Source: a virus. Taken from it: 64,000 bases of DNA. Numbering within the stretch: the stretch's first letter is position 1; each line of letters starts with the position of its first letter. The DNA lies in the IMG/VR virus record IMGVR_UViG_3300045988_103180. The stretch is one strand, 5' to 3'. A program made the position numbers and the translations under genes. The notes under the pieces are model-generated. The model had not been told where the DNA came from. It made no database searches and saw only the letters and a list, made by a program, of their open reading frames with translations. Below are positions 1-64,000 of the stretch, piece after piece.

Positions 1-32
1 AAGGAACAAAAGAATTAAAAGGAGAATGGTAA

Positions 33-452
33 ATGGCAGAATCTTATGGTTTAAACTTTAATTTAGCTATGACTACAAATGAGGATGGTGTTGTAGACCT
101 AGGTGTACATGTAACCGATTCTGACGGTCTTGACCTAGACCATAAAGCTAGTGGCAAAGATGCTATGAAGGTTATTGATGAGCTAACTAGTACTCTTACG
201 CGCGAGCTTATGATTGTATCTGATGACCGCAAGCAGAAGAAGGATAAGGAACAGGCTAAAAAGATTAAGAAGGAGCGCGAAGAGCGTGCGGCTAAGCTAG
301 CTGATCTCAAGTCTCAGGCTGAGAAAATCAAGAAGCAGATTGAGGAAATCGAAAAGGACACTAAGGATGCAAAGACTGTCCGCACAAGCCGTCCTTCCTA
401 TGAGTCTCTTCTTGACCAGGATTTTGCTCGTCTACTAAAGCTATTTAGTTAA
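33..452 (+). CDS. hypothetical early protein, K/E-rich coiled-coil C-terminal half
   Basis: 139-aa ORF; AAAGGAG SD about 8 nt before ATG; antisense ORF 44..310 is not protein-like. Confidence 0.7.
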   Translation: MAESYGLNFNLAMTTNEDGVVDLGVHVTDSDGLDLDHKASGKDAMKVIDELTSTLTRELMIVSDDRKQKKDKEQAKKIKKEREERAAKLADLKSQAEKIKKQIEEIEKDTKDAKTVRTSRPSYESLLDQDFARLLKLFS

Positions 453-461
453 AAAAAGTTC

Positions 462-490
462 TTGCCAAGAGCTTTAAGAAGTTATATAAT
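462..490 (+). promoter_or_regulatory. early-class sigma70-type promoter
   Basis: aaaaagttcTTGCCA-17-TATAATata. Confidence 0.7.
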
Positions 491-517
491 ATAGTTAAAG
501 AAAGAGAGGAAGGTATC

Positions 518-868
518 ATGGATTTGTTTGTCAAAGATAAATATTACAATATTGACTCGAAGCGCGACTTGGACGTTTGCTTGAAAGAGAACGGCTTCAA
601 TTATGATGAACTTGAGAATGTGATACTTTCCTATCATGCGGCAGATTATGCGCATGGCGTTGAAGGTCTAATTGGCGATGATTTATACGAGACACAGCAC
701 GCTATCAACTCTGAGTTGAGTGACTTGGAAAACGAGATTAAGAATCTTAATGGTCGTTCGTGCAAGAATAACACTCGTGCGGATATTGCGAATCGACTTA
801 GTGATATTTACGCCAATCTTATGGACTTAAACCTTTCCTGCCAAGTATATGACAGGGATACGCTGTAA
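518..868 (+). CDS. hypothetical early protein
   Basis: 116-aa ORF behind promoter 462..490 and purine-rich SD (agagaggaagg). Confidence 0.7.
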   Translation: MDLFVKDKYYNIDSKRDLDVCLKENGFNYDELENVILSYHAADYAHGVEGLIGDDLYETQHAINSELSDLENEIKNLNGRSCKNNTRADIANRLSDIYANLMDLNLSCQVYDRDTL

Positions 869-878
869 GGAGCTTTTT

Positions 879-1412
879 ATGGGACAAGACATTCATGTTT
901 ATCTTGCTCGCAAGACTAGCGAGTATGCACAGAAGAATGGATGCGAAGAGTATTATCCGGTAGAGTTATTTTCTAAGTATTATAACAATGATGATGATAG
1001 TGTCGTGTATGAATATGCCCAGCCATACAATGGTCGCAATTATGAGCTGTTTTCTTGGCTCATGGATGGCAATGGTCGTGTATATGTAGATGAATCTGCT
1101 TGCCCCGTTGGTCTGTATTTTGACTATGATGGTCTTGTGCCGCAAAAGATTCTTAAAGAATGGGAAGACTGGGAAGAGGGCGGCGCATATGGATATAATG
1201 CTGTTATGCTCTCTGATATTATCAATCATTATAATGCAATTAGTTCTACTAAGTATGCGGTCGATGATATGCTTGGAAGTCATTCCTCTAACAATGAGCT
1301 TAAAGATAGTATCGGTGATTTCATCGAAGACATCAAGCGTTATTGTAGCATTGAAGGAGCATATTATCTAACTCCGCAGGATATTCTTGTTGTCTATTGG
1401 TTTGATAATTAA
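879..1412 (+). CDS. hypothetical early protein
   Basis: ORF 849..1412 trimmed to ATG 879 behind TAAGGAG; internal alternative-frame ORFs rejected. Confidence 0.7.
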   Translation: MGQDIHVYLARKTSEYAQKNGCEEYYPVELFSKYYNNDDDSVVYEYAQPYNGRNYELFSWLMDGNGRVYVDESACPVGLYFDYDGLVPQKILKEWEDWEEGGAYGYNAVMLSDIINHYNAISSTKYAVDDMLGSHSSNNELKDSIGDFIEDIKRYCSIEGAYYLTPQDILVVYWFDN

Positions 1413-1421
1413 AAAAAGTTC

Positions 1422-1451
1422 TTGACAGACTTTATATCAATATGATATAAT
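1422..1451 (+). promoter_or_regulatory. early-class promoter (drives tRNA-Thr/Gln unit)
   Basis: aaaaagttcTTGACA-18-TATAAT. Confidence 0.65.
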
Positions 1452-1585
1452 ATTTTTAGTTACAAAATAAAAGTTCTGGACAAAAAGTTATAATTTTTGT
1501 TGCGCAACTTTTATATTGTAATAGTGGTGTTAGAGCCTGCAAGATTTCTAGAGTATTGCAGGCTCATTTTCTTTTAACATTCTGA

Positions 1586-1658
1586 GCTGCCGTAGCTCAA
1601 CTGGCAGAGCAGCTGATTTGTAATCAGCAGGTTGTAGATTCGATTTCTATCGGCAGCT
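1586..1658 (+). tRNA. tRNA-Thr (UGU)
   Basis: Cloverleaf GCTGCCG/CGGCAGC, D GCTC..GAGC, anticodon loop TTTGTAA, T arm GTAGA-TTCGATT-TCTAT. Confidence 0.85.
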
Positions 1659-1775
1659 CAGAGTGCTAATCTTAGACACTCTCCAAGTGGTAGTAGACCG
1701 AGCTTTGAACTCGCCTGTACTACCCCAAGTCAATTTTAGCGGTTTGGACAGTCGCTATATAAATTTGTCCATTTT

Positions 1776-1848
1776 TGGCTCTTCTTCTAACGGAATAGGA
1801 AAGTGCGCTCTGACCGCATTAATGAAAGTTCGAGTCTTTCAGAGCCAG
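1776..1848 (+). tRNA. tRNA-Gln (CUG)
   Basis: Acceptor TGGCTCT/AGAGCCA (U1-A72), anticodon arm GTGCG-CTCTGAC-CGCAT, T arm GAAAG-TTCGAGT-CTTTC. Confidence 0.75.
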
Positions 1849-1866
1849 CCTAGTTAAAAAAATTAC

Positions 1867-1895
1867 TTGACAAATACCAAGTAATTTTATATAAT
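1867..1895 (+). promoter_or_regulatory. early-class promoter (drives permuted tRNA-like RNA 1)
   Basis: TTGACA-17-TATAATata. Confidence 0.7.
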
Positions 1896-1902
1896 ATAGT
1901 TA

Positions 1903-2370
1903 ACAAATCGTGATGGTGAAGGTTCAGGTTCGACTCCTGCCGCTGTCCGACAAGGACGGCGTAGTTTCAATTGGTGAGAATAGCACCTAGCGATTGTGTT
2001 ATATCCAATGCTTGGGGAGAGGTTATCGCTGCAAGGTAAATGTCTCCCGACTTCTATAATCTTTTGCAGGGATTATAGATTAAAGGGTTGGCGGTTTTCC
2101 CAGTTTGAAACCGTCCACGTGATTATATTATCTTGCTTGCAAGATTTTATATATGCCGGCTCTGTAGCCGTAGACAATGCGGGCCAGCGCATACTTGAAA
2201 AGAAGCGCCTAGGGGAAGAGGAATCTGGTATATTTTGGTAGTTTTCAAACCTCTGCAGATGTGAAAACTACTACTTTAATTGCGGGTGGGAGGTCAGTAT
2301 CTCACGGAGTCTCATAAGCTCTGTTAAGTTTCGGCAGCAGAAACACCTCGCGACCAATTTTTGTTATAAA
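1903..2370 (+). ncRNA. ORF-free structured transcript starting with a circularly permuted, loop-capped tRNA-like module (1906..1995)
   Basis: Begins just after promoter 1867..1895. Order is T arm, acceptor hairpin with GACAA loop, D arm. Followed by a series of 7-11 bp hairpins up to the next promoter. Only ORF present (1996..2241) lacks an SD. Confidence 0.6.
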
Positions 2371-2377
2371 AAATTAT

Positions 2378-2407
2378 TTGACAAATAGTTGAATAATTTG
2401 ATATAAT
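2378..2407 (+). promoter_or_regulatory. early-class promoter
   Basis: TTGACA-18-TATAATata. Confidence 0.65.
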
Positions 2408-2569
2408 ATATCTAGAAGGAAAGGGAAAAAGGATAGTCAACAGTACCGTCAACAAACCAGTGACCCTGCGGCTTATTGCCAACACCCAGAAGTGTAATGC
2501 TTAGTACGCTGTTAGGTTTGACCATTTGTTTTCTTCTAGTGTAGTAAACCAAGAGAAAGGTAAGAAAGT

Positions 2570-2710
2570 ATGGCACAGTCAATCGAGACGATGGAACAGC
2601 GTTATCAGATGCTACTTAACCGCAAAGGTAAGAACTCAGAAAATGTAGGCATCATGCGCAAGCTACGCCGCAAGATTAACAAGGCAAAGCAGGGTGTCAT
2701 TCTTTCCTAA
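2570..2710 (+). CDS. small basic protein (46 aa)
   Basis: Hand-translated MAQSIETMEQ...; preceded by the conserved leader aaccaagagaaagg; below ORF-track cutoff. Confidence 0.5.
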   Translation: MAQSIETMEQRYQMLLNRKGKNSENVGIMRKLRRKINKAKQGVILS

Positions 2711-2725
2711 TTAAGTTTATTTATT

Positions 2726-2821
2726 ATGCGTGATGAGGGTTCAGTTACTTCGTGAAGATTTTATGGGATATTTTAAATGCGGTACGCTGCATTTGTTAGT
2801 CTGACCCCAATTTTTCCGCAT
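2726..2821 (+). ncRNA. R-family structured RNA element, copy R0
   Basis: P1 ATGCG/CGCAT, TGATGAG, P2 GGGTTCAG/CTGACCC, loop starts TTACTTC, 3' tract ATTTTTC. Confidence 0.5.
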
Positions 2822-2829
2822 ATTTTTTC

Positions 2830-2862
2830 TTGACTTCTGGTCTATGTATATTATGATATAAT
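2830..2862 (+). promoter_or_regulatory. early-class promoter (irregular spacing)
   Basis: tttttcTTGACT ... TATAATata; -35/-10 spacing looks too long, so the true -35 is uncertain. Confidence 0.45.
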
Positions 2863-2893
2863 ATACATAGACCAAGAGAGAAAGAGGTTTGTT

Positions 2894-3049
2894 ATGAAGC
2901 AGTTCGTCATTTGTCGTGAAAAGACCTGCGGTATCTATTCAATTCGTGTCAACACTGATTGTTCTACTGTTCGTTTTGAGATAATCAAAGATTTCGACAC
3001 GTTTGAAGATGCAGACAACTACCTTCATAATATTCTTCTATATAAGTAA
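2894..3049 (+). CDS. small protein (51 aa)
   Basis: Hand-translated MKQFVICREK...; leader accaagagagaaagagg plus promoter 2830..2862. Confidence 0.5.
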   Translation: MKQFVICREKTCGIYSIRVNTDCSTVRFEIIKDFDTFEDADNYLHNILLYK

Positions 3050-3059
3050 TTCATTCTAT

Positions 3060-3128
3060 TGGAGTGTAATTCAGTTGGTAGAATGTTGTTAACTCAACGT
3101 GTCGCAGGTTCGAGTCCTGTCACTTCAA
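3060..3128 (+). tRNA. tRNA-like gene with non-canonical anticodon arm (identity undetermined)
   Basis: Normal acceptor, D (ATTC..GAAT) and T (GCAGG-TTCGAGT-CCTGT) arms, but anticodon arm is GTTG-TTAACT-CAAC (4 bp, 6-nt loop); 69 nt. Confidence 0.5.
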
Positions 3129-3157
3129 TAGAACAAAACGTGGCTTATCTACCCTGC

Positions 3158-3229
3158 TGGAGTGTAGCTCAATGGTAGAGCCTGCGGCTGTTAACCGCAT
3201 TGTTGTAGGTTCGAGTCCTACCATTCCAG
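3158..3229 (+). tRNA. tRNA-Asn (GUU)
   Basis: TGGAGTG/CATTCCA, D GCTC..GAGC, TGCGG-CTGTTAA-CCGCA, GTAGG-TTCGAGT-CCTAC. Confidence 0.85.
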
Positions 3230-3280
3230 CAGAGTAGATAGCTACTCAATTTATCCAAAAGTAGAAAAGGAGCTTTGTAA

Positions 3281-3727
3281 ATGTCGTATCCTTATAAGGA
3301 TGAAGTATTGGCAACTAAATATGCTTATATTCCCGATGATGCGGCCAATGCTCCCGCTCGCAAAAAGAAAAAGACAGTGAAGAAAGCCAATCATAAGCAC
3401 GCTTACGATAAGAGTATTGTTATCAATTACTTTGATAAGTACGCTGGCACATGGACTTATGCCTATAGGAATGTTTGTACTATTTGCGGTCGTATCGGTG
3501 ATTTTGTTGATAATGAGGGAATTATCAAAAAGACTTTCCCGCATGTCAAGCCTAGCTGGTTTGGTTTTGCTGTTTCTTTTGGATATAACGATGAATTTGC
3601 TGAATTTACCGAGTGGTCAAAGACTTGGTATCCTCTGATTATTTGGAAAGACTATCAGCCTTTGGATGACAAGTTTATTCCAGACGAGTTTTTTGATATG
3701 CTTGGGATTCAGAAACAAACCAATTAA
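3281..3727 (+). CDS. hypothetical protein
   Basis: 148-aa ORF; AAAAGGAG SD; sits between two tRNA pairs. Confidence 0.7.
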   Translation: MSYPYKDEVLATKYAYIPDDAANAPARKKKKTVKKANHKHAYDKSIVINYFDKYAGTWTYAYRNVCTICGRIGDFVDNEGIIKKTFPHVKPSWFGFAVSFGYNDEFAEFTEWSKTWYPLIIWKDYQPLDDKFIPDEFFDMLGIQKQTN

Positions 3728-3731
3728 AGAT

Positions 3732-3825
3732 GCGCCGGCACTCCGATTGGCCTTGAGAGCGGGGACTCAAAATCCTTTGGCGGTAACCATTCCGCATGTC
3801 GGTCCGAATCCGACCCGGCGTACCA
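3732..3825 (+). tRNA. tRNA-Leu (CAA), type II, CCA encoded
   Basis: GCGCCGG/CCGGCGT, anticodon loop CTCAAAA, long variable arm GCGG..CCGC, GTCGG-TCCGAAT-CCGAC, ACCA. Confidence 0.8.
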
Positions 3826-3827
3826 TT

Positions 3828-3912
3828 GCCGCAGTATTCCTTTAAAGACGAGGGGAAGACTGTAAATCTTCTGTCTATGACTGGCTAGGAGCGTTACCTA
3901 GATGCGGCACCA
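3828..3912 (+). tRNA. tRNA-Tyr (GUA)-like, type II, CCA encoded, atypical T-loop
   Basis: GAAGA-CTGTAAA-TCTTC anticodon arm, 13-nt variable arm; T arm CTAGG-AGCGTTA-CCTAG lacks TTC; 7:66 mismatch. Confidence 0.6.
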
Positions 3913-3923
3913 ATGTTTATTAA

Positions 3924-3993
3924 ATGCGTGATTAAGATTCAGTTACTTCGTATGGGCTTATGTATTGTAACACTGAATCTAACTTTTCCGCAT
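3924..3993 (+). ncRNA. R-family element, copy R1
   Basis: P1 ATGCG/CGCAT, TGATTA, P2 AGATTCAGT/ACTGAATCT, TACTTCG loop start, CTTTTC. Confidence 0.5.
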
Positions 3994-4009
3994 TTATTTG
4001 TTTACCATA

Positions 4010-4113
4010 ATGCGTGATAATAAATCAGTTACTTCATTCTGGAAAAATGCGCTTGCAGGTTCGACTCCTGCTCTGTATCGGTATACATTTTACTGATTTA
4101 GCCTTTTCCGCAT
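4010..4113 (+). ncRNA. R-family element, copy R2 (carries an inserted T-arm GCAGG-TTCGACT-CCTGC)
   Basis: P1 ATGCG/CGCAT, TGATAAT, P2 AAATCAGT/ACTGATTT, TACTTCA, CCTTTTC. Confidence 0.5.
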
Positions 4114-4130
4114 TTACTTTATTAAAGTAG

Positions 4131-4212
4131 GCGATACGTGATAACGTTTCAGATACTTCAAATCTCCATTCTGAGCTGATTACTCAAACTGAAACACCTA
4201 TTTCCGTATCGC
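4131..4212 (+). ncRNA. R-family element, copy R3
   Basis: P1 GCGATACG/CGTATCGC, TGATAAC, P2 GTTTCAG/CTGAAAC, ATACTTCA, CTATTTC. Confidence 0.45.
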
Positions 4213-4223
4213 TTTCTCTTGTG

Positions 4224-4333
4224 CGGCAAGTGATTAGTAAAGAGTTACTTCGTTATATGATATGTTTAAATAAGAGCAACTTTCACTAGAAAGAGGCAAC
4301 CCCACCTATACTCTTTACACTTTTTCCTTACCG
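4224..4333 (+). ncRNA. R-family element, copy R4
   Basis: P1 CGGCAAG/CTTACCG (1 mismatch), TGATTAG, P2 TAAAGAGT/ACTCTTTA, TACTTCG, CTTTTTC. Confidence 0.4.
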
Positions 4334-4387
4334 TTATTTGTAAACCCCTTTCTCGCCTATATAGTGTGCGAGCTATATAGACACAAA

Positions 4388-4464
4388 TGTGCGTGATTAT
4401 TATTCAGTTACTTCATATAGCAATTTTTATGACCATCCAACACTGAATAAACTTTTTCCGCACA
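4388..4464 (+). ncRNA. R-family element, copy R5
   Basis: P1 TGTGCG/CGCACA, TGATTAT, P2 TATTCAGT/ACTGAATA, TACTTCA, CTTTTTC. Confidence 0.5.
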
Positions 4465-4477
4465 CATTGATATTTTA

Positions 4478-4505
4478 TAGGGACTCTTTTGAGTCCCTAT
4501 TTTTT
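4478..4505 (+). terminator. rho-independent terminator
   Basis: TAGGGACTC-TTTT-GAGTCCCTA + T-run. Confidence 0.75.
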
Positions 4506-4506
4506 G

Positions 4507-4536
4507 TTGACTATTGGCTATATATTATGCTATAAT
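4507..4536 (+). promoter_or_regulatory. early-class promoter
   Basis: TTGACT-18-TATAATata. Confidence 0.65.
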
Positions 4537-4563
4537 ATATTTAAGAAATCGAAAGGAGATTCA

Positions 4564-5100
4564 ATGAGCATCTTTGTAGTCAGTGACACTCATTTTTCGC
4601 ATCAGAATATTATCAATTATTGTGAGAAGTCGCGTGCTTTTAATACGGTTGATGACATGAACGAAGACATCATCGAAAGGTGGAATTCCGTTGTATCTCC
4701 TGATGATACTATCTATCATCTTGGTGATTGCTTCATGGGACCGCTTGAGACTGTAGCTAAATATGGTTCTCATCTCAATGGAAAGGTTCATGTGATTCCC
4801 GGCAATCATGATACCAAGAAACGCATTGCTGAAATGGAAAAGCTCGGCTGGATTATTGAAAACAAGGTATCTTGTCTTGATTACAATGATGTCAGTTTCA
4901 TTATGATTCACGAGCGCCCCGAGGAAATGCGTGGAGACAGCGCCAATGTCATTCTATACGGTCATGTTCATGATGCGGCTCCCAAGGGCCTTGTTGATTG
5001 GACATATCATGTAGGTGTTGACACTAATAATCTTACTCCTGTTAATATTCATGACATTTGGCTCGATGTCCAGCAGAAGAAGATTGAGCTTGGAGAGTAA
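4564..5100 (+). CDS. calcineurin-like metallophosphoesterase
   Basis: Motifs SDTHF (DxH), LGDCF (GD), PGNHD (GNHD), YGHVH (GHxH); ORF trimmed to ATG 4564 behind AAAGGAG. Confidence 0.85.
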   Translation: MSIFVVSDTHFSHQNIINYCEKSRAFNTVDDMNEDIIERWNSVVSPDDTIYHLGDCFMGPLETVAKYGSHLNGKVHVIPGNHDTKKRIAEMEKLGWIIENKVSCLDYNDVSFIMIHERPEEMRGDSANVILYGHVHDAAPKGLVDWTYHVGVDTNNLTPVNIHDIWLDVQQKKIELGE

Positions 5101-5101
5101 A

Positions 5102-5296
5102 ATGGAAGTCAAGCATAAGGTCCAGCGTATCTGCGGCAATTGCAGATTTTACAAAAATTGCAGTTGCTATCGCTTTCCTCCAAATGTAATTATTGACCCA
5201 ACAGATTATAATATCTATACAGTACATCCTTCACCGCAAAGTGGAGATAGGTGCGGTGAATGGGCAATTCATCCTAAATTGGAGAAATATGAGTGA
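5102..5296 (+). CDS. small Cys-rich protein (CGNC motif)
   Basis: ORF 5015..5296 trimmed to ATG 5102 next to upstream stop; CGNCRFYKNCSC motif, paralog-like to 5631..5804. Confidence 0.55.
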   Translation: MEVKHKVQRICGNCRFYKNCSCYRFPPNVIIDPTDYNIYTVHPSPQSGDRCGEWAIHPKLEKYE

Positions 5297-5561
5297 AATG
5301 TGTAGTATGCACCTTAATAAAATGACTGCTATGATTCTTGATTTCATTGTGTACCTTAGTCAGCAGAAAGATATTGAGAAGATTGTAGATAAACTTAAAA
5401 AGGTTGACCGTGCTGTTTTCCATGACCTTGTTGTAAATGCTATGGAAAAGAATCCTTCTCATACTAGCACTTATTGTGCTGAGCAGTTATGGAACATGGC
5501 TCCACTTACATCTTTAGCTCTCTTGGATTGGCTTAATAATTTCAACGAATTTTATGCCTAA
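5289..5561 (+). CDS. hypothetical protein
   Basis: ORF 5193..5561 trimmed to ATG 5289 behind GGAGAAAT; overlaps upstream stop. Confidence 0.55.
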   Translation: MSEMCSMHLNKMTAMILDFIVYLSQQKDIEKIVDKLKKVDRAVFHDLVVNAMEKNPSHTSTYCAEQLWNMAPLTSLALLDWLNNFNEFYA

Positions 5562-5568
5562 TTTTTTC

Positions 5569-5598
5569 TTGACTTTTGGTTAAAAGATATGCTATAAT
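5569..5598 (+). promoter_or_regulatory. early-class promoter
   Basis: tttttcTTGACT-18-TATAATata plus conserved leader. Confidence 0.7.
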
Positions 5599-5630
5599 AT
5601 AGTTAAAGAAACCAAGAGAAAGAAGAAATA

Positions 5631-5804
5631 ATGGTTGAAGCGACTAATATATGCGGTAATTGCAAATATTATGAGTCTACAGACCTTTGGTATCTAGGCA
5701 TTTGCCGCAAGCATTTAATTGATGACGAACCTGACAAGGTATGCGTTAATGATTGGATGTGCAATGATGGAGAGTATGACGAAGAGGAATACAATGGAGA
5801 TTAG
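5631..5804 (+). CDS. small Cys-rich protein (CGNC motif, 57 aa)
   Basis: Hand-translated MVEATNICGNCKYYES...; conserved promoter/leader 5569..5630. Confidence 0.5.
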   Translation: MVEATNICGNCKYYESTDLWYLGICRKHLIDDEPDKVCVNDWMCNDGEYDEEEYNGD

Positions 5805-5955
5805 TAAATCTGACCGTGACACATACTTTGACCTGCTTTATGATATGTACGATGCCGACTTGGTTGATGTTGCTTTAGAGACTCTTGGCGAGAATGAGCT
5901 GCTTGATGGCATTCCTGCTATGCTTAAAGACTATTATTTTGACGAAGATTGCTAA
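5794..5955 (+). CDS. small acidic protein (53 aa)
   Basis: ORF 5719..5955 trimmed to ATG 5794; stop abuts the next start codon. Confidence 0.45.
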   Translation: MEISKSDRDTYFDLLYDMYDADLVDVALETLGENELLDGIPAMLKDYYFDEDC

Positions 5956-6855
5956 ATGAAAGTAGCGGTTATGAATTTTAAGACTTTTGAAGGAAATTCT
6001 GGCGATATATGGAAGTATGTCTTTACGAAAGAAGATATGGTCGCCGAAGCGGTTCTATATAAATATAATAGTTACTACGATAGAACTGTAATTTGTTGCA
6101 GCGTTATGAGTGGTTGTCCTGTTGGATGTCTCTTTTGCGGCACTGGTTCTAAATTTGTTAGGAATCTTACTGCTGATGAAATTGTAGATCAGATTGTAAC
6201 CGTCTTAACTAATAAAGGTTTAATTAATGACATTAATGAAAAGTGTAAAAAATTACAGTTTATGTTTATGAGCATGGGTGAGCCTATGTTAAATTGGGTA
6301 GAAGTTGAAAAAGCAATTGTCAATCTTCATAAAAAGTTTAGTAATGCTCAGTTACTACTTTCGACTATTGGCTGTGATAATGATGAAACTTTTGCAAAGA
6401 TGATTGCTCTATCTAAGAAGATAGATAAAATTGGTTTGCAATTTTCTATTCATAAGTCCAATGACGCAGAGCGGAATGTGTTAATTCCATTCAAGAAGAA
6501 AATGAATCTTCAAAAGATTAGGGATGTTGGAACTGTTTGGTGGAAAGAAACCGGTAGGCATCCATTCTTAAACTACTGCATTGATGGAACGAATAATGAA
6601 GATAAGAACTTTAAAGAACTTACAGACCTGTTTTCTCCTGTAATCTTTAATTTTACTTTTAGTGTAGTTTGCGCATCTGATGAAACTATGAAAGATGCTG
6701 CGTTTAGAAACTTAGATGTTATTAAGAAGTTTCAGGATAAGTTCTTAGAAAAGGGTTATAATGTAAGGACATTTGACCCAGCTGGTCAAGATGATATTGG
6801 TGGTGGGTGCGGCCAGCTTTGGTATGTTCAGAAGTGGCTAAAGTCTCACCAATAG
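5956..6855 (+). CDS. radical SAM RNA methyltransferase, RlmN/Cfr family (N-terminally short)
   Basis: CCSVMSGCPVGCLFC (CX3CX2C plus a Cys 7 residues upstream as in RlmN), MSMGEPMLN, LSTIG, C-terminal DDIGGGCGQL as in RlmN ..DIxAACGQL. Confidence 0.85.
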   Translation: MKVAVMNFKTFEGNSGDIWKYVFTKEDMVAEAVLYKYNSYYDRTVICCSVMSGCPVGCLFCGTGSKFVRNLTADEIVDQIVTVLTNKGLINDINEKCKKLQFMFMSMGEPMLNWVEVEKAIVNLHKKFSNAQLLLSTIGCDNDETFAKMIALSKKIDKIGLQFSIHKSNDAERNVLIPFKKKMNLQKIRDVGTVWWKETGRHPFLNYCIDGTNNEDKNFKELTDLFSPVIFNFTFSVVCASDETMKDAAFRNLDVIKKFQDKFLEKGYNVRTFDPAGQDDIGGGCGQLWYVQKWLKSHQ

Positions 6856-6876
6856 TTTAAAAGCAGTTACAGTAAT

Positions 6877-6948
6877 GCGAAATTCGTACAACGGTTAGGA
6901 CATCCTGCTTATAACGGGAAGACGAAAGTTCAACTCTTTCATTTCGTA
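6877..6948 (+). tRNA. tRNA-Ile (UAU)
   Basis: GCGAAAT/ATTTCGT, TCCTG-CTTATAA-CGGGA, GAAAG-TTCAACT-CTTTC. Confidence 0.75.
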
Positions 6949-6963
6949 CCTCTAACTTTTTTC

Positions 6964-6993
6964 TTGACAATTGCATATTGAATATGATATAAT
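6964..6993 (+). promoter_or_regulatory. early-class promoter (drives permuted tRNA-like RNA 2, tRNA array and radical SAM gene)
   Basis: tttttcTTGACA-18-TATAATata. Confidence 0.7.
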
Positions 6994-6998
6994 ATAGT

Positions 6999-7213
6999 TA
7001 TCAAGTCGAGCATAGAGCAGATGTGGGTTCGACTCCCATCCTTGCCCGACAAGGGCGAGGTAGTTTAATTGGTTAAATACGGTTCTTACGTTCGACTAGA
7101 TATATAGAAAATATAGGAAATAGCTTAACCCTATATTTTCAACTTCTAAAGCCTAGCTAGCTTTAGATTAAAAGGTTCGCAACTATCCTTAAAATGGTTG
7201 CCACTAGTGACGG
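6999..7213 (+). ncRNA. second circularly permuted tRNA-like module (6999..7102) plus two long hairpins, leading the tRNA array
   Basis: Same architecture and same GACAA cap as 1906..1995; closing stem TATC-A-AGTCGA / TCGACT-A-GATA; hairpins 7107..7139 and 7146..7168. Confidence 0.6.
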
Positions 7214-7214
7214 T

Positions 7215-7286
7215 GTGTTAGTAGTTTAACTGGCAGAATTGCAAGGTGACGTTCTTGAGATTGGAGTTCGAATCTCCACTAGCGCA
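7215..7286 (+). tRNA. tRNA-like gene with non-canonical anticodon arm (identity undetermined)
   Basis: GTGTTAG/CTAGCGC, T arm TGGAG-TTCGAAT-CTCCA, but anticodon arm CAAG(G)-TGACGT-(T)CTTG gives a 6- or 8-nt loop. Confidence 0.5.
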
Positions 7287-7293
7287 CGAAAAT

Positions 7294-7365
7294 TTCTCTA
7301 TGGTGTAATTGGCAGCACAACGGATTTTGGTTCCGTTAGTTTATGTTCGAGTCATAATAGAGAAG
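7294..7365 (+). tRNA. tRNA-Gln (UUG)
   Basis: TTCTCTA/TAGAGAA (U1-A72), ACGGA-TTTTGGT-TCCGT, TTATG-TTCGAGT-CATAA. Confidence 0.8.
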
Positions 7366-7372
7366 CCAACAT

Positions 7373-7445
7373 GTCCATGTAGCTCAGTAGGTAGAGCAGC
7401 AGACTGAAAATCTGCGTGTCGGTAGTTCAATTCTACCCGTGGACA
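7373..7445 (+). tRNA. tRNA-Phe (GAA)
   Basis: GTCCATG/CGTGGAC, GCAGA-CTGAAAA-TCTGC, GGTAG-TTCAATT-CTACC. Confidence 0.85.
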
Positions 7446-7453
7446 CCTTATAT

Positions 7454-7526
<73 letters not shown>

Positions 7527-7541
7527 CCTTTAGTTTTCTTT

Positions 7542-7615
7542 GGCAGTGTAGCTTAGATGGTTAGAGCGCACGGCTCATACCCGTGAGGTCATTAGTTCAA
7601 ATCTAATCACTGTCA
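7542..7615 (+). tRNA. tRNA-Met or Ile2 (CAU), elongator type
   Basis: GGCAGTG/CACTGTC (G1-C72), CACGG-CTCATAC-CCGTG, ATTAG-TTCAAAT-CTAAT. Confidence 0.8.
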
Positions 7616-7623
7616 CCTTATAT

Positions 7624-7708
7624 GCGGCTATGGCGGAAGTGGCAGACGCGCTAGCTTTAGGTACTAGTGGGGAAACCCATGCAGGTTCGATTCCTGCTAG
7701 CCGCACCA
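7624..7708 (+). tRNA. tRNA-Leu (UAG), type II, CCA encoded
   Basis: GCGGCTA/TAGCCGC, anticodon loop TTTAGGT, variable arm TGGG-GAAA-CCCA, GCAGG-TTCGATT-CCTGC, ACCA. Confidence 0.75.
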
Positions 7709-7723
7709 AGTATTTTGTTTTGA

Positions 7724-8500
7724 ATGGATGTAATTATGTGTAATTATATTGACCACATTGATGCTGTTATTACTCATTATTGTAATTTTAACTGTCCTTT
7801 TTGTATTGATAAATTTAAAACAAATATTAAGAATCCTCAGAATGAATTTAATAAAGAATATTTTAATGATTTTTTAAATTCTTTAAATAAAAAAGAAAGT
7901 TCTGGCGATATTAAGATTAATTCTAATCGTGAGGTTCTATTTTTGGGTGGTGAACCAACAACTGTTGGTTTTAATTTACTGAAGGATTATGCTAATATTG
8001 TTAGTCGTAATGGTTTTCATCCAATTATATCAACTAATGGTGTTGATAAAAACACAATTAAAAAGATTCTTCCATATTTCGATTGGGTACAGGTAACGGC
8101 TCATAGCAAGAAAGAGATTGATGAATGGCGTACGTATAATACGTATGGGAATATCAATCTTAAAATTGCTGGAGATAGTCATTTTACGTATGATAAGTTA
8201 AATTATTTAATTGATAATTGTAAAGATTTTACTCGTCGTAGCGTATCCATGTATTTTACAAAAGATTTTGTTGAATTATGTAAAGATAAAGAAATTTGGA
8301 ATCTTTTAGATTCTTTAAATAATTGGAAAACCAATGGAAGTTACGAGTATGCTTTTTATAAAGATGTTCGTATTAAGAAATGTATACATGGATTAACAAA
8401 TATTATTGATGAACCCACTGTCCCAAAGATTTATGATAAGAAATATAATAAAACATGGGATAATGAAGAATTAGATGATTATTTAAATCTATTTATATAG
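7724..8500 (+). CDS. radical SAM domain protein, substrate unknown
   Basis: HYCNFNCPFC (CX3CX2C) and LFLGGEPT motifs; very AT-rich; directly follows the tRNA array; start 7724 or 7736. Confidence 0.75.
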   Translation: MDVIMCNYIDHIDAVITHYCNFNCPFCIDKFKTNIKNPQNEFNKEYFNDFLNSLNKKESSGDIKINSNREVLFLGGEPTTVGFNLLKDYANIVSRNGFHPIISTNGVDKNTIKKILPYFDWVQVTAHSKKEIDEWRTYNTYGNINLKIAGDSHFTYDKLNYLIDNCKDFTRRSVSMYFTKDFVELCKDKEIWNLLDSLNNWKTNGSYEYAFYKDVRIKKCIHGLTNIIDEPTVPKIYDKKYNKTWDNEELDDYLNLFI

Positions 8501-8502
8501 TT

Positions 8503-9250
8503 TAAGACAGTATTAAATACAGAATAATGATAACTCGCAGCGCTTCTTTATAGCGAAACTTGACAGAGAGAGGTTTAATACTGTTTATAATGGGGGCATG
8601 GATATAGTCATGATGTAGCTAGATTCTCATGGATGATGACAGCTTAACCAATTCTGGTTCGAGTCCAGGCGTGTCTTAGCTTAGACGGAAAATAAGCAGC
8701 CATGTGTTTATGATTATGTTATTTTGCAAAAGACATGTAGTGTAATTGGCAACACGCCCTACTTTCGGAGTAGATAACCAGCGGGGAGCTGGGTTTGCCT
8801 GCTAAGCAAAACGTGCTTATTATAAGCATTCGGGTCGGAACCGAATTACTCCGCCATATAATACCTGCCCCTATTGGCAGTGGTTTTTAAGATTTTCCCG
8901 AAAAAAATCTTTTGCGGTAGAATAGGCAACGCCGCACAGCTATTCGAGAGGATAGCGAGCCTTCTCGCTAGGAGATAAGCGAGTGCTTTCACGGAGTAAT
9001 TGGTGAGCTGAAACACCGTAAAAACAGACCCTCTGGATGCGCCGTGAATACGCATCCTGCTTTGGCTAATCAACTGGTCCAGCGACTAGGCCCGCCTAGA
9101 AAGCGGTGCGTTCCCAAGAGGGAATGGAGGGCAGCACTTCGGTTAGCCGCCATAAGGAAGCAGAACCGGACCAGTGTTCGGACTCGCCTCGAAAGCGATG
9201 TGTCCCGCGAGGGATGGGTAGCGTCAACTCCTGCTTCTGCCATATATTAC
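8503..9250 (+). ncRNA. large GC-rich structured non-coding region (unclassified)
   Basis: About 750 nt with no credible CDS between radical-SAM stop and terminator 9252..9289. Many GC helices, GNRA-type loops, duplicated two-hairpin module. Contains tRNA-like pieces. Confidence 0.55.
8767..8856 (+). tRNA. tRNA-Ser (GCU)-like element embedded in a larger structured RNA, CCA encoded
   Basis: GGAGTAG/TTACTCC+G+CCA, TTTGC-CTGCTAA-GCAAA, 6-7 bp variable arm; atypical D arm (CCAGC-GGGGA-GCTGG) and T-loop GTCGGAA. Confidence 0.45.
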
Positions 9251-9251
9251 G

Positions 9252-9289
9252 TAGGGTAACTTCTTTTATAGAAGTTACCCTATTTTTTT
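9252..9289 (+). terminator. rho-independent terminator closing the tRNA/radical-SAM/large-RNA unit
   Basis: TAGGGTAACTTC-TTTTATA-GAAGTTACCCTA + T7. Confidence 0.8.
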
Positions 9290-9290
9290 A

Positions 9291-9320
9291 TTGACATACA
9301 GCAATTCAAAATGATATAAT
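9291..9320 (+). promoter_or_regulatory. early-class promoter
   Basis: TTGACA-18-TATAATata plus leader. Confidence 0.7.
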
Positions 9321-9354
9321 ATATTTAAAGAAAAGCCAAGAGAAAGGTTATCTC

Positions 9355-9708
9355 ATGAGCAACACCGATGATATGCTTTATGAACAGTGTAAGTGTATTT
9401 CAGAAGAACTTGATGAACTTGTAGACAAATATAATAATTCTGATGACTGCGATGAATTCATAGAATATTTTGACGATAACTATGGAATTGACTATATATG
9501 GCGTATGGGTGTAGGCCTTATCGGTGTGCGCGTTCTTGTTGCTTTTGGTGGCCCCAATATCTATATTGATACTTTTGATGGCGTTGTCCGTGGCTACTGG
9601 GGCAGCACGCAGTCCTATCCTTTGCATTATAATGTAGTTGATACTCTCAATGACTATTTTGAGGATTGCGCGGCAGAAAATATTTATTTTGATAGTCATC
9701 GTAATTAA
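9355..9708 (+). CDS. hypothetical acidic protein
   Basis: 117-aa ORF behind promoter 9291..9320 and conserved leader. Confidence 0.7.
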   Translation: MSNTDDMLYEQCKCISEELDELVDKYNNSDDCDEFIEYFDDNYGIDYIWRMGVGLIGVRVLVAFGGPNIYIDTFDGVVRGYWGSTQSYPLHYNVVDTLNDYFEDCAAENIYFDSHRN

Positions 9709-9712
9709 TATC

Positions 9713-9741
9713 TTGATTATTGGCTTTATATCTAGTATAAT
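9713..9741 (+). promoter_or_regulatory. early-class promoter
   Basis: TTGATT-17-TATAATata plus leader. Confidence 0.65.
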
Positions 9742-9775
9742 ATATTTAAAGAAAGCTAAGAGAAAGAAATATAAG

Positions 9776-10150
9776 ATGCCTACTTTCATTTGTACTGTGT
9801 GTCAAAATAGAATTAAAGAACATGGCAGCAATGTCGATTGTGGATATTATAACGATACTCGTCAGATGATTGAAGACACGACAAAGTTATATGATAAAAG
9901 TTTTCTTTGTCCGCATTTTTGTCACGTTAGGTATCACAATATAGGTGTATGTAAATCAAAGAAAAAATACGCTAACAGATATGATGCGTTATGTGCGGCT
10001 AAGATGATATTCGTCAATAGCTCAAAAACCTTGCGTCCATATAAGTGCAAGATGTGCAAGTTTTGGCATTTAACGCATCAGTATAATAGCAATTATAATC
10101 CAGAAAAAGAGTACGATAAAGCTAGAAAAGCAAACCGCTTGTATGATTAG
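9776..10150 (+). CDS. Cys/His-rich zinc-finger-like protein
   Basis: ORF trimmed to ATG 9776 behind leader agctaagagaaag; CxxC pairs and YKCKMCKFWHLTH. Confidence 0.65.
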   Translation: MPTFICTVCQNRIKEHGSNVDCGYYNDTRQMIEDTTKLYDKSFLCPHFCHVRYHNIGVCKSKKKYANRYDALCAAKMIFVNSSKTLRPYKCKMCKFWHLTHQYNSNYNPEKEYDKARKANRLYD

Positions 10151-10159
10151 GAGATAAAT

Positions 10160-10639
10160 ATGGCTAATCTTTATATTCTTGCAGGTATCCCAGGCTGCGG
10201 CAAGTCGTTTTGGGCGCATGAGCATAGCGCTGAACTTGATGCCAAGATTGTTTCGCGTGATTATATCCGCTTTGAGTATATGGCAAATGACCCTGATTTT
10301 CTTCCTTCTATGGATTACTTTAAGTATGAGAGTGACGTTATTAAGGATTTCTATAGTCAGATTAACGACAATCTTTGCAATGATATTAATGTTATTGCAG
10401 ATGCTACTCATATCTCTTGGAAGTCGCTTCGCAAGACCGTTGAGAATTGCGGCAAGAACGCCGATAAGATTATTCTTGTATACTTCAATCGTGGCCTTGA
10501 CATTGCTTTACCGCAGAATGCTAAGCGCGGAGATGTTGAACATGTACCCGAGGATGTTATCAAGCGCATGTGGGCTGGTCGTTATATGCCTGCTCGCGCT
10601 AAAGCCAAGGGTCTTGTAGGCGAGTATATGATTGTATAG
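10160..10639 (+). CDS. P-loop polynucleotide 5'-kinase-like protein (T4 Pnk kinase-domain type)
   Basis: GIPGCGKSFWA Walker A, SRDYIR, ADATH, QNAKRGDVEHVPEDVIKRMW parallel the T4 Pnk kinase domain (recalled from memory). Confidence 0.75.
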   Translation: MANLYILAGIPGCGKSFWAHEHSAELDAKIVSRDYIRFEYMANDPDFLPSMDYFKYESDVIKDFYSQINDNLCNDINVIADATHISWKSLRKTVENCGKNADKIILVYFNRGLDIALPQNAKRGDVEHVPEDVIKRMWAGRYMPARAKAKGLVGEYMIV

Positions 10640-10645
10640 GTGAAT

Positions 10646-10861
10646 ATGAAAAAAGATACCGTATATGTTTTTAAGCAGATTTTAGATGCTATCCAAGAGC
10701 AAGAAATATCTAGTTCATCTATTGGTTTTGAATATTGCGTATATGAAATGCCGCAAAAAGAATGCGAAGATATATGTATAATCTTGCAGAAACTTGGGTA
10801 TAATGCAATTATAGGACATAGACTCGGAAGTGAGTCTACAATTACAGTGATGAAAGAGTAG
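10646..10861 (+). CDS. hypothetical protein
   Basis: ORF trimmed to ATG 10646 behind AGGTG. Confidence 0.55.
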   Translation: MKKDTVYVFKQILDAIQEQEISSSSIGFEYCVYEMPQKECEDICIILQKLGYNAIIGHRLGSESTITVMKE

Positions 10862-10863
10862 AT

Positions 10864-11175
10864 ATGTGTACATTTGATTATCCAGAACATTATAATTATC
10901 TTACAAAAGACCAGCAGGAGAGCGTTCTAAGCTGGTTCAATACCACGAAAGACATTGAGCGCAGTATTATCAGCACTTCTGTAAAGAGCAAGTCTGAACG
11001 TGAGCTAAAGGCTTTCTCTGAGAACCGTGAACGTTATGAGACGCAGCTTCGCGGAGCACAGTCAATTTTGCGTTCAATGGGCGTCTTTGTTGAATACAAT
11101 TGGCCGGGCCATGAGCATGAGTATTTTCTAGCTACTGCGGCAGATGCCGAGCGTTATCGCAAGGAGCATGAATAA
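10864..11175 (+). CDS. hypothetical protein
   Basis: 103-aa ORF, tightly packed in operon. Confidence 0.65.
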   Translation: MCTFDYPEHYNYLTKDQQESVLSWFNTTKDIERSIISTSVKSKSERELKAFSENRERYETQLRGAQSILRSMGVFVEYNWPGHEHEYFLATAADAERYRKEHE

Positions 11176-11369
11176 TGGCCGCATGTATTCATGGAGACGT
11201 ATGCCGTGCATGGATGCGACAGACAGGCAGTATTGCACCATTGCGTGCATCTTGTCCTAATTGTCCTTGGTTTGAGCCTAAGTATCGCCCTTGTGATACT
11301 TGGTTTAATAGAGATTGTATGCGCGATTGGCAAGGTCGCCCAGTCGTAACTTGTCGCGCGATGATTTAG
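11175..11369 (+). CDS. small Cys-rich protein
   Basis: 64-aa ORF, start overlaps upstream stop (ATAATG). Confidence 0.55.
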   Translation: MAACIHGDVCRAWMRQTGSIAPLRASCPNCPWFEPKYRPCDTWFNRDCMRDWQGRPVVTCRAMI

Positions 11370-11380
11370 AAAGGTATTTT

Positions 11381-11656
11381 ATGATTGCTAATGATGCCCG
11401 CACAATGGTATATGATACTCTTTATAAGTATGATTATGACATTCCCCAAGAGTTAGAAGATAAAATCAATGAAGAGATTATTGCTGCGGCAGAGCGTATG
11501 AAGTTTCGTTGTAAGGTCGAGCTTTTCCCCTGTGATGATGAACGAGCGCAGGATGTAGAATTTCGCCGCAGTATTGTTGTGTATTATCATAGTTTAGGTT
11601 ATAATTGTTACGTGACACCTTGTAACGGTCATTTTGTTTTAGTAGTGGAGTGGTAA
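11381..11656 (+). CDS. hypothetical protein
   Basis: ORF 11315..11656 trimmed to ATG 11381 behind GAAAGG. Confidence 0.6.
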   Translation: MIANDARTMVYDTLYKYDYDIPQELEDKINEEIIAAAERMKFRCKVELFPCDDERAQDVEFRRSIVVYYHSLGYNCYVTPCNGHFVLVVEW

Positions 11657-11658
11657 AT

Positions 11659-11949
11659 ATGTTTTTTGTTATGATGGACTGGTTTGAAGATGGTGTTGAT
11701 TCCTATCGTGGAATGAAGGTAATTCCTATTCTAGATAGTGATGCAGATATTGCACTTTTCCTCGCACATGATATTGCCTACAATATGGACGCTTGGGAAG
11801 AGTATGAGAAGCCGCACGATGTATATGTATTCCATAGTGATAACGGTATCTTCGATGAAGAAGATAACTTTGTATGTTCTTACTTAGATTGCGATAAATT
11901 CACCAAATGCGGCGAACGCAAGTTTAATGGACGAATTCCTAAGTACTAA
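11659..11949 (+). CDS. hypothetical protein
   Basis: ORF trimmed to ATG 11659; terminator 11953..11979 follows. Confidence 0.6.
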   Translation: MFFVMMDWFEDGVDSYRGMKVIPILDSDADIALFLAHDIAYNMDAWEEYEKPHDVYVFHSDNGIFDEEDNFVCSYLDCDKFTKCGERKFNGRIPKY

Positions 11950-11952
11950 TGG

Positions 11953-11979
11953 TAGGGCTAGAAATAGCCCTATTTTTTT
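11953..11979 (+). terminator. rho-independent terminator
   Basis: TAGGGCTA-GAAA-TAGCCCTA + T7. Confidence 0.75.
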
Positions 11980-11980
11980 C

Positions 11981-12009
11981 TTGTAGTAAGCCATATAAAA
12001 TGATATAAT
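11981..12009 (+). promoter_or_regulatory. early-class promoter
   Basis: TTGTAG-17-TATAATata. Confidence 0.6.
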
Positions 12010-12041
12010 ATATTTAAGAAATGAAGCAGAAAGGATTTTAT

Positions 12042-12974
12042 ATGGCTTCTGAGTTTGGTTTTCGCCCATGCAAGATTGAAGATTTGAAAGGACAACCAAA
12101 AGTCCAAAAGATGCTGCAAATCTATATTAAGGCGGCACAGATTAAGAAGGAATCTTTCCCGCATACGATTATCACAGGCCAGTCTGGTTGCGGCAAGACC
12201 GCTACGGCTAATGTAATCGCACACGAGCTTGGATATGGGTTTAAGGCTTTCTCTGGCCCTGCGATTAATGATAAGAAGGTAATTGACGAGATTCTTCTTA
12301 ATCTTAAAGAGAATGACGTGCTCTTTATCGACGAAATTCATAGAATTAGCCAAAGATTGCAAGAGTCTCTATATTTTGCAATGGAGCAGTTCCAAGCAGA
12401 TGTTGTAGTGGACGGAGTGGCGACAAGGGTGAGCTTGCCGCATTTTACTCTTATTGCCGCAACTAATCTTTATGGTGGTCTTAACGATGCGCTTTTGAAC
12501 CGTTTCCCTATTCAAATTAAATTAGCCGCATATTCTAAAGCTGATATGGCATCTATCGTAGAGAAGATTTGTCAAGAGAAGAAAATTAAGATTGATGAAG
12601 AGAGTGTCTATAAGATTGCGGCAACTACTCGCGGTATTCCACGCAATGCCAACTCTTATGTAGCCCGTGTATATGATTTTGCATTGGTGATGAATGATGG
12701 TGTAATCAATCCTGAAATTGTTGATGAAGCCCTATATGTGATGGGAATTAATAAGTTTGGTCTTAATCAAGATGATATGGATTATATGAATTTCCTTAAC
12801 AGTAATACTCGTGCTGTAGGTGTGGATACAATTTGTCTTACTCTTGGCATGGATAAAGATACTGTGCAAACAAAGATTGAGCCTTATCTGCTATCCAAGT
12901 GTTATATTCAAAAGCAGCCGCGTGGTCGTGTCATCACCGATTTAGGTCGTGCAATGATGGAAGAGTGTGAATAA
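12042..12974 (+). CDS. ruvB: RuvB-like AAA+ ATPase (Holliday junction branch migration motor homolog)
   Basis: GQSGCGKT Walker A, VLFIDEIHRI Walker B, FTLIAATN, TRGIPRNAN, C-terminal PRGRVIT; collinear with RuvB over full length. Confidence 0.8.
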   Translation: MASEFGFRPCKIEDLKGQPKVQKMLQIYIKAAQIKKESFPHTIITGQSGCGKTATANVIAHELGYGFKAFSGPAINDKKVIDEILLNLKENDVLFIDEIHRISQRLQESLYFAMEQFQADVVVDGVATRVSLPHFTLIAATNLYGGLNDALLNRFPIQIKLAAYSKADMASIVEKICQEKKIKIDEESVYKIAATTRGIPRNANSYVARVYDFALVMNDGVINPEIVDEALYVMGINKFGLNQDDMDYMNFLNSNTRAVGVDTICLTLGMDKDTVQTKIEPYLLSKCYIQKQPRGRVITDLGRAMMEECE

Positions 12975-13339
12975 TGGACGCAGAAACTATTCAAGAGATT
13001 GCGAATCAACTTGGCATTACAGTTGATGAAGTTACCAAAGAAGCGATTCCCGCTTTTGCTCAATTTGAAATAGGACATAATATTTTCGGAGTTATTATGT
13101 TTGGATGTTTATTTGCGGTAACTTTAGCTTTAACTGTATTTTTTATGAAAAAGGGCATAATTGAAAAAAGAAATGGCGATTTAAATCCAAACTACGATTC
13201 AAGTCTTTATTTTATAATTGGTACTCTCGCTGCACTTTGTGCAACAGTATTTTTTGTTCTTTCGGTTAATGCAATTTCGTCCGTTACTCTTTGGATATAT
13301 TCTCCTTATGGCTCTTTTATTAATTATATCCTTAATTAG
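12974..13339 (+). CDS. membrane protein (paralog A)
   Basis: N-terminus ETIQEIANQLGI.. shared with 13358..13750; hydrophobic segments. Confidence 0.65.
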   Translation: MDAETIQEIANQLGITVDEVTKEAIPAFAQFEIGHNIFGVIMFGCLFAVTLALTVFFMKKGIIEKRNGDLNPNYDSSLYFIIGTLAALCATVFFVLSVNAISSVTLWIYSPYGSFINYILN

Positions 13340-13357
13340 TTAGAAAGAATGTGAACA

Positions 13358-13750
13358 ATGAATACAGAAGTTATTAAAGAAATTGCAAATCAGCTTGGAA
13401 TCGCTGCAAGCGCTGTTACAAAAGACGTAATTCCAGCATATGCTTCATATGTGATTGCGGTATACGCTAGTAGGGTTATCATCCTTGCTATTCTTGCTAT
13501 TGCTCTTTTGGTTGTAGCTCGATTTTGTATGGCTAAAAGTAAGGAATATTCTGACTGGGAGAAATTACCGTTAACAGAGTATCAAAAAAGCTGTGTAAGG
13601 GATAAATATGAAGCTCTCGAAGTTACAAGTTACGTCTGCTATGGCCTAAGTGCAGTTTTCGTTGGTATTGCGGTTATAGCATTTGCCACCGTTATCCCTT
13701 GGATTTTCTCGCCTTATGGTGCCTTTATAAATCTCCTAATGCCGCATTAA
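13358..13750 (+). CDS. membrane protein (paralog B)
   Basis: N-terminus EVIKEIANQLGI.. and C-terminal SPYG.FIN shared with 12974..13339. Confidence 0.65.
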   Translation: MNTEVIKEIANQLGIAASAVTKDVIPAYASYVIAVYASRVIILAILAIALLVVARFCMAKSKEYSDWEKLPLTEYQKSCVRDKYEALEVTSYVCYGLSAVFVGIAVIAFATVIPWIFSPYGAFINLLMPH

Positions 13751-13757
13751 AAAGTTC

Positions 13758-13786
13758 TTGCGTTTCGTTATATATTATTATATAAT
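13758..13786 (+). promoter_or_regulatory. early-class promoter
   Basis: aaaagttcTTGCGT-17-TATAATata. Confidence 0.65.
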
Positions 13787-13816
13787 ATATATAGACCAAG
13801 AGGGAAAGGAAATTAT

Positions 13817-13966
13817 ATGATTGGCTCTATGGTTCTTTATAAGGCTCTATACGGCGATGTATATGGCGTAGTTGTAGATATTCTTTTCTTCTGCGATAGT
13901 CTTGTTATTGTTGACGAAGATGGCGTATTTCATACTGCCAAGCGTGAAGATGTTTACTATCTCTAA
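13817..13966 (+). CDS. small protein (49 aa)
   Basis: Hand-translated MIGSMVLYKALYGDVYG...; promoter 13758..13786 and leader accaagagggaaagg. Confidence 0.45.
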   Translation: MIGSMVLYKALYGDVYGVVVDILFFCDSLVIVDEDGVFHTAKREDVYYL

Positions 13967-13975
13967 GGAGATTAT

Positions 13976-14194
13976 ATGTGCAAGTATTGTAATTTCAAAA
14001 TGAACACCCGCTGGGGCGAGAGCGTTGACTGTACTGATTATGATAATGCCGATTCTGATGTTGGTATGTATATTCATTATTCGGATACAGATAAAGCCTA
14101 CTATCTCATGGGTGAGTATTACGATAAAGGCATTGATAAGCTCGGTTGGTCGCATGAGATTCAGTATTGTCCTTTCTGTGGTCGCAAGCTCTAA
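13976..14194 (+). CDS. zinc-ribbon protein (MCKYC...CPFCGRKL)
   Basis: 72-aa ORF, AAGGAG SD; paralog of 18807..19019. Confidence 0.65.
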   Translation: MCKYCNFKMNTRWGESVDCTDYDNADSDVGMYIHYSDTDKAYYLMGEYYDKGIDKLGWSHEIQYCPFCGRKL

Positions 14195-14203
14195 GGAGAT
14201 TTA

Positions 14204-14530
14204 ATGAATTGCAACCTTATATCTAACATTTTGTCGGCTTTGGATACCATCGCATATAATGAGGGTTGGCTGATTGGTGAGTATAACGGCGAAACGCGCA
14301 GCACTTTTTACTATCGTGGTATCAAGTTCACAGTGGTAGGTCGTAAACAAGTACCTGTCTATTTCGATATTTATTGTGAATATCAAAATGGAAAGGATGT
14401 GACCTATAGCAAGATTGGCCGCACATATCTAGGTGAGAAGGGCGTGATGGGAGAAAGTCCAGTGCAGAACTTCGCAGTTATGCTCTTCTGTGATATGGTA
14501 AAGGAATCAAAAATCCTTACTATTTTCTAG
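14204..14530 (+). CDS. hypothetical protein
   Basis: 108-aa ORF, AAGGAG SD. Confidence 0.65.
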   Translation: MNCNLISNILSALDTIAYNEGWLIGEYNGETRSTFYYRGIKFTVVGRKQVPVYFDIYCEYQNGKDVTYSKIGRTYLGEKGVMGESPVQNFAVMLFCDMVKESKILTIF

Positions 14531-14559
14531 TTGACCTACGTTCTTTGATATTATATAAT
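14531..14559 (+). promoter_or_regulatory. early-class promoter
   Basis: TTGACC-17-TATAATatt. Confidence 0.65.
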
Positions 14560-14593
14560 ATTATTAAAGAAAGCCAAGAGAAAGAAGAAAGAT

Positions 14594-14872
14594 ATGCGTT
14601 ACATTGTCGAATGTGAACTTAATCGTTTTCAAGCATGGTCTGGCGGCAAGACTTGGTTGGAAGAGTTGATTAACCATCCAAAGGCTTACGATTATATCGT
14701 TGACCTGATTGAACTCAAAGATTTGTGTTATGACGGCGAGCTTAGTACTGAGACTGAAATTAACGATTACCTTTGGTTCTATATGCAGCAAGATTTGCGG
14801 GAAGCAGGCTTTCTGAATGAGAACGATGAATGGATTGAGAACACGGACGAGGAAGAGGACAAAGATGCTTAA
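14594..14872 (+). CDS. hypothetical acidic protein
   Basis: 92-aa ORF behind promoter 14531..14559 and conserved leader. Confidence 0.7.
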   Translation: MRYIVECELNRFQAWSGGKTWLEELINHPKAYDYIVDLIELKDLCYDGELSTETEINDYLWFYMQQDLREAGFLNENDEWIENTDEEEDKDA

Positions 14873-15026
14873 GCTGTCTGTTGGAGATTATGTCACCTAT
14901 ACTGCTCCCGCTGGTATTGTAAGTGTCGTTAAGATTCTGCACTTCAATAGTAACGGAACAGTCCTTGTCAAGTATCTAAATGGCTCTACCGTTTACGTAC
15001 CAGAGAACAAGTTGTCTCTATATTAA
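14865..15026 (+). CDS. small beta-rich protein (53 aa)
   Basis: ORF 14817..15026 trimmed to ATG 14865; terminator follows. Confidence 0.5.
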   Translation: MLKLSVGDYVTYTAPAGIVSVVKILHFNSNGTVLVKYLNGSTVYVPENKLSLY

Positions 15027-15032
15027 TTGTAA

Positions 15033-15060
15033 ACAGGGGCGCAAGCCCCTGTTTTTGTTT
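15033..15060 (+). terminator. rho-independent terminator
   Basis: ACAGGGGC-GCAA-GCCCCTGT + T-run. Confidence 0.8.
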
Positions 15061-15078
15061 TCCAAGAGAGGAAAGAAA

Positions 15079-15414
15079 ATGAAGAGCGCCAAGGTTTTGT
15101 TTGATACCATTTATGGCAAATGTAGCAATGGCGATATGTATAGTTGGAAAGCATGTAAGCCCAAAGAGCATGATAATGTGGTATCATTTGATGTACGGCA
15201 AAAGGTAGACAATCAGCTTCTTTGCTCTTGCGCCATAAGTTGTTTTGAAGAGTATACATATTATAGTCATGATTATCCTATTGGTCGTGTACACTTCTTG
15301 TTTTATGATGGCTGTGATGCATTAGAGCTAAATGTGTCAGATTATAAATGTGAAGTGGGCAGTATCTATATGAATGATATTATCGACATGGCAATTAAGA
15401 TGCTTTACCGATAA
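15079..15414 (+). CDS. hypothetical protein
   Basis: ORF trimmed to ATG 15079 behind leader tccaagagaggaaag. Confidence 0.6.
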   Translation: MKSAKVLFDTIYGKCSNGDMYSWKACKPKEHDNVVSFDVRQKVDNQLLCSCAISCFEEYTYYSHDYPIGRVHFLFYDGCDALELNVSDYKCEVGSIYMNDIIDMAIKMLYR

Positions 15415-15422
15415 TTTTATAC

Positions 15423-15451
15423 TTGCGGCCAGTCTTATATTATTATATAAT
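15423..15451 (+). promoter_or_regulatory. early-class promoter
   Basis: TTGCGG-17-TATAATata. Confidence 0.6.
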
Positions 15452-15483
15452 ATATATAAAGAAAGACAATGAAGGGATAAAAC

Positions 15484-15792
15484 ATGACCCAGAGCAGCAA
15501 GAAGTTTAAGCAGATTATCAACCGGGCTTTCGCTAACGTCAACCATGTAATGCAGATGTGCCACAAAGATGTGGCAATCGCAAGCATGGACGAGCAGACT
15601 TATACTTATTCTTTTGGCGATAAGCATGTGACCGTCACAGCTTGTGTTGCCTGCGATGATTTTGAGTATGTACCGCGATTTACTGTTGCAAAACTCGGCA
15701 GTGATTATGTTAAGGATATAAACGTATATAGTGCGAATTATATGGAAGGTGCGTGTATTTACGCCACTATTTGTGATATGTTTGGAGTGTAA
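15484..15792 (+). CDS. hypothetical protein
   Basis: 102-aa ORF behind promoter 15423..15451. Confidence 0.65.
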   Translation: MTQSSKKFKQIINRAFANVNHVMQMCHKDVAIASMDEQTYTYSFGDKHVTVTACVACDDFEYVPRFTVAKLGSDYVKDINVYSANYMEGACIYATICDMFGV

Positions 15793-15793
15793 G

Positions 15794-16132
15794 ATGAACA
15801 AGTTTATGAATCAGCTTATCCACGATTTTATGTATAAGAATGTTGCCAAGTATTCTTGGCATATCCTTAATATCGTCAAGAAGCAAGAAGATAATCTATA
15901 TGTCCGTGTAGCTTCTGGCCTTTCATATAAGACTGCTGGTTGTAACATTCATATCTATCCTAATGGTGGTAGCTTGGACGATAGCGATTCTGCTGCTTAT
16001 AATTTTGTACTATGTTTTCAAGACGGTGAAGGAGATAGTGCAGGAACTTGTGTAGGAGTTCTAGAAAAAGTAGCGGATGCCGCGCATGTTCTTGACTGTC
16101 TATTGGCCGCGAACGATTTTGATAAGGATTAG
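15794..16132 (+). CDS. hypothetical protein
   Basis: ORF 15731..16132 trimmed to ATG 15794 right after upstream stop. Confidence 0.6.
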   Translation: MNKFMNQLIHDFMYKNVAKYSWHILNIVKKQEDNLYVRVASGLSYKTAGCNIHIYPNGGSLDDSDSAAYNFVLCFQDGEGDSAGTCVGVLEKVADAAHVLDCLLAANDFDKD

Positions 16133-16134
16133 CA

Positions 16135-16542
16135 ATGAGTTATTATCTGACCGATGAAATTGTCAAGAGTTTGACTGAATATGCTGCTAAGATTGAACAG
16201 GCATATCACGAACGTCCTCTTTGTCATTTTGATTGGAAGCCCGCACGTATTTCTGTAGACAAAGTTAATCCAAGCAAGGTACTTTTCGATATGGTCTGGC
16301 TTGATGATGAATCGCTTAAAGGATGTGTATCTGTTGATGACTTGGTGCTTTGTACTGGTTCTAATTTAGATATGCAACATAAGTTAGTTTTTTCTATTTG
16401 GGAGCATGATAACCATCGTATTAACGGTGATTCAACGGCTAAATTTGTTATTCCGTATCATGGCGGCAATGACTGGGACTCTATTGGTCAATATGTCTAT
16501 GGTTTTGTAGATGAAGTTGATACTTTAATGTGTTGTTATTAG
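16135..16542 (+). CDS. hypothetical protein
   Basis: 135-aa ORF, tight operon spacing. Confidence 0.65.
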   Translation: MSYYLTDEIVKSLTEYAAKIEQAYHERPLCHFDWKPARISVDKVNPSKVLFDMVWLDDESLKGCVSVDDLVLCTGSNLDMQHKLVFSIWEHDNHRINGDSTAKFVIPYHGGNDWDSIGQYVYGFVDEVDTLMCCY

Positions 16543-16549
16543 GAGAGCT

Positions 16550-16933
16550 ATGAATGATTCAAATGCTTTAAATATTCTAGAGAAAATCTACAATGCTATT
16601 AAAAAACATAGTCTTGATAGGACTCAATGTTGGACGGTTGGTCATGTAAAGTTTTACAAAAATCGTCTTATTTCGTATTGTACTTTTGATATTCTTGCCA
16701 GCTATAACCAAGAATCTTTTGGTCAGTGTAGCATCACTCTAGTCAATACAGAAACTTCTTTTGATTGTTTGACTGTTTCATTTAAGGCATATAAGGAAAG
16801 TGTCTATGGAGCTGGCAACGTGTATCCTAAAGTTACTTTGCCACTAAGTCGATATGAAGTCACTGACGATGTTTTGGGACGTTATTTTTATCGTTTGATA
16901 CATAATTTATATGCTTTGGCTGTTTTTTATTAG
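16550..16933 (+). CDS. hypothetical protein (paralog pair member 1)
   Basis: AGGAG SD; shares NI.EKIYNA.K...CW.VG..KFYK and LG.YFY.L with 16944..17309. Confidence 0.65.
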   Translation: MNDSNALNILEKIYNAIKKHSLDRTQCWTVGHVKFYKNRLISYCTFDILASYNQESFGQCSITLVNTETSFDCLTVSFKAYKESVYGAGNVYPKVTLPLSRYEVTDDVLGRYFYRLIHNLYALAVFY

Positions 16934-16943
16934 GAGAAAAAGC

Positions 16944-17309
16944 GTGAATATTTTTAAAGAAATCTACAATGCCTTAAAAGTCTATTGTTTTAATACAAAC
17001 AGCGCGTGTTGGGAAGTTGGCGTTATTAAGTTTTATAAAGATGAAGCTGATAATTTTGATACGTCCTGCTCTTTTGAAATTATGTCTAAATATGACAAAG
17101 AACCATTGGGATATTGTAGTATTTTTTTGACTACAAAACCAATGGAAGGCAGCCTTGTTGTTGTATTTAATACTTATAAAGTAAACACGAATGATGTTGT
17201 ATATCCAAGTATTACTTTGCCGCCAAGTCGTTGTGAGTATGATAATGATATACTTGGACATTATTTTTATCTTTTAGTTGACCAGCTATATCATATGACT
17301 GTTTTTTAA
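16944..17309 (+). CDS. hypothetical protein (paralog pair member 2)
   Basis: GTG start behind AGGAG; collinear similarity to 16550..16933. Confidence 0.55.
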   Translation: MNIFKEIYNALKVYCFNTNSACWEVGVIKFYKDEADNFDTSCSFEIMSKYDKEPLGYCSIFLTTKPMEGSLVVVFNTYKVNTNDVVYPSITLPPSRCEYDNDILGHYFYLLVDQLYHMTVF

Positions 17310-17330
17310 ACCGCACGCTTAAAATTTTTC

Positions 17331-17359
17331 TTGCAGATGGTGAAATAATAGTATATAAT
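17331..17359 (+). promoter_or_regulatory. early-class promoter
   Basis: tttttcTTGCAG-17-TATAATata. Confidence 0.65.
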
Positions 17360-17389
17360 ATAAGTATACCAAGAGGGAAAGGAAAGTAT

Positions 17390-17548
17390 ATGAAGCGCAA
17401 TGATTACGTACAATATCTTAACCCCTATACTCGCAAGTTCATTATCTGCCAGATTGAAGAGATTTATGGCGATGGTCATGTTCTTCTATATGCGGTTGAT
17501 ACGAACGAAGCGTTTCTGGTCAACACTTGGGAACTTTTGTCTTATTAA
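17390..17548 (+). CDS. small protein (52 aa)
   Basis: Hand-translated MKRNDYVQYLNPYTRKF...; promoter 17331..17359 plus conserved leader. Confidence 0.5.
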   Translation: MKRNDYVQYLNPYTRKFIICQIEEIYGDGHVLLYAVDTNEAFLVNTWELLSY

Positions 17549-17558
17549 GGAATATTTT

Positions 17559-17816
17559 ATGATTTCACCCTATGAAGTTAAAGATAGACAGCATAATCAA
17601 AGTTATAATGACCCCTTTGAGCTTAAAATTGATAAAGGACTAACATATAGCTCTGGGACCGATTCTTGTAGTGTAAGTTTTGTCTTTTCAGAAGTTTCTG
17701 CTGACAAGATGAAAACTTTAACAAAATATATAGACAATGGTTATAAAGTTACTATGAAGCCGCGTTTTTATAATGGCGAAACAAAAATCTATATTACTAT
17801 TGTTTATAAGTTTTAA
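17559..17816 (+). CDS. hypothetical protein (triplet paralog 1)
   Basis: ORF trimmed to ATG 17559; N-terminus MISPYEVK.. resembles the next two genes. Confidence 0.6.
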   Translation: MISPYEVKDRQHNQSYNDPFELKIDKGLTYSSGTDSCSVSFVFSEVSADKMKTLTKYIDNGYKVTMKPRFYNGETKIYITIVYKF

Positions 17817-17845
17817 CAAATAATTTTTCTATTAAGGAGTCAACA

Positions 17846-18127
17846 ATGATTACACCAAACGAAGTAAAAAGAAAGTCTATTCAAAACTCCGACCCTGAGA
17901 ATTATTCTCATACTCTTGAAGTGAGGATTGATGACGCTCTTAGGTATGACCCATGCAAGAATCGTGTGCATTGTGACCTTGCTCTTAGTTGTCTTACCAC
18001 TTACAGCATTAATACTCTTTTTAAATATATTGACGCTGGATATGATGTTATGATTAGCAATGAATCTAATGAGAATAATGATATAACATTGACTATTTAT
18101 CACTATTTCAATAATAGGGATAATTAA
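17846..18127 (+). CDS. hypothetical protein (triplet paralog 2)
   Basis: AAGGAG SD; MITPNEVKRK.. and KYIDAGY shared motifs. Confidence 0.65.
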   Translation: MITPNEVKRKSIQNSDPENYSHTLEVRIDDALRYDPCKNRVHCDLALSCLTTYSINTLFKYIDAGYDVMISNESNENNDITLTIYHYFNNRDN

Positions 18128-18399
18128 TGATTCAGCCTTTGGAGTTTAAACGCGAGTATCTTCATAATAATCCGCACTCAGAGATAGATGTTGGTCTTGA
18201 AACCATGATTGATGCGGCTCTCAAATATGACCCTTTCAGCAATGTCACTTATTGTACTTTATTTCGTCCTGCCTTGAATGGTTGTGATATGAAAGTCCTT
18301 GCCAAGTATGCTGAAGCTGGATATAGCATTGCAATTCAAACTGCGCATCATTGTGATGATACCGATGATGTAGAAGTGACCGTTTGTTATTATTACTAG
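18127..18399 (+). CDS. hypothetical protein (triplet paralog 3)
   Basis: MIQPLEFKRE.., DAALKYDP and KYAEAGY shared with 17846..18127. Confidence 0.65.
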   Translation: MIQPLEFKREYLHNNPHSEIDVGLETMIDAALKYDPFSNVTYCTLFRPALNGCDMKVLAKYAEAGYSIAIQTAHHCDDTDDVEVTVCYYY

Positions 18400-18406
18400 A
18401 GGCAAT

Positions 18407-18730
18407 ATGAATATTTTGACCAATTGTGAAACCAATGTCTTTTTTAAATTTTTCCTTAAAAAGACAATTTTTATGCCGTCGACTCAGTTTCAGTGGTGTT
18501 CAGTCTACGAAGGTTGCGACAAACGCACTGTCAAAGACATTAATAAAGCGATTGATTTATTAAATAAATATCATTTTTTCGCATATTGTCGCATTAGGCC
18601 CACAAGACCCTTTTGGGAACGTTGTAGTGTTATGGTCGTTGTGTGCGTTCCAGCAGACCGTGCAAAGTGGTGGCAAGATTGCGGTCAAGTACTTTATCAA
18701 CGGTTATTCTATCCTATTATTCGTCATTAG
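18407..18730 (+). CDS. hypothetical protein
   Basis: 107-aa ORF; weak SD (gagg); start uncertain. Confidence 0.5.
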   Translation: MNILTNCETNVFFKFFLKKTIFMPSTQFQWCSVYEGCDKRTVKDINKAIDLLNKYHFFAYCRIRPTRPFWERCSVMVVVCVPADRAKWWQDCGQVLYQRLFYPIIRH

Positions 18731-18743
18731 TCTAAAAAAGTTC

Positions 18744-18772
18744 TTGCATCTTGCCTGAAATTGTTATATAAT
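18744..18772 (+). promoter_or_regulatory. early-class promoter
   Basis: aaaaagttcTTGCAT-17-TATAATata. Confidence 0.65.
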
Positions 18773-18806
18773 ATAATTAAAGAAACCAAGAGAAAGAAGT
18801 TCTTCT

Positions 18807-19019
18807 ATGTGCAAGTATTGTGAGTACCCTGCCGGTGTTCGATTTGGCGCAAACATGCTTGATGATGAATATTCTGAGGGCGAGGGCTATTCTATCACCA
18901 TTTGCGATGTTTACAAAAATCCGCAACGCAAATTCATTTGCATTGAGGACGAAGATGGCGAATCGGCTGCTAGCTCGATTGATATTAACTTTTGCCCCAT
19001 CTGCGGTAGAAAACTGTAA
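18807..19019 (+). CDS. zinc-ribbon protein (MCKYC...CPICGRKL)
   Basis: Promoter 18744..18772 and conserved leader; paralog of 13976..14194. Confidence 0.65.
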   Translation: MCKYCEYPAGVRFGANMLDDEYSEGEGYSITICDVYKNPQRKFICIEDEDGESAASSIDINFCPICGRKL

Positions 19020-19045
19020 CAGACCAATAGAGTAGAAAAAAATAC

Positions 19046-19074
19046 TTGCAGTTCATCTTTCATTATTATATAAT
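19046..19074 (+). promoter_or_regulatory. early-class promoter
   Basis: TTGCAG-17-TATAATata. Confidence 0.65.
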
Positions 19075-19115
19075 ATAATTAAAGAAAAGCAAGAGGAAAA
19101 GAAAGGTTTTCCAAT

Positions 19116-19316
19116 ATGGCTAAGTACATGAAGGCTAACATCATCTTCAACAAGTTCTACGAGGGCGATGGTCGTTTCTGCGGCATCGAGTATACTGAGT
19201 GCATGTTCAAGAGTCTTGAGCAGCTTAACCGTATCATGGCCGAGGTTGCCGCTAAGAACCTTCGTGAGCACCATCTTGTCTATGAGGGCTATGTCGGCAG
19301 CATTGAAAACCTTTAA
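19116..19316 (+). CDS. hypothetical protein
   Basis: 66-aa ORF behind promoter 19046..19074; C-ending codons unlike neighbours. Confidence 0.65.
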   Translation: MAKYMKANIIFNKFYEGDGRFCGIEYTECMFKSLEQLNRIMAEVAAKNLREHHLVYEGYVGSIENL

Positions 19317-19350
19317 TCTGATATATTAGTTATCCAAGAGAGGAATTAGA

Positions 19351-19773
19351 ATGGGCTTGATTTATCTTTCTTTCAAGAATATGGTCGAGGATGATGCAAA
19401 AAACTTTATTGTTGCCAACTTCGAAGACGGCACTTATGATGGTGATACGGACTGGAGCGAAGTCTTTGATGATATGTATGATTCTGATGATGTAACCGGC
19501 AATGCTTCGCTTGCTGGGCATCCTGATTGTTTCCTCGTGTCGTATGCGCCCGACTATGAGAAGATTGCGTTTATGTTCGCCGATGAAGATATTCGTGAGA
19601 CACTTGAGGATACGTATGGTGACGAGGTGCCTTGGTATGAGTTCGTTGGGCATGGTCAGGATGGTATCACTAAGTTTGATACATGGATTCGTATCGCAAT
19701 GCTGTGTGAGCTGAACGATGACCTTTATAAGTATTTTGAGCAGGTCCAGAAGAACTTTGGCAAGGAGAACTAG
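19351..19773 (+). CDS. hypothetical acidic protein
   Basis: 140-aa ORF; leader tccaagagagg. Confidence 0.65.
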   Translation: MGLIYLSFKNMVEDDAKNFIVANFEDGTYDGDTDWSEVFDDMYDSDDVTGNASLAGHPDCFLVSYAPDYEKIAFMFADEDIRETLEDTYGDEVPWYEFVGHGQDGITKFDTWIRIAMLCELNDDLYKYFEQVQKNFGKEN

Positions 19774-19774
19774 T

Positions 19775-20440
19775 ATGCTTGGTATTGATAAAACTACGGT
19801 ATCTGATAGTGTGATGTACAAGGATGCTAGTATCCAACATCAAGTGTATAATGCAAATGAGATTGCACGTGCCGCACACTCACTTGCGGTTACGAATGCT
19901 AAGTTTCTGAGTAAATTTAACTATGGTACCGATGGTAATGACCGCATTGTTGATATGGAACTGTCTGACGATTTGCTTGAGAGCCTTTATGATGCGCTTG
20001 TGGATGGACATGAGAAACTAGTCCAAGAAAAGAAAAAGCGTGATGAAAAGGTTCGCCGCAAATTCAATGAGTCTCAGGTTAATCAGATTAAGCGCGTCAA
20101 ATACGATAATCCTTGGACTATCGTGTGGTGGCGTGACGGTCAGGTTACTCGCTCTAAGTGTGCGGAAAATGATGTGTGGAGCGAGTCCGTAGGCTTTAAT
20201 ACGTGTGTTTCCAAACATTATTTTCAGACTGCTGGCGCATATAACAAAGTTTTGAAAACATATTGTACCGATGTACACAACGATAAAGTCACCAGTTGGC
20301 AAGATGGTTACGATACTGGCTATGAAGATGGTCGTGAAGATGGCTACTATGAAGGTCATGAAGATGGTTACGATGAAGGTTTCGAGGACGGCCAAAACTA
20401 TGAGCGCCAAGAGCGAAAAGAAATGAATTTTGAAGACTAG
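19775..20440 (+). CDS. hypothetical protein with acidic DG(Y/F)(D/E)EG repeats at C-terminus
   Basis: ORF 19718..20440 trimmed to ATG 19775 behind AAGGAG; terminator follows. Confidence 0.65.
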   Translation: MLGIDKTTVSDSVMYKDASIQHQVYNANEIARAAHSLAVTNAKFLSKFNYGTDGNDRIVDMELSDDLLESLYDALVDGHEKLVQEKKKRDEKVRRKFNESQVNQIKRVKYDNPWTIVWWRDGQVTRSKCAENDVWSESVGFNTCVSKHYFQTAGAYNKVLKTYCTDVHNDKVTSWQDGYDTGYEDGREDGYYEGHEDGYDEGFEDGQNYERQERKEMNFED

Positions 20441-20451
20441 ATTGGCCGCGC

Positions 20452-20484
20452 AAGGAGAGTAGAGAAATCTATTCTCCTTTTTCT
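20452..20484 (+). terminator. rho-independent terminator
   Basis: AAGGAGA..TCTCCTT hairpin + T-run. Confidence 0.6.
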
Positions 20485-20496
20485 ATTGGAGGTTAT

Positions 20497-20658
20497 ATGG
20501 ATTATATCTATAAAGACATTTTAGATGCCCTTAATACCACTGATGATACAGATAGTATTGCTGATTACGTCAATAAAATTGAAAGCGGCAGTGGCGAAAC
20601 TTTCTATGATTGGCTCGACAATGTGATTGATGTATTGGACGATGAAGATTATGATTAA
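20497..20658 (+). CDS. small acidic protein (53 aa)
   Basis: Hand-translated MDYIYKDILDAL...; GGAGG SD. Confidence 0.5.
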   Translation: MDYIYKDILDALNTTDDTDSIADYVNKIESGSGETFYDWLDNVIDVLDDEDYD

Positions 20659-20773
20659 TGAAGTGTTAGGAGTTGTCTGTCTTGTTTGTGCAATCGTTGG
20701 AGTATGCGCTGTCCTGTCTTTTATATTCTCCTGCTGGGGACATGATAATGACATTGGCGACATTGATTGGTAG
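20651..20773 (+). CDS. small single-pass membrane protein (40 aa)
   Basis: Hand-translated MINEVLGVVCLVCAIVGVCAVLSF...; start overlaps upstream stop (ATGATTAA). Confidence 0.4.
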   Translation: MINEVLGVVCLVCAIVGVCAVLSFIFSCWGHDNDIGDIDW

Positions 20774-20906
20774 TTCTCCTATGAGCCTGTTTATTTTCAC
20801 TGTCCTATGTGTTATTGGCTTTATCGTTGGTATCTGTATGATTCTGTATGCGGCAAGGGAGACTGCGTTTCTTGTGCGTGAGGTAATCCAAGAGAAGAAA
20901 GAATAA
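20742..20906 (+). CDS. small membrane protein (54 aa)
   Basis: ORF 20673..20906 trimmed to ATG 20742; hydrophobic core FIFTVLCVIGFIVGICMILY. Confidence 0.4.
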   Translation: MIMTLATLIGSSPMSLFIFTVLCVIGFIVGICMILYAARETAFLVREVIQEKKE

Positions 20907-20930
20907 GTCATTAGCCGCATAAGTTTTTTC

Positions 20931-20959
20931 TTGTAGTCTGTCTAATAATGTTATATAAT
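20931..20959 (+). promoter_or_regulatory. early-class promoter
   Basis: tttttcTTGTAG-17-TATAATatt. Confidence 0.6.
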
Positions 20960-20991
20960 ATTATTAAAGAAAGGCAAGGAAAGGATTTCAA

Positions 20992-21282
20992 ATGACCAAT
21001 AAGTATGATAACTTTCGTCTTAATGTTATTCTTGACCGTATTAAGGATAAGAATATTCTTACAAAGACTGCTGATGTTATTTGTCGTATGCGTGAAAATG
21101 TAGATTGCCCTAATTTTTTCTACATTCCTGCTGACTGTGTGAGCGATATGGATTATGTGATTGCGGCCATCAATTATATTATCACATCTTTTGGCTATAA
21201 GGCACATTGGGATTGTCTTAGTTATGCCAAGGTTGGCGGCAAGTATTGTATTCATCTGTTTCTTGAGGAAATTGACCTATAA
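20992..21282 (+). CDS. hypothetical protein
   Basis: 96-aa ORF behind promoter 20931..20959. Confidence 0.65.
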   Translation: MTNKYDNFRLNVILDRIKDKNILTKTADVICRMRENVDCPNFFYIPADCVSDMDYVIAAINYIITSFGYKAHWDCLSYAKVGGKYCIHLFLEEIDL

Positions 21283-21289
21283 AAAGTTC

Positions 21290-21318
21290 TTGCTGGCTGC
21301 TCTATAATATTATATAAT
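21290..21318 (+). promoter_or_regulatory. early-class promoter
   Basis: aaaagttcTTGCTG-17-TATAATata. Confidence 0.6.
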
Positions 21319-21374
21319 ATATATAGAGAAAGGGAGAGGACAAGATAAAGTTTTCTAAGAGAAGGAGAAAGTAT

Positions 21375-21701
21375 ATGACTAAGGTTGAGACGATTCTTGC
21401 ACAGGTTGACGGTCTTCTGGATGCGGCATATGAGGTTGTCAATGGCCGCAAGCTCTGGAAGGAAGTTACTCCTTTGGTGAATATTGCTGCCGAGATGCTT
21501 CTTGAAGAGCGCAAGGACTATTATGCTGGTTGCGCCTATTGGGTTTCCTGCTATGGTACTGAAAAGGAAATGCTCGATGCTAAGAATACCCTTGAGGACC
21601 TTGGCCTGTGCGTCTGTGATTACTACTGGGATGATGCTGACGAGTATGATGCTGCTGGTGGTCATTTGAGCGTCTATTGGACTGTCAACGACTGGGACTA
21701 G
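21375..21701 (+). CDS. hypothetical acidic protein
   Basis: 108-aa ORF; promoter 21290..21318; GAAGGAG SD. Confidence 0.65.
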   Translation: MTKVETILAQVDGLLDAAYEVVNGRKLWKEVTPLVNIAAEMLLEERKDYYAGCAYWVSCYGTEKEMLDAKNTLEDLGLCVCDYYWDDADEYDAAGGHLSVYWTVNDWD

Positions 21702-21709
21702 GAGCGCAT

Positions 21710-22048
21710 ATGTTATTGAGCAATGAGAAGTATGCAAAGGAAAATGTTTATTGGACTTTGGACTTCGTGCTATCTGCGAATTATTATATTTATCAGTGTG
21801 CCGCAAAGCAAGTTGAAATTCTTGCGGCTAATAAGGATACATGCAATGATACTGAGTTGCCTACTATGTATGACCTGATTGATGATGCTTTGGCTACTGG
21901 TGCAGACGAAGAGGGCGAGTGTTATAATTGTTGGGGTGTGACTGACAACTATAATACTGATTTTGCTTTTGGTTGTATAATAGTTGAAGAAGATGGCAAG
22001 ACTATCCTTAATGGTATTGATTGGATTGATGGAATATCTGGTAGGTGA
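21710..22048 (+). CDS. hypothetical protein
   Basis: ORF 21677..22048 trimmed to ATG 21710 behind AGGAG. Confidence 0.6.
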   Translation: MLLSNEKYAKENVYWTLDFVLSANYYIYQCAAKQVEILAANKDTCNDTELPTMYDLIDDALATGADEEGECYNCWGVTDNYNTDFAFGCIIVEEDGKTILNGIDWIDGISGR

Positions 22049-22364
22049 TAATGTGTATCCGATATGGATAGATAGTAGAAGCAAAGACGATGGGCCAATG
22101 ATTGATTGGCAGTTTAAAATTATGGATTATGTGTATGACATGCTTGAAGGCCTGCCATATGGGACTGCTGCTATTATCAGCAAAGAAGAGCTTCACAAGC
22201 ATGTATGCCCTGAACGTGAAATCTGGTGTCCTTTTGGCAGTAGGCGCTTTTGGCCTATACCTGAGATGTTAGAGTTATGCGGCATAAAGGTCAATAGTAA
22301 TTGGAAGTCCACAATGGACACTTGGGGATATTTTGTAGCTATGAAAGGGCGTAGTGATGAATAA
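22029..22364 (+). CDS. hypothetical protein
   Basis: ORF 21984..22364 trimmed to ATG 22029; start uncertain. Confidence 0.5.
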   Translation: MEYLVGDNVYPIWIDSRSKDDGPMIDWQFKIMDYVYDMLEGLPYGTAAIISKEELHKHVCPEREIWCPFGSRRFWPIPEMLELCGIKVNSNWKSTMDTWGYFVAMKGRSDE

Positions 22365-22887
22365 TATACATAGTTTTGTTGATGATATGGCACAAGAGAT
22401 ATATAAAAATTTGGATAGGCCGCATAATCAGAATTGTGTCATAAGGGTTGCAAATGAGGATATGACTCTTCAAGAATGTCGTGCAGTTGTTTTACATTTT
22501 CAGAAAAAGGGTTTTGAAGCTACTTGGTATCAAAAAGATGATAAAAAGCCTATCATTGTAGTATCTTGGGGCTTGCCATTTGATATTGATGAAATTGATA
22601 CTATGTATAAAACTGGAATTCAATTGGTCAATGAGCCTTATAAAGTTGTACATCTGCTAGCAGAGTATATTCATTATGTTTATCTTTGTTCTTATAAGGA
22701 TATTTGCGTTATTCCTCTTGAGCGTTTAGATTATATTGCCGGTGATTATTTGACTTATAAAACATTTATAGACGCTCTTCAAGAAGCGGAAGAGAGTTAT
22801 TCATTAAAGATTTATACGGGTACTCTTGATGATGAAGATTGGGAATCTGAGTATATTTGTATCCAAAAGAAGGAACGAAATGGATAA
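22354..22887 (+). CDS. hypothetical protein
   Basis: 177-aa ORF overlapping upstream stop. Confidence 0.65.
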   Translation: MMNNIHSFVDDMAQEIYKNLDRPHNQNCVIRVANEDMTLQECRAVVLHFQKKGFEATWYQKDDKKPIIVVSWGLPFDIDEIDTMYKTGIQLVNEPYKVVHLLAEYIHYVYLCSYKDICVIPLERLDYIAGDYLTYKTFIDALQEAEESYSLKIYTGTLDDEDWESEYICIQKKERNG

Positions 22888-23131
22888 AATAGAAGAGTAT
22901 CGGTATAAACTCTTTGATTACATATATGAAGAGTTTGAAGGTGCGCCGCGAGGATTTTGTTGTATGTTTTCTGTTGAAGAGATTTATGAAGATATTGGTA
23001 TTTCTTGGCCTTATATCCGTTCAGCGCTTTCTTGCGCAATAAAAAATCTGGAGCAATGCGGCATACATATTTATGATAATTATTGTGATACAATTACTAG
23101 GGGCTATTTTCTAGCCAAGAAAATTAAATAG
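22880..23131 (+). CDS. hypothetical protein
   Basis: ORF 22826..23131 trimmed to ATG 22880 behind AAGGAA; terminator follows. Confidence 0.55.
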   Translation: MDKIEEYRYKLFDYIYEEFEGAPRGFCCMFSVEEIYEDIGISWPYIRSALSCAIKNLEQCGIHIYDNYCDTITRGYFLAKKIK

Positions 23132-23138
23132 TGTGGTA

Positions 23139-23175
23139 AAAGACCTGCGGCCTATGGCCGTGGGTCTTTTCTTTT
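23139..23175 (+). terminator. rho-independent terminator
   Basis: AAAGACCTGCGGCC-TAT-GGCCGTGGGTCTTT + T-run. Confidence 0.75.
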
Positions 23176-23177
23176 AC

Positions 23178-23206
23178 TTGACAAAATAGACGAAGTATGT
23201 TATACT
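23178..23206 (+). promoter_or_regulatory. promoter reading into the iteron region
   Basis: TTGACA-17-TATACT; no ORF before the iterons. Confidence 0.55.
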
Positions 23207-23334
23207 GTAGATGTGGTACAGTATCTTGGTGTCCGTGTGAAGTGTGCTTACGCGTTTTTGCGTATTAACTGACTAATGGCGCAAGTGCGCGGTAAATTAT
23301 CTTTAACGGACGAGACGGATTGGCAAATGACAAA

Positions 23335-23583
23335 ACCGCAGGTATTTTGGTGGGTATTTTTTTACTTTCGGAGTGATTAAAAAATGCACACCAGTATCAA
23401 AATGATTAAAAAATACACACCAGTCATTATTTCCGCAGGTACTTTGGTGGGTATTTTTTAATTTTAAATTTTTAGCGAAGTGAAAGGAGCGATTGGAAAG
23501 TTAAAAAATGCACACCAGTTAAGATAAAAAAGTGAAAAAATGCACACCAGTCCCTTCAAAATTGTTAAAAAATGCACACCCCT
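23335..23583. repeat. iteron array (putative origin of replication)
   Basis: TTAAAAAATGCACACCAGT-type direct repeats at 23377, 23406, 23501, 23533, 23565. Two degenerate inverted copies at 23335..23363 and 23434..23461. AT-rich tract 23583..23620 follows. Confidence 0.7.
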
Positions 23584-23651
23584 AATAAATTATATAATAA
23601 ATTATTTTAATAAATAATATGTCGTATACGTGTGTGCAAGGAAGGAGAAAT

Positions 23652-24503
23652 ATGACAGATAAAGAAGAAAGCCACAAAGCGCCCAAGCTGAGTTTTAGCG
23701 TAGACCCTGAGAAGTTAGAGAACAAAAATTGTGACTACAATGCGATGGGCAGTCTTATGTTGGATACTAAGTTGGAAAAAGACAATACTAGGATTCTATC
23801 TATGAAGGACAGTCGAGCGAGATTGAAAAGTGTAGGATTGACGAACTATCAGATTAGAAATGTCATGAGTTGTTTTGAATCATTGGATGTTATCAAGATA
23901 AATGGTATGAACGTTATCGTGCAGCCAGTGGAAGGACAGTATGTTACCATCCCCGTGGATACTGTTAGATTTTGTCTCAGTGCGTTAAGTGCGGATTGTT
24001 TCAAGACGTATTGCTATCTTAAAAGGTGGTATCAACTTCACGAAGCATTCTTTAAGGGCGGCGAGAACTATTTCTTTTCCCGCACTGAGATTTTGAAAGC
24101 TCTTGGATATTACAAGGATGCGAGAAATATTCGCAGAGTAGACGAATTCCTTATCGTACTTAGGGATGTCGGCCTTATCGAGTATGCGGAGAAGGCTGTA
24201 TACCGTAAGGGAAAGAAAGGTCTTTATACTGAATTGTATAAGGTAAATGACTATGCACGTGCGCAAAAGGAATCTATCGAGAATACGCTGAGAGAAATGA
24301 AAGTCTATACTGATTTAGGGTATATGAATTTGCAAGAGATTAGAGAGCATTATTTGTCGATGGATGAAGAGAGGGGAGATACTTGGCTAAAATTTGTCGC
24401 AAGGTTTGCAGACCGTGCTAAAGATAAAGATAAGGTGAATGCTATACTTGCTCTTTCCAATAAGAAGTTAGAGCTTGGTAATTTCTGTGATGATATAAAA
24501 TAA
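23652..24503 (+). CDS. putative origin-binding / replication initiator protein
   Basis: ORF trimmed to ATG 23652 behind GGAAGGAG; immediately downstream of iterons and an AT-rich tract; function is from context only. Confidence 0.6.
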   Translation: MTDKEESHKAPKLSFSVDPEKLENKNCDYNAMGSLMLDTKLEKDNTRILSMKDSRARLKSVGLTNYQIRNVMSCFESLDVIKINGMNVIVQPVEGQYVTIPVDTVRFCLSALSADCFKTYCYLKRWYQLHEAFFKGGENYFFSRTEILKALGYYKDARNIRRVDEFLIVLRDVGLIEYAEKAVYRKGKKGLYTELYKVNDYARAQKESIENTLREMKVYTDLGYMNLQEIREHYLSMDEERGDTWLKFVARFADRAKDKDKVNAILALSNKKLELGNFCDDIK

Positions 24504-24781
24504 CTCGTGTTTTGCACTCGTTTAGAAATGACGTATGTTTGATTATGAATAGTGTCTGAAAGCTGGAGAGAAAGCCCATATAGGGTTAAAAATGATTACA
24601 CTGCCTAATTCATTGAAGTGCGCATTTTACCAGTTCAGCAAACCAATGTCAAGAAAAAAATTTTTTAGCACAACCTTTTTAATTTTCGATTCCAATTACA
24701 AAAACGAATTTCATTTCCAAATGAAAACGATTTCCATTTCGCTTTTCATTTTCAAAACCAAAATTCATCTTGAAAAAGTTC

Positions 24782-24810
24782 TTGCGGTCAGTGAAAACTT
24801 ATAGTATAAT
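24782..24810 (+). promoter_or_regulatory. early-class promoter
   Basis: aaaaagttcTTGCGG-17-TATAATata. Confidence 0.65.
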
Positions 24811-24872
24811 ATAATTAAAGAAAGGGAGGGGATAAGAAACCTCCCGTGGGTTCCAAGAGAAAGAAGATTAAC

Positions 24873-25208
24873 ATGACCCAGTTCGAGATTTACAACACTA
24901 TCAAGTCTGCCATGTCTGACAACGCCGAGGTGGTTGAGTTCTGCGATAAGCAGCTTGCGGCTATCGAGCGCAAGCGCGCCAAGGATGCTGAGAAGTCCGC
25001 AGAGAAGCAGGCTTTCCTTGACGAGATTTACGCAGCTCTCAAGTCTTTTGACGAGCAGGCGGGAGCCACCTCTAAGGCCGTAGCCATGCACATGGGCGAG
25101 GATGTCAGCTCCCGCAAGGTCGCAGCCAACATGCGTTTCCTCGTTGAGGATGGTCGTGCCGAGAAGGTGGCGGTGAACAGCAAGACCTTCACGTACAAGG
25201 CTCTGTAG
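24873..25208 (+). CDS. hypothetical protein, possible winged-helix C-terminus
   Basis: ORF trimmed to ATG 24873; promoter 24782..24810; GC-rich codons unlike the upstream genes. Confidence 0.65.
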   Translation: MTQFEIYNTIKSAMSDNAEVVEFCDKQLAAIERKRAKDAEKSAEKQAFLDEIYAALKSFDEQAGATSKAVAMHMGEDVSSRKVAANMRFLVEDGRAEKVAVNSKTFTYKAL

Positions 25209-25319
25209 CGAAATATTTAATAGGTAGGGTCTACTTATTAGAGTTTTTAATTAGAAGGGCCGTGGAGTCCATTTGATGAGACTCCCGGCCTATTCCAAGA
25301 GATAGAAGGAAGTAAGCCT

Positions 25320-25691
25320 ATGCGGCACACCTACTATGATATGAAAGGTAACGAGCATACCATAGAGATTCCTAACGAGTATATCGAGTCCAAGAGACAG
25401 CAGGCAATACTCAAGGCAAGCGCGGCCAACCTCTATCTGCTAGAGCATGGCATCGAGTATGACGCAGCATACAGGCCTGATACAGACAAGAAGGAGAAGA
25501 AAGTGTCTGAAAAGCAATTGATTATGAATTCCATTGCGGACGCACTGGGAGAGCTTACCATGACCACCAGTGACTGGGAGGATTCCCCACACGGTATCGA
25601 GGTCGGCGATGATGGTAAAATCCGATTCATTCTCAATTCCAAGACGTATGAGATGTCTATGGTATGCAAGCGTAAGCCCAAGGCAAAATAA
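25320..25691 (+). CDS. hypothetical protein
   Basis: 123-aa ORF behind leader ttccaagagatagaagg. Confidence 0.65.
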   Translation: MRHTYYDMKGNEHTIEIPNEYIESKRQQAILKASAANLYLLEHGIEYDAAYRPDTDKKEKKVSEKQLIMNSIADALGELTMTTSDWEDSPHGIEVGDDGKIRFILNSKTYEMSMVCKRKPKAK

Positions 25692-25826
25692 GATTGATTT
25701 TCAAATGCGGCCAAAATTTTTGGGCAGGAAAGTGTAATTTACACTTTAATAAAAACATATATTAAAAAAACACTTTTTAAATGTAACTAATTTAGTCACA
25801 TTTCCGCATTGATTTTCACTTACAAA

Positions 25827-25852
25827 AAGCGTGTGCCGCACGCTTCTTTTTC
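25827..25852 (+). terminator. rho-independent terminator
   Basis: AAGCGTG-TGCCG-CACGCTT + T-run. Confidence 0.65.
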
Positions 25853-26017
25853 TTCTGTCTCTTGGTTTATGTGAACCTATTTTATGACGCGCAAGCGCGC
25901 CTTTGGCGATTGATTCTCACTTTCTATTGGCTCTAGAAGTCACACAGGGGTACGCAAAAATGATTAAAATTCATTTTAGAACGCTCTCTTGGTAGGTGCC
26001 AGTTCTGTCCCTTCTCG

Positions 26018-26054
26018 CCATATAGGCGGGGAGGGATTTTTTTTATTTAATTTT
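26018..26054 (+). terminator. rho-independent terminator in ORF-free region
   Basis: TCCCTTCTCGCC-ATATA-GGCGGGGAGGGA + T8. Confidence 0.6.
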
Positions 26055-26186
26055 ATGATTGACTTTCGTTTTAGGATTTTGAGAGCGCTATGGCGCAGGC
26101 CCCCAAAATCTACATAAATTCGCCATATACGCGAACGGCGGCGGCAGGTCCAAATATGGTATTATTGTATAGTGTTCCTTTATTAT

Positions 26187-26215
26187 ATTATACCATACAA
26201 TTCCCTATTTGTCAA
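26187..26215 (-). promoter_or_regulatory. minus-strand promoter reading into an ORF-free region
   Basis: minus strand TTGACA-17-TATAAT. Confidence 0.55.
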
Positions 26216-26477
26216 GACTCTTCACAGAACCAACACGGAATCTCCACAAATAATAGTTAGGTACCTCACAATGATTCGGAGTTAACCTAGGGTAACACTT
26301 GCTCGGGTCGCTCTGTACCTAACTTAATTTTTTTCACGTGTGCGGCCCTGTAATAGCCCTAGAACGGGCGATAGCCAAAAGTGCCTAGGAACGCAAGGGC
26401 ATAGGCCGCAAGGCCGTTAAAACGCGTTTCAGGCGCTCAGTTTTTTGTATAAAAGTTGTGTTTTTGCTTGAAAAATC

Positions 26478-26507
26478 TTGACAATAAGGTACCTAATCGT
26501 GTAAAAT
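26478..26507 (+). promoter_or_regulatory. island plus-strand promoter with no downstream gene
   Basis: TTGACA-18-TAAAAT then CCAACTATGG box (26512..26521); transcript would end at terminator 26625..26658. Confidence 0.55.
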
Positions 26508-26624
26508 CGACCCAACTATGGAATTTCTGTGAATTTTTTTTAAAATATCTTGATTTTTCCGCTCATTTGTGCTAGGCAAGGAGATCTTTTTCCTACCTTT
26601 TCAGTAGGAATTAAACGCAAAATA

Positions 26625-26658
26625 AAGCGCCCTACTTTTAAAGTAGAGCGCTTTTATT
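26625..26658. terminator. bidirectional terminator hairpin
   Basis: AAGCGC(C)CTAC-TTTTAAA-GTAG(A)GCGCTT flanked by A-run and T-run. Confidence 0.6.
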
Positions 26659-26666
26659 TAATTGTG

Positions 26667-26930
26667 TTATTTTATTGTAAATTGCGTTATGAGCGCTTGC
26701 GCGCATTGCGTGAGCGTTTCGGCGTTTTCCGTTTCGCCACTTGCGTAGGCGTTGCCCGCCAAATGCGTGAGGTCGTGTACTATCTTATGAATCTCGGTAG
26801 GTAGCAAAACTACCTTGCCGCTTTTCATCGCGTTTAGGTGGTGGGCTTGCAAGTCGTGCCCTAGCTTGCGGAGTTCCGTATCGGGCAAGTTTCCGAATAC
26901 CTCAATTAATGCCGCGCGTCTGTAATCCAT
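26667..26930 (-). CDS. small AHH-motif (HNH/EndoVII-superfamily-like) nuclease-domain protein
   Basis: 87 aa; LQAHHLNAMKSGKVVLLPTEIHKIVHD fits the AHH..N/G..LP..H...H pattern; AAGGA SD. Confidence 0.5.
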   Translation of the reverse strand: MDYRRAALIEVFGNLPDTELRKLGHDLQAHHLNAMKSGKVVLLPTEIHKIVHDLTHLAGNAYASGETENAETLTQCAQALITQFTIK

Positions 26931-27005
26931 CGGCTAGCCGTCCTTATGCTGTGCTATAGGTGCAAGGGTAAGGTGGGCGGGGTTTGCTCCGCCCACCCTA
27001 GGCGA

Positions 27006-27437
27006 CTACGCTACGATGGCATAGGCCATCTTGTTTCCGATGGGTGCAACCTTGGTAGCGCGCTTATCGAGCATGAGCAACCCGACAATTTTTGCGGCCT
27101 TGGGCGCAGACGTTACCACGCTCGGGAACTCTGCCATAACCTCGGCGAGCGTGAATGGCTCGCCGTTCGCGTGAGCTGCCGCGAGCTTTTCGGCTGTTGC
27201 ACGGTTTTCAAGCGCCGTCTTGCTCGGCGCTTTGGGCTTGGCTGCGTTCTCCTTGAGCACATGGTACTTATGCGAAACCTTGCGGTCAAAGTTCTCGACA
27301 GTATGAACGTCTGCCTTATAGGTATCGCCAAGAACCTCACGAATGAGGTCATCGGTCACGCCCTTGGTGCCGCCTTTGGCAAGGACCGCGAACATCTGGT
27401 AGTCGGTGAACTGAAACTTGGTGCGAGTGGTAGCCAT
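27006..27437 (-). CDS. hypothetical protein
   Basis: 143 aa; island promoter 27517..27545 and leader GGGGTTAGCTATG; overlapping + ORF 26946..27443 is Cys/Arg junk. Confidence 0.7.
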   Translation of the reverse strand: MATTRTKFQFTDYQMFAVLAKGGTKGVTDDLIREVLGDTYKADVHTVENFDRKVSHKYHVLKENAAKPKAPSKTALENRATAEKLAAAHANGEPFTLAEVMAEFPSVVTSAPKAAKIVGLLMLDKRATKVAPIGNKMAYAIVA

Positions 27438-27516
27438 AGCTAACCCCTATCCGTCCCCGAGACGCGAGCGAGCCGCCGTTCGGCTCTTTTTTCTCTGTCC
27501 CCTTTGGACAACTATT

Positions 27517-27545
27517 ACTTTACTATTGCATAGACTTTTTGGCAA
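27517..27545 (-). promoter_or_regulatory. island minus-strand promoter (gene 27006..27437)
   Basis: minus strand TTGCCA-17-TAAAGT followed by AGTTGTCCAAAGG leader box. Confidence 0.55.
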
Positions 27546-27797
27546 GAACTATTTTAAAAAATATGGAGGAATCATGGAAACCCCAGGTAGATGGCCTAGT
27601 TTTTTCAGATTCTCAAAATATTTTGGCCCCAACCTCGGGGCTACGGTTGTTTAAACAAGTGCATTTGAAATATTTCAAAACTTAAAACGCTTCAATCGGC
27701 GTTACCCTAGGCTAACTTTAAAGCGTTTTAATTATTGAAGCGTTTCAATCGGGATTTGTGAAGGAAATATGTTTTCAAAAAAATCTGAAAATAATGC

Positions 27798-27826
27798 TTG
27801 ACAAAACCATTCTGGCGTGATAAAAT
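27798..27826 (+). promoter_or_regulatory. island plus-strand promoter with no downstream gene
   Basis: TTGACA-17-TAAAAT then CCATAAATGG hairpin. Confidence 0.55.
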
Positions 27827-27852
27827 TTTTTGCGCCATAAATGGCGTCTTGG

Positions 27853-27874
27853 ATAGTTTACCTAGGTAAACTAT
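27853..27874. promoter_or_regulatory. 22-bp perfect palindrome ATAGTTTACCTAGGTAAACTAT (operator-like)
   Basis: Perfect dyad; related half-palindromic copies GTT(T)ACCnTAGsTAAC at 26281, 27701, 27908, 29452. Confidence 0.5.
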
Positions 27875-27883
27875 TTTAATTAG

Positions 27884-27895
27884 TTAGGTACCTAA
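27884..27895. promoter_or_regulatory. 12-bp perfect palindrome TTAGGTACCTAA (operator-like, multi-copy)
   Basis: Further full or partial copies at 26257..26268, 26315..26322, 26485..26496, 27941..27949, 29470..29480. Confidence 0.5.
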
Positions 27896-28106
27896 CAATG
27901 ATTCACGGTTTACCATAGCTAACTTCTTGCCGGATAATGCGGTACCTAAATAAAAAAATATCGCCATAGCGGCCATGAGACGCGTTTTAAGGTGCCATTA
28001 GGCCAAAGTCCTTATTTTAATAAAGGGGTTTGCCGCACGCCCTAGAGCGCTAGAATCGCTTTTGCTCATAGTAAAAGAAAAGGGAGCCGTTAGGCTCCCC
28101 ATTCGT

Positions 28107-28820
28107 CTAAAGGTCAAGTGTTTTAAATGCCGCGCTTGCGTCTCGCCAACCTTGACCACGCGAACCGTGGCGCGTCTTTTTGTGCTTTGCCTTTGCCGCA
28201 AGCAAAATAGCTGCCTCAATACGTGCGTCTGAAAGCGCGGTGTGGTCCTCGGTAAAGTCGTGTTCACTGTTGATAAAGCGGTACACGCTTTCCGCACTAG
28301 TTGACGGGTTTCCGCTAGGCGTGAACGCTCCCGTTGCTACGCAATACTTTAGATAGCGCTTAGAGCTGGTAATGTTGCTTGCGTAGTCCCAAACGTCTTT
28401 AAGTCGTAGTTTAAAGGGCATGAACCACGTAGCGAAACCGTTTGAATACGTGCGCAACGTGTTGTTTAGCGCTATCTCGTCAAATCGACAATTGTACGCC
28501 CACGCGCTTTTAACGTTGCACTCTTTACAATCAGCTTTGAACGTGCGCCAAACCTCATTAAAAGACGATTCGACCCACTCACCCGTTTTAATTCCCTCAA
28601 GATAGGTAGGGATTTTATCGGCGTAGTAGGCGCTTTTCATGAGGTCAATTTGATAAAACGTATCAGTGACCACAAACGAACGCTCACGAATAGCGTTATT
28701 GTCGTTGTCGCGGATAGTATAGCCAAAGTCGTAAACCAAAGACGTCTCGGGGTGCGCCTTGTTATCCTTGTGGTTGACGGTTGGAGCGGTTTCACAATCC
28801 AAAACACAGAAGTTAGCCAT
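28107..28820 (-). CDS. DEDDh 3'-5' exonuclease (DnaQ-like fold)
   Basis: Exo motifs VLDCET, YNCRFDE, HTALSDARIEA (H-x4-D); start trimmed to ATG 28820 behind GAAAGG. Confidence 0.8.
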   Translation of the reverse strand: MANFCVLDCETAPTVNHKDNKAHPETSLVYDFGYTIRDNDNNAIRERSFVVTDTFYQIDLMKSAYYADKIPTYLEGIKTGEWVESSFNEVWRTFKADCKECNVKSAWAYNCRFDEIALNNTLRTYSNGFATWFMPFKLRLKDVWDYASNITSSKRYLKYCVATGAFTPSGNPSTSAESVYRFINSEHDFTEDHTALSDARIEAAILLAAKAKHKKTRHGSRGQGWRDASAAFKTLDL

Positions 28821-28895
28821 TTCAATACCTTTCAACTAGGCTTAACTTATTACACTAACTAGTATAGCGTTTTTTGTTGTTGCGTCAACCGTTTA

Positions 28896-29393
28896 TTATT
28901 CTACATATTTCCAACAAAAACCGTAGGCGTTATCTCTTCTGCCTTTGCAAGCGGCTGTAATGTTACAATGCCCGTCACGTTTGCCCAACCATCTTTCAGC
29001 GTCCGCAACACCACCAAAACGTTTAAGCGGTTGTTTTGTTTCTTTATCTAACATTAAAACAGGAACCGCTAACGTAATACCAATTCGTTTGTTTCTAGTA
29101 CCATAATTTGAATTTAAATAAGGCGTTGACCATTCAAGATTAGAAACGTCATTATTTTTTGGGTTTTCGTCTAAATGGTTGATTTGTTCCCAATGGTTTG
29201 GATTAGGTATAAACATTGTGGCTACTAATTTGTGCAATCGCCAATAATGCTTTTCACCATGCACACTTAGGACAATAGAGTAATATCCCTTTTTGTCTAA
29301 TTTTGGTTTCATAAAATCATTTATATTTTTGGAATAAACTCTACCATCTGAATAAATAATATAATTGTGGTTATCAGGGTATTCTTTTGTCAT
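28896..29393 (-). CDS. HNH homing endonuclease (NUMOD4 / HNH_3-type)
   Basis: YIIYSDGRVYS, HKLVATMFIPNP, INHLDENPKNNDVSNLEWSTP..N, C-terminal GFCWKY; more AT-rich than flanks. Confidence 0.8.
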   Translation of the reverse strand: MTKEYPDNHNYIIYSDGRVYSKNINDFMKPKLDKKGYYSIVLSVHGEKHYWRLHKLVATMFIPNPNHWEQINHLDENPKNNDVSNLEWSTPYLNSNYGTRNKRIGITLAVPVLMLDKETKQPLKRFGGVADAERWLGKRDGHCNITAACKGRRDNAYGFCWKYVE

Positions 29394-29659
29394 TACTATA
29401 ATATCCTCCTTTCGTTAAGTATAGTATAGCATAAAAATATAAAATTGTCAAGTTTACCTTAGCTAACTCAAGGTACCTAACTGTAGAGAACGTGTCGCCG
29501 TTTGCGTAGCAAACGCCGGGGTCGGCGCATTCTGCGCCAACACCGAAGTCATAATGAGTAGGCTATGTTCGGTGCCATTGTCCTCCCGACCAAGGTTAGT
29601 ATAGCACTTTCAGGACGTGCAGCACGCGAAAAAAAGAAAAAGTTTTTTTAATTTTTCTC

Positions 29660-29688
29660 TTGCTTTTGGTTGTGTATTGTGGTAAAAT
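29660..29688 (+). promoter_or_regulatory. island plus-strand promoter with no downstream gene
   Basis: TTGCTT-17-TAAAAT then CCAACTATGG (29694..29703) and terminator 29713..29736. Confidence 0.5.
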
Positions 29689-29734
29689 CGCCGCCAACTA
29701 TGGCGTAATGGAAAAGGCACCTTAGTAGGTGCCT

Positions 29735-29881
29735 TTACATTAAAGCGTAGTTAAAGTACATAAAGAAGAGAAGAATAACGCCCCAATCAGTAATACCTAG
29801 AAATAATAAAACCAAACCAACGCAACCAATCGCAACAAGCGCCCACTTGATAGCGTTGTACGTCTTTACTGTTACTTTCAT
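29735..29881 (-). CDS. small membrane protein (48 aa)
   Basis: Hand-translated MKVTVKTYNAIKWALVAIGCVGLVLLFLGI...; AGGTG SD; downstream of palindrome 29894..29913. Confidence 0.45.
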   Translation of the reverse strand: MKVTVKTYNAIKWALVAIGCVGLVLLFLGITDWGVILLFFMYFNYALM

Positions 29882-29893
29882 TTGTCACCTACC

Positions 29894-29913
29894 AATGTTT
29901 CACGTGAAACATT
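29894..29913. promoter_or_regulatory. 20-bp perfect palindrome AATGTTTCACGTGAAACATT
   Basis: Perfect dyad upstream of minus-strand small ORF 29735..29881; second copy with 14-bp core at 32320..32333. Confidence 0.5.
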
Positions 29914-29938
29914 AGGGGAGCGTTGCCGCTCCCCAGCT

Positions 29939-30421
29939 CTATTCTAGCTCTTGGATAATAAGAGATTCTAGCGCGTCTAGCAAAGTAGTTTCGTCTTTAA
30001 TACGTACCGCCTTACCGCTTGACGTATCACGTTGCCATGCGTGGACGTTACCACTTTCATCGTCAAATAAAATGCCGCCCTTGTAGTTTGATACGCGCCA
30101 CTTGTTAGTGCCATGTTTGACCACGTGGACGTTATTCAAGTCGATAGCAGGGTAGTATTTGCGCAACCATGCGCGTTTATTCTTGCGTACCGCGCTATCA
30201 AATTGCTTAGTAGTCTTGCCTTTTGCCAACCAACTAACGACCTCGACCGCATAGCCGTAGCCCTGTAAAGCGGCAAGCAAACCGTTTAGCTTCTTGTAGT
30301 CTCCTAAAGGCTTAGCGATTAGGTAAGGCGCGGCGTTTTCTGCTTGCAACATAGGCAACCACCCGTTGACGTTGTAAAAATCACAAAGAGTGCCGTCCAA
30401 ATCTAAAACAATTGCTTTCAT
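29939..30421 (-). CDS. HAD-superfamily phosphatase (5'-nucleotidase-like)
   Basis: Motif I LDLDGTL, motif IV FDDE; 160 aa. Confidence 0.7.
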   Translation of the reverse strand: MKAIVLDLDGTLCDFYNVNGWLPMLQAENAAPYLIAKPLGDYKKLNGLLAALQGYGYAVEVVSWLAKGKTTKQFDSAVRKNKRAWLRKYYPAIDLNNVHVVKHGTNKWRVSNYKGGILFDDESGNVHAWQRDTSSGKAVRIKDETTLLDALESLIIQELE

Positions 30422-30546
30422 TATTCCACTTTCAAAGAGTGGGTAGGGCTTGCGCCCTACCCTTTGACTAACTAAAGACGCTTACCCTTACAAACGTACT
30501 CAAGATTAACGTTGTAGTCGAACTCTTCGCCCAACTCACGCACACG

Positions 30547-30711
30547 CTAAACGGAACTGTCAAGCTCTTTAGAATCTTCGCCACAATCCATGCGGGCAGC
30601 AACGATAGCAGCGGCGAGATTTTGCTCGCTATCAGCTTCAACGATAAAGTTATCGTAATCGTCAAGCGGATAGTCCGCGTCAATACCGTTAACAGAAACG
30701 AAATACAACAT
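30547..30711 (-). CDS. small acidic protein (54 aa) ending at an in-frame TAG
   Basis: Hand-translated MLYFVSVNGIDADYPLDDYDNF...; GGAG SD; track ORF 30468..30716 is in another frame and not protein-like. Confidence 0.4.
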   Translation of the reverse strand: MLYFVSVNGIDADYPLDDYDNFIVEADSEQNLAAAIVAARMDCGEDSKELDSSV

Positions 30712-30766
30712 AACAAACTCCAATTCTAAAGGCGGGCGGGGAATACCCCGCCCTAGCTATCAGAAA

Positions 30767-31240
30767 CTAACGCGCCTTGTAAACATAAAGAACGTTAGTA
30801 CCGTTCGACTTGAACACCATCGTATCCACCTCAAAGACCTTAGCCTTAATCAGACGGTCGAAGAACTCTTTGAGAGTGTTGCGCGTATCTTTATTATCAA
30901 GCGTAACATAGGTGTTACCGCTATACCAATCACGAACCTTGTTAGTTTTGATAGCTCCAGAACGACCGCACAAATCGGAGAACGTGAACCATTCATCACG
31001 GTTTGCATTGAGAAACGCAACAAGCAGGTCAAGAGCATCCGCATGAGCATCGCTAATTTCGGTAGGCGCGGTACCAACCAAACCAGAAGTACCAACCGCC
31101 GCACGGTAAAGTGCATCGAAAGCCTCGTCTGAAAGCTCAACGCCCGTGGCAAGTACGCGCGTCTTGGTGGTGTTGTACTTGTCGGTGTGAGCCTGAGCCG
31201 CGAGACCGAGAGCCTTGTTGTAATTCTGAGCGTTAGACAT
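30767..31240 (-). CDS. hypothetical protein
   Basis: Start trimmed to ATG 31240 behind GGAGTTAGCAATG leader; island promoter 31315..31343. Confidence 0.7.
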   Translation of the reverse strand: MSNAQNYNKALGLAAQAHTDKYNTTKTRVLATGVELSDEAFDALYRAAVGTSGLVGTAPTEISDAHADALDLLVAFLNANRDEWFTFSDLCGRSGAIKTNKVRDWYSGNTYVTLDNKDTRNTLKEFFDRLIKAKVFEVDTMVFKSNGTNVLYVYKAR

Positions 31241-31314
31241 TGCTAACTCCATTCTATCCCCGTTCGGGCGTGTAACTACCTGTTACTCTTACGCCCTCGC
31301 CTTTGGACAACTAT

Positions 31315-31343
31315 TATTATGCGGTAAGTTGCCTAGTTTGGCA
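31315..31343 (-). promoter_or_regulatory. island minus-strand promoter (gene 30767..31240)
   Basis: minus strand TTGCCA-17-CATAAT followed by AGTTGTCCAAAGG leader box. Confidence 0.55.
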
Positions 31344-31610
31344 AGTATCAATTTGCCGCACACAATTCCTCCATAAGTCTCCTGGTCTAACCCTTTAGTG
31401 TAACATAAGTCAAGTGAAAAGTCAAACCGTGAGAGCGTGAATGCGCGAATACACAGAAAAAACAACTCTATCAAGTTGTGACCACTAATTCATAATTTTT
31501 TGCCCTTGCAAGCCCACAGAATCGCCTACAAGGTGCCATTTGGTAAAATGCCTACGCGCATAGGTACGACCAAAAGAGCCAAAATAAAAGGCTCCCACGG
31601 GAGCCTTTAG

Positions 31611-31793
31611 TTAATGCGCCAAAGCGACAAATACCACGTTGCCGCCCTCGTCTACGACCGCGCACGTTGTACGTTCGCATTCAGCTATCGCTCGCGCCCT
31701 TGCCTTATGCGCCGCAAGTGAAGCGCTCGAATCGTAGCCCGTACATTTGTCAATGCTAAAATCTTTGGCATTGTCACGCTTGAGGTAGTACAT
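31611..31793 (-). CDS. hypothetical small protein
   Basis: 60 aa; leader caagagaagggatag; terminator 31587..31608 downstream. Confidence 0.5.
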   Translation of the reverse strand: MYYLKRDNAKDFSIDKCTGYDSSASLAAHKARARAIAECERTTCAVVDEGGNVVFVALAH

Positions 31794-31896
31794 TATTCTA
31801 TCCCTTCTCTTGATTTACGACCTAAGTATAACACCTTTGCACGCGATAGCGCCCGACAATCTTAAAAAGTTTTTTCATGTTTTTTCAGATTGACGC

Positions 31897-31925
31897 TTGA
31901 CAGAAAAATCGCCCTATCCTATTAT
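31897..31925 (+). promoter_or_regulatory. island plus-strand promoter with no downstream gene
   Basis: TTGACA-17-TATTAT; terminator 31979..32005 about 55 nt downstream. Confidence 0.5.
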
Positions 31926-32002
31926 TATTATTAAGCTAGAGGACTGTGCATTTTTTGAGTTAGTTGGTCAAAGAAAAACCCACCCTTGCGGGTGGGCTTC
32001 TT

Positions 32003-32116
32003 TTATTCGTCCTCGTCCTCAAGATAGAAGTCGCACGGCTCGTCAGGATAGTAGGCTTCAAGCTCGTCAATGTAGTCAGAGAAGTACGGGCTGTTGGGGT
32101 TCATGGTTTCAAACAT
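32003..32116 (-). CDS. very small acidic protein (37 aa)
   Basis: Hand-translated MFETMNPNSPYFSDYIDELEAYYPDEPCDFYLEDEDE; promoter 32155..32182, AAAGGA SD. Confidence 0.35.
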   Translation of the reverse strand: MFETMNPNSPYFSDYIDELEAYYPDEPCDFYLEDEDE

Positions 32117-32154
32117 TGCAAGTCCTTTCTGTTCCTTGCTTGCTTACAGCTATT

Positions 32155-32182
32155 ATTATACACGCTTTGCGTGTGAGCGCAA
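32155..32182 (-). promoter_or_regulatory. island minus-strand promoter (small ORF 32003..32116)
   Basis: minus strand TTGCGC-16-TATAAT. Confidence 0.5.
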
Positions 32183-32249
32183 GCGAAAAACCTAACTATT
32201 TTGGGATAAAATTATTTTTATTTTTCTCAAGTTTTTTTCGATTTAACGC

Positions 32250-32278
32250 TTGACAAACGTTTTGCGCTCGTGTATAAT
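32250..32278 (+). promoter_or_regulatory. island plus-strand promoter with no credible downstream gene
   Basis: TTGACA-17-TATAAT then CCAACTATGG (32286..32295), palindrome 32320..32333 and terminator 32411..32444. Confidence 0.55.
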
Positions 32279-32410
32279 TTTGAACCCAACTATGGGCTTT
32301 TGGTTTGGCGCTTCTTAACGTTTCACGTGAAACATTCGCCGCACGTGTGAATGTGTTAACCATGAGACAAAAGATAAAGCACTTGCGGCAAATGCTTAAT
32401 AGATAATAAT

Positions 32411-32444
32411 AAAGGCGTTACCTTTTTGTTTGGGTAACGCCTTT
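32411..32444. terminator. bidirectional terminator hairpin
   Basis: AAAGGCGTTACC-loop-GGTAACGCCTTT. Confidence 0.6.
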
Positions 32445-32448
32445 AGTT

Positions 32449-32754
32449 TTATTTACAAAGCAAACGTGTAAACGCTACCTCGAAGATGTAGTGAACAATT
32501 GCATCCAGCTCTTTATCAGAAATATAATACTGGTCACTTAGAAACATTTTAGAGTCGATGCCACGCTCTTTCATGAGTTTATCACTATAATACCAACCAA
32601 AATAGAACTTTAACGCTGCCCACAAGTCACCTCTAATGGTACTAGCGTTTTGGCTATAGTCGTGCTTATAGACTGCCGCAGCTACATACATGGCATCTTC
32701 AAAAGTAAAAGAAACTTCTTTGCGACCAACCGTGGTAATAGTAAAGTCGTGCAT
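32449..32754 (-). CDS. hypothetical protein
   Basis: Start trimmed to ATG 32754 behind ccaagagaagggtccaaag. Confidence 0.6.
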   Translation of the reverse strand: MHDFTITTVGRKEVSFTFEDAMYVAAAVYKHDYSQNASTIRGDLWAALKFYFGWYYSDKLMKERGIDSKMFLSDQYYISDKELDAIVHYIFEVAFTRLLCK

Positions 32755-32942
32755 CTTTGGACCCTTCTCTTGGTTGCTTTCCTTACTGAAAGTATAACAC
32801 TTTGACCGCATGGGTGCAATTAAAAAGTTTGATTATTTATGTTGATATTAACATTTGCGTCTCTTGGATTGTGGAGCAATACCTAATCGCGCATAGCAAA
32901 AAGGCGCTACACCTTTACAAGTGTAACGCCTTATTCTTTGGT

Positions 32943-33236
32943 CTACTGGATTATAACGTTTATCTTGTCAAGTATCTCAAGTGTGAGAAACTTTTCATCC
33001 TCGGCATTAACGCATGTATAATCTACTTCTTTACCTACAAATACATCATTTGCCAAACGGTTTACAAGATAGAACTCTAGCTCGCAATTAGCAATACCGT
33101 AAATATCGCTAGCAGTGTAGCGCCGGAATTGTTTGCTAACATAGTTTGTGACCTTCTTTGCAACATCAGCAAGGTCATTATCTGGAATGCTAAAGCGGTA
33201 ACCGTTCTCAAGGTAAATAGTATGCACGAAACTCAT
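32943..33236 (-). CDS. hypothetical protein
   Basis: 97 aa; leader ccaatagaaaggttgcaatt. Confidence 0.65.
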   Translation of the reverse strand: MSFVHTIYLENGYRFSIPDNDLADVAKKVTNYVSKQFRRYTASDIYGIANCELEFYLVNRLANDVFVGKEVDYTCVNAEDEKFLTLEILDKINVIIQ

Positions 33237-33569
33237 AATTGCAACCTTTCTATTGGTCGGTCGGTTTTCTTGGCTCTAAGTGTAACACAATGAAACGTTA
33301 TAGGCAATTGGGAATTGTAGGCCGTGGGCGATATAGGCCAAAATCACGAGATTTTTGCCACATGGACGCGTGGCAAGGCAAAGTCCCAACCACGGAATTA
33401 CCGACACCCCGAACGCTTATTCGATGTTGATACGTCAACAACCGAACGCCTGTTCGGGTCCAGGTGGCTAGCACTTTTTTCTTGTGTTGTCAAGCCAGAT
33501 TCATCAATTCATCAAAAAAACATAATTTAAGTTAGTGGGATCACCTTCCTGTGTTTTTGGTTGCCATAT

Positions 33570-33597
33570 CTAAAAAAACGGACCGGGGTTTTAACCC
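33570..33597 (-). terminator. terminator for 33611..33916
   Basis: GGACCGGGG-TTTTAA-CCCCGGTCC with A7 on the plus strand (T7 on minus). Confidence 0.7.
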
Positions 33598-33610
33598 CGG
33601 TCCATGTTGG

Positions 33611-33916
33611 TTATCTGTCTATGCGAGCAATGTCTAACCCGGCATCTGCTAGCCCGTCAACGTATGACGTGAGGTCGCGGACGGCCTCATAATATGCCGG
33701 CTCTTGCATCCCCCGACCTAGATACCAGCCGTTGCGTAGGTCATGTAGCAGGTCGCGCGGGTCTTCATAGGTGTCGTCATAAACTTCAGCGCGCTCATTG
33801 TTCACCAGCTGTACCAACAATGTAAACTCAGCAACGCCGTCACGAACGCGCGAGATGATACAAAAACGCTGTACGTAGTTGGTTAGCTTGACGCTGTCAT
33901 AGTTCATGAAATACAT
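33611..33916 (-). CDS. hypothetical protein (GC-rich gene)
   Basis: 101 aa; GGAGGG SD; promoter 33972..34000; terminator 33570..33597. Confidence 0.65.
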   Translation of the reverse strand: MYFMNYDSVKLTNYVQRFCIISRVRDGVAEFTLLVQLVNNERAEVYDDTYEDPRDLLHDLRNGWYLGRGMQEPAYYEAVRDLTSYVDGLADAGLDIARIDR

Positions 33917-33971
33917 CTGGCCCTCCAGACCCTTGGCGTACGGGCGACCCTATGCCCCCGCTACGCTGTTT

Positions 33972-34000
33972 AGTATAAGTTAAAACTCGTCTGCTGTCTA
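33972..34000 (-). promoter_or_regulatory. island minus-strand promoter (gene 33611..33916)
   Basis: minus strand TAGACA-17-TATACT. Confidence 0.5.
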
Positions 34001-34013
34001 GCTAGATTATCTA

Positions 34014-34042
34014 TTGCATCTAAAAAAGTTTTGTCTTATACT
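34014..34042 (+). promoter_or_regulatory. island promoter for 34088..34727
   Basis: TTGCAT-17-TATACT, divergent with 33972..34000. Confidence 0.55.
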
Positions 34043-34087
34043 ATCCATGTCGGGCAATACCGCCCGCCTGTTTGTTTGGAGTTAGCA

Positions 34088-34327
34088 ATGGAGTTCAAGC
34101 ACGCTAATACAGGTGAAGTTATCATCGCTGCCCTGCTGGTTATTGTCATCGCCCTGCTTGCCGTTGTGCTGGCGTCAATCCCGCGCCCGCATACGTGCGG
34201 CAGGTGCGGCGCTCAGGCGTACGACGTGTACACCGTCCACGCAGACACAGACGATGGTTTGCTAGACGTGTGTCCCACGTGCTACGCAGAAGCCCGCATT
34301 AATGATTATCAGCTTGGCATCGAGTAG
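34088..34327 (+). CDS. small membrane-anchored zinc-ribbon protein
   Basis: Trimmed to ATG 34088 behind GGAGTTAGCAATG; TM IIAALLVIVIALLAVVLA then CGRCG...CPTC. Confidence 0.6.
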   Translation: MEFKHANTGEVIIAALLVIVIALLAVVLASIPRPHTCGRCGAQAYDVYTVHADTDDGLLDVCPTCYAEARINDYQLGIE

Positions 34328-34358
34328 TTAGTAATCATTCCTAAAAAGGAGTTTTAAA

Positions 34359-34727
34359 ATGAAAAAGTCAACCGTTCGCCTGCTCGCCCGTTCCGCTCGC
34401 CCTGTATGCATCGCTCGCACGTCCACCAACGCAGGCCACATTTTAGCCGTCTGTGCTGCCGCTCATGGTGACGTTTTGACGCTCAAGGCCACTAGGGACG
34501 GGCAGGCCGTCCGCGCGCTTTCAGTGGCGTTTGAGGGCCGTAAACCTGTTACTGATAGCGCTGTGTCCGCTATCGCCGCGCGTCTAGTTAACGACCTCGA
34601 AGGTTACGACCGTGACGCCATGGAGACGTTCGCGGACGCGCTTGTAAGCGGTTGGGAGTTCGACTACAGCGCGCACGTGGGCGCGGCGCTCGACCGAATC
34701 GCGGCGGCTAGACTGCTGACGCGCTAG
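34359..34727 (+). CDS. hypothetical protein (Ala/Arg-rich, GC-rich gene)
   Basis: 122 aa; AAAAGGAG SD; followed by the C10/G8 hairpin. Confidence 0.6.
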   Translation: MKKSTVRLLARSARPVCIARTSTNAGHILAVCAAAHGDVLTLKATRDGQAVRALSVAFEGRKPVTDSAVSAIAARLVNDLEGYDRDAMETFADALVSGWEFDYSAHVGAALDRIAAARLLTR

Positions 34728-34735
34728 TGGGTCAG

Positions 34736-34757
34736 CCCCCCCCCCATAAGGGGGGGG
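34736..34757 (+). terminator. C10-ATAA-G8 homopolymer hairpin
   Basis: Run of 10 C, ATAA, run of 8 G immediately after the stop of 34359..34727; no T-run. Confidence 0.4.
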
Positions 34758-34976
34758 TGTTTCCGGCGTTGCCATGTTTTTTTCCATGGTACGCCCCGTC
34801 CTGCACAAATTACCGACCTCAGTTATTTTTTGAAATACCATAATACGACTTTGCGCTAAGCTCCGTATTATGAGGATTTTCGCAGACCGCAATAAACCTA
34901 TCACTTTCCTCTTCATTCTCTCTATTGGCCTTCTTGACATTTCCGATTACGGCATTAAAAAATTTTCACGAAATTA

Positions 34977-35005
34977 TTGAAAAGCACTGAATCTTTTGCT
35001 ATAAT
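34977..35005 (+). promoter_or_regulatory. early-class promoter driving an ORF-less transcript
   Basis: TTGAAA-17-TATAATata. Confidence 0.6.
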
Positions 35006-35011
35006 ATATAC

Positions 35012-35340
35012 AAAACTAACTATAGCGCCGTTCCCAGTCGGCTTAGGAGCTATCCTAAATCAAAAAACCCCAATGAGGTGAATAACTGGGTTTTAAACGT
35101 TGCAGATTTATTCTGTCGTGAGAAGTATGGATGTACCCTCACTTGCAGCAGAATGTTTCTGTAACCAAGCGGTCTTGCGTTGGTTTATTAGTTTACATGA
35201 GACGAACGGTATCTCTGCCGTGCCGCATACAGAGGGGATAGGATACTCTTAGAAAAGTAGCACAACCAATAGGTTCCATGCAAGGGGAGAGTGAGCATGG
35301 GTAATAGTGCGGAATTTTCTATACATCTTTATAGGTACAT
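35012..35340 (+). ncRNA. candidate structured ncRNA upstream of the late module
   Basis: Early-type promoter 34977..35005 followed by over 300 nt with nested helices (ATTCTG..GTGAG/CTCAC..CAGAAT, CCATGC/GCATGG) and no ORF with an SD. Confidence 0.4.
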
Positions 35341-35641
35341 CTCTATAGATTTTAGTTATAGGCGATATGCGATGTCCGTTACTATGTAACGTTCATCGCT
35401 ATAAACTTTCGCTGCGCTCAAGTTTTCCAAGAGAAAAAACAAATAGTATAGTGTTGGCGCCCGCGACATATAGCGGAGCGCCGACCTATAACCGCACAAA
35501 ATAAATGTAATCATTTTAGGCGAACGAGCTTGCGAGTGTAGCCATTTTATGGGCAAAAAACAGTAATTTAATTTGTCGCATCCTTAAATATAATATACAT
35601 AGAAAAATTTTTAAAATATTTAAAATTTTTCCTTGACAGAC

Positions 35642-35670
35642 TTGCTCTTCATGCTCTTTTGTGGTATAAT
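35642..35670 (+). promoter_or_regulatory. promoter of the late/structural gene string
   Basis: TTGCTC-17-TATAATata; a TTGACA lies 9 nt further upstream. Confidence 0.55.
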
Positions 35671-35712
35671 ATAAATGCAATAAAACCGATAGAGAAGGAG
35701 AAGTAAAAAAAT

Positions 35713-36801
35713 ATGGCACTTGATTACACATTGAAGACACAGGAAGAACGACTTGAATGTGTGCGGGAAACCATTGCAACCACTTCTCAAGAGAAATTAG
35801 ATGCAAATTATCTGCGTGTAATGACAGATTATCTGCTTTTTGCCGCAGACAGAAATCAAACCAAAAAGGAAAAGAAAAAAGAACGCAGTATTATTACAAA
35901 GAATAGAGAAGCAACCGTAAACAAACGACAGATTTCTTTGGAGGAAATGGTTGAGAATATGGAAAATGGCGAGGATGGCATCTATGCGCTCGTCAACAAT
36001 GATAAAAATCAAATACTAGACAATAAAGATAGTATCTCAGAAGAAGACCTAGAGAATATTCCTGGTATGCGGGAATTCGATTCAATTATCACATCACTCA
36101 AACGACAATTTCTTTCTGCTACTGGAAAGCAACGTTATTATCTGAAAAAACAAATTATCGAGACATATCAGCAGATGTACCTGTTAAAACAGTCTGTCAA
36201 GGGCTGGCCTGCCAAGTCAAAGGTTTCAGCACAGCTAAAGAACATGGCACATATGGACTTATCTGAGAAAATTTATTTCGATTCACGTGGATACCCAGTA
36301 TCTAATGGAGTTATCTCGTTGTTCAATCCAGTTCATATTTCATTCCTACTTACATACTATTCATCAATTAAACAGGAGTGCTATACTGACCTCAATTGCG
36401 ATATGCACTGGGAGCTTTTAGACTTTGAGAATTTAATTGAACAGACATTTAAATCTAAAGACCAAACAACCGCTATGTTATATGACCTTTTGATATGGAA
36501 GATTGACGGCAAATCAAACGACGAGATATGCGGCATGATGGAGAAGGAGTATGGCGTTTCGCATACCGCGCAATATTTCTCAACGCTATGGCGCAAAAAG
36601 ATTCCAAAGATGATTGCGGAACAGGCTCAAAAGAATTATGTTATGTGGTATTACACAAATGTGGAATATGGGCAATGGAAAAAATGCGGCAAATGCGGAA
36701 AGACCAAATTGGCACATCCTTTATTCTTCTCAAAGAATAATTCCGCGAAAGATGGCTTTTATTCTACATGCCGCGAATGCCGCAAATCTAAAAAGAAATA
36801 A
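35713..36801 (+). CDS. hypothetical protein with C-terminal zinc ribbon
   Basis: 362 aa; promoter 35642..35670, GAAGGAG SD; C-terminus CGKCGKTK..F..(17)..CRECRK. Confidence 0.7.
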   Translation: MALDYTLKTQEERLECVRETIATTSQEKLDANYLRVMTDYLLFAADRNQTKKEKKKERSIITKNREATVNKRQISLEEMVENMENGEDGIYALVNNDKNQILDNKDSISEEDLENIPGMREFDSIITSLKRQFLSATGKQRYYLKKQIIETYQQMYLLKQSVKGWPAKSKVSAQLKNMAHMDLSEKIYFDSRGYPVSNGVISLFNPVHISFLLTYYSSIKQECYTDLNCDMHWELLDFENLIEQTFKSKDQTTAMLYDLLIWKIDGKSNDEICGMMEKEYGVSHTAQYFSTLWRKKIPKMIAEQAQKNYVMWYYTNVEYGQWKKCGKCGKTKLAHPLFFSKNNSAKDGFYSTCRECRKSKKK

Positions 36802-36863
36802 TATTCTAGCCCACTTCTTCCTTCTATTGGTTGGAGTGGGTTTATTATATAGAAAGGAGATTT

Positions 36864-38378
36864 ATGGCAGACGTACCTATGAAAACATGCGCGAAATGCG
36901 GAAAAACTAAAAAAGAAACTGATTTTTATAAGATACCTAATACAGATGAAAGATGTGACCTTTGCAAGACTTGCTTGACAATGTATATTGATAATCGCCG
37001 CCCAGATACCTTCAAATGGATTTTAAAGAAAATGGACGTTCCGTATATTGAGAAGAAATGGGTTGAACTTGCAAACAAAAGCTACATGAAGAATCCAGCT
37101 ACTTTTGGTCCAATGTCAGTTATCGGAACTTATCTTCGTACTATGAATATGGACCAGTATAATAATTTGAAATATGCTGATTCTGAAAAAATAAATAATG
37201 AGAAATTCCAGCAGGCTAAGAAAGAGCAACAGAACATTAAAGGCACATCCTACGATGAAGAATTTGAAAACAGACTCCTAGAGAGCCTTAAAGCTGGTGA
37301 GATTTCACAAGCTGAATATAATACAATGAGTCGAAAAAGTGTCCTAGACCGTATTAATGAGAAGATGCGGCAAGGCGAGGAAGAGGTTGCTAGCAATCCT
37401 GATAGCGTGCTTGATAACAAGGAACTTGAAGTTCCAGAGAATACAGTTGATTCAGATGAAATCAAAAAAAACGCAGACGTTATCAGTGCGGCTAAAGATG
37501 TTGAGCAGGAGTTTTTAGCAAAAAAAGCTGAGGAAAAAAAGAAAAAAAAGCAACCAAAAGAAGCAGAAGAGTCTGAGCCACAAGTGCTTGACCTTATGCC
37601 TGACGTTGCTTCTTCTCTTGGCGTAAACCCAGTAGAGAATATTAGTAATGCGCCACTAGATATTACTGGTGAAATGCAAAATGACTTTATTCCAGATGTT
37701 GCGCGAATTGATGAAGCGCAAATTACAGAAAGTCTTACAGAAGACGATATTAAATATCTTTCTCTTAAATGGGGTCTTTTATATAAACCATCTGAATGGG
37801 TTAAGATGGAAGAATTATACCGGAAGTATGCGGCGGATTATGAGTTATCTACAGACCGTGAACAAGTATTGAAAAATATCTGTAAGACCGATTTAAAGAT
37901 GAATCAAGCCCTAGACATAGGTGACATTAAGACATTTAAAGACCTACAGGGAGCCAATGACATGTTGCGTAAGTCAGGTAAATTCACTGATAGCCAAAAG
38001 CAGGAAGAGAAGAAGAGAGACATTGACTCGATTGGTGAGCTGGTTGCATTTGTAGAATCTAAAGGTGGAATTATCCCAAGAAAAGATGACCCAATCAATG
38101 TGCCGCAAGACAAGATTGATTTTATCATCAACGATATGAAGAACTATACTGACAATCTCGTAAAGAACGAGCTTGGCCTAGGTAATCTTATTGAGTCTTA
38201 TATTAAGAAACTTGAAGAGAATAAGGCCAAGAGTGTAGACGAAATTATTGCAGAGGGCATCAAAACCGATGAAGATAACGCGGTTACTGATGAAGAAGCT
38301 GCGGACTTCCAGCAATTCCAAATTGAAGAACGCGAGGAAGAAGCTAAGAGATTGGCAGAGCAGTATGGCGCTGAGTAA
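36864..38378 (+). CDS. zinc-ribbon protein with acidic coiled-coil, possible small terminase/DNA-recognition partner
   Basis: Trimmed to ATG 36864 behind AAAGGAG; N-terminus CAKCGKTK..F..CDLCKTC; function guessed from position before the large terminase. Confidence 0.65.
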   Translation: MADVPMKTCAKCGKTKKETDFYKIPNTDERCDLCKTCLTMYIDNRRPDTFKWILKKMDVPYIEKKWVELANKSYMKNPATFGPMSVIGTYLRTMNMDQYNNLKYADSEKINNEKFQQAKKEQQNIKGTSYDEEFENRLLESLKAGEISQAEYNTMSRKSVLDRINEKMRQGEEEVASNPDSVLDNKELEVPENTVDSDEIKKNADVISAAKDVEQEFLAKKAEEKKKKKQPKEAEESEPQVLDLMPDVASSLGVNPVENISNAPLDITGEMQNDFIPDVARIDEAQITESLTEDDIKYLSLKWGLLYKPSEWVKMEELYRKYAADYELSTDREQVLKNICKTDLKMNQALDIGDIKTFKDLQGANDMLRKSGKFTDSQKQEEKKRDIDSIGELVAFVESKGGIIPRKDDPINVPQDKIDFIINDMKNYTDNLVKNELGLGNLIESYIKKLEENKAKSVDEIIAEGIKTDEDNAVTDEEAADFQQFQIEEREEEAKRLAEQYGAE

Positions 38379-40146
38379 TTTATTGAAAATTGCGGCCCAT
38401 GATAAAAAAAGCGTTGCCGAGATTGACCCAAAAAAGATTGAGGATAATTTAGATAAATATCAACGTATTATTGCCTATTGGCGTATGTATCCAGATAAAT
38501 TTGTAGATTATATGGCTTCACTCAATCCTAATAATAAGTTTCAATTTTACCCAACTCAGCGTATGATTTTACGTATCAACATGCGATATAGAACCGTCTA
38601 TGAAGTATTTAGTCGAGGATTTTCTAAATCTTTTATGGCTGTTTTGTCTTTAATGGTCAAGGCAATTCTTTATCCAGGTTCTACGTTAATTACAGTAGCA
38701 GATGCTAAAGGTCAGTCAGCAATGATTCTTCAATCAAAGATGCAGGAGATATGTAAGTTAATTCCCGGACTAGCAAGAGAAATTGTTTGGGATACACGAG
38801 GAACCTTGGCAAAGACAAGTCAATCGAAAGATGAAGTAACATACAGTTTCCGCAACGGAAGTACAATTAAGAACGTAAGCATGACTTCTGGTTCTCGTGG
38901 TTTTCGTGCTCAAGCTGTACTTACAGAAGAGGTAGCAACTATTACAGACCAGCAAAAGTACGAAGAAATCATTGCGCCTATGCTCGTTATTTCTAGAAAA
39001 GTCAATGGTAAAGTAGACCCAGATGAAACGTTGAATCAAAACGATATTTACGTTACAAGCGCAGGATTCAAAGGTACTTATGCTTACGACAAACTAATCG
39101 ACGCGCTGTGTCGTATGGTGTCAAGTAATGGGTACGATTCTTTCATTCTAGGAGGCGATTGGAGAGTACCAGTAGTCGAAGGATTACAGCCAGCGAACTA
39201 CATTCAAGCCCAAGAGACAGGCAACTCGATGGACGAGATTGGCTTTGAACGTGAATACGGGTCCGTCTGGTCAGGAACTTTAGACGGTGCGTTCTTCGAC
39301 ATGAATAAGTTTGACAAACACAGGATTATCAATCTTGCCAAGAATGGGTACGACAAGGGACAAAATAGAGACACATTCTATGTTATGGGAGTAGATGTAG
39401 GCCGCCTTAACTGCCCGACAGAAATTGTAATCATTGAATCTTCTCCTGCAAGAACAACAGGCGTTAATGATAAAAAGATAGTGAACATTTTCACTTTATC
39501 TGAATCTCACTTTGAATATCAAGCCATTAGAATTAAGCAATTATTTAATGCGTTCAAATGCGAAGCCATAGTTTTGGATGCGAATGGTTTAGGCGTTGGA
39601 CTGCTTGATTACCTAATTACAGACCAGAACGACCCAGAAACAGACGAGCTTCTTCCTAACATGGGCATTATCAATTTAGACGATATTCCTAACGAGCAAG
39701 ACCGTAAGAATTATAAATCGTTCGAGAATGAAAACACAATCAAAAATGCGATTTGGATGATGAAAGCAAATGCTCCAATGAATACAGAACTGTATTCTTA
39801 CACTCAGACGCAATTGCGCAATGGTAAATTAAAATTTTTAATTGACTCAAATACAGCTAAGAATAAGCTCTTGCAGCAAGCGCAAGGAAAGAAGATGTCA
39901 CCATTACAGCGTCAGGATTATTTGCGGCCATATGTTGCCACGGATATTTTGAAATCACAAATGGCAAATTTGGTACAAGATAATGAAGGTGCAAATATCA
40001 TCCTGAAACAATCTAATAGAAAGATTCTAAAGGATAAAGTGTCTGCTCTAATCTATGGACTCTATTGGTGTAAACGCCAAGAGGATAGGCGAAACCGCCG
40101 CAATTCAAGAGATTTAAGTGGATTTATGTTCTTTACGAAGCATTAG
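38365..40146 (+). CDS. terL: terminase large subunit
   Basis: Trimmed to ATG 38365; SRGFSKSF Walker-A-like, AVLTEEV Walker-B-like, MGVDVGR / VLDANGLG RNaseH-like nuclease motifs; upstream of portal. Confidence 0.8.
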   Translation: MALSNLLKIAAHDKKSVAEIDPKKIEDNLDKYQRIIAYWRMYPDKFVDYMASLNPNNKFQFYPTQRMILRINMRYRTVYEVFSRGFSKSFMAVLSLMVKAILYPGSTLITVADAKGQSAMILQSKMQEICKLIPGLAREIVWDTRGTLAKTSQSKDEVTYSFRNGSTIKNVSMTSGSRGFRAQAVLTEEVATITDQQKYEEIIAPMLVISRKVNGKVDPDETLNQNDIYVTSAGFKGTYAYDKLIDALCRMVSSNGYDSFILGGDWRVPVVEGLQPANYIQAQETGNSMDEIGFEREYGSVWSGTLDGAFFDMNKFDKHRIINLAKNGYDKGQNRDTFYVMGVDVGRLNCPTEIVIIESSPARTTGVNDKKIVNIFTLSESHFEYQAIRIKQLFNAFKCEAIVLDANGLGVGLLDYLITDQNDPETDELLPNMGIINLDDIPNEQDRKNYKSFENENTIKNAIWMMKANAPMNTELYSYTQTQLRNGKLKFLIDSNTAKNKLLQQAQGKKMSPLQRQDYLRPYVATDILKSQMANLVQDNEGANIILKQSNRKILKDKVSALIYGLYWCKRQEDRRNRRNSRDLSGFMFFTKH

Positions 40147-40181
40147 TAGGGTGCGACCAATGCGGTCGTGCCCTATTTTTA
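40146..40181 (+). terminator. rho-independent terminator after terminase
   Basis: TAGGGTGCGACC-AATGC-GGTCGTGCCCTA + T-run. Confidence 0.7.
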
Positions 40182-40273
40182 TATAAAAATTTTTATAAAA
40201 GTTGGGCAAAACTGTATTATTTTATAGAGTGTAATTTTATATGGTATAGTAAGAAATTCCGAAAGGACAAACA

Positions 40274-40630
40274 ATGCGTGATTCTATTGGTGAAATAAAA
40301 ATATATGAAATACTAACAGACGCAGGTTTACCTTTTGAGGAAGAGTATGAATTTGAGGGACTTGTTGGCAAGTCTGGCAGAAATCTTCGTTTTGATTTTT
40401 GCGTATTTGACGATTGCGGAAATATTGACTTCCTTATAGAGTATCAAGGAGCACAGCATTATGTACCTGTTGGAAAATATGGTGGTGGTCGCGCCCTCAA
40501 ATATCAAAAGTATAACGATACATTAAAAAGAAAATTTTGCTTGGAACATAATCTGAAATTAGTTACTATTCCTTATTATGATGAAGGAAGACTAAGTTAT
40601 GATTATATTATGAAAGCAGCAGGATATTAG
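40274..40630 (+). CDS. PD-(D/E)XK-like nuclease fold protein, possible free-standing homing endonuclease
   Basis: 118 aa; FDFCVFD...DFLIEYQGAQH resembles a D..ExQ/K core; own terminator upstream; sits between terminase and portal. Confidence 0.5.
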   Translation: MRDSIGEIKIYEILTDAGLPFEEEYEFEGLVGKSGRNLRFDFCVFDDCGNIDFLIEYQGAQHYVPVGKYGGGRALKYQKYNDTLKRKFCLEHNLKLVTIPYYDEGRLSYDYIMKAAGY

Positions 40631-40640
40631 GAGGTGAGCT

Positions 40641-42242
40641 TTGGCTACCGTTAAAGATAAGAATGAACGCGATTGCCGTATCATTTCAAATGCCAATAGG
40701 CAATCAGGCTCTTTGGCATTTAATAAGATTAAGGTAGGGAACAAAACTCTCTCCAATGACGTTGTTCTTGATATTGGTCAGGTTGTTACAGATAAATATT
40801 CTCGCCGCAAGAAGTACACCAAGGAAGATGTAATCAAGGCTATTGAACAGAATAACCTGAATGAACAGCGTAAAATTTCAAATTATTTTTTTAAGACAAG
40901 CGGTATCTATAGCCGCCTGTGTCGTTATATGGCTTTCCTATTCAAATATGATTGGTTTATTACGCCAATGATATATGATGAAAAATTAAAACAAGATGGT
41001 AAATCTAAAAAGGTAGTTGAAGGTTGGTATAAATCAACACGCTATCTTGAAAATTGTAACCTCAAAAAAGTGTTTGGTGAGATTGCGCTAAAAGTTGTAC
41101 GCACAGGCGCATATTATGGTGTTATTGTACAGCAAAAAGACGCTTGTTTTATTCAAGAATTGCCTATTTCCTATTGCCGCAGCCGTTATCAACTTAACGG
41201 TAATCCTGCGGTTGAATTTAATATGAAATATTTCGATGATGCTTTTTCCGATACTGCGTATCGTTTAAGAGTTCTAAAACTGTGGCCGAAGGAAGTCCAG
41301 AAGGCTTACCTTGCTTATAAGGATGGGAAGTTACCCATTGACTATGCTGGCGATACTAACGGCTGGTTTTTACTTGACCCATCGACAACAGTGAAGTTTA
41401 ATATTACTGGCGGTGACGCGCCACTGTTCATGAGTATTATTCCTAAGCTGTTGGATTTGGAAGACGCGCAGGATTTAGATAAGAAAAAGATGCTTCAACA
41501 GATTTTGAAGATTATTATCCAAAAGATGCCTATTGATAAGAACGGCGATTTAATCTTCGATGTCCAAGAAGCGCAACAGCTCCATACTAACGCGGTTGCC
41601 ATGCTTGGTGACGCTGTTGGAGTTGACGTGTTGACAACGTTCGCGGATGTTGATGTAGCAGACCTTGCGGACAAAGGTAATGTTTCTTCCGTAGACCAGC
41701 TTAATAAAGTTGAACGTTCTGTGTATAACGAAGCTGGCACTGGACAAAACCTTTTTAATGCAGACGGTAATCTTGCATTGGAGAAATCTATTGCAAATGA
41801 TGAAGCTACTATGTCTGACCTTATTTTACAATTTCAGACATTTGCGGAACGTCTGTTGGCACCATTTAACAAGAACAGTAAGCGACTTTATTATCATGTC
41901 GATATTCTGCCAACAACTGTCTATAATTATAAAGACCTATCTAAGCAGTATAAAGATATGACCTCTCTTGGATTCTCCAAGCTCTTGCCGCAAGTTGCTC
42001 TTGGTCAATCTCAGAGTGCAGTGCTTATGACTGCATATTTTGAGAATGATGTTATGTCTTTGAATGAGGTTTTTGTTGCTCCTGCCTTATCTTCTACTAT
42101 GAGTAATAATGGCAATGGAGACACTACAGCGAAGACGAAACAACAGCAGACTCCATCTTCGGGCAATAAGGGCGGTCGCCCTGAAAAACCTGATGACCAA
42201 AAGTCTGACAAAACAATCGCTAATAGAGAAGCGGAAGGATAG
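40641..42242 (+). CDS. portal protein
   Basis: 533 aa, TTG start behind AGGAGGTG; size and position after the terminase; Gly/Lys-rich tail. Confidence 0.7.
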   Translation: MATVKDKNERDCRIISNANRQSGSLAFNKIKVGNKTLSNDVVLDIGQVVTDKYSRRKKYTKEDVIKAIEQNNLNEQRKISNYFFKTSGIYSRLCRYMAFLFKYDWFITPMIYDEKLKQDGKSKKVVEGWYKSTRYLENCNLKKVFGEIALKVVRTGAYYGVIVQQKDACFIQELPISYCRSRYQLNGNPAVEFNMKYFDDAFSDTAYRLRVLKLWPKEVQKAYLAYKDGKLPIDYAGDTNGWFLLDPSTTVKFNITGGDAPLFMSIIPKLLDLEDAQDLDKKKMLQQILKIIIQKMPIDKNGDLIFDVQEAQQLHTNAVAMLGDAVGVDVLTTFADVDVADLADKGNVSSVDQLNKVERSVYNEAGTGQNLFNADGNLALEKSIANDEATMSDLILQFQTFAERLLAPFNKNSKRLYYHVDILPTTVYNYKDLSKQYKDMTSLGFSKLLPQVALGQSQSAVLMTAYFENDVMSLNEVFVAPALSSTMSNNGNGDTTAKTKQQQTPSSGNKGGRPEKPDDQKSDKTIANREAEG

Positions 42243-42248
42243 AATTAA

Positions 42249-43592
42249 ATGCTAAGAAATAGGTCTGTGGCTACAATTGACAGCCCAGAATTCATTAATC
42301 TAGCACCAGATGCTATCAACCCCGGTATTTCTAAATGTGAGATTAAGGTCATGTATCTTGGCAAGAACCGCAACGGCTCTTTTATTGACAAGAACACGGC
42401 CATCCAGATGGCGAACTCATTACCTGCTACACCAATCGTAGCTGCTTATAATGAGAACAAAGAAGACTTTGGTGACCACGGTGAAGTTCTTCACATTGAA
42501 GATGGGGAAATAAAATTCTCTTGCAAGACCGTTCCTTACGGTTTCGTTGCTCCAGACGCAGAAGTTTGGTTCCAAAAGTTCGATGATACGAATGAATTTG
42601 GTGAAACTACTACACGTGAATACATGATGACTACTGGTTATCTATGGACTGGGCAGTATCCTGAATTGGATAAATGTATCAACCAAGGCCAAGGACAGTC
42701 AATGGAAATTGATGACGTTGACGGTCATTGGACAACTGATAGCAACGATGTTGAGTTTTTTATTATAAATGATGCAATCTTTACTAAACTTTGTATCTTG
42801 GGCGATGATGTAGAACCTTGTTTTGAGGGCGCATCTGTCACTAGCCCAGAAGTAAGCGAACATTTCTCTTATAACAAAGAGTTTTCGCATACTTTATTTG
42901 CTATGATGAATGAATTAAAAAGTGCGTTGACAAAAGGAGGGTCTATGCCAAAAGAAAACGTTGAAAGCGTTAAGGTAGAGCCTACTGCCACAGTTGAGAA
43001 AGAAGCTCCTGTGGTAGAAGAGTTTGCCGAAAACGTTGAGACAAATGAAAACGTTGAATCTAGCGAAGACTCCGCCGAAGAAACTTTTGCTAAGGAAGAA
43101 GAGAAGAAAGAAGATAAAAAAGACTCTGATTCCGAAGACAAAGAAGATGAATCAGATGATGATTCTGATGATTCCGATGATAAGGAAGATGAAAAGAAGC
43201 CAGAGAAAAAGCACGAGCTTGAGAATCAGGTTTCTGAACTTTCTGAACAGCTAAAAGAGCTTACCGATAAGTTCACAGCTCTTGAAGCAGAAGCAGAAGA
43301 GCTTCGTAAGTTTAAGGCAGAGCGTATTGATGCCGATAAAGATGCTATGATTGCTAAGTATCATATGCTCTCTGACGAAGACAAAGCGGAAATTATCGCT
43401 GATAAAGATAAATTCACTCTTGGCGAGATTGAAAGCAAGCTCGCTTTACTATATGTCCAGAAGAATGTAAACTTTGATGAAGAGGAAGAAGTAGATTCTA
43501 CACCTCTTACGACATTCTCTTTAGATGATGAAACTATTGCGGAAGATGCTGACCCAATGCTATCTGCTCTCCGCGAAGCACAAAACTATTAA
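42249..43592 (+). CDS. scaffolding protein (possibly with N-terminal protease-like domain)
   Basis: 447 aa; highly acidic E/D/K-rich coiled-coil C-terminal half; between portal and capsid genes. Confidence 0.6.
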   Translation: MLRNRSVATIDSPEFINLAPDAINPGISKCEIKVMYLGKNRNGSFIDKNTAIQMANSLPATPIVAAYNENKEDFGDHGEVLHIEDGEIKFSCKTVPYGFVAPDAEVWFQKFDDTNEFGETTTREYMMTTGYLWTGQYPELDKCINQGQGQSMEIDDVDGHWTTDSNDVEFFIINDAIFTKLCILGDDVEPCFEGASVTSPEVSEHFSYNKEFSHTLFAMMNELKSALTKGGSMPKENVESVKVEPTATVEKEAPVVEEFAENVETNENVESSEDSAEETFAKEEEKKEDKKDSDSEDKEDESDDDSDDSDDKEDEKKPEKKHELENQVSELSEQLKELTDKFTALEAEAEELRKFKAERIDADKDAMIAKYHMLSDEDKAEIIADKDKFTLGEIESKLALLYVQKNVNFDEEEEVDSTPLTTFSLDDETIAEDADPMLSALREAQNY

Positions 43593-43605
43593 ATAGGAGG
43601 ATTAA

Positions 43606-44130
43606 ATGGCTCTACATGTAGACCGCGCTGATACTAAAATTCAGCTTACTGGTCACGACAATTTTGCTGTTGTCGAACCTAACCACCTCTCTGCTCCCCG
43701 CAGTGGTGGCGTTTATGGTCAGCTCCCCGCTGATGATTCTATTACAATGCTTGAACAGGGCACTTTCGTTAAGTACGATTATGCCGCTGGCAAGATTAAC
43801 TTCACTGGTGAAGGCCCTTGGATGATGGTCTTCAATGAAGAAAAGCCCTATGACGAGCGCAAGCAGATGCACCGTGACTACGCCATGAAGAAGTCTGACT
43901 TCTATGATGGCATTATGACACCTCGTGTTTTCCGCATGTATGCTGGTGATATTTTTACTACAAATAATGTCAAGGCTGACGATTATGACCTCGGTGACGT
44001 TCTCGTCCCCGGCACCAATGGTGTTCTTGAGAAGGGCGCTAAGGGCGAAGGTCTAGCCGTCAAGGTTGCTAAGCTCACCACCATGCCCGATGGTCAGCCC
44101 GGCCTTAAACTACAAGTCATTGCTGAATAA
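43606..44130 (+). CDS. head-associated structural protein
   Basis: 174 aa; AGGAGG SD; immediately before the capsid gene. Confidence 0.6.
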   Translation: MALHVDRADTKIQLTGHDNFAVVEPNHLSAPRSGGVYGQLPADDSITMLEQGTFVKYDYAAGKINFTGEGPWMMVFNEEKPYDERKQMHRDYAMKKSDFYDGIMTPRVFRMYAGDIFTTNNVKADDYDLGDVLVPGTNGVLEKGAKGEGLAVKVAKLTTMPDGQPGLKLQVIAE

Positions 44131-44149
44131 GAAAGGAGTAAGATAGATA

Positions 44150-45196
44150 ATGGAACTAATGAAATTTGACGAACTTAAAAAGCTCGCTCGTGCCGCTACC
44201 AAGAATGCTCCCCTTACTTTTTCAGTAAATGGCAACGAGGAATCATTTGACGTTGATACCGTTAATCGTACTCTTCGTGAACAGTTCAATCTACTTGCTG
44301 GCGATTATCGTCTCTTCCGTCGTAACGAGGTCGCTGTCTATGAACTAATTGAAAACACAGTTGACGAGATTCTTCCCGTCAAGGTTATGCAGCAATTTGA
44401 GCAGTTTGCTGATGTTCAGACAATTGCTCAGGGCGATAAGGCCGTCTTCAAGCTCCGCATTACTGAAGCTGCTCGTAAGCGTGCCAAGGCTTTCGTAACT
44501 CGTGTTGGCCTTGCTGGTCGTTACGAGACAATGATGCTTGATGGTAAGGAACTAGAAGTCGCTACTAGCGCTATCGGCTATGCTATCCGCATTGGCTTTG
44601 AGGAATTCCTTGATGGTCGTTATTCATTCGCAGACTTCACCAATATCATGCTTGAAGGTGTTGATGAATATATCTACGCTGAAATCCTAAAGGCTCTGAC
44701 CCAGACTGTCGAACAGCTTCCAACTGCTAACAAGTATGTCGGTGCTGGTTTTGACGAGACTAAGATGGATGAACTACTTGCTATTTCCGATGCTTATGGT
44801 AACGGCACTTCTACCATCTATTGTACTCGTGAGTTCGCTTCTACTATGAAGCCTGCTTCTGCTGACTGGGCTTCTGATTCTATGAAGGAAGAGCTTTTCC
44901 GCAAGGGCTTTTTCGCTGATTATAAGGGCCACCCTGTAATTATCCTCCAGCAGTCTATGGTTGATGAAACCAATGCTGAGAAGGTTGTTGACCCATCTCA
45001 GGCTTATATCTTCGCTTCTGTTGGTGAAAAGCCTGTCAAGATTGTCTTCGAGGGTCAAACTGCCGTTCGTACCGTTTCTGATAATGACGATTGGTCAACC
45101 GACCTCCAAACTTACAAGAAGTTTGGTGTTGCTGTATTCTCTAATCCTTCTATCTGCTCTTATCAGAACACAGCACTAAAAAAAGCAACTCGCTAA
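44150..45196 (+). CDS. major capsid protein candidate
   Basis: 348 aa; AAAGGAG SD; biased C-ending codons suggest high expression; position after scaffold. Confidence 0.7.
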   Translation: MELMKFDELKKLARAATKNAPLTFSVNGNEESFDVDTVNRTLREQFNLLAGDYRLFRRNEVAVYELIENTVDEILPVKVMQQFEQFADVQTIAQGDKAVFKLRITEAARKRAKAFVTRVGLAGRYETMMLDGKELEVATSAIGYAIRIGFEEFLDGRYSFADFTNIMLEGVDEYIYAEILKALTQTVEQLPTANKYVGAGFDETKMDELLAISDAYGNGTSTIYCTREFASTMKPASADWASDSMKEELFRKGFFADYKGHPVIILQQSMVDETNAEKVVDPSQAYIFASVGEKPVKIVFEGQTAVRTVSDNDDWSTDLQTYKKFGVAVFSNPSICSYQNTALKKATR

Positions 45197-45207
45197 ACCC
45201 AACGCCA

Positions 45208-46110
45208 ATGCCTGACCCAGAACCTCCCACACCTGGGAAAGACGAGGTAAATGCTGGCGATTATGATACTGTCTCAGAAGCAATCGCAAATGTTCCCGCT
45301 GGTGGCACACTGTTTGTACCTGCGGGAACCGCTGCAATCGAAGAGCCTGTAACTTTTAATAATGACATTACTGTTAAGGGTAATGGTGTAACCTTTGAAA
45401 AACCAGTAGTGGTTTCAGATGCAGCAGTTATATTTGATAATGTTAAACTAGTAGCTACTGGCGCAGATGCTAATGACAAGACACTTGCCGTCAAGGTTAA
45501 CGGTACGAAGCCTTTCACGCTAAAGAATAGTGAAATTTCAGGTACTACCCGCACTGCACTATCTGTCATGACTTCTGGCAAGATTGTATTTGAGAACAAT
45601 GTATTCGATGCTGGCGATAAGAATATTTACAATATGGTTGAGTTTAGCATCAGCAATGCACGTGATATTGCGGATGTCACCTTTAAGAACAATACGTTCA
45701 AAGGCAAGCTAAAGAATAATGGTGTAAGCCTTTATAATCTTGCTGAAGGTGCTACTATAAATTTTGTGGGCAACGTGTTTGAAGATATTGATGTAAGCAA
45801 TAATCCCGTCCGTCTGAGCAATCCCAAGAATGTTTCCGCTATCTTTAACTTTAAAGATACCACATATTCATTCAATAGCGATACTCCAAGCGCTGATGGT
45901 TATACTGCTTTCATGCTGTTACAGGATTATTCCAAAGCTGGCAACAAGCAAGACTTCTCTAAGTTTACAATCAATTTCGACAACCTTGTTCGTGGCTCTA
46001 AGAAGCTCATGGAGAAGGGTGAAGGAATGGATAAGGTATATTATGTATATGCTGACACTCAGGGAATACTTGCTGATGGAGTTAACGACCCCGTTGTTAA
46101 TTTCAAATAA
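45208..46110 (+). CDS. beta-helix-repeat protein (head fibre/decoration or glycan-binding candidate)
   Basis: 300 aa with repeated ..V.F.NN.F.. strands; terminator 46121..46150 follows; no obvious SD. Confidence 0.55.
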   Translation: MPDPEPPTPGKDEVNAGDYDTVSEAIANVPAGGTLFVPAGTAAIEEPVTFNNDITVKGNGVTFEKPVVVSDAAVIFDNVKLVATGADANDKTLAVKVNGTKPFTLKNSEISGTTRTALSVMTSGKIVFENNVFDAGDKNIYNMVEFSISNARDIADVTFKNNTFKGKLKNNGVSLYNLAEGATINFVGNVFEDIDVSNNPVRLSNPKNVSAIFNFKDTTYSFNSDTPSADGYTAFMLLQDYSKAGNKQDFSKFTINFDNLVRGSKKLMEKGEGMDKVYYVYADTQGILADGVNDPVVNFK

Positions 46111-46120
46111 TGAATTATTA

Positions 46121-46150
46121 GAAGGGGCGCTTTGCGTCCCTTCTTTTTTT
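46121..46150 (+). terminator. rho-independent terminator after capsid operon
   Basis: GAAGGGGCGC-TTT-GCGTCCCTTC + T7. Confidence 0.75.
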
Positions 46151-46175
46151 AAGATTTAAAAGGAGAAAATATAAT

Positions 46176-46745
46176 ATGAGTAATGAAGTTGAACTAATTA
46201 GCGATGATACACTAGTTCCTATCCGCAGTATTGTAAACTGCCAAACTGGGTACATTCTTCCTTCTTCTGGTCGTTCGCGCCGCCTTATGCCTGATGTTAC
46301 TATGCGTGTTACAGCAGGCGAACTGCGCGAGCTGTTTTTCAGCCCCGGCGGTTCAATTCTTTTACAGAACTACATCAATGTAGGCAATAAGTCACTTGCC
46401 GCAGAATTTGGTGTTCCGTATGATGCAATTGAATATGATTGGACAGAAGCAGATGTAAAGAAGTGTCTGACCGAAGATGAAATTGATGTTCTTCTGGACG
46501 CTCTTGATTTTGCGCCACAGGGCATTATTGAGACTCTTAAAGATGATGCAATTAAACTTGAAATTAATGACCGTGCTAAGATTAAGGCCATTGCGGATAA
46601 AACAGGTGTCGATATTGATGCCGCTATTAAGAATAATCATGCTTATGATAATAGTGATACCAATGTTGCTGATAAACCACGTCAACGCCGAGTTCAAAAA
46701 GATGCCGAACCGCGTAAGCGCCGCGTTAAGGCAACTACCGAGTAA
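46176..46745 (+). CDS. virion-module protein
   Basis: 189 aa, AAAGGAG SD. Confidence 0.65.
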   Translation: MSNEVELISDDTLVPIRSIVNCQTGYILPSSGRSRRLMPDVTMRVTAGELRELFFSPGGSILLQNYINVGNKSLAAEFGVPYDAIEYDWTEADVKKCLTEDEIDVLLDALDFAPQGIIETLKDDAIKLEINDRAKIKAIADKTGVDIDAAIKNNHAYDNSDTNVADKPRQRRVQKDAEPRKRRVKATTE

Positions 46746-46771
46746 TATAAAATAAGTAGGAGGTTTGCTCA

Positions 46772-47281
46772 ATGCCACAAGATATAGATATTGATAAAGA
46801 TATGGAAGTCATACCTCCAACTTCTTTTCAGGAGATGTATGAATTTTTCCTAGCGGGCGTTACCGATGATATGTTTATGGAACTCACAAAAGAGGATACT
46901 GAAAAGCTGCTTGAAGAAATTTTGGTTGCGGCAGTTCCTAAATTTGAGTTCCCGCATTGGGCGCACCCATTTACTTTAGATTATGAAAATAAATGTTTCT
47001 CTACTTGCCTTACAGTAGAGGAAAAAATTATCATCCGTTATTATATGATTGCGGAATGGATTAGTTACCAACTTGCTACAGTGGACCTTATTCGTCAGAA
47101 GTATTCAAGTTCAGACTTTTCATTTACGTCTCAGGCTAATCATATGCGTTCACTTATCACGATGAAACAGGAGTATGAGCAGAAAGCGTTTCACGCTCAA
47201 AGAATCTATTGTCGCAGATATGTTGATAATAAAGGCCATGTTCGCTCTTCTTTTGGCATGATTATGGAACCAGTGAAGTAA
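46772..47281 (+). CDS. head-tail joining module protein
   Basis: 169 aa, AGGAGG SD; position-based. Confidence 0.6.
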   Translation: MPQDIDIDKDMEVIPPTSFQEMYEFFLAGVTDDMFMELTKEDTEKLLEEILVAAVPKFEFPHWAHPFTLDYENKCFSTCLTVEEKIIIRYYMIAEWISYQLATVDLIRQKYSSSDFSFTSQANHMRSLITMKQEYEQKAFHAQRIYCRRYVDNKGHVRSSFGMIMEPVK

Positions 47282-47282
47282 A

Positions 47283-47603
47283 ATGGCTTTAATGGTAATA
47301 GATGATAGGATTCTAGACTATCAGGTAGAAAATGTTAAGGATAGTCTAGAACGCATCACAAATCAAATTTTTAAACTTCTACCTACATTTGAAGATGGTA
47401 AAGATTGGATTAAGCCATTAGATACTTTAGTTGTTGAGATTACAGGTATGACTCTTGTAACTCCTAATGTGCCGAAACTTTATCAACTCGTATATAAGCT
47501 GCAAGGCATAAAAGAACAAGGAAAAGATATTGAATTTATGCTTTTTCGCCGCATGATTTTTGAAGCCTGTAATATCGCTAACGATGTTAGGGAGAGCCTA
47601 TGA
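47283..47603 (+). CDS. head-tail joining module protein
   Basis: 106 aa, translationally coupled. Confidence 0.6.
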   Translation: MALMVIDDRILDYQVENVKDSLERITNQIFKLLPTFEDGKDWIKPLDTLVVEITGMTLVTPNVPKLYQLVYKLQGIKEQGKDIEFMLFRRMIFEACNIANDVRESL

Positions 47604-48736
47604 GCATTCAAACATTAGGCGCTCGTCTTCAATGGCTTGGCGGCGATAATATGGGAAGAATTAATCAGTCTAAATATATGTCTTTTCAAGCGGCTTTGAA
47701 AAATGACTATAATAAGAGAATGATTAAATTCAATAATCAGTCTTGGCCTTGTCTTATTAATTCCATGTCAGGAGGTTTGAAGGCTGATTACGATAAGAAG
47801 TATATCTCTGTCGATTTTAAGAGTGGTCTAAAAGCTGGTGAAACTTTTGAGCTTTTAGATAGTGGAACTCATTGGATGGTATATTTGCCAGTAATTACAG
47901 AGACAGCTTATTTGCGGTCTGAAATTATTCGTTGTGATTATACGCTTAATGTAAATGGTCAAGAATATTGGATTTTTTTTAGGGGGCCTGTAGAAACAGA
48001 CCTTCGCTGGTTTATTAAAAACAGTATTAATATCAATGAGCTTAACTTGTCTGGTCGTATCTATATTAAAAATGATGAAAATACTAGGGACTTTTTTCAT
48101 CGTTTTACGCATATCAAACTTGCTGGACATACATGGGAAGTACAAGTTACAGATTCGATTACAGTACCTGGCATTTTAGAGCTTGAAATTCAAGAGTATT
48201 ATGATAATAGCATCGCAGAACTGCCCAGTATTCTCAAAGACGAGACTACACCAATCAATGTTATTAGCGGTGCGACAACGGCTAAACAAGATACTATTGT
48301 TGGATATGCTATCTCAAATGAAGCATATGACCCAAAGATTCATTGGGAAGTCAAGAATAATCCAAGAGTAAAAATACTTGAGGAATATGAGAATGGCCGC
48401 ATGTGTAAAGTTAAAGTATATGCTGGTGCGGTAAAAACATTTGATATTTGTTATGGTAATTTCTTCCAGACAGTAATTGTCGAATGGCAGAAGCCTTTAA
48501 TTCAAGGGCCGCGAGAGGTTTATCCTTATGATATTCATACCTACTGGATTAAGAAACTTCCAGAAGGTGAAAGAGTCGCATTTTCTATTGATGATGAATC
48601 TATGGCTAAGATTGTAGATTCCAATAATGATTCTTGCAAAGTGGAAATTGTATCTGGCAAGAAAGGTAAATTTGTAATTCATGCGGTATATGGTGATGTT
48701 GAGACAGATTTACCAGTTAAGATTAAATCGTTATAA
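47600..48736 (+). CDS. virion structural protein
   Basis: 378 aa, start overlaps upstream stop. Confidence 0.65.
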   Translation: MSIQTLGARLQWLGGDNMGRINQSKYMSFQAALKNDYNKRMIKFNNQSWPCLINSMSGGLKADYDKKYISVDFKSGLKAGETFELLDSGTHWMVYLPVITETAYLRSEIIRCDYTLNVNGQEYWIFFRGPVETDLRWFIKNSININELNLSGRIYIKNDENTRDFFHRFTHIKLAGHTWEVQVTDSITVPGILELEIQEYYDNSIAELPSILKDETTPINVISGATTAKQDTIVGYAISNEAYDPKIHWEVKNNPRVKILEEYENGRMCKVKVYAGAVKTFDICYGNFFQTVIVEWQKPLIQGPREVYPYDIHTYWIKKLPEGERVAFSIDDESMAKIVDSNNDSCKVEIVSGKKGKFVIHAVYGDVETDLPVKIKSL

Positions 48737-48750
48737 GGATTGGAGGTTAC

Positions 48751-49362
48751 ATGAAACACGTTGCTTCTAATATCTTACGAACTAATTATAAGTCTACTTT
48801 TCTTTCTCATGCAGAAGACCAAGAAACCATTTGGCGAAAACTTTTTGTTGAAAGTAGGCCTTACAGCGATATGCTGAAAAAGTTACTTATTATTAATACG
48901 CCTGATTGTCTTGATAGGACACAAGACCAATATCAGCGTAAGATTGAACAATATACTATTAAAGATCTACATGATAATCAATATATCAAGGCTACTCCCA
49001 AGCTCTCTTTTGGAGAACATGAAGAAGTTAAATCTTATATCATGTTAGACTTTGATGATTTTTCTCCTTCTGAGAATCCTCGCTATCGCAATTGCGTTAT
49101 TAGCTTCACGATTATCTCACAACTTGACTATTGGGAACTAGATGACTATCAGTTACGTCCTTGGATGATTGCTGGATATGTAGATGGTATTATGAATGAT
49201 ACTCGTCTATCTGGTATAGGTAAGCTACAATTCTTAGGTGCGCAACAGCTTGTTTTAAATGAATATTTAGGTGGCGTAATGCTACGATACTCAGCTAGCC
49301 ATAGTGAAGCCGATGATTCACAGAATATTGATAATACTAAGCCTGCGCCGCAAGATTTATAA
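48751..49362 (+). CDS. virion structural protein
   Basis: 203 aa, GGAGG SD. Confidence 0.65.
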   Translation: MKHVASNILRTNYKSTFLSHAEDQETIWRKLFVESRPYSDMLKKLLIINTPDCLDRTQDQYQRKIEQYTIKDLHDNQYIKATPKLSFGEHEEVKSYIMLDFDDFSPSENPRYRNCVISFTIISQLDYWELDDYQLRPWMIAGYVDGIMNDTRLSGIGKLQFLGAQQLVLNEYLGGVMLRYSASHSEADDSQNIDNTKPAPQDL

Positions 49363-49374
49363 AGCTGGTGCAGC

Positions 49375-50145
49375 ATGTCAGAGTTACAAGGAGATTTAGG
49401 TAAATATCTTTCTGGAATGCCAGTGACGGTTACGGGAGCAAATGTTGCTATCTCGCAACCGTCTATTAAAGATATTTGTGCTTTTGGTGAAGATTCGTTT
49501 CTTATGTCAATTGAACTTTTTGTCAAGGCGAAAGAACTTGCCGCAGAAATGAAAAACGTGGGCAAAAGTCAATTAGGATATATGGACGATTTTCAAATAT
49601 TATTAGTAATCATCCAACAGGACGAAAACACGAAAAGAAATGTAGATAACCTTTTCGGTCTTATTTTTCCTGATTATATAATTGAATATGACGCTGGGTG
49701 TATCAACTTTAGAGTACAGGAGAATGGACCGATAGTAGGGCAACTCAATCCTATGAATTTTGAAAATTTCAGAATTACATTGAAAGAATTATTTTTGCCA
49801 GTAGGCACTGATAAGTATGAAGAAGAATTTAATCCTGCTAATGATGCAGCTGCCGAAATTGCGGCGAAACTTCAACGTGGTCGAGAAATACGAAATCAGA
49901 TAAAGAGCGATAAGGATAAGAAGAAAGCCAATAGTATCTTTGGCAACTATGTTTCTGCTCTTTCTATTGGCTTGGCAATTGATATTAATGTCATATATAA
50001 CTATACTCCATTTCAGCTGTTTGACAGTATTAAGAGGTATACGATTAAGATGGCATATGATTTATATCAGAAAGTTGCTACTACTCCTATGATGGACGTT
50101 AGTAAGATGGACGAACCTGATAATTGGATGGACGGTATTTATTGA
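49375..50145 (+). CDS. virion structural protein
   Basis: 256 aa. Confidence 0.65.
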   Translation: MSELQGDLGKYLSGMPVTVTGANVAISQPSIKDICAFGEDSFLMSIELFVKAKELAAEMKNVGKSQLGYMDDFQILLVIIQQDENTKRNVDNLFGLIFPDYIIEYDAGCINFRVQENGPIVGQLNPMNFENFRITLKELFLPVGTDKYEEEFNPANDAAAEIAAKLQRGREIRNQIKSDKDKKKANSIFGNYVSALSIGLAIDINVIYNYTPFQLFDSIKRYTIKMAYDLYQKVATTPMMDVSKMDEPDNWMDGIY

Positions 50146-50252
50146 GTATAATCGTGGTTTTGCCGCGTTATATAATAGACATAGAAATTAGCGCGTTATG
50201 TTTCTATGACTAAGGAAAATGTATACAAATTCCTAAATGTAAGGAGAAATCT

Positions 50253-51326
50253 ATGAATAGATTTGGCGTGCGAGAAATCTGCGATGTAGTCTTCAAGCCT
50301 CTTACATCCGTAGACCTCGGTGGCCAGCACTTCGATGCTGGTCAGCCTATGCTTTATATTGACACCGCCAAGACTTCTAGCCTTGAAGGTGCTGCTACCA
50401 CTGTTTATGCACAAGGTGGCAAAGGTAATCCTCGTCTAATCGCCTGGGATGGTGAGAAGACTCTTACCTTGACTCTTGAGGATTCTCTAATGAGTCCTAC
50501 CAGTTTTGCCATGCTTTCTGGTGCTGGCCTAGTACATGGCAAGAAGACTGGTGAAAATAAGACTCCTATCTATGTCCATGCTACATATGATATGGTTGCT
50601 GAAACTTCTGATGATAAAATTATCGCTAAGCTAACTGATGAAGACCGTAATGGTGCAACTATCATCGTTACAAAAGAAGCTCCTATCTATCCTGTTACTC
50701 TTGATAGTGCTGGCGCTCAAGCTAATTATCTTTCTGCTGTTACCGACAAGCAGGTTTTTGTTATTAATGATGGCAAGACCCTGACTGCTGCTACTCTTGG
50801 TGACCATGGTGAAATTGAAGCCGAAGGTAAGACAATTGCTTTCCAGCTTGCTGCCGATGAACCCGGCGATAGCAAGCAGGATGCCGCTGTAAAGGCTGGT
50901 GACACTGTCCGCATTGACTGTTATGAGGTTCATTACGATGAAGCCTATGAGATGCAGATTGATGCTGAGAACTTCGCTGGTTACTACTATATCGAAGCGT
51001 CTACCCTCTTCCGTGATGAAGAGACTGGCGTAGACCTTCCTGCTGAATTTATCATTCCTCGTGGTAAAATCCAGAGTAACTTTACGTTCTCTATGGCTAA
51101 TAATGGTGACCCGTCAACATTTACATTTACTATTGACTGTATGCCTGCCTACACAAAATTCAACAAAAAGAAGAAGGTTATGGCTACGCTACAGGTTGTT
51201 GACAAGACTGATACAACTCACAACTATAAGAATAAGGATGTTCTTGGTCACGATGGTCGTACAAAGGATTCCGATGTAGATAGTTGGTATTCTAAGTCTG
51301 TCTTCTCCGAAACAGCGGGGGAATAA
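50253..51326 (+). CDS. major tail (tube) protein candidate
   Basis: 357 aa, AAGGAG SD, highly biased codons; upstream of chaperone-like gene and tape measure; see frameshift finding. Confidence 0.65.
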   Translation: MNRFGVREICDVVFKPLTSVDLGGQHFDAGQPMLYIDTAKTSSLEGAATTVYAQGGKGNPRLIAWDGEKTLTLTLEDSLMSPTSFAMLSGAGLVHGKKTGENKTPIYVHATYDMVAETSDDKIIAKLTDEDRNGATIIVTKEAPIYPVTLDSAGAQANYLSAVTDKQVFVINDGKTLTAATLGDHGEIEAEGKTIAFQLAADEPGDSKQDAAVKAGDTVRIDCYEVHYDEAYEMQIDAENFAGYYYIEASTLFRDEETGVDLPAEFIIPRGKIQSNFTFSMANNGDPSTFTFTIDCMPAYTKFNKKKKVMATLQVVDKTDTTHNYKNKDVLGHDGRTKDSDVDSWYSKSVFSETAGE

Positions 51327-51470
51327 AAGCCGCAACGTCAACTGAATCTGCGGCTAACAAACAGTATTCAGACGTAACTGCTAATGCAGTTGATTCAACT
51401 ACTAAGACTTTTGTAGATGAAACTATTCCCAGTGTTTCTAAGCTAAAGAAGTCTGTAGCTAAATAAGCTA

Positions 51471-51506
51471 AAGGGTGTTCCTTAACTGGGACACCCTTTT
51501 TCTTTT
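51471..51506 (+). terminator. rho-independent terminator after tail tube region
   Basis: AAGGGTGT..ACACCCTT + T-run; lies after the out-of-frame extension, not after the tube stop codon. Confidence 0.7.
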
Positions 51507-51565
51507 TAAATAGCAATAATATATATTGCTATTGCAATATATACTAATGTTATTTAGGAGGTAAT

Positions 51566-53092
51566 ATGAGCAATTTCAATTGGCGTGCCATTCAAGCGTA
51601 TAATGGCGGTAAAGAATATCTTGCTTATACTATTGCCAGAGGACAAGCCGATATTGACGATGACACGATGCATCGTATTATGAAACGTCAAGTAAGTACA
51701 TTTACTCAAAGATTTAATCAAGTAAATGCGGCCAGTGGTAAAAAATATACTGGTAGACAGATTAAATCTATGATGGATAACTGGGTTTCAAATGGTGGTA
51801 TAATAGGTCAAAATATTGATGCGGCAATGAAAAACATTGCAAACTTTGATAACAAAGGTATTGCTAAATCATATAGTACGTCTGGTGATATTTTTGTCGA
51901 TGGTGTCAGTTTGGCAAATGTAGGTGCTGCATTTAGTTCGTCTGTGCAAGGTTGTTTGACCCATGTATCCAGTATTACTACAGCAGTCAATGAAGCTGTT
52001 AATAATATTATCTGGACACTTGCATCTAATTATGAATACTTAGTTGCTGCGCGTCTAGTTGACGCATACTATACGAGCGGAAATGTCCCATCAGACCTAC
52101 AGGGCATTCCAACAGATGCGAGCATTAGTGCGGGAATGGTCAAGGAGTCTGAAACGAAAATTGTTCTTGCAATGGAGAAAGTACGAGAAAATTTAGATAT
52201 TCTTGCTTCTCTTGGTGATGGTGGCAGTGCTGATATTCAGAATAGCTTTCAATCTGCCGCAGATTCTATTGCAGCCGCTTTTAACTCTATTGGCGGTACA
52301 GTTCATGAAATGGCAGAAGCACATGCAATTAATGTTGCCGCAAATGAAGGTCAACAGCTTATTATGGAAAATGATGAAAAGATAAAGCAGATGGTATCTG
52401 CCGCAGATGGTAAATTTTATTCTAATTGGACAGCCCAACAGATAACAGATACTCTTGAAGGTAAAGAATCCAAGGAAGATGTTCATATTTATTGGAATAA
52501 AGGTGGCATTGTTCTTGAATTTGGTGGTAATATTAAATTACGTGAAAGCGCGCCCTTTCAAGGTAGTGGCCCAGGCTCGCGCGCTCTTGGAGTTGAAGGA
52601 TTTGTCGCTAGAAGTATGACATATCAGCAGTTAGCCAAAAAATTAAATGCCTTTGCGCCCGGTGCTGGTCAGTATGGATATAGCCTTGTCGGTGCTCTTG
52701 GTACTACTGTTAATGCTATGGACTGGTACAATATCAGGCAGGCGGCTGGCGCTTTGAGTCTTGTAGATGCTATCGCTGGTAGTGGTATTCAAGGAGACTA
52801 TTCAACCTTGCTTATTGTAAATAATAAGATATTTTCAATTTATGATATTCTTAGAAAGATTTATGATAATTCAGATACTATTTTGAAGTATGGTGGTAGC
52901 AAATATTATCTTGTTGAAGGTTTTGACTTAGGTACTTTAAGAAGTAAAGTTATGCCGTCACAGACAGGAGATAATGTTTTCCGTATGGCGTTAAATCGTA
53001 ATAAACTTGCCTACAAGGTATTGAATAATACTAAGATTAGTATCACACTTAATATGGGTCATTTATTTACGCCAGATATTTTTAAATCTTAG
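51566..53092 (+). CDS. tail-module protein of unknown role
   Basis: 508 aa, AGGAGG SD. Confidence 0.65.
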   Translation: MSNFNWRAIQAYNGGKEYLAYTIARGQADIDDDTMHRIMKRQVSTFTQRFNQVNAASGKKYTGRQIKSMMDNWVSNGGIIGQNIDAAMKNIANFDNKGIAKSYSTSGDIFVDGVSLANVGAAFSSSVQGCLTHVSSITTAVNEAVNNIIWTLASNYEYLVAARLVDAYYTSGNVPSDLQGIPTDASISAGMVKESETKIVLAMEKVRENLDILASLGDGGSADIQNSFQSAADSIAAAFNSIGGTVHEMAEAHAINVAANEGQQLIMENDEKIKQMVSAADGKFYSNWTAQQITDTLEGKESKEDVHIYWNKGGIVLEFGGNIKLRESAPFQGSGPGSRALGVEGFVARSMTYQQLAKKLNAFAPGAGQYGYSLVGALGTTVNAMDWYNIRQAAGALSLVDAIAGSGIQGDYSTLLIVNNKIFSIYDILRKIYDNSDTILKYGGSKYYLVEGFDLGTLRSKVMPSQTGDNVFRMALNRNKLAYKVLNNTKISITLNMGHLFTPDIFKS

Positions 53093-53157
53093 TTGACATT
53101 GTTTTAAAAGTATGGTATAATATAACCATATAGGTATAGAGATAAAAGGAGATTTTT

Positions 53158-53808
53158 ATGGCAATTCTTTTTGAAACAGAGACAGCTAAAAAGCTGACCT
53201 CGCAAGACATGTATGATATTATTCATTTTGCAGCACAGTCTGCTGAGGATAATGGCTTCGTCAACCAGTTTGTTTTTGAACGTGCGCTATATGCGTATGC
53301 GGCAATTATTTTATATCCTGACCGTAAGGAAGAGCTTGGCCGCATTGTTTCAGATAATATTCTAGATGCTTGGGATGCTCTTTTGACTGATGGTACTATC
53401 GCAGATATGAATGAAAACTTTGCGGTAGATATGGATGCTCTTGGTCGAATTGGCAGTGTATGGCTTGATGATTATATTAAATATCTACAATCTGCTCGTG
53501 GTATTTTCTCTACGTTTCAAACTTTTAGTGGCGATATTGTAGAGTCTACAGTAAATCGTTTTAAAGATGCTTTTAGTGAAAACGATGCACAGACTGTTCT
53601 TGATATTGTAGATAAATGGGGCATGAATAATACTCCAAAAGATGAAAGTAAATTAAAGGAAAAAGTCAAAGTCAAGGCTATGGCAACCCCTGAACAGGTT
53701 AATGATGCGATTAATGCCGCCACCGACTATCTTGCTTCTGTGCCAACAAAAAATGATGAGATTAAAGAAGATAGCGAGCAAGAGGACGGTCCTCTATTCG
53801 AGCTTTAG
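53158..53808 (+). CDS. tail assembly chaperone-like protein
   Basis: 216 aa, acidic C-terminus, directly before the tape measure; position-based. Confidence 0.5.
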   Translation: MAILFETETAKKLTSQDMYDIIHFAAQSAEDNGFVNQFVFERALYAYAAIILYPDRKEELGRIVSDNILDAWDALLTDGTIADMNENFAVDMDALGRIGSVWLDDYIKYLQSARGIFSTFQTFSGDIVESTVNRFKDAFSENDAQTVLDIVDKWGMNNTPKDESKLKEKVKVKAMATPEQVNDAINAATDYLASVPTKNDEIKEDSEQEDGPLFEL

Positions 53809-53830
53809 TACAAAATTCAATAATTATTAT

Positions 53831-53864
53831 GAGCCTACTTTTATATAAAGTAGGCTCTTTTTTT
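53831..53864 (+). terminator. strong rho-independent terminator directly upstream of the tape measure gene
   Basis: GAGCCTACTTT-TATAT-AAAGTAGGCTC + T7. Confidence 0.75.
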
Positions 53865-53936
53865 ATGCCTATATTAACGTTAATAAAGATATAAAAGGAG
53901 GTACGATTGTGAATCGTACAGATAGATTTAAGGTAG

Positions 53937-56900
53937 GTGATTACCATTAGTAAATATTCAAATACTATTGAGTATAATCTACGAACTACATTAGACCGCT
54001 CTGGTTTGACTCAATTGCAGACTGAGCTTAATAAAGTTTCTGTTCAATTGAAAGAAATGCAATCTCAGAGGTTGCTTGACCCCTCTCAAGTAGATTCGTC
54101 AATCAGCACAATCAACAAATTTAAAAGTGCATTGAATTCTAGCTTCAATTCAAAAATTGGTATGCTTGATATGTCAAAATTTGTTGGACAATTGCAAGAA
54201 AGTAAAGTATCTTTAAATAGCTTGCAGAATTCTTTTGCTTTAACTGGTAATACTGGCAAGGCTGCATTTGCTGGTGTATTAGGACAGCTTGGTAAAATTG
54301 ATACCGGCATTAAAAGTACAAGCTCTATGGTTGACAAAATCTTTAACACAATGGGTAATACTGTGCGCTGGGGCATTATGTCAAGCGCTTTTAATGGTGT
54401 AACTGATTCCATTCGTCAATCAGTTGAATATGCAAAAGACCTTGATGATTCGTTGACACAGATTATGCTTGTTACTGATTATTCGCGTGATTCGATGGTT
54501 CAGTATGCAAAACAAGCTAATGAAGCTGCTAAGGCTCTTGGTTCTACGACTGTTGCTATGACAAACGCTTCTCTGGTCTATAGTCAGCAAGGCTTTGACT
54601 TGAATAAGTCTCAACAACTTGCTGAAATGTCAACTAAATTAGCAAATGCTTCTCAGCAAGATACTTCTACAACGTCAGACCAAATCACAGCATATATGAA
54701 TGCTTATGGTCTTGATGATAATATTGATAAACTTAATGCGGCACTAGATTCTTGGGCCAATGTAGCAAATATTTCTGCTGCTGACGTTGGAGAACTTGCA
54801 GAAGCATCACAGAAAGCTGCATCAGCAGCAGCTACTCTTGGAGTTTCTACAGACCAACTTAACGCCCAAATTGCAACTATTGAATCTGTTACCCGAGAAG
54901 CCCCAGAACAAATTGGTAACGGTTTAAAGACACTTTACGCACGCTTTTCAGACCTATCAATGGGTAAAACCCTAGATGATGGAGTAGACTTAGGAAAAGT
55001 AACTTCTACGCTAGATAAAATTGGTGTACAGGTTTTAGACGGCGATGGAAAAATGCGTGGCGTTGGCAATATCATGGAAGACTTAATGAAAGTTTGGGAT
55101 TCTATTGATTCTACACAAAAAGCTGCCGTAGGCCAAACACTTGCTGGTAAATTCCAACTTACACGTTTTGAAGCATTGATGAACCGTGCAGATTTATATA
55201 AGCAATATAAAGCTGGTTCTGAAAATGCTAATGGTACACTTGATGTAATGAATGAGAAGTATGTTGATTCATTACAGGGAAAATTAAATAAATTACAAAC
55301 TACCTTTGAAGGTATTATAAATAGCCTTGGTGATTCTTCTGATTTTTATGGATTCATTGATGGATTATCTACTGCATTAGATTTAATGCAGAAATTGGTT
55401 GATTCTATTGGCGGTGGTTCTGCTGCGCTAACTTTACTTGGTGCTACTGCTACTAAAGTATTTAGTACAACCATGTCTCGTGGTATTGCTTCTATGATAC
55501 AAAACCATCAGGTTAATAAAACTCGTAAAGTGAATGCGCAGACGAGACAGCAAAAATTGCAGGAAATGGGCTATAATCATATTGAAGAAAATGAATCTAC
55601 AAAGCCCATTATGGATTTTGTCAATACCGGTATTAAATATCAACCAGACATGAATGAAGGTCAGGCTAAAGAATATAATAGTATTCTTGACAGTTTAGTT
55701 ACATCTGTGCAAAAAGTAACTACAGAAGAAGATAAGATGCGTGAAGCTGTTGAAGCTACTAACATTGCTATGAGAGCAGCCTTAGAGACTTCTTTTGATT
55801 ATCTAGAACTTACGAGAGACGAGAATGGCGTTTTACAAATTAAGCCAACCGATGTATATGACATAGCGATTAGAAATAGTCAAGATAAATTAGGCAAGCT
55901 GGGCACTAATGAGTTGAAGCAAATTACTGGAGAACAGGCACTTAAAAGTGGTGCTTATAGTGCTAATCTAACTAGAAACCTAAGTACAATAAAAGCTGCA
56001 AAAGCAGAAGACGCAACAGCTGGTACTAAGACACGGGCAACTGCTGCTATGCAGACAGCGTTTGACAGGGGTAAAAGTCTAGTAAAAGAGTTTATGGGTA
56101 CTGATAACATCTGGGACGATCGGTTCAATGAATATGAAGAAAAAATTGAAGACCTCAGAAACCCAATTCAGCAGTTAATTGTTAGTCTAAGAGAGCTTTC
56201 AAAAGTTATTAATGAAGATAATTATAATTTTGATGCAGCGATTGAGACATTGGGAAAAGTACAGAACGCAGCAAACGGAGCAGCCGAAGCAGCTGACGTT
56301 GCTACAAAACAGCAAAATGCAACTCGTAAAGAAGACAGAGTGCCGTTATCTAATGTTGGAGAAGCAGCACAGCAAAATAATAAAATGCAAGCTGCGCAAG
56401 AAGAGCTGAAAACTGCGCAAGGCCGTGGTGAAGGCTTCAACGAAGGTATGGATTTACAAAATGATATTCAGCAAATTGTTCAAGCAACTTCTGCTATTGG
56501 TCAACTTGGTTTTGCTTGGCAATCTTTCCAGAATTTAGGCTCTATCTGGGCGAATGCAGATTTAACAGACGGTGAAAAATTAGAATCAACCTTTTTAAAT
56601 CTAACTATGGTTTTACCGAATATTATATCTGGCATTACTATGCTTTCTGATGCGTTAAAAGCCCTTGATGGTTCAAAAGCAATGTCTTCTTTGCTAGATA
56701 TTTTTAATGGTATTAGTTCTTCTATTACTAATATGACAAGTATTCAAAATACCTCACATGTTTTTGAATATGTTAATGATGAATTAACATATTTGGATGA
56801 TGGAGCGCAAATTGCATCTGAGGGTATTGAAGGTTTGTCAGCAGCATTTGCGAGCGGTTCTTCTGCTGGAACTGGTTTTGGTAGTGTAATTACCAGTCTT

Positions 56901-59900
56901 CTTAGTTCAATTAATCCAGTTACCCTTGCGCTTACAGTAGCAGCTGTTGCTATTGGTGGATTAACATTTGCCATGAAGAAACATGCAGAAGAAGAGCAAG
57001 AACGCATAGACACCATTAGGGATAATGCAGAGCAAGCTAGAAAAGATTCAGAATCTATTAAGGATTTAACATCTTCTTTTGATGATTTATATTCACAATA
57101 TCAAGATGGAGCTGATAATTCTGATGCCCTTTCTTCTGCTGCTAAAAATATAAATGATGTTATTGATGACCAGTCTTTAAAGGTTGCAGCAGCTTCTGGC
57201 AATTGGAAAGAATATGCTAACAGTTTAAGAAAAGCACAGGTCGCACAACTTAATCAACAAAATAAAGATTTATGGGCTGAACGAAATGAAGACGCTTCTG
57301 CCGCCAATGATAGCTTTAATCGTATTGATTTTAAAGAGATAAAAACAAAAGGTACTTATAAAGATATTACTTCTGGCAATGCCGCTGCAACAACTGGCAT
57401 TGGTAAAATGATTAAAGCATATGGAAAAGATTTTTCTGATTTATATTTTAATAATTCGACTGGTACTGTTTCAGTAGATAAAAAGCTGAATGATGAAGAA
57501 GCCTATAAAGAGCTAGAAGCATTTTTAACTACTTATAATCAGCATCAAGAAGAATTTTTATCAAAACTTTCTGCTAATGATAAAGACCGTATAGAAAAAT
57601 TCGTGGCATCTGCTAAAGAGCAAGTTAATAATGAAAGTGTCCAGTCTGTTCGCACGAATGACCAAACTCTTGGAGCTAATTATGCTGAAATATACAAAGA
57701 TGATAAATCTTTTAAATATCAGGAAGGTCAGACGATTGAACAGTATACCAATACTGTTAAGCAAGCTCTTAAAGAACAAGGAATAAATGCTTCATCAACT
57801 TTACTTGACGCTTTCGTACAAGGCATGATGCAAGGTGATAGTGATTCAAGCAAACAACTTGCTGCTGAGCAAGTTAAAGAAACTTCTCAAAATACTTTTG
57901 AAGACAATATTAAAAATAATTGGGAATCAAGTAAATTATCATTTAATACAGATCAATTAGCTAAGAATCCTCAATCAATGGATATGACCGAGGGGCTAGA
58001 TTTTTCAAAATATAGTAAAGAAATTTCATCTACAATAGCTCAAGCGGCTATAAACCAAGTTAATGAATCTTCTTTAAGTGACGAAGATAAGCAAAAGCTA
58101 TTATCTAGTATAGACTGGTCAAACAGTATTTCAGATATTTTAGCAACTATTACAGAAGCGGTTGATACTGGAGATGTAGAAACAGCTTTGAAAAATAATA
58201 CAGGCAAAAAACATAGCAATGGAGAGCTTGCTGCGGGATATGAGGATAATACTGATTTAACCAAACATCTTGAAGATGAATATGACGTTTCTAATGATGT
58301 AATAGATACTTATAAGCAACAGATGGAAGCTACAACTGATTTAGGAAAAACTAAACAGGAATTAGCTGATGAAGTCAAAAAAACAACAGACGAATTTGGT
58401 TCTGAATCAAAAGAAGCTAAGCAAGCACAGCGTAATTTAGATAATTATAATGACTCTGCTGATGATACAGCTGCAAAAACAATACAAACCCAAAAAGGCC
58501 TTGATAAATTATCCGAATCTTTTGAAGATAACTATAAAATTTTAAAGAGTGGAGATAAAACTACTTTATCATATGTTCAAGCATTGACCGAAACAAAAGA
58601 TGCTTTGGCAGATGTTTTAAATACTTCTTCTGAAAATATCTCTAATGATTTTGTAGAATCGCATTTAAACGAAATCAACCAATTAGCAAATGGAGATTTA
58701 TCTGCTCTCGATTCATTAAGAGAAGCAGCCGCACAAGATTATGTTGTTAAAATCTCTCAAGAAGGAAATCTGACCCCAGAAAATTTGGAATGGCTTAAAA
58801 ATCAAATCACTCAAATTTCTGGTATGAGCATTGATGTTGGTTCTTCATTAAATGACCAAGGTTTTATTGATGGATTAAACGATATGCTTGATGCTGGTAC
58901 AATGACTGTTGACCAAGTAAATTCTTTATTTGGTATGATGGGATATGACCCAACTATTACTTGGAAAACTGAACGCAAACCAGTGTTTGATTTAAGTAAA
59001 TATTCCATTAAGCTACCAGACCCACTTGGTGAAATTAATCTACCAAATATTAAAATTATGGGTGACGTATCTGTTCCGCAAATTAGTGGTGGCTCTAATA
59101 CAAAAGGTAAAAATGCCCCAACAAAAGTTGGTGGCGGTAGTGGCTCATATTCTGGGCACGGTTTATCAGCTCCATCAGGAGGCGGCGGCTCTAAAGGTGG
59201 AGGCGGCGGAGGCGGCGGCGGAAGTGGCTCCGGTTCATCTTACACTGCAAAAGAAAAAAAAGAAATTGACAACGAAGTTGATTTGTATGAGCGCGTCAAT
59301 ACAATTCTTGAAAAAGTAAATAGCCAATATGAACAGCTAAACAAAGAGCGAGATAGACTTACTGGTAAAAAATTAGCTGAAAATATTGCTAAAGAGACAG
59401 CTTTATTGGAACGTCAAATTGCCGTTCAAAAAGAAAAGCAAAAGATACAGGATAAAGAAGCCGCAGACCTACGTAACGAACTTTCATCGTCTTTTGGCGT
59501 ACAATTTGATTCAGAAGGATATATTGCCAATTATGCAGACGTATATAATCAATTAGTAAATAAAGTTAATGAACTTGGAGCAAAATATCCAACACTTACT
59601 TCTGATGAACAGGAAAAAGCGCTAGACAAAGAATATGATGCCGCAGAAAAGGCATTAGATAAATTTAACACTAAATATAAGCGATATGATGAATTATTTA
59701 GTGGAGATATGGAAGAAACCAAGAGCACTATTGAAGACCTTAAAGATTCAATCGAAGATTTACGTATCGAAGTTTTAAAGACTCAAGTTGAAGCTCTCGA
59801 TAATCTTAAAGACATTCAAGAAAGTCTCGTTGATTTCGACCGTGCATTTAATCGTGGTATCAAACTAACGCCTTATCAAGAAGCAGCCGATAATGTCGCC

Positions 59901-62480
59901 AAGCTCGGTAAATACTTTGACGTTGCTACTATGAGCGTTGATGAATATTATGATAATCTTATCAAGAAACAAGAGGATGCAGCAAATGCCGCAGGTACAT
60001 CTGACGCATATAAGAAATGGTCAGCAGGTCGCGTAGATGAACTAAAAGCTGCCAAACAGCGTGCGCTCAATGGTGACAAGAGTGTAGACTACTACGGCAC
60101 TGGTTATTTCGATATGTCTATGAAGAATTTAACCGATATTAACGCTCAGATGAAGCAGTTTGAAGAGACTGGTAAATCTGATATTTTCGGTGAGAATTCC
60201 GCAGACCTCTATGACGTAGCTAAGACAGTATATGAACAGGCCGCAGGACTTGCTCAGGACTACTGGTCATTGATTGAAAATCTCCATGATAACGTTATGG
60301 ATATGATTGATGATATTAGCGATAAGATGGATAGGCGTAAAGACCAGTACGAAGCTATTACTGATGAACTTGAGCATTGGCTAGACATCACTGAAATGCT
60401 TCATGGCGAAGAGTCTTACGATGATTTAAATACTATCCTTGGCGCACAGCAGAATAATTACAAAGCACAGCTGAATGAACTAATGCAGCAGCGCGATATT
60501 TGGAAAGATATGCTTGGCTCCATGAAAGAAGGTTCTGAAGAGTGGAATGAAGTATCTGACAAGATTAAAGATGCTACTTCCGATATTAACGACCTTATTC
60601 AGAATTCTTTAGAGAATCTACAGAAGCAGTATTCAAATACAGTTTCAAAGATTACAAAAGCATGGGGAACCAAGGCCGTTGGTACTGACCTTGACTGGAT
60701 GAATACACAGTGGGAGCTAATCAATCGCAATGCTGATTATTATCTCGATGATGTTAATAAATCCTATAATATCCAAAAGCTACAGAGCAAATATCTTAAC
60801 CTCTTAGATGGTTCAAACGACTTAGCTATCCAGCAAAAAATTTCAGCGCAAATGAAAGAGCAGCTTGAATATCTGCGCGATAAGACTAAGCTATCTGAGT
60901 ATGATGTAAACTATGCGAACGCACAGCTTGAAATCTTACAGAAGCAAATTGCGCTTGAAGAAGCTCAGCGTAATAAGTCTCAAATGAAACTTCGCAGGGA
61001 TACTCAGGGTAATTATTCATATGTCTATACAGCGAATGATGATAATGTACGTTCCGCACAATCTGACCTTCTAGATGCACAGAACAACGCATATAATATG
61101 TCTAAAGACCAGATGAAGCAGACTCAGGCAGATTCACTATCTGCGCTACAGGATGCTCAATCTACAGTCAATGACATTTGGAATAATGCTAATCTATCTC
61201 TTGAAGAGAAAACCAAGAGAACGCAAGCAATCATTGATTCGCTCAAGGAATATCTTGCGGGAACCAGCGAACAGCTAAGCATGTCCCAGAAGAACATTAT
61301 CAATGACTTCATCGGCATGTGCGATATGCTAACTGGTGAGAACAAAGATAACCTACAAGACGTATATGACCAGATTGTTAATGGCAGTACAGATGCTTTC
61401 GACCAGATTGATACACGTTGGTCTACTTCTTTGACCTCTTGGTTACAGAATATGGACCAGTTCAAGGCTGATACAGATAAGATGCTTGGCGATTTGACGC
61501 AAGCTGGCAAAGATTATGCGGATGGTACAAAGACTATCGCTGACTTAGCAAAGACTAATTTTGATGATATTTCCAATAGCATTAGCGGTACAACCGATAA
61601 GACAAAAGAACTTGCAGACAGTACAAAAGAATTTGTCAATATCCTTAAAGATGTATCTGGCGAGGTCAAAAAGACCGAATCTACGATGACTGATTATGCC
61701 AATCGTATTACAGATGCTAACAACAATATGCAGGCATTCAAGCAACTTGCTGATGAAACTGCAAACAAGCTGTCTAAGAAGGAACAAGAGAACGCCAATC
61801 TAAGCGAAGCTCTAAAGCAGGCTGAACAAAAGAATTATAACTATGAGCACTATGGCAACGCTAACGGTCCTTCATCTGGCAGCGGTGGCGGTGGAGCTGG
61901 CGCTAATGAAGATACTGCTTGGGGTATTGCCAAGGCAATTTGGACTTATGGCTGGGCTTCTGGCTGGGGCAATGACCCTGTACGTTCTAGCAAGCTGACT
62001 GGCGCATATGGTACTGCTTTTGCCCGCCACGTTCAGGATATTATCAACCAATATTCTAGGTCTGGTAAACTTGTTGATTACGGTTCTATGAAATATAGTT
62101 CTAAGAATCTAATTGGCTATGATACAGGTGGCTATACAGGTTCTTGGTCTGATAAGACCGCAGATGCCAAAAATGGTAAACTTGCCTTCCTACATCAGAA
62201 AGAACTTGTTCTTAATGCTACAGATACACAGAATATTCTTGCGGCAGTTGAATCCGTAAGGTCTTTTGCAGACAGCCTTAAATCTACAAGTCTTACGCAA
62301 TCACTTTCTACTGCTCTTGGAGCGGTAAGTGGCGCGAAAGCAAATAACGCATCCGAGACAATTGACCAAAATGTACATATCACAGCTGAATTCCCAGCTG
62401 CGAACAGTGCGGCAGAAATCGAATCTGCGCTTATGTCACTAAATGATAGGGCAGTTCAATACGCTTATAAGTTCAGATAA
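53937..62480 (+). CDS. tail tape measure protein (2847 aa)
   Basis: Giant coiled-coil-rich ORF with hydrophobic segment (..LTVAAVAIGGLTFAM..), two Gly-rich tracts; GTG start uncertain. Confidence 0.85.
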   Translation: MITISKYSNTIEYNLRTTLDRSGLTQLQTELNKVSVQLKEMQSQRLLDPSQVDSSISTINKFKSALNSSFNSKIGMLDMSKFVGQLQESKVSLNSLQNSFALTGNTGKAAFAGVLGQLGKIDTGIKSTSSMVDKIFNTMGNTVRWGIMSSAFNGVTDSIRQSVEYAKDLDDSLTQIMLVTDYSRDSMVQYAKQANEAAKALGSTTVAMTNASLVYSQQGFDLNKSQQLAEMSTKLANASQQDTSTTSDQITAYMNAYGLDDNIDKLNAALDSWANVANISAADVGELAEASQKAASAAATLGVSTDQLNAQIATIESVTREAPEQIGNGLKTLYARFSDLSMGKTLDDGVDLGKVTSTLDKIGVQVLDGDGKMRGVGNIMEDLMKVWDSIDSTQKAAVGQTLAGKFQLTRFEALMNRADLYKQYKAGSENANGTLDVMNEKYVDSLQGKLNKLQTTFEGIINSLGDSSDFYGFIDGLSTALDLMQKLVDSIGGGSAALTLLGATATKVFSTTMSRGIASMIQNHQVNKTRKVNAQTRQQKLQEMGYNHIEENESTKPIMDFVNTGIKYQPDMNEGQAKEYNSILDSLVTSVQKVTTEEDKMREAVEATNIAMRAALETSFDYLELTRDENGVLQIKPTDVYDIAIRNSQDKLGKLGTNELKQITGEQALKSGAYSANLTRNLSTIKAAKAEDATAGTKTRATAAMQTAFDRGKSLVKEFMGTDNIWDDRFNEYEEKIEDLRNPIQQLIVSLRELSKVINEDNYNFDAAIETLGKVQNAANGAAEAADVATKQQNATRKEDRVPLSNVGEAAQQNNKMQAAQEELKTAQGRGEGFNEGMDLQNDIQQIVQATSAIGQLGFAWQSFQNLGSIWANADLTDGEKLESTFLNLTMVLPNIISGITMLSDALKALDGSKAMSSLLDIFNGISSSITNMTSIQNTSHVFEYVNDELTYLDDGAQIASEGIEGLSAAFASGSSAGTGFGSVITSLLSSINPVTLALTVAAVAIGGLTFAMKKHAEEEQERIDTIRDNAEQARKDSESIKDLTSSFDDLYSQYQDGADNSDALSSAAKNINDVIDDQSLKVAAASGNWKEYANSLRKAQVAQLNQQNKDLWAERNEDASAANDSFNRIDFKEIKTKGTYKDITSGNAAATTGIGKMIKAYGKDFSDLYFNNSTGTVSVDKKLNDEEAYKELEAFLTTYNQHQEEFLSKLSANDKDRIEKFVASAKEQVNNESVQSVRTNDQTLGANYAEIYKDDKSFKYQEGQTIEQYTNTVKQALKEQGINASSTLLDAFVQGMMQGDSDSSKQLAAEQVKETSQNTFEDNIKNNWESSKLSFNTDQLAKNPQSMDMTEGLDFSKYSKEISSTIAQAAINQVNESSLSDEDKQKLLSSIDWSNSISDILATITEAVDTGDVETALKNNTGKKHSNGELAAGYEDNTDLTKHLEDEYDVSNDVIDTYKQQMEATTDLGKTKQELADEVKKTTDEFGSESKEAKQAQRNLDNYNDSADDTAAKTIQTQKGLDKLSESFEDNYKILKSGDKTTLSYVQALTETKDALADVLNTSSENISNDFVESHLNEINQLANGDLSALDSLREAAAQDYVVKISQEGNLTPENLEWLKNQITQISGMSIDVGSSLNDQGFIDGLNDMLDAGTMTVDQVNSLFGMMGYDPTITWKTERKPVFDLSKYSIKLPDPLGEINLPNIKIMGDVSVPQISGGSNTKGKNAPTKVGGGSGSYSGHGLSAPSGGGGSKGGGGGGGGGSGSGSSYTAKEKKEIDNEVDLYERVNTILEKVNSQYEQLNKERDRLTGKKLAENIAKETALLERQIAVQKEKQKIQDKEAADLRNELSSSFGVQFDSEGYIANYADVYNQLVNKVNELGAKYPTLTSDEQEKALDKEYDAAEKALDKFNTKYKRYDELFSGDMEETKSTIEDLKDSIEDLRIEVLKTQVEALDNLKDIQESLVDFDRAFNRGIKLTPYQEAADNVAKLGKYFDVATMSVDEYYDNLIKKQEDAANAAGTSDAYKKWSAGRVDELKAAKQRALNGDKSVDYYGTGYFDMSMKNLTDINAQMKQFEETGKSDIFGENSADLYDVAKTVYEQAAGLAQDYWSLIENLHDNVMDMIDDISDKMDRRKDQYEAITDELEHWLDITEMLHGEESYDDLNTILGAQQNNYKAQLNELMQQRDIWKDMLGSMKEGSEEWNEVSDKIKDATSDINDLIQNSLENLQKQYSNTVSKITKAWGTKAVGTDLDWMNTQWELINRNADYYLDDVNKSYNIQKLQSKYLNLLDGSNDLAIQQKISAQMKEQLEYLRDKTKLSEYDVNYANAQLEILQKQIALEEAQRNKSQMKLRRDTQGNYSYVYTANDDNVRSAQSDLLDAQNNAYNMSKDQMKQTQADSLSALQDAQSTVNDIWNNANLSLEEKTKRTQAIIDSLKEYLAGTSEQLSMSQKNIINDFIGMCDMLTGENKDNLQDVYDQIVNGSTDAFDQIDTRWSTSLTSWLQNMDQFKADTDKMLGDLTQAGKDYADGTKTIADLAKTNFDDISNSISGTTDKTKELADSTKEFVNILKDVSGEVKKTESTMTDYANRITDANNNMQAFKQLADETANKLSKKEQENANLSEALKQAEQKNYNYEHYGNANGPSSGSGGGGAGANEDTAWGIAKAIWTYGWASGWGNDPVRSSKLTGAYGTAFARHVQDIINQYSRSGKLVDYGSMKYSSKNLIGYDTGGYTGSWSDKTADAKNGKLAFLHQKELVLNATDTQNILAAVESVRSFADSLKSTSLTQSLSTALGAVSGAKANNASETIDQNVHITAEFPAANSAAEIESALMSLNDRAVQYAYKFR

Positions 62481-62544
62481 ACATGGGCAAAATTTTATAA
62501 TCGAATATTTGTGGTTTTGATATGTCTTAGAGCATAATTTTATA

Positions 62545-62576
62545 AACGGGAGAACTTTATGTTCTCCCGTTTTTTA
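62545..62576 (+). terminator. rho-independent terminator after tape measure
   Basis: AACGGGAGAAC-TTTAT-GTTCTCCCGTT + T-run. Confidence 0.8.
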
Positions 62577-62599
62577 TTTGGATTGAAAAGGAGTTGACA

Positions 62600-64000
62600 A
62601 TGGCGAATCTACAGGACGTTGTTCTTGAAGCTGTGGATACAATTGTATCCAATAGAATAGAACAGATAGCTACGGATAAAACAGTTACCGCCACTGTCGC
62701 TGGCTGTACTAATTCACTTACAGGAGAATACCTTGTTTCATATAATGGTGGCAAATTAAAAGCATATGCCCAAGAAGGAAACACATATACTCAAGGTCAA
62801 TCAGTGTATGTCCTTATCCCAGAAGGTGATTTCACCAAGAAAAAGAATATCGTAGGTGTTGCGCAGGCAGCAGAAGATGATAACAATATTAGCTTTGTAT
62901 CTTCGGCCATTAGTAATTATAATCTCATTGGCCGCAATTGCCTTAGTGATAAAAATAAAATCACGCCTGCTGGACTTCGTTCTTATAAAAAAGAAGATTA
63001 TAAAGTTCTATATAAGAAAGATGAAGATGTAAGTGGCTCTAAACCTAAGTTTCTATCTATTGACACCCAAGAGTTAGAGAATAATATTAAACAGGCCGAA
63101 GCGGTGCTAATTGAAGCATCTTTCCGCACATCTCTGCCGCGAGAGCACAAACTTACAAAGACTGGCGAGTATGGTATCACTTTTATCTTAGCTTTTAAAG
63201 ATGGAGATGCTACAGACGATAAAGGTCAGGCATTAGTTAAAAAGCTATCGTACACTATTGACAGTAACAGCATGACTGGTTCGCCGCTTCAATATCAAAG
63301 CTATTTTGACCAATATCAGATTTTTCCAGTAGACGTTGAGAATTTCTTATATATCGACCAGATTATTTTCTATTGTAAAGATTTCGTAGAAGCTACCGAC
63401 CCAATTCAATCACAGGATAGACCGATTGGCTGGGGCGATGATATTTTTATTAAAGATGTTGAATTTTATGGCCTTAGAAAAATCAGTGCGGCAAATGGTG
63501 ATTACCAAATGCACCTGTCTATGCCGAAAGGTTCAACTCTTAGAGACTTAACTGAAAACTCTTCTTTAAGCGTTGTCAGCACTCTTCGTCACAAGAATGA
63601 AGACCTTTCAGGCGATGCAATGTTTTACTGGTTCAAAGAAGATGGGCGAGTGACCGCAAGCTCTAAAGATTATAAGATGTACGGTGGAGCTGGTTGGTCT
63701 TATCTTGAAGCCAAAGGTAATAAATATAGCTTTGTTACTACTGGTGCAGAAAATCGTGCCTATGAAAATAAATATATGTGCGTTTGCGTTTATAAAGAAC
63801 AAATGGTTTTAAAGGACTATTTCACGCTATATAATGAAGCAGCAAAACGTGACATTGAAATTATTTCTTCTCTTGGAGTCAGTTTTAGTTTTGACCGTGG
63901 CGAACCTACTTTAACTTGTCTTTTGGATGGTAAATCTTCTGACTTTGAAGCTGGTAAAGCAAATGGGCATCCAGATAATTTCTTTAGATTTGTTTGGTCT
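62600..64000 (+). CDS. distal tail protein (partial, runs off window)
   Basis: Hand-translated MANLQDVVLEAVDTIV... open for 467 codons to the window end; AAAGGAG SD. Confidence 0.7.
   Translation, partial: MANLQDVVLEAVDTIVSNRIEQIATDKTVTATVAGCTNSLTGEYLVSYNGGKLKAYAQEGNTYTQGQSVYVLIPEGDFTKKKNIVGVAQAAEDDNNISFVSSAISNYNLIGRNCLSDKNKITPAGLRSYKKEDYKVLYKKDEDVSGSKPKFLSIDTQELENNIKQAEAVLIEASFRTSLPREHKLTKTGEYGITFILAFKDGDATDDKGQALVKKLSYTIDSNSMTGSPLQYQSYFDQYQIFPVDVENFLYIDQIIFYCKDFVEATDPIQSQDRPIGWGDDIFIKDVEFYGLRKISAANGDYQMHLSMPKGSTLRDLTENSSLSVVSTLRHKNEDLSGDAMFYWFKEDGRVTASSKDYKMYGGAGWSYLEAKGNKYSFVTTGAENRAYENKYMCVCVYKEQMVLKDYFTLYNEAAKRDIEIISSLGVSFSFDRGEPTLTCLLDGKSSDFEAGKANGHPDNFFRFVWS

What the first reader, a model, noticed from the sequence alone, without database searches (positions are those of the whole stretch)
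1400..10700. RNA-centred accessory island: tRNAs, tRNA mimics, other structured RNAs and RNA-modifying/end-processing enzymes clustered together
About 9 kb contains the following:
- 11 canonical and 3 atypical tRNA genes;
- two clear and one possible circularly permuted, loop-capped tRNA-like modules;
- six copies of an unrelated structured RNA family;
- a ~750-nt GC-rich ORF-free RNA region;
- an RlmN/Cfr-family radical-SAM methyltransferase and a second radical-SAM protein;
- a metallophosphoesterase and a T4-Pnk-like kinase.

Most of these are transcribed from the same stereotyped early promoters, and several RNAs and enzymes share single promoter-to-terminator units (for example 6964 to 9289).

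Inference: this could be one functional system that maintains or reprograms the translation apparatus. It might counter host defences that cleave or deplete tRNA/rRNA. As a combination I do not recognise it as a described system.
Basis: partly seen in the sequence, partly recalled or inferred. Interest (0 to 1): 0.8.

Follow-up and report, generated by a model that had tools for sequence, protein, structure and literature searches.

The report
Phage tRNA and Y-RNA island
This early region of a ~140-kb human-gut phage is a changeable cluster of ordinary and odd-shaped tRNA genes, a previously uncatalogued family of phage Y RNAs (tRNA-mimicking RNAs that partner the Ro60 protein in related phages) and RNA end-repair and modification enzymes, most likely there to keep translation running during infection.

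Summary
Every listed element is present at 1400-10700, but two were misread.

- **The "unrelated" six-copy RNA is a Y RNA family.** It is real: 110 copies in related phages, with strong covariation. In three other groups of phages (two with closer Ro60s, one GC-rich and distant) its members abut a Ro60 (TROVE) gene. The long forms carry the same permuted tRNA mimic as the two stand-alone YrlA-like RNAs.
- **The "~750-nt GC-rich RNA" is not one RNA.** It is an array of swappable cassettes. These include an irregular tRNA-Ser(GCU) and two (8/4) tRNA-Ser of the published allo-tRNA type.
- **The enzymes are confirmed.** They are a short RlmN/Cfr-like methylase (82% identical to a bacterial chromosomal gene), a phosphoesterase and a polynucleotide-kinase-family kinase. 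Relatives carry a T4 Rnl1-type RNA ligase just off the window's 5' end.
- **Co-inheritance is partial.** Y RNAs, irregular tRNAs, phosphoesterase and kinase are kept. RlmN is truncated or absent in about a third of relatives. The second radical-SAM gene is in one of 19 RlmN-anchored relatives.

Verdict: a mosaic tRNA-supply, Y-RNA and RNA-repair island. This is a known concept with a new Y RNA family, and no Ro60 was found in about 75 kb examined.

The parts
1422..1451 (+). stereotyped sigma-70-type promoter (12/12 consensus, TG-extended)
1586..1659 (+). tRNA-Thr(UGU)
1672..1763 (+). irregular tRNA-Gln(UUG)-like element; the 7-bp outer stem and UUG loop are kept, with compensatory changes in L044
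   Evidence: ARAGORN at 80% threshold; sequence comparison
1776..1850 (+). tRNA-Gln(CUG)
1867..1895 (+). stereotyped promoter driving Yl1
1897..1996 (+). Yl1: YrlA-like permuted tRNA mimic (T arm, loop-capped acceptor stem, D arm) closed by a terminal stem; paralogue of Yl2; carries the GUGAU motif after its closing stem
1997..2372 (+). X1: conserved ORF-free transcript tail of unknown nature (z = -2.2); contains a hairpin with the conserved loop AUACUUGAAAAGAA
2378..2407 (+). stereotyped promoter
2570..2710 (+). 46-aa very basic protein under strong purifying selection, always directly upstream of Y RNA copy c1
2720..2832 (+). Y RNA family R1, copy c1
2830..2857 (+). promoter (10/12)
3060..3128 (+). 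irregular tRNA (Rfam 44 bits; odd anticodon loop)
3158..3230 (+). tRNA-Asn(GUU)
3732..3825 (+). tRNA-Leu(CAA), class II
   Evidence: weak tRNA-Sec hit
3826..3912 (+). U1: irregular tRNA-Tyr(GUA)-like with T loop AGCGUUA and encoded CCA; all five anticodon-stem pairs covary
3918..4002 (+). Y RNA family R1, copy c2
4004..4124 (+). Y RNA family R1, copy c3 (retains a tRNA T arm in its apical domain)
4128..4218 (+). Y RNA family R1, copy c4
4220..4342 (+). Y RNA family R1, copy c5
4383..4474 (+). Y RNA family R1, copy c6
4477..4500 (+). intrinsic terminator-like hairpin followed by a T run
4507..4536 (+). promoter (11/12)
4564..5100 (+). calcineurin-like metallophosphoesterase (candidate 3'-end healing enzyme)
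5569..5598 (+). promoter (11/12)
5956..6855 (+). short RlmN/Cfr-family radical-SAM RNA methylase lacking the N-terminal domain; close to a bacterial chromosomal gene; variable among relatives
6877..6950 (+). tRNA-Ile(UAU)
6964..6993 (+). stereotyped promoter driving Yl2 and the long RNA operon
6996..7108 (+). Yl2: YrlA-like tRNA mimic
7107..7214 (+). X2: ORF-free spacer of unknown nature; co-varies in presence with Yl2
7215..7708 (+). six tandem tRNAs: one with an 8-nt anticodon loop (7215-7287), then Gln(UUG), Phe(GAA), Lys(CUU), Met(CAU) and Leu(UAG)
7724..8500 (+). second radical-SAM protein (GC 26%, phage rSAM family of unknown function); sporadic cargo, probably not part of the island's core
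8498..8595 (+). cassette A: about 95-nt hairpin RNA with a covarying 11-bp outer stem
8596..8766 (+). cassette B: window-specific permuted tRNA-like module (T arm 8653-8669, acceptor with 54-nt insert, D arm); the slot holds a canonical tRNA-Ser(GCU) or nothing in relatives
8767..8856 (+). U2: irregular 7/5 tRNA-Ser(GCU) with encoded CCA; covariation in all five helices
8863..9062 (+). cassettes D/E1: multi-hairpin RNA of unknown kind (in relatives a 125-nt version is closed by a 9-bp stem followed by GCCA)
9064..9152 (+). U3: (8/4) tRNA-Ser(AGA), allo-tRNA type
9156..9242 (+). U4: (8/4) tRNA-Ser(CGA), allo-tRNA type
9251..9283 (+). intrinsic terminator-like hairpin (14 bp) followed by a T run
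9291..9320 (+). stereotyped promoter
9713..9741 (+). promoter (10/12) ahead of the kinase operon
10160..10639 (+). P-loop kinase of the polynucleotide-kinase/PSTK clade (candidate 5'-end healing enzyme)

Best explanation
The region is the core of an early-transcribed, cassette-like 'translation support' island of a ~140-kb long-tailed human-gut phage. It has four layers.

1. **tRNA supply.** It holds about 10 canonical and at least 7 irregular tRNAs. These include two (8/4) tRNA-Ser, an irregular tRNA-Ser(GCU) and a tRNA-Tyr(GUA). They add to or replace host tRNAs.
2. **Y RNAs.** Six paralogues of a phage-specific family (R1) share a conserved rod: P1, GUGAU, P2, UUACUUC ... UUUUCC, P1'. There are also two or three YrlA-type tRNA mimics. 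In sister phages these RNAs flank a Ro60 gene and an Rnl1 ligase. Here they most likely act in trans, either as Ro60-type scaffolds or as uncleavable tRNA look-alikes that occupy tRNA-directed nucleases.
3. **End healing.** A phosphoesterase and a polynucleotide-kinase-family kinase, together with the Rnl1 ligase that relatives encode just upstream, could reseal cleaved tRNAs as in T4.
4. **Optional cargo.** This comprises a short RlmN/Cfr-like methylase closely related to a bacterial chromosomal gene, and a sporadic radical-SAM gene.

**Shown:** the sequence families, the structures with covariation, the gene contexts, and the presence/absence pattern.

**Inferred:** transcription and processing, Ro60 binding, decoy or repair activity, and any link to host defences.
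For: **R1 is a real RNA family linked to Ro60.**
- It has 110 instances and strong covariation. Its invariant motifs are GUGAU, AGUUACUUC and UUUUCC.
- Long forms carry a complete tRNA-like insert and score as sub-threshold YrlA.
- R1 copies sit 2-270 nt upstream of TROVE genes in L141 and L142, about 750 nt upstream in L143, and on both sides in L144. All are on the same strand. In L014 an Rnl1 ligase follows the Ro60 gene.
- Phages whose Ro60 is only 22-24% identical still keep GAGUUACUUC...CUUUUUC just upstream of the gene.

**The other RNAs are supported.**
- Yl2 matches the YrlA architecture.
- The irregular tRNAs show compensated cloverleaves. The (8/4) pair is 100% paired, with 18 of 30 pairs doubly changed.

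**The enzymes fit RNA repair and modification.**
- The kinase matches the PHROG 'polynucleotide kinase' family (E 2.7e-17), and the phosphoesterase matches PHROG 547.
- An Rnl1 ligase lies about 3.2 kb upstream of the window's start in about 25 relatives.
- The RlmN-like protein keeps the cluster motif and both catalytic cysteines.

**The layout is conserved.** Promoters are dense and stereotyped. Synteny holds in a relative with only 57-77% protein identity (L044).

**Published ideas agree.** YrlA has been proposed as a competitive inhibitor of an anticodon nuclease (PMC7790460). Phage tRNAs plus RNA repair have been described as a counter-defence (PMC7824862, PMC10264068, PMC11464382, PMC11555353).
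Against: - **No Ro60 found in this clade.** A profile built from seven phage Ro60s finds nothing in the 64-kb window or in any locus of this clade (Pfam). The presumed partner is missing from about 75 kb examined.
- **R1 does not meet YrlA criteria.** It scores below Rfam's YrlA gathering score and lacks an exact GNCGAAN0-1G motif.
- **No expression data exist.**
- **The ligase is off-window.** It is inferred for this genome from relatives.
- **The healing enzymes are not in one operon.** Kinase and phosphoesterase are about 5 kb apart in different promoter units. The kinase's best solved-structure match is PSTK, not a PNK.
- **Much of the island is dispensable.** Several members are variable or decaying among close relatives.
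- **Codon supply is an alternative reading.** The tRNA anticodons are biased towards G/C-ending codons that are commoner in the phage than in the 25%-GC bacterium carrying the closest RlmN homologue. This fits plain codon supply without any defence.
Confidence: 0.6

Rival explanations
1. Pure codon-usage compensation. The tRNAs, including the irregular ones, exist only to decode codons the phage uses more than its AT-rich host. The tRNA-like and R1 RNAs are decaying tRNA relics or by-products of cassette shuffling. The enzymes are unrelated neighbours.
For: - Many island tRNAs read codons that are far commoner in the phage than in the 25%-GC bacterial contigs carrying the closest RlmN homologue. 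Examples per 1000 codons: CAG 19 vs 1.9, AAG 38 vs 14, TCG 3.2 vs 0.8, CTG 4.9 vs 1.0, TCT 26 vs 15.
- tRNA content turns over quickly between relatives.
- RlmN and the second radical-SAM gene are dispensable.
Against: - The host assignment is unproven, and a phage 14 GC points above its host would be unusual.
- tRNA-Ile(UAU) and Gln(UUG) do not fit the pattern.
- R1 and the Yl RNAs are not decaying. They show compensated stems and invariant motifs across clades whose linked Ro60 proteins are only 22-50% identical. Yl1 and Yl2 have their own consensus promoters. R1 members are linked to Ro60 genes elsewhere.
- Kinase, phosphoesterase and Rnl1 are conserved throughout the clade.
Confidence: 0.2
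2. The R1 elements are cis-acting processing or termination signals. They would be punctuation for RNase P, RNase Z or RNase III, or transcript stabilisers, in polycistronic tRNA transcripts. They would not be trans-acting Y RNAs.
For: - They sit at the 3' ends of transcription units or between genes, always on the transcribed strand.
- They end in a U-rich stretch.
- Five lie in tandem after tRNA genes and before a terminator.
Against: - A true terminator follows the array.
- The conserved single-stranded motifs (GUGAU, UUACUUC, UUUUCC) and the variable apical domains look like a protein-binding scaffold, not a cleavage site.
- Long forms carry a whole tRNA mimic and score as YrlA.
- Members immediately flank Ro60 genes in three independent phage groups.
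Confidence: 0.1
3. One reading: all RNAs and all four enzymes form one obligate, co-inherited system that reprograms or protects the translation apparatus.
For: - The RNA theme is shared, the promoters are shared, and the elements lie close together.
- Relatives carry further RNA enzymes just upstream.
Against: - The second radical-SAM gene is in 1 of 19 RlmN-anchored relatives.
- RlmN is truncated in four relatives and absent in at least four.
- Yl2/X2 are present in about half of the relatives.
- Cassettes B, C and E are variable.
- Homologues of RlmN and of the second radical-SAM protein occur elsewhere without tRNAs or Y RNAs.
Confidence: 0.1

Closest known systems
Bacterial and phage Y RNAs YrlA/YrlB with Ro60 (Rsr): the rsr-yrlBA-rtcBA operon and mycobacteriophage YrlA (Chen et al. 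2014, PMC4201824; Rfam RF02553)
   Same: - The RNA is closed by a terminal stem, with a T arm, a loop-capped acceptor stem and a D arm.
- It has a YUAY element (UUAC in R1).
- Long (YrlA-like) and short (YrlB-like) forms lie side by side.
- Related phages encode the RNAs next to Ro60 on the same strand and next to an RNA ligase.
   Different: - Scores are 26-40 bits against a gathering score of 69.
- The 5' motif is GCGUGAU rather than GNCGAAN0-1G.
- The additional motifs UUACUUC and UUUUCC are invariant.
- There are 6 + 2-3 copies per genome instead of 1-2.
- This clade shows no Ro60 in about 75 kb examined.
- The family occurs in human-gut phages, not mycobacteriophages.
(8/4) tRNA-Ser / allo-tRNAs and 'polycistrons of irregular tRNAs' (Mukai et al. 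2017, PMC5389517)
   Same: - U3 and U4 have an 8-bp acceptor stem and a 4-bp T stem.
- They have a 6-bp D stem with a tetraloop and a long variable arm.
- The discriminator is G73 and the anticodons are for serine.
- The type is already reported in bacteriophages and rumen Clostridia.
- They occur in a polycistron together with irregular 7/5 tRNAs.
   Different: - Here they are in a human-gut phage, next to Y RNAs.
- CCA is encoded.
- Neither charging nor decoding was tested.
Phage T4 tRNA region with polynucleotide kinase and RNA ligase 1, which repair PrrC-cleaved tRNA-Lys (cited in PMC7790460, PMC7824862)
   Same: - A tRNA gene cluster sits together with small stable RNAs of unknown role.
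- There is a PNK-family kinase and an Rnl1-type ligase (in relatives).
- The region is predicted to be expressed early, from promoter consensus matches only.
   Different: - The kinase is a stand-alone P-loop domain.
- The 3' end-healing candidate is a separate calcineurin-like phosphoesterase, not a fused HAD phosphatase.
- The genes are dispersed over about 15 kb.
- No cognate host nuclease is known.
tRNA provisioning and RNA-repair gene sets of jumbo phages, including rare ROT/TROVE proteins with a tRNA-like partner (Iyer et al. 2021, PMC7824862)
   Same: The same combination of ideas applies: many tRNAs, RNA ligases, polynucleotide kinases, calcineurin-like phosphoesterases, and Ro60 with a tRNA-like RNA.
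   Different: - This is a ~140-kb phage, not a jumbo phage.
- The RNA partners, not the proteins, are the expanded component.
Phage tRNAs that evade or neutralise tRNA-targeting defences (PMC10264068, PMC11464382, PMC11555353)
   Same: - The phage encodes its own tRNA variants, including a tRNA-Tyr.
- The hypervariable but compensated anticodon stem of U1 is what escape from a stem-loop-reading nuclease would look like.
   Different: - No defence system or cleavage has been identified here.
- The variation is in the stem rather than the loop.

Membership tests
YrlA / bacterial Y RNA (RF02553; Chen et al. 2014) | tRNA-like domain: T arm, loop-closed acceptor stem and D arm inside a closing stem | tested here: met
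   - Yl2 gives a full-length alignment to the YrlA model, and RNAalifold predicts the same four-way structure.
- Yl1 is a paralogue of Yl2.
- Long R1 forms in L020/L044, L051, L014 and L143 carry the module.
YrlA / bacterial Y RNA (RF02553; Chen et al. 2014) | Reaches Rfam's gathering score (69 bits) | tested here: not met
   Yl2 scores 32.4 bits. The best relative scores 40.1 bits. The short R1 copies in the window give no hit.
YrlA / bacterial Y RNA (RF02553; Chen et al. 2014) | GNCGAAN0-1G motif near the 5' end (putative Ro60 contact) | tested here: inconclusive
   Yl2 has GUCGAGC. R1 has the invariant GCGUGAU. The Ro60-linked RNAs of L145-147 have GCGAGAAG. These are similar but not exact matches.
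YrlA / bacterial Y RNA (RF02553; Chen et al. 2014) | Conserved YUAY at the start of the variable loop | tested here: met
   UUAC within AGUUACUUC is invariant in R1.
YrlA / bacterial Y RNA (RF02553; Chen et al. 2014) | Encoded within about 4 kb of a Ro60 (TROVE) gene on the same strand | tested here: not met
   - In the window and its clade there is no TROVE hit in any ORF of 250 aa or more. A 7-sequence Ro60 profile finds nothing at E <= 10.
- The feature is met for R1 members of other phage groups: L141-L144 (TROVE 44 and 59 bits) and L145-147.
YrlA / bacterial Y RNA (RF02553; Chen et al. 2014) | Physically bound by Ro60 | not testable with these tools
   Needs immunoprecipitation or a gel-shift assay.
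(8/4) tRNA-Ser / allo-tRNA (Mukai et al. 2017) | 12-bp acceptor branch split as an 8-bp acceptor stem plus a 4-bp T stem | tested here: met
   The minimum-energy folds of U3 and U4 show it. All 8 + 4 pairs are 100% paired across three paralogue types, and 10 of the 12 are doubly changed.
(8/4) tRNA-Ser / allo-tRNA (Mukai et al. 2017) | Long variable arm, long D stem with tetraloop, G73/U73 discriminator | tested here: met
   The V arm is 5-6 bp. The D stem is 6 bp with loop CAGC or CAGU. The discriminator is G (U in the L067-type copy), followed by CCA.
(8/4) tRNA-Ser / allo-tRNA (Mukai et al. 2017) | Serine anticodon (for the tRNA-Ser subgroup) | tested here: met
   The anticodon loops are CUAGAAA (AGA) and CUCGAAA (CGA).
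(8/4) tRNA-Ser / allo-tRNA (Mukai et al. 2017) | Charged by SerRS and used in translation | not testable with these tools
   Needs aminoacylation and reporter assays.
RlmN/Cfr radical-SAM RNA methylases | CX3CX2C cluster plus the two mechanistic cysteines (E. coli C118 and C355) | tested here: met
   The alignment to RlmN 6fz6 shows ...ICCSVMSGCPVGCLFCGTG... and ...GGGCGQL.
RlmN/Cfr radical-SAM RNA methylases | Passes the NCBIfam equivalog cut-off and has the full-length architecture with the N-terminal domain | tested here: not met
   It scores 109 bits against the TIGR00048 cut-off of 290. The match covers model positions 81-342 only. The protein is 299 aa against about 350-380.
T4-type tRNA repair (Pnk + Rnl1) | Polynucleotide 5'-kinase | tested here: inconclusive
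   It matches AAA_33 and the PHROG 'polynucleotide kinase' family at 2.7e-17. However, the best solved relatives are PSTK (1e-8), then Pnkp1 (0.009). It also scores below the NCBIfam Pnkp cut-off.
T4-type tRNA repair (Pnk + Rnl1) | 3'-phosphatase fused to the kinase (HAD domain) | tested here: not met
   The kinase is a 159-aa single domain. A separate calcineurin-like phosphoesterase lies 5 kb away.
T4-type tRNA repair (Pnk + Rnl1) | Rnl1-family RNA ligase | tested here: inconclusive
   There is none in the window. About 25 loci of relatives have one (RNA_lig_T4_1, E 1.8e-41) about 3.2 kb upstream of the window's first genes. It is inferred, not seen, for this genome.
GOLLD / ROOL large phage-associated RNAs | Match to the Rfam models; a single large conserved RNA | tested here: not met
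   There is no hit at E <= 10 on 8480-9300. The region is a set of independent cassettes.

The most novel reading that the evidence does not exclude
This phage clade has lost (or never had) Ro60 yet has expanded its Y RNAs to eight or nine genes. The reading is that these RNAs work without a phage Ro60. They would act as uncleavable tRNA/Y-RNA decoys that titrate host tRNA-directed nucleases or hijack a host Ro60/PNPase machine. The conserved GUGAU/UUACUUC/UUUUCC rod would be a new protein-binding module shared by Ro60-linked RNAs of very distant phages.
Probability: 0.25. Interest if true: 0.8.

Novelty: new variant of a known kind. Interest (0 to 1): 0.6.

Why it matters
**Y RNA function is still unclear.**
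- Bacterial Y RNAs are known from few systems.
- This work adds an abundant, easily recognised Y RNA family in human-gut phages that Rfam's YrlA model misses.
- The family has long (tRNA-mimic) and short forms, and a strongly conserved motif that is a candidate Ro60 contact.

**It offers a natural comparison.**
- Sister phages encode Y RNA, Ro60 and an Rnl1 ligase side by side.
- This clade keeps a multiplied Y RNA set with no Ro60 in sight.
- That makes two published ideas directly testable: that Y RNAs scaffold RNA repair or decay, and that their tRNA-like domain is a nuclease decoy.

**It corrects how such regions should be read.**
- 'Mystery' GC-rich ORF-free stretches in phage tRNA islands can be arrays of irregular tRNAs, including the (8/4) type, that standard tRNA finders skip.

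Tried and rejected
- **GOLLD/ROOL or another catalogued large RNA for 8500-9290.** There is no Rfam hit even at E 10, and the region is modular.
- **Other RNA classes for R1.** I considered a C/D-box or kink-turn motif, a self-cleaving ribozyme and type III antitoxin repeats. The motifs do not fit by eye and there are no Rfam hits.
- **R1 in bacterial genomes.** A pattern scan of 185,579 species genomes gave 8 hits. That is about the number expected by chance, and none was confirmed by the model. The family looks phage-restricted.
- **Ro60 in this phage.** Pfam on all large ORFs, tblastn and a custom profile were all negative. A collection scan with the Ro60 alignment used only two peptide patterns, so its negative result for this clade is weak.
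- **The YrlA hit at 3083-3211.** It is an artefact of two tandem tRNAs sharing an acceptor sequence.
- **The kinase as a PSTK acting on the tRNA-Sec-like (8/4) tRNAs.** The idea is attractive, but the match covers only the generic P-loop domain and the tRNA-binding C-terminal domain is absent. I did not adopt it.
- **The second radical-SAM protein as a tRNA modifier or viperin.** There are only weak sub-threshold hits. Its homologues are phage proteins of unknown function.
- **Small ORFs.** They have no Pfam hits.
- **Cluster look-up for organism names.** It returned none.
- **Folding energies of X1 and D/E1.** The z-scores are only about -2, so these remain unexplained.
- **Two reviews I wanted were not held**.

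Full report
**What the sequence is**

The window has no close relative among deposited phage genomes. It does belong to a clade of 135-147-kb contigs from human-gut metagenomes. A 2847-aa tape-measure protein marks it as a long-tailed phage.

The finding's region is unusually dense in near-perfect promoters. They have an A/T-rich upstream stretch, TTGAC(A/T), a spacer of about 18 nt and (TG)nTATAATATA. They lie at 1422, 1867, 2378, 2830, 4507, 5569, 6964, 9291 and 9713. Strong terminator-like hairpins lie at 4477-4500 and 9251-9283. No transcript data exist.

**tRNAs**

- ARAGORN finds 11 tRNAs and Rfam adds one at 3060-3128.
- Relaxing ARAGORN to 80% of its threshold adds a Gln(UUG)-like element (1672-1763), a Tyr(GUA) tRNA (3831-3912) and a Ser(GCU) tRNA (8767-8856).
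- The Tyr-like gene (U1, 3826-3912) has an atypical T loop (AGCGUUA) and an encoded CCA. Across 12 distinct alleles from relatives it is 99% paired in a cloverleaf. All five anticodon-stem pairs are doubly substituted while almost everything else is invariant.

**The '~750-nt GC-rich RNA' is not one RNA**

BLAST against 19 related loci splits 8498-9300 into blocks that are present or absent independently.

- Block A (8498-8595) is in nearly all relatives.
- Block B (8596-8766) is unique to the window. In relatives that slot holds a canonical tRNA-Ser(GCU), nothing, or a tRNA-Ser interrupted by an ORF.
- Blocks C, D, E and F vary.

Three of the blocks are irregular tRNAs.

- U2 (8767-8856) folds as a five-armed class II tRNA-Ser(GCU). 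It shows compensatory changes in all five helices (99% paired, 12 of 27 pairs doubly changed).
- U3 (9064-9152, anticodon AGA) and U4 (9156-9242, anticodon CGA) fold with an 8-bp acceptor stem, a 4-bp T stem, a 6-bp D stem with a tetraloop and a long variable arm. Each has discriminator G and CCA.
- Across three paralogue types this (8/4) cloverleaf is 100% paired, with 18 of 30 pairs doubly changed.
- A model built from U3 and U4 finds them throughout the clade and nowhere else in the fetched DNA.

This is the (8/4) tRNA-Ser/allo-tRNA type of Mukai et al. They reported it in bacteriophages and rumen Clostridia and also described polycistrons of irregular tRNAs (PMC5389517).

Blocks A and D/E1 have covarying hairpins but remain unidentified. 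No GOLLD, ROOL or other Rfam family matches.

**Permuted tRNA-like modules are YrlA-type Y RNAs**

- The element at 6996-7108 aligns end to end with Rfam's YrlA model. It scores 32 bits, below the gathering score of 69.
- RNAalifold on seven alleles independently returns the same layout: an outer stem, an inner stem, a T arm, a loop-capped acceptor stem with compensatory changes, and a D arm.
- The element at 1897-1996 is its paralogue. Both begin right after a consensus promoter.
- This is the architecture Chen et al. described for bacterial and mycobacteriophage Y RNAs (PMC4201824).

**The six-copy family (R1) is real**

The six window copies share this layout:

- P1 (6 bp)
- G-UGAU-N-A
- P2 (9 bp, ending in AG)
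- UUACUUC
- a variable domain of 30-110 nt
- P2'
- UUUUCC
- P1'

A covariance model built from them finds 110 instances (85 distinct) in related phage contigs. In those, 94% of cells are paired and 11 of 15 pairs are doubly changed. The covariation score is 0.53, against 0.14 for shuffles and about 0.07 for slid registers. Beyond chance the motif is absent from 185,579 bacterial and archaeal species genomes.

**R1 belongs with the tRNA mimics and with Ro60**

Four observations link R1 to the tRNA mimics and to Ro60.

1. In more distant phages the variable domain is a complete permuted tRNA-like module, and those copies score as sub-threshold YrlA at 26-40 bits. Window copy c3 keeps only the T arm.
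2. In four contigs from two other phage clades, R1 copies lie on the same strand as a TROVE-domain (Ro60) gene. One long and one short copy lie upstream: 2-270 nt away in L141 and L142, and about 750 nt away in L143. L144 has copies on both sides (TROVE 44 and 59 bits against a cut-off of 23). In L014 a T4 Rnl1-type RNA ligase follows the Ro60 gene.
3. In GC-rich phages whose Ro60 is only 22-24% identical, the RNA just upstream of Ro60 still contains GAGUUACUUC and CUUUUUC within a P1/P2 rod.
4. UUAC matches the conserved YUAY element of YrlA.

R1 is therefore a phage Y RNA family. Its long forms are YrlA-like and its short forms YrlB-like, and Rfam does not capture it. The rod is the likely Ro60-binding module. 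That last point is inference.

**Ro60 is missing here**

- No ORF of 250 aa or more in the window has a TROVE hit.
- A profile built from seven phage Ro60s finds nothing at E <= 10 in any six-frame ORF of the window. It also finds nothing in any locus of this clade. Together these loci span from about 11 kb upstream of the window start to about 10 kb beyond the RlmN-like gene (about window coordinate 16,900).
- The remaining ~65 kb of the genome, and the host, could not be examined.

**Enzymes**

- **4564-5100** is a calcineurin-like phosphoesterase (Pfam; PHROG 547 at E 1.6e-39).
- **10160-10639** is a single-domain P-loop kinase. It matches AAA_33 and the PHROG 'polynucleotide kinase' family (2.7e-17). 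Its best solved relatives are PSTK (1e-8) and Pnkp1 (0.009).
- **5956-6855** is a short RlmN/Cfr-family enzyme.
  - It keeps the CX3CX2C motif and both mechanistic cysteines.
  - It lacks the N-terminal domain and scores far below the equivalog cut-offs.
  - It is 82% identical to a gene that sits among housekeeping genes on 25%-GC bacterial contigs from gut metagenomes. That closeness suggests transfer between phage and bacterium; the direction was not tested.
- **7724-8500** is a 26%-GC radical-SAM protein of a phage family with no known role.
- **Off the window's 5' end**, relatives encode an Rnl1 RNA ligase (E 1.8e-41). They also encode a SpoU RNA methylase, a cytidine-deaminase-fold protein, PhoH, a Band_7 protein and a second kinase. 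The RNA-centred region is thus about 20 kb.

**Co-inheritance**

| Behaviour among relatives | Elements |
|---|---|
| Kept across the close clade and in a relative with only 57-77% protein identity (L044) | The R1 array, U1, phosphoesterase and the small ORFs |
| Kept across the close clade; not covered by the short L044 locus | A Yl1-type RNA, kinase, Rnl1 |
| Truncated in four relatives, absent in at least four | RlmN-like gene |
| Present in 1 of 19 RlmN-anchored relatives | Second radical-SAM gene |
| Present in about half of the relatives | Yl2 and X2 |
| Differ between near-identical genomes | tRNA sets and cassettes B, C and E |

Distant RlmN homologues in phage contigs have no tRNAs nearby. 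The island is a conserved scaffold with fast-turning cargo, not one obligate system.

**Mechanism**

The best reading combines three functions.

- **tRNA supply.**
- **Y RNAs.** They would act as Ro60-type scaffolds or as uncleavable tRNA look-alikes. The idea that YrlA could be a competitive inhibitor of an anticodon nuclease is published (PMC7790460).
- **Repair.** The kinase, phosphoesterase and Rnl1 would heal and seal cleaved tRNA.

This matches the general framework already described for large phages (PMC7824862) and work showing that phage tRNAs defeat tRNA-targeting defences.

A serious partial rival is plain codon compensation. Several island tRNAs read G/C-ending codons that are much commoner in the phage than in the AT-rich bacterium carrying the closest RlmN homologue. 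That bacterium is not proven to be the host.

**Verdict**

The concept is known. The new items are the phage Y RNA family, its multiplication, and its apparent separation from Ro60 in this clade.

Noticed in passing
3826-3912 (anticodon stem 3858-3862 / 3870-3874): The tRNA-Tyr(GUA)-like gene has five different, fully compensated anticodon-stem alleles among close relatives that are otherwise almost identical in this gene. The pattern looks like diversifying selection on the anticodon stem.
   Followed up: partly
2408-2710: A 46-aa, very basic protein (2570-2710) with a conserved 160-nt leader lies directly upstream of Y RNA copy c1 in every relative. It is 91% identical in L044, where neighbouring proteins are 57-77% identical, with 11 synonymous against 4 non-synonymous changes. 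It has no Pfam hit. It could be an RNA-binding partner.
   Followed up: partly
L001:1614-8697 (relatives; just upstream of window position 1): Off the window's 5' end, relatives carry a second AAA_33/KTI12-like kinase, a Band_7/SPFH protein, a SpoU RNA methylase, PhoH, a cytidine-deaminase-fold protein and an Rnl1 RNA ligase.
   Followed up: partly
L072:4660-5075; L044:200-930; L014:3117-3884; L051:9103-9744: Endonuclease-type ORFs are inserted in or next to tRNA genes in related islands. One interrupts the tRNA-Ser(GCU) gene in L072. Others carry HNH or PD-(D/E)XK domains.
   Followed up: no
3060-3230: Two tandem tRNAs share the acceptor sequence TGGAGTG. [quoted passage not shown]
   Followed up: yes
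1738-1775: A candidate H-type pseudoknot (AGCGG ... GGACA ... UCGCU ... UGUCC) lies just upstream of tRNA-Gln(CUG). L044 shows a compensatory change (GGGCA/UGCCC).
   Followed up: no
2188-2215 and L044:1925-1955: A hairpin with the conserved loop AUACUUGAAARGAA and a covarying stem occurs in X1. The loop resembles the R1 motif UACUUC.
   Followed up: no
7724-8500: The second radical-SAM gene has 26% GC against 39% for the window and is present in only one relative. That suggests recent acquisition. A homologue lies in a 420-kb contig full of small unknown ORFs.
   Followed up: partly
L086-L089: Bacterial contigs carrying the 82%-identical short RlmN-like gene are only 24-26% GC. They encode Cas9-like, SpoIIM and EsaA-type proteins. 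This looks like an AT-rich gut Firmicute that may or may not be the host.
   Followed up: partly
53937-62480; 12021-12974: There is a 2847-aa tape-measure protein (PhageMin_Tail) and a RuvB-like AAA+ protein. Most structural-region ORFs have no Pfam match.
   Followed up: no
L147:2381-2449: A confident Rfam 'Transposase-2 RNA' hit (75 bits) lies near the Ro60 locus of a GC-rich phage contig.
   Followed up: no

Follow-up and report, generated by a model that had tools for sequence, protein, structure and literature searches.

The window, the whole 64,000-nt stretch of IMG/VR virus record IMGVR_UViG_3300045988_103180 that was analysed, holds at least eight Y RNAs: type A, type B and six short ones. 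Type A, which had been flagged by a first-pass annotation, has a genuine tRNA-like architecture and is probably a small RNA of the YrlA type, a kind of bacterial Y RNA. The promoter and the parts of the RNA are as follows.

1867..1895, + strand: sigma-70-type promoter, TTGACA 1867-1872, 17-nt spacer, TATAAT 1890-1895 (12/12 match)
1902..2000, + strand: type A, compact YrlA-like Y RNA of ~99 nt (sequence reading, fold, score with model R1, relatives)
1906..1914, + strand: 5' strand of the terminal helix, AATCG 1906-1910, then TGAT 1911-1914 (sequence reading)
1915..1918, + strand: inner 'anticodon-stem' strand GGUG, pairing with CACC 1984-1987 (sequence, relatives)
1919..1923, + strand: variable loop AAGGT, 5 nt (sequence reading)
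1924..1940, + strand: T arm tCAGG-TTCGACT-CCTGc with the canonical T loop UUCGACU (sequence, relatives)
1941..1961, + strand: closed acceptor-like hairpin CGCTGTCC-GACAA-GGACGGCG, 8 pairs including one G.U (sequence reading)
1962..1980, + strand: U8-A9 equivalents TA 1962-1963 and D arm TTTC-AATTGGT-GAGA 1965-1979, with the G18-G19 equivalents (sequence)
1984..2000, + strand: 3' strands CACC 1984-1987, TAG 1988-1990 and CGATT 1991-1995; terminal-helix strand CGAUUGUGUU (sequence, fold)

On direct reading, the elements named in the first-pass annotation are correct base for base. Spacing to the promoter predicts a transcription start at about A1902/A1903, and thus the first bases of the RNA fall inside the terminal helix, in which the 5' end AACAAAUCG pairs with the 3' end CGAUUGUGUU. 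The ends of the RNA would lie at 1902 and 2000. The sequence CGUGAU (1909-1914) straddles the helix/loop boundary (CG|UGAU) of a small internal loop, and we propose it as a putative Ro60-contact motif. The nucleotides that make tertiary contacts in tRNA (U8, A14, G18-G19 and U54-U55-C56-R57-A58 of the T loop) are kept in the sequence (U1962, A1963, A1969/A1970, GG 1973-1974 and UUCGA 1929-1933), and the equivalent of A15 can pair with U1923, a predicted R15-Y48 contact.

Among the arms of type A the T arm comes first, then the closed acceptor-like stem-loop and last the D arm, and the RNA is open at the position of the anticodon stem. This is the YrlA layout, as had been suggested in the first-pass annotation, and the same order is found in the Rfam YrlA model. 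A normal tRNA call, which would speak against permutation, was made across 1903-2000 neither by ARAGORN nor by the Rfam tRNA model. Type A has no 7-nt anticodon loop with U33, its internal loop being UGAU/UAG, and the acceptor-like end is closed by GACAA and not followed by CCA. The earlier statement that this end cannot be charged is nevertheless too strong, because RNase P cleaves the YrlA of M. smegmatis, the acceptor-like stem of which has 7 bp, and CCA is added to this RNA in vivo (PMC4201824). The pattern GGTTCRANTCC-N(8-12)-GACAA-N(8-12)-TAGTT matches the window twice (at 1927 and 7026) and was absent from 100 dinucleotide-preserving shuffles. We put at roughly 0.75 the probability that the RNA made from the promoter at 1867-1895 is a compact YrlA-type Y RNA of ~99 nt (1902-2000) lacking a V arm. 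YrlA RNAs are known in bacteria and phages as partners of Ro60/Rsr (Chen et al. 2014, PMC4201824). Since phage YrlAs have been described, type A is a further member of a known RNA class.

The remainder of the flagged span (2003..2370, + strand; 91-98% identical in relatives) folds into several units.

2005-2113, + strand: hairpins
~2130-2155, + strand: terminator-like hairpin AUCUUGC-UU-GCAAGAU followed by a U-rich run
~2151-2233, + strand: self-closed unit with loop AUACUUGAAAAG
2236-2273, + strand: hairpin
2280-2353, + strand: uncalled cloverleaf (minimum-energy fold)

The single transcript of ~470 nt proposed earlier is unlikely in view of these self-closed units and of the terminator-like hairpin, and 2003-2370 probably comprises several separate RNAs rather than the tail of the type A Y RNA. 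The degenerate tRNA-like fold with a CAU loop that had been noticed at 2282-2352 is borne out: the minimum-energy fold of 2278-2358 is a cloverleaf with CAU in the loop of the anticodon arm, at a place where no tRNA finder calls a tRNA. A group I intron or a riboswitch in 2003-2370 was considered and received no support from Rfam.

A paralog of type A, type B, stands at the head of a run of six tRNAs.

6964..6993, + strand: perfect promoter (promoter scan)
7004..7097, + strand: type B, YrlA-like Y RNA (fold, covariation, Rfam, R1)
7004-7011/7090-7097, + strand: outer helix
7014-7018/7082-7086, + strand: inner helix
7023-7039, + strand: T arm
7040-7060, + strand: capped hairpin
7063-7078, + strand: D arm

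The minimum-energy fold of type B is exactly the cloverleaf (-38.2 kcal/mol). In the alignment of its relatives 92.9% of cells are paired, a figure that drops to 48% or less once the partners are shifted against each other. Pairing reaches 100% in the capped hairpin, which has four doubly changed pairs, and the inner helix contains one doubly changed pair. The motif of type B is GUCGAG, not CGAA.

Folding of type A gave a less uniform picture. The proposed fold of 1903-2000 (-27.0 kcal/mol) lies 5.4 kcal/mol above the minimum-energy fold (-32.4 kcal/mol), which contains both closing helices and the capped hairpin drawn in the first-pass annotation but lacks its T and D stems. The folding z-score against shuffles is only -1.8. 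Among relatives, the helix 1906-1910/1991-1995 is paired in 15/15 distinct sequences without variation, and the inner stem GGUG/CACC is 100% paired, G-U replacing G-C at one pair in three sequences. The closing helices, for which covariation had been suggested as a check, are therefore too constant to provide such evidence. Covariation was shown for the T stem of both copies: that of type A is 94.7% paired, with three pairs changed on both sides. In the type A D stem, C1968-G1976 becomes U-A in L253 and L250. As for the capped helix, covariation is seen in type B; in type A the hairpin is hypervariable, imperfect or replaced in most of the 15 distinct relatives, and 53% paired in the alignment, a value partly due to misalignment. 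The flanks and closing helices of type A are nearly invariant in relatives and its interior is variable. Type A is missing altogether from the close relatives L241, L243, L246 and L254 and from the relatives of 61% identity, L255/L256.

The Rfam YrlA model, with which the first-pass annotation had proposed a scan, gave no match to type A at E≤10, even on a 111-nt stretch. Over 1903-2370 no Rfam family reached its gathering threshold or E≤10, and only chance-level SpF41, mascRNA and CRISPR-DR62 were returned. The same YrlA model matched type B (7005-7098) at 27.8 bits (E=1.4e-4, sub-threshold), the match taking in the T and D arms and the capped hairpin as well as the closing helices. Neither type reaches the gathering score of RF02553, 69 bits. 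However, the accepted YrlA of mycobacteriophage Bxz1, which adjoins its Ro60 and was used as a control, scored 32.5 bits and also stays below 69 bits, so that the gathering-score test is insensitive for phage members. A second model, R1, was built solely from 22 Ro60-adjacent phage YrlAs (compensatory changes in 17/19 pairs). With R1, type A scored 27.3 bits (E=7e-4) and type B 36.6 bits (E=6e-6). Ordinary tRNA-tRNA junctions in the window scored 36.5 and 33.7 bits, above type A, and thus the R1 score alone does not discriminate. False positives of this kind in YrlA searches have been warned of (PMC4201824).

BLAST of the region against GenBank phages, near and distant, returned nothing useful. 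The first matches of a pattern scan in IMG/VR were mostly ordinary tandem tRNA junctions; the scan was filtered for matches that have a self-complementary hairpin and are not called by ARAGORN. A reading as full permuted tRNAs complete with anticodon arm, for which L050, L016 and L079 were candidates, was rejected, the extra hairpin being the V arm of canonical YrlAs. The loop of this V arm is in many cases similar to that of an anticodon arm (CUGCUAA, CUGUUAA).

The stretch from 2725 to 4464 contains six short Y RNAs, which have in common the motif GCGUGAU...CAGUUACUUC...UUUUCCGCA.

2725..2822, + strand: short Y RNA 1, GCGUGAU...CAGUUACUUC...UUUUCCGCA (motif, fold)
3921..3996, + strand: short Y RNA 2 (motif, fold)
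4009..4114, + strand: Y RNA 3, Y RNA stem and T arm GCAGGUUCGACUCCUGC (R1, 39.5 bits, E=1.3e-6)
4129..4214, + strand: short Y RNA 4, ACGUGAU...CAGAUACUUC (motif, fold)
4223..4334, + strand: short Y RNA 5, GAGUUACUUC (motif, fold)
4388..4464, + strand: short Y RNA 6 (motif, fold)

Each folds as a terminal stem leading through an internal loop to a second stem. Y RNA 3 has neither the acceptor-like hairpin nor a D arm. In L255, the relative of 61% identity, a full YrlA takes the place of short Y RNA 1. The sequence AGWTACTTC occurs eight times, where 1.1 occurrences are expected, and six of these lie at 2743-4414 on the + strand. Type A shares with all six short Y RNAs the CG|UGAU at the helix/loop boundary; it is devoid of their (Y)UAC-UUC (UUACUUC) and 3' UUUUCC motifs.

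Consistent with the first-pass annotation, which had seen no rsr gene, no TROVE domain was detected in the window, either in the 20 ORFs searched with Pfam and PHROGs (among them every ORF of 250 aa or more except one) or with a TROVE HMM on the six-frame translation. The search for rsr beyond the window that it had suggested succeeded in relatives, the window's own genome being read within the window only. TROVE/Ro60 is encoded in 21/21 close-relative contigs that reach far enough (86-100% identity in the flanking protein), about 12 kb upstream of window position 1 and on the opposite strand. The relatives' loci with TROVE matches are 96% identical to window positions 1-1400, and in contig 089790 the TROVE gene lies ~14.8 kb from the type A module. 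The full Ro60 gene (L260:7040-8500) encodes 486 aa (TROVE, 54.2 bits). In all, the TROVE gene was found in 23 contigs, and five of the seven contigs with type B have it. Judging from these relatives, the genome of the window probably carries Ro60 as well. No Y RNA was found beside the relatives' Ro60 gene, the upstream intergenic region being 78 nt long and L260:5000-10500 being empty in Rfam; the Y RNAs of that Ro60 must therefore be elsewhere. An RNA ligase gene lies 2 kb from Ro60 in relatives.

Capped modules of T arm, hairpin and D arm are present in many IMG/VR loci that contain Ro60 (33/80 with a strict scanner, ~25 of them apparently genuine by eye). In an independent case, L086/L150, a compact promoter-proximal module lies 4 kb from a TROVE gene. 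The complete genome of Phass-1, the portal protein of which is 41% identical to that of the window, contains one similar capped module adjoining tRNA-Thr; neither a TROVE gene nor a cluster of Y RNA motifs was detectable in it.

From these observations a mode of action can be suggested. The phage's own Ro60 ring would bind the terminal helix and the CGUGAU motif of type A, leaving the L-shaped tRNA mimic as an effector or adaptor end that proteins recognizing the tRNA elbow could read. Candidate readers would be TruB and Dus, both of which reportedly recognize Salmonella YrlA, and possibly RNase P, PNPase or RNA-repair enzymes. In Deinococcus, Ro60, a Y RNA and PNPase form a complex. By analogy with this complex and with the Ro60 and Yrl1/2 of Thermus phage phiLo, the Ro60-Y RNA complex may redirect or restrain host RNA decay and quality control during infection. 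More speculatively, types A and B could be adaptors through which the Ro60 ring, accompanied by either a host exonuclease or the phage's own RNA ligase, reaches the tRNA-handling machinery or damaged tRNAs. The set of eight Y RNAs would then make up an RNA-repair or counter-defence particle directed against host tRNA-cleaving immunity; alternatively, the module could act as an elbow decoy without Ro60, as Phass-1 might suggest. We regard this proposal as improbable.

Could the module be a tRNA mimic that does not depend on Ro60, a decoy or sponge for proteins that recognize the body or elbow of tRNA (host defence nucleases directed at tRNA, RNase P, modification enzymes), with the company of Ro60 incidental? 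Phass-1, with its capped module beside tRNA-Thr, fits this reading, although its host might supply Ro60. Both copies in the window lie within the tRNA gene cluster, type B heading a tRNA operon, and type A has neither the UUACUUC and UUUUCC motifs nor a match to Rfam YrlA. Yet Ro60 is present in every informative close relative without an adjoining Y RNA, type A has the CG|UGAU boundary in common with six Y RNAs, and the Rfam YrlA match of type B extends through the closing helices. The module offers neither an anticodon loop nor a free CCA end, the structures that tRNA-directed toxins usually attack. We consider a Ro60-independent role unlikely. That the module is a functionless, decaying relic, the junction of tandemly duplicated tRNA genes (a 3' half and the next 5' half) in the tRNA cluster, is in our view highly unlikely. 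Such junctions do score as well with the YrlA-derived model, the published warning (PMC4201824) concerns the same false positives, and type A has a capped hairpin that is degenerate in most relatives, a minimum-energy fold different from the tRNA-like fold, and an absence from L241, L243, L246, L254 and L255/L256. A relic would not, however, be expected to lie behind a perfect consensus promoter whose position lets the opening bases of the transcript pair with the 3' strand, nor to combine nearly invariant flanks and closing helices and a variable interior with compensatory changes in the T and D stems. In type B many compensatory changes have left the structure perfect, and the design is found again in phage contigs that are Ro60-positive and unrelated.

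If the locus were a genuine permuted tRNA gene of the circular kind known from Cyanidioschyzon, it would have its ends joined and its cap opened by RNase P or RNase Z to give a working tRNA. All arms except the anticodon loop are present in the permuted order, an RNA ligase gene is found near Ro60 in relatives, and in M. smegmatis the YrlA is a substrate of RNase P and acquires CCA (PMC4201824). However, a join of the strands within the internal loop would yield UAG+UGAU in type A or UAC+AU in type B, which is no anticodon loop and has no U33, and the joined loop of type B is of the wrong size. The bulge-helix-bulge motif is absent, position 73 is followed by GAC and not by CCA, and the outer helix is conserved as a helix. 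This makes a permuted tRNA gene extremely improbable.

Read as compact YrlA-type Y RNAs, types A and B make this gut phage family a compact natural system for the study of Ro60-Y RNA function, above all of the YrlA tRNA-like domain. The family combines one Ro60 gene with a set of eight or more Y RNAs that fits into less than 6 kb. Two of these have a full tRNA-like body and one has a T arm only; in relatives, one slot holds either a short Y RNA or a full YrlA, and a related phage has the module without Ro60. The partner and purpose of the tRNA-like domain are therefore directly testable through natural variation. Phage Y RNAs distant from Ro60 are missed both by the Rfam YrlA model and by searches of the Ro60 neighbourhood.

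Compared to YrlA (RF02553), type A shows the same succession of closing stem, short variable loop, T arm, closed acceptor-like hairpin, U-A, D arm and closing stem, with the canonical T loop and the GG of the D loop, and its acceptor-like hairpin is likewise kept as a structure and not as a sequence. More than one Y RNA per genome is a further likeness, and so, probably, is a Ro60 in the same phage genome (seen here in relatives). Unlike YrlA, type A is not adjacent to Ro60, the gene of which is ~15 kb off in relatives, divergent and under its own promoter; type A is instead situated among clustered tRNA genes and has a separate consensus promoter in front of it. It carries the motif CGUGA, whereas the published motif is GNCGAA/CGAA (GNCGAAN0-1G), and there is no clear YUAY. 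The scores also differ from those of the family, being sub-threshold (none for type A, 27.8 bits for type B versus 69). The same phage group (~140-kb contigs), T arm and type of D arm are found in the canonical YrlAs that adjoin Ro60, of which two are examples.

L153:5836-5962: canonical phage YrlA adjoining Ro60
L255:16233-16366: canonical phage YrlA adjoining Ro60, in the relative of 61% identity

The terminal stem of the L255 RNA, AUGCG|UGAU...UUUCCGCAU, is of the same design as the AAUCG|UGAU of type A. Features of the canonical phage YrlAs are GUUACUUC, a V hairpin and, as a second stem, UUCAG/CUGAA; in types A and B a stem of 4-5 bp and a variable loop of 4-5 nt stand in for all of these. 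In Thermus phage phiLo, Ro60 binds Yrl1/2 via a CGAA motif and engages host PNPase (PMC12135203). As appears to be the case here, a phage Ro60 has several phage Y RNA-like partners; in phiLo the 5'-3' stem flanks the internal loop that contains the binding motif, and host PNPase is the likely effector. According to the text of that paper, however, Yrl1/2 are located immediately upstream of Ro60, and the term 'tRNA-like' does not occur in it (Hu et al. 2025, PMC12135203). Permuted tRNA genes of algae and archaea share with type A a tRNA 3' half that precedes the 5' half and a short linker that connects the acceptor ends. They mature to real tRNAs with an anticodon loop, whereas the open end of type A is a conserved helix without such a loop. 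In their compact form lacking a V arm, the RNAs of the window resemble the enterobacterial YrlA represented in the Rfam model.

Direct reading of 1860-2000 bore out, base by base, the promoter, arms and closing strands that the first-pass annotation had described for type A, the tRNA-like RNA at ~1902-2000 (+). The promoter matches the consensus at 12 of 12 positions (TTGACA 1867-1872, a 17-nt spacer, TATAAT 1890-1895) and is followed by these elements.

1906-1910 (+), AAUCG, then UGAU, GGUG and AAGGU, in that order
1924-1940 (+), T arm, uCAGG-UUCGACU-CCUGc
1941-1961 (+), capped hairpin of 8 bp, CGCUGUCC-GACAA-GGACGGCG, with UA directly after it
1965-1979 (+), D arm, UUUC-AAUUGGU-GAGA
1984-1995 (+), 3′ closing strands CACC (1984-1987), UAG and CGAUU (1991-1995)

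As the permuted reading implied, no ordinary tRNA spans the element: of the 11-12 tRNAs that ARAGORN and the Rfam tRNA model place between 1586 and 7708, none lies at type A. The MFE fold of 1903-2000 retains the capped hairpin along with the two closing helices and lacks the T and D stems. The proposed fold has an energy of -27.0 kcal/mol, compared to -32.4 for the MFE fold (z-score -1.8); by itself, thermodynamics supports the type A fold weakly.

A pattern of T loop, GACAA cap and UAGUU occurs twice in the window and in none of 100 shuffles. The second match, at 7026, belongs to a paralog, type B (7004-7097, +), behind a perfect promoter (6964-6993, +). The two RNAs have the leader UAUAAUAUAGUUA(A/U)CAA(A/G)UCG in common. 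Type B, on the (+) strand within 7004-7097, consists of the following parts.

Outer helix, 8 bp, AGUCGAGC/GUUCGACU
Inner helix, 5 bp, AGAGC/GUUCU
T arm, GUGGG-UUCGACU-CCCAU
Capped hairpin, CCUUGCCC-GACAA-GGGCGAGG
D arm, GUUU-AAUUGGUU-AAAU

Its MFE fold is exactly the described cloverleaf (-38.2 kcal/mol). Between types A and B, both-side changes that preserve pairing occur at three base pairs in the capped hairpin and at two in the T stem. In seven different type B sequences, taken from related contigs, pairing holds in 92.9% of cells, compared to at most 48% with the partners slid; in the capped hairpin it holds in 100%, and four pairs there are doubly changed. Some relatives have exchanged this hairpin entirely, e.g. 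for CUUCGCGU-GAUAG-ACGCGAAG. Type B heads a tRNA run (7215-7708) and, together with it, is flanked by two radical SAM proteins (5956-6855 and 7724-8500, +); in an unrelated contig, L086, a radical SAM gene (10666-11586) is likewise found close to the Ro60/Y RNA region. For the tRNA at 7215-7287 (+) ARAGORN calls a four-base anticodon (gacg) and assigns no identity, and the Rfam tRNA score is only 35.1 bits. 3060-3128 (+) matches Rfam tRNA at 44.2 bits, and ARAGORN reports none there.

Across 15 distinct type A sequences, almost no variation is seen in the leader, the two closing helices, the D loop or the 3′ flank. The T stem covaries (94.7% paired, both-side changes at three pairs), and one C-G pair of the D stem becomes U-A among relatives. 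The hypervariable capped hairpin is, in most relatives, an imperfect helix of about the same length, and several close relatives have no type A; type A therefore behaves like an accessory and rapidly evolving component of the Y RNA set, the window's copy being among its well-formed versions.

The remainder of 1903-2370, 91-98% identical among relatives and without a match in Rfam, had been taken as part of a single transcript of ~470 nt. It contains several self-closed units and a terminator-like hairpin; nothing in it speaks for one RNA of that length, and the whole resembles a series of distinct small RNAs.

2005-2113, hairpins
~2130-2155, terminator-like hairpin with a U-rich tail
~2151-2233 (+), self-closed RNA unit, loop AUACUUGAAAAG kept in L255, a stretch of a 61%-identity relative
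2236-2273, long hairpin
2280-2353 (+), cloverleaf with non-canonical loops, T loop GGCAGCA, CAU in the anticodon-arm loop and 3′ end ...GACCAA

The cloverleaf is the degenerate tRNA-like fold with a CAU loop proposed earlier at 2282..2352; neither ARAGORN nor Rfam calls a tRNA there. The hairpin loop AUACUUGAAA(A/G)GAA of the 2151-2233 unit is kept at L255:16598-16662, just before a tRNA-Lys, and resembles the Y RNA motif (U/A)UACUUC. A third perfect promoter lies in 2378-2710 (+; L255:15888-16226), followed by a conserved leader of ~160 nt (GGAUAGUCAACAGUACC...) with a weak rli28-like match (23 bits) and by a conserved 46-aa ORF (2570-2710, +), kept in L255.

The element order of the window modules agrees with the structure line of the Rfam YrlA family (RF02553, gathering score 69): closing stem, T arm, closed hairpin, D arm. 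As a control we used mycobacteriophage Bxz1, whose gp220 is a TROVE and Ro60-vWA protein; the RNA ~190 nt upstream of gp220 scores 32.5 bits against YrlA, which is under the gathering score. In the YrlA scan that the first-pass annotation had suggested, a match was obtained for type B, at a sub-threshold 27.8 bits (E=1.4e-4, short stretch, via both closing helices), and none for a short stretch with type A. An independent model, R1, was built from 22 YrlAs that immediately precede TROVE genes in unrelated IMG/VR contigs, with compensatory changes in 17 of 19 pairs (RNAalifold). R1 gives 36.6 bits for type B and 27.3 bits (E=7e-4) for type A; these scores are supportive and not decisive, because tRNA-tRNA junctions with mispaired 'acceptor' stems score equally high, an artefact of YrlA searches already warned of (PMC4201824).

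The best R1 match in the window was unexpected (4015-4113, 39.5 bits). Reading of 3820-4520 and motif searches revealed six short RNAs, five in tandem.

2725-2822 (+), short Y RNA 1
3921-3996 (+), short Y RNA 2
4009-4114 (+), short Y RNA 3, which also has a T arm
4129-4214 (+), short Y RNA 4, diverged variant
4223-4334 (+), short Y RNA 5, diverged variant
4388-4464 (+), short Y RNA 6

Each folds like a classic Y RNA, with terminal stem, internal loop, second stem and apical region; none reaches the gathering score of an Rfam family. Most carry 5′ (U)GCGUGAU(N)nUCAGUUACUUC and 3′ CUGA(N)nUUUUCCGCA, and the consensus of most of the six reads GCGUGAU...CAGUUACUUC...CUGA...UUUUCCGCA. AGWTACTTC occurs 8 times (1.1 expected). 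The base of type A is like that of the short RNAs, the helix ending in CG with UGAU next in the internal loop (AAUCG|UGAU, AUGCG|UGAU); type A is without the UUACUUC and UUUUCC motifs, and type B has GUCGAG at this position. As Ro60 contact motifs, GNCGAAN0-1G (PMC4201824) and CGAA in an internal loop (PMC12135203) have been published. Those of the window are CGUGA or CGAG, and this is therefore a resemblance only.

The window encodes no TROVE protein, as had been noted for rsr. We found no close GenBank relative of this phage; its portal protein shares 41% identity with that of gut phage Phass-1, and IMG/VR holds many ~140-kb contigs 85-97% identical to the window. Walking upstream in these from a flanking 315-aa protein and applying a TROVE HMM located the gene sought beyond the window: a TROVE gene on the opposite strand, ~9 kb upstream of that protein and thus ~12.2 kb upstream of window position 1.

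L260:7040-8500 (contig IMGVR_UViG_3300045988_089790, 96% identical to window 1-1400), full Ro60 gene, 486 aa, TROVE 54.2 bits

The gene is present in 23 family contigs, including 21 of 21 close relatives whose contig reaches far enough, and in 5 of 7 type B contigs, the remaining two being partial. We infer that the window's own genome carries it too. The gene has a consensus promoter to itself, the 78-nt spacer upstream of it contains no RNA, and Rfam finds nothing around it. Lacking an adjacent RNA, this Ro60 must therefore have its Y RNAs encoded elsewhere, and the window's cluster is the obvious candidate partner set. A sister subgroup (proteins 40-50% identical to those of the window's family) has a canonical YrlA ~100 nt upstream of Ro60, and L255 has a full YrlA exactly at the position of short Y RNA 1; evidently, phages of this group acquire and lose the tRNA-like domain as a module. 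An ATP-dependent RNA ligase (PF09414, L260:4130-5062) lies 2 kb upstream of Ro60 on the same strand, recalling the bacterial rsr-rtcB linkage. A GyrB-like gene lies downstream of Ro60 in L260. In another phage contig, tRNA genes follow a TROVE-like gene (L084:2360-2700, +), at least two with ~60-nt insertions that look like introns and have the motif UUGUCCC-NNNN-GGGAAUGC in common. A Ro60-positive contig chains two capped modules head to tail (L086/L150:12324-12440, + in L150), in the order hairpin (5′ strand UUACUUCG), D arm, linker, T arm, hairpin, D arm.

That type A is a YrlA-class Y RNA is the best-supported reading. Ro60 would bind its terminal helix and CG|UGAU loop, the tRNA-shaped body would be the effector end, and the RNA would presumably end near ~1902 and 2000. 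Through host PNPase or an enzyme related to it, the particle may act on RNA decay or quality control, a role demonstrated in Deinococcus and proposed in the case of phage phiLo (PMC4201824, PMC12135203). What the sequences themselves show is the anatomy, the paralogy, the covariation, the co-resident Y RNAs and a Ro60 gene in the phage family. The main alternative, a tRNA mimic independent of Ro60, is unlikely; in its favour, the complete genome of Phass-1 has one module without a detectable TROVE gene or Y RNA motif cluster.

106443-106479 (-; L149:6443-6479), capped T-arm/hairpin/D-arm module of Phass-1, adjoining tRNA-Thr

Phass-1 (OQ749652.1), which carries CTA suppressor tRNAs, is a member of the 'code 15' (TAG-recoding) clade and the closest relative with an annotation. 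Less likely than such a mimic are a functionless relic of a tRNA junction, which we consider improbable, and a true permuted tRNA gene, which is very improbable indeed.

YrlA RNAs have been known in Ro60-encoding phages since 2014 (PMC4201824), and the structure of a phage Ro60-Yrl complex followed in 2025 (PMC12135203). As a YrlA-class RNA, type A is a further member, in a new phage lineage; most striking of all is how large the Y RNA set is, with at least eight members. Unlike known YrlAs, type A is unlinked from Ro60, sits in a tRNA cluster behind its own promoter, carries the motif CGUGA and is missed by Rfam.

Follow-up and report, generated by a model that had tools for sequence, protein, structure and literature searches.

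Putative Y RNA-like genes among the tRNA genes of a human-gut phage clade

Six structured elements lie among the tRNA genes of the virus IMGVR_UViG_3300045988_103180, raising the question of what kind of RNA they encode and which protein, if any, they serve. The window analyzed here is a 64,000-nucleotide (64-kb) stretch of this genome, and its plus strand holds exactly six copies of the scaffold by a motif pattern and by two covariance models. The pattern TGATNAN{6,12}TACTTC matches at 2731, 3929, 4015, 4139, 4231, and 4394, all on the plus strand; this compares with 0.43 matches expected in 64 kb, and six were reached in none of 100 shuffles. Each covariance model returned the same six intervals in the window (2723-2824, 3921-3996, 4007-4116, 4131-4212, 4223-4334, and 4386-4466), placing the copies within 3 nt of where a sequence-only reading had put them. 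That reading had proposed covariance models as a check, and those built here recovered copies in other phages as well. A loose first search pattern returned mostly chance matches. Three candidates inside coding sequence, L118, L128, and L139 (20.9 bits), were dropped, and a fourth (L163, 23.6 bits) received no confirmation by model R2. With its filters switched off, cmsearch coped less well with long module inserts than under default settings, and it gave no gain.

The copies are 70-110 nt in size and follow one order: helix P1, a bulged U, a G-C and an A-U pair, an internal loop (UGAYNR / ..UUYC), helix P2, UUACUUC, and a variable module. P1 and P2 fold in all six, with MFE z-scores of -2.0 to -5.2. 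All are on the plus strand, with scores below from the two models, respectively. R1 (2726-2821; 60.6 and 59.3 bits) folds accordingly, and its orthologues form P2 from GAAUUCAG/CUGAAUUC. R2 (3924-3993; 68.7 and 61.9 bits) pairs AUGCG/CGCAU in P1 and AGAUUCAG/CUGAAUCU in P2 and bears a short module. R3 (4010-4113; 63.8 and 57.9 bits) carries a T-arm hairpin (GCAGG UUCGACU CCUGC), a second hairpin of 4-5 bp whose loop is CGGU, and a small one formed by UUC/GAA. In R4 (4131-4212; 54.7 and 47.9 bits; z-score -5.2), P1 is GCGAUACG/CGUAUCGC, P2 is CGUUUCAG/CUGAAAC, and the junction reads AUACUUC. R5 (4224-4333; 51.1 and 52.6 bits) has P1 GGCAAG/CUUACC and P2 GUAAAGAG/CUCUUUAC, the latter topped by GAG/CUC in place of CAG/CUG, and its long module ends in a C/A-rich single strand. 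R6 (4388-4464; 71.6 and 64.7 bits) has P1 UGUGCG/CGCACA and P2 UUAUUCAG/CUGAAUAA, with a module that is substituted by others in relatives.

Covariation confirms that the six elements are a genuine structured-RNA family. Within the clade alignment (38 sequences), 91% of cells are paired, compared with 19-44% when the partners are slid, and both sides have changed in 13 of 16 pairs. The diverse-lineage alignment (27 sequences) has 94% of cells paired versus 36-48% with slid partners and a covariation score of 0.94 versus at most 0.18; the covarying pairs comprise all eight in P2 and five of six in P1. P1/P2 complementarity is kept in both alignments; its loss among relatives is what the sequence-only reading had named as a refuting outcome. 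In detail, that reading needs amendment: its general form stands, with one mismatch or bulge in P2 of R1 and a C·A mismatch in P1 of R5 in this genome. The T arm it noticed inside one copy is real and belongs to the copy at 4010-4113 (R3 here), where an A-U to U-A swap occurs in 5 of 10 orthologues and the T stem has a compensatory substitution in the RNAalifold consensus.

The conserved strands first described are confirmed and take the form G-UGAYNR, (W)UACUUC(R), and ..UUYC-C. All 27 aligned sequences have (P1)G-UGAYNR as their 5' strand. Directly 3' of P2 comes UUAC, with few exceptions among the copies (AUAC in R4); in the 27-sequence alignment, A25 is close to invariant and U24 and C26 fully so. 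The pyrimidine 3' loop strand holds as a conserved ..UUYC, with the correction that it reads CCUAUUUC in R4. Pairing of its CUUUUUC tract with purine-rich leaders, as had been suggested, finds no support; the strand belongs to a conserved bulged helix and the internal loop. In this helix, G8-C57 is invariant and U9 is bulged, followed by G10-C56, with two G-U cells in the alignment, and A11-U55, with two G-C compensations. Judged by its pairing pattern, this geometry resembles the published bulged helix recognized by Ro60, from which it differs in sequence, and is a putative Ro60 site.

Searches against Rfam, at gathering thresholds and at E ≤ 10, gave no relevant match on the copies. K-turns and C/D boxes were rejected from the sequence because the 3' strand lacks GA; being all pyrimidine, this loop strand can form no tandem sheared G·A pairs. 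Hammerhead and other small self-cleaving ribozymes were set aside, as their cores are missing and Rfam returned none, and riboswitches on the lack of a relevant match at E ≤ 10. CRISPR and RNA anti-CRISPR repeats were likewise rejected, from the sequence and from Rfam. ToxI-type antitoxin repeats were discounted since the copies are non-identical and no ToxN was found, and integron attC sites and MITEs because the arms covary.

The context of the scaffold in other phages points to a protein partner. An IMG/VR scan by RNA pattern, with proteins ignored, yielded model-confirmed copies on 27 contigs, of which 24 carry a TROVE gene; the remaining three stop short of its expected position. All 22 clade contigs that reach far enough encode Ro60, on the opposite strand and 15.5-19 kb from the array (~16 kb). 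The clade protein matches Pfam TROVE (E = 6e-14 to 8e-16) and the Ro60 structures of Thermus phage phiLo (9L5Y, 9KOP; E = 4.5e-23), and the best INPHARED match to the TROVE protein has 28.7% identity. No TROVE gene was found in the 64-kb window. The expected site lies ~13 kb to its left, and the contig of this genome stops ~10 kb to the left, so the link to Ro60 is made here by synteny with at least 22 relatives. Outside the clade, at least 19 of 24 TROVE loci have the same scaffold 10-1100 nt upstream of TROVE/Ro60 and on its strand (L186, L187, L188, L189, L207, L209, L211, L215, L220, L221, L222, L224-L228, L230, L231, and L250); several others (L212-L214 and L217) have no copy within 3 kb. 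A strict rule-based scan of TROVE loci gave 23 forward-strand matches, all upstream of TROVE, with none on the reverse strand and none in shuffled sequence. The TROVE proteins of the scaffold-bearing lineages are just 22-55% identical. One such locus, L250, is phage csAssE-Sib, in which the gene downstream of the scaffold is annotated "Ro sixty-related protein." The clade consists of human-gut phages of ~140 kb; their host assignment is weak, since a scan of genome contigs matched just two MAG fragments, one from Bacilli and one from Clostridium. Among INPHARED phages, the region has no DNA relative, and tRNA-Asn alone matches.

The small, stable RNAs of T4 known as species 1 and 2, which share transcripts with phage tRNAs, had been offered as an analogy for elements then thought to match nothing known. 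These RNAs are not known to have a Ro60 partner or a motif in common with the scaffold. Because the scaffold lies upstream of TROVE/Ro60 in many phages, the clade encodes Ro60, and the Y RNA layout is shared, the closest known kind is instead the bacterial and phage Y RNA, YrlA/YrlB (RF02553; PMC4201824). The terminal stem has the layout of the Rfam consensus (P1, asymmetric internal loop, P2), and the YUAY described at the start of the Y RNA module (PMC4201824) is found in the scaffold as UUAC. As with YrlA/YrlB, scaffold genes in relatives precede the Ro60 gene and run in its direction, arrays hold several paralogues per genome with one tRNA-like, and relatives' modules keep the order of T, AS, and D arms. 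Y RNAs are 80-130 nt long with paired ends and a large loop, and the copies, at 70-110 nt with covarying end stems, answer to this description. The differences are equally clear. None of the six copies is matched by Rfam YrlA or Y_RNA, including at E ≤ 10, and the 5' strand G-UGAYNR and 3' strand ..UUYC replace GNCGAAN0-1G, the presumed Ro60 contact in bacteria, which is absent from the scaffold in all 27 aligned sequences. The junction is lengthened to UUACUUC, up to six copies are present, five of them lacking a tRNA-like module, and the clade genes are unlinked from Ro60 inside a tRNA operon. The blindness of Rfam YrlA to the copies and the missing GNCGAA set the scaffold apart from catalogued YrlA, and the six elements most likely represent a Y RNA type not catalogued before.

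Other Y RNA systems offer further comparisons. Metazoan Y RNAs (RF00019) likewise have a stem of paired 5' and 3' ends with a Ro60-bound bulged helix and a factor-recruiting variable loop, but share no sequence similarity with the scaffold, which lacks GGUCCGA, the presumed Ro60 contact in animals, and has no Rfam match to them at E ≤ 10. Thermus phage phiLo encodes a Ro60 homologous to the clade protein, with the Y RNA-like genes Yrl1 and Yrl2 upstream and a proposed role in tethering host PNPase (PMC12135203; PDB 9L5Y); its RNAs were chosen by a CGAA motif, number only two, and come from another host and phage lineage. Listeria phage CKA15/P100 produces abundant unannotated RNAs upstream of an Rsr-like gene (PMC12282133), with strong sigma-A-type promoters driving non-coding regions beside a tRNA cluster and that gene, as here. 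In P100, three stem-closed repeats stand in tandem and share a conserved ..CAGCAAUUACUA strand. Model R2 found nothing in P100, and we rejected these RNAs as the same scaffold, as conserved strand and architecture both differ.

Variation in the family is concentrated in the modules. Among the six copies, all that occurs of the T/AS/D tRNA-like domain is the T arm and one extra hairpin of R3, and the other five have none of it. Each array has one copy with a T arm; in relatives, the module is a complete T/AS/D mimic of the YrlA type or an entire tRNA-like cloverleaf. Full T/AS/D modules within the same scaffold occur in L187, L207, L224, and L250, and Rfam YrlA scores L207 and L224 at 37.7 and 28.8 bits, below its gathering threshold of 69 bits. 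In L134 and csAssE-Sib, the scaffold surrounds tRNA-Lys-, Asn-, and Tyr-like cloverleaves. Modules are exchanged among closely related phages (the R2 scaffold alone bears four different ones), recombination has produced hybrid copies in L042 (R2/R6), L129 (R2/R4), and L147, and arrays range from 2 to 6 copies. An alternative is that the copies are structured sRNAs acting independently of Ro60, for example as regulators whose variable loops pair with host or phage transcripts or as decoys for host tRNA-targeting defense nucleases, and merely share an RNA island with TROVE. The clade array lies 16 kb from TROVE among tRNA genes, module exchange between close relatives is expected of arms-race targets, the Lys, Asn, and Tyr cloverleaves mimic classic anticodon-nuclease targets, and several modules end in C/A-rich single strands. 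Conservation, however, resides in the scaffold and not in the loops, and chance is hard to square with its position directly upstream, on the same strand, of TROVE proteins as divergent as 22-55% identity. Nor would acting as decoys exclude a Ro60 RNP. We consider this explanation unlikely.

The local gene order suggests how the RNAs may be expressed. A consensus scan found a sigma-70-type promoter-like site at 2830-2857 on the plus strand (TTGACT-16-TATGAT), which probably drives an ORF at 2894-3049, the tRNAs, the ORF at 3281-3727, and R2-R6. The genes at 3060-3912, taken as co-transcribed with R2-R6, are a tRNA-like sequence (3060-3128), tRNA-Asn (3158-3230), a 148-aa ORF (3281-3727), tRNA-Leu (3732-3825), and a tRNA-Tyr-like sequence (3826-3912), all on the plus strand. 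The last was initially called tRNA-Tyr, but neither ARAGORN nor Rfam calls it; it is a tRNA-like sequence that has GUA as its anticodon and encodes its CCA, and its T loop, AGCGUUA, is non-canonical. The array had been described as free of ORFs. Mechanical ORFs of 32-48 aa do overlap it, without any support for them. The terminator noted after the array is confirmed at 4477-4505 (plus strand) as a 10-bp stem (4477-4500) followed by TTTTTGTT, a T run, and closes the tRNA-Yrl operon. R1 stands apart: a promoter at 2378-2407 begins its operon, and R1 occupies the 3' end, with a 46-aa ORF (2570-2710) before it and a U run after it.

We also weighed whether the copies act in cis on the transcript, be it as attenuators, terminators, or processing signals in the tRNA operon or as a leader through which TROVE mRNA is autoregulated, and are not stable trans-acting RNAs. 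Copies do lie between a promoter and the TROVE start codon in L187, L188, and L207, and the U run after R1 at its operon end and U-rich spacers after other copies would suit such a role. Five to six tandem copies with differing modules are nevertheless unexpected for a leader or terminator, the clade copies are detached from TROVE, and a 5-8-bp P1 closing a large multiloop makes a poor intrinsic terminator; a canonical one stands at 4477-4500 after the array. Known Y RNAs, moreover, are also co-transcribed with rsr and then processed (PMC4201824), and we judge the cis-acting explanation improbable. Weakest, and disfavored by the covariation, is a reading of the copies as repeats at the level of DNA, for instance miniature inverted-repeat elements or sites of recombination, devoid of RNA function: the recombinant hybrids and variable copy number (2 to 6) would suit it, but the arms differ between copies yet stay complementary, G-U intermediates included, the loop strands are asymmetric and strand-specific, every copy is oriented with the surrounding transcription, and mobile elements would keep identical terminal repeats, leaving this explanation scarcely credible.

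Two further plus-strand elements in the window may be related. The element at 1903-2000, directly 3' of a perfect promoter (1867-1895), folds with closing stems AAAUCG-UGA-UGGUG ... CACC-UAG-CGAUU around three hairpins (T arm, AS-like, and D-like). Relatives show covariation in its T arm, and Rfam YrlA does not match the element. We tentatively regard it as a further Y RNA of the YrlA type, with a closing stem unlike that of the six copies. The element at 6996-7100, directly 3' of another perfect promoter (6964-6993), has a T arm (UGGG UUCGACU CCCA), a hairpin (CUUGCCC GACAA GGGCGAG), and a D-like arm and is tentatively assigned as its paralogue.

We conclude, with a probability of roughly three in four, that the six elements are Y RNA-like non-coding RNA (Yrl) genes, putative partners of the clade's TROVE/Ro60. 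They would be transcribed early by host RNA polymerase from strong sigma-A-type promoters, in polycistronic precursors with tRNAs, and freed as 70-110-nt RNAs by tRNA-processing and other nucleases. Phage Ro60 would bind the conserved platform (P1, bulged U, G-C and A-U pairs, UGAYNR / ..UUYC loop, P2, and UUACUUC junction), and the exchangeable distal module, a T-arm mimic in R3 and hairpins with single-stranded tails in other copies, would set the function of the RNP. Such a module may act as a gate on the Ro60 cavity, or it may tether Ro60 to an effector such as PNPase or an enzyme of RNA repair or of tRNA. The genomic setting is an RNA repair neighborhood: an Rnl1-like ligase, AAA_33/KTI12 kinases, a SpoU methylase, a metallophosphoesterase, and tRNAs lie nearby, and another RNA ligase is found at 2 kb from TROVE. 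This resembles the bacterial rsr-yrlBA-rtcBA operon. A bolder and rather doubtful reading makes the scaffold a general Ro60 docking cassette with swappable cargo, whose RNPs, together with the ligases, kinase, and phosphoesterase, would form a phage tRNA-protection or repair machine against host defense. The cargo would then include the Lys, Tyr, and Asn tRNA-like cloverleaves, classic anticodon-nuclease targets, with modules recombined between phages in arms-race fashion.

Y RNAs are hard to detect by sequence, and YrlA is the only catalogued bacterial family. As Yrl genes, the elements described here would add a second searchable Y RNA scaffold, with clear invariant nucleotides, across several human-gut phage lineages. 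They would reveal genomes with at least six Y RNAs whose effector modules are exchanged like cassettes, and these natural module variants would make the idea that the module decides Ro60 action directly testable. They would also connect the Ro60 of phages with tRNA clusters and with enzymes of RNA repair. In lupus and Sjögren disease, Ro60 is an autoantigen, and its orthologues in commensals are among the proposed triggers; for this reason, gut-phage Ro60 RNPs, if abundant, may be of interest to medicine.

The region spanning positions 2400-4600 on the plus strand is a non-coding RNA island in which Rfam detects only tRNAs. Six plus-strand copies of a structured element had been proposed here by the sequence-only reading (R1 to R6; 2726-2821, 3924-3993, 4010-4113, 4131-4212, 4224-4333, and 4388-4464), and all six were recovered by a motif scan and by two covariance models. 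The motif TGATNA-N(6-12)-TACTTC has six matches in the 64-kb window, all on the plus strand, versus 0.43 expected by chance. Model R1 (alignment A1, built on window and close-relative copies with their loops trimmed) and model R2 (alignment A3, 27 sequences from diverse lineages) each matched the same six positions and nothing further in the window. The six copies have MFE z-scores of -2.0 to -5.2, and each folds into the described architecture.

That common architecture, with helices P1 and P2, is supported by covariation in two alignments. Among members of the window's clade (close relatives from human-gut phages of about 140 kb), standard pairs fill 91% of P1/P2 cells, a share that drops to 19-44% on sliding the 3' partners by 1-3 columns, and double changes occur at 13 of 16 pairs; P1 changes among orthologues follow G-C, G-U, A-U series. 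The diverse alignment has 94% of P1/P2 cells paired (36-48% slid) and a covariation score of 0.94 (≤0.18 slid), with covarying pairs at all eight P2 positions and five of six in P1. The final P1 pair, G-C, is invariant and is followed by a bulged U and then by pairs G-C and A-U, the latter showing two G-C compensations and its G-C neighbor two G-U cells. The conserved single strands read U-G-A-Y-N-R (5') and ..U-U-Y-C (3'). UUACUUC(R) abuts the 3' end of P2, and all sequence distal to it constitutes a variable module.

Bacterial Y RNAs are 80-130 nt long, carry the Ro60 site within a long stem, and are encoded on the same strand as rsr within a few kilobases; several occur per genome, one bearing a tRNA-like T/AS/D domain, and their motifs are GNCGAAN0-1G and a conserved YUAY where the module begins (Chen et al. 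2014, PMC4201824). The window family shares this layout, YUAY (here UUAC), multiplicity, and tRNA mimicry, and the Rfam YrlA consensus likewise proceeds through P1, an internal loop, P2, and CUA-then-module. GNCGAA is absent from the family, and Rfam does not recognize it; we therefore regard it as a new scaffold variant, filed outside RF02553, that probably works like a Y RNA. The copy R3 module contains a covarying T arm, and full T/AS/D modules occur in four other viral loci (L187, L207, L224, and L250), with Rfam YrlA scores below threshold. Whole tRNA-like cloverleaves also sit inside the scaffold: tRNA-Asn and tRNA-Lys in contig L134 (8449-8013, minus strand) and annotated tRNA-Tyr and tRNA-Lys in phage csAssE-Sib (L250, 3637-3915), where the tRNA-Lys, the one cloverleaf there that was paired, has a weak acceptor stem (4/7 pairs). 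Instead of decoding, such "tRNA genes" beside Ro60 may serve as modules of Y RNAs. The initial observation stands, and its interpretation is refined: with a probability of roughly three in four, the six elements are a Y RNA-like family with a new scaffold beside YrlA.

Genomic context outside the clade bears directly on this assignment. In L171/L186 and L177/L215, more distant model matches sit just upstream of a 490-aa gene whose product belongs to the TROVE/Ro60 proteins (Pfam PF05731, E = 8e-16). A TROVE alignment search retrieved 45 viral loci. Of the 24 loci outside the window's clade, at least 19 have scaffold copies on the TROVE strand, 10-1100 nt upstream of the gene, a count pooling covariance-model, by-eye, and strict rule-based detection; the strict scan of TROVE loci gave 23 forward matches, with 0 in reverse and 0 in shuffled sequence. 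Carriers include a Bacilli MAG fragment, where five copies stand in tandem, a 634-kb megaphage, and csAssE-Sib, where the gene downstream bears the annotation "Ro sixty-related protein"; TROVE identity between scaffold-carrying lineages falls to 22-28%. One locus (L221) also has a raiA RNA (646-885; Rfam RF03072, 115.8 bits), some 2 kb upstream of TROVE and the Y RNA-like copies. This repeated TROVE adjacency of a conserved scaffold is the main argument against all three rival readings: small RNAs or decoys that act independently of Ro60, which we consider unlikely; cis-acting elements, an improbable reading; and simple DNA repeats, whose chance is negligible.

Within the clade, a TROVE gene is present in all 22 contigs of sufficient extent, and the three clade contigs without it stop short of the expected position. 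The protein matches Pfam (E = 6e-14) and the Ro60 structures of Thermus phage phiLo (E = 4.5e-23). It is encoded 15.5-19 kb from the array, counted across contig ends where necessary, on the opposite strand, and no scaffold copy was found within 10 kb of it. In relatives, TROVE shares one strand with an RNA ligase that precedes it; the diverging strand carries a 126-aa gene, AAA_33 kinase, Band_7, SpoU methylase, PhoH, and Rnl1-like ligase before reaching the window. On this order, the start of TROVE falls about 13 kb to the left of window position 1, and we infer rather than observe the gene in the window's own genome because the contig stops at the divergent intergenic region. A human-gut ENA contig matches the window at 100% identity; no isolated phage resembles the RNA region. 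IMG/VR pattern scans yielded about 25 contigs (80-147 kb, 85-96% identity) with 2-6 copies at the location of the window array. Close relatives keep the scaffold and swap modules wholesale: four unrelated modules are found on the AGAUUCAG scaffold, which occurs at R2 and R6 positions alike, and inter-copy hybrids occur in three contigs (L042, L129, and L147).

Other RNA elements surround the array. In two paralogs (1903-2000 and 6996-7100), each just 3' of a perfect TTGACA-N17/18-TATAAT promoter, closing stems surround three arms that follow the permuted YrlA order: a T arm, a 7-bp hairpin, and a D-like arm. Among relatives, the T arm shows covariation, and Rfam YrlA gives no match; the true YrlA equivalents of this phage may be these two elements. 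tRNA-like genes at 3826-3912 (GUA) and 2281-2356 (CAU), called by neither ARAGORN nor Rfam, encode the CCA end and have anticodon arms of normal form, but their T loops are non-canonical (AGCGUUA and GGCAGCA, respectively) and their D loops lack GG; the CAU gene of relative L042 has a canonical T arm. Another at 3060-3128 (Rfam tRNA, 44 bits; no ARAGORN call) has a shortened anticodon arm with a 6-nt loop, UUAACU; in relative L053 it has a degenerate anticodon stem. The tRNA at 7215-7287, to which ARAGORN assigns a 4-base anticodon (gacg), is a gene that relative L145 also has; it may act as a frameshift suppressor or simply be aberrant. Additional non-coding sequence between tRNA genes and strong promoters (2000-2280 and 1660-1775), without ORF support or an Rfam match, may contain further structured RNAs. 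Downstream of a perfect promoter (2378-2407), the long-range hairpin CUAGAAGGAAA ... UUUUCUUCUAG (2410-2560) forms the leader of a 46-aa basic ORF (2570-2710). Elsewhere, Listeria phage P100 (38100-38500, minus strand) has three tandem stem-closed repeats sharing (U/A)AACAGCAAUUACUA, located 3' of a promoter and directly upstream of gp165, a homolog of the Rsr-like CKA15_055, whose region in Listeria phage CKA15 is reported to yield very abundant transcripts (PMC12282133). These repeats look like a different putative Y RNA type.

Expression of the six copies is suggested only by promoters, the terminator, and analogy to CKA15, in which the analogous regions are highly transcribed (PMC12282133). 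The proposed mechanism draws on the analogy of D. radiodurans, Salmonella, and phage phiLo: Ro60 would be bound by the scaffold, and the module would either gate the ring or serve as the tether for an effector. On both sides of the RNA genes are a metallophosphoesterase and two radical-SAM proteins (4564-5100, 5956-6855, and 7724-8500). The left flank beyond the window encodes an Rnl1-like ligase, SpoU methylase, PhoH, and AAA_33/KTI12 kinases, and the flanking genes together look like an RNA repair and modification island. With two RNA ligases, kinases, a phosphoesterase, a methylase, tRNAs, and non-canonical tRNA-like genes, the gene content of this neighborhood suggests a role in RNA repair or tRNA surveillance during infection.
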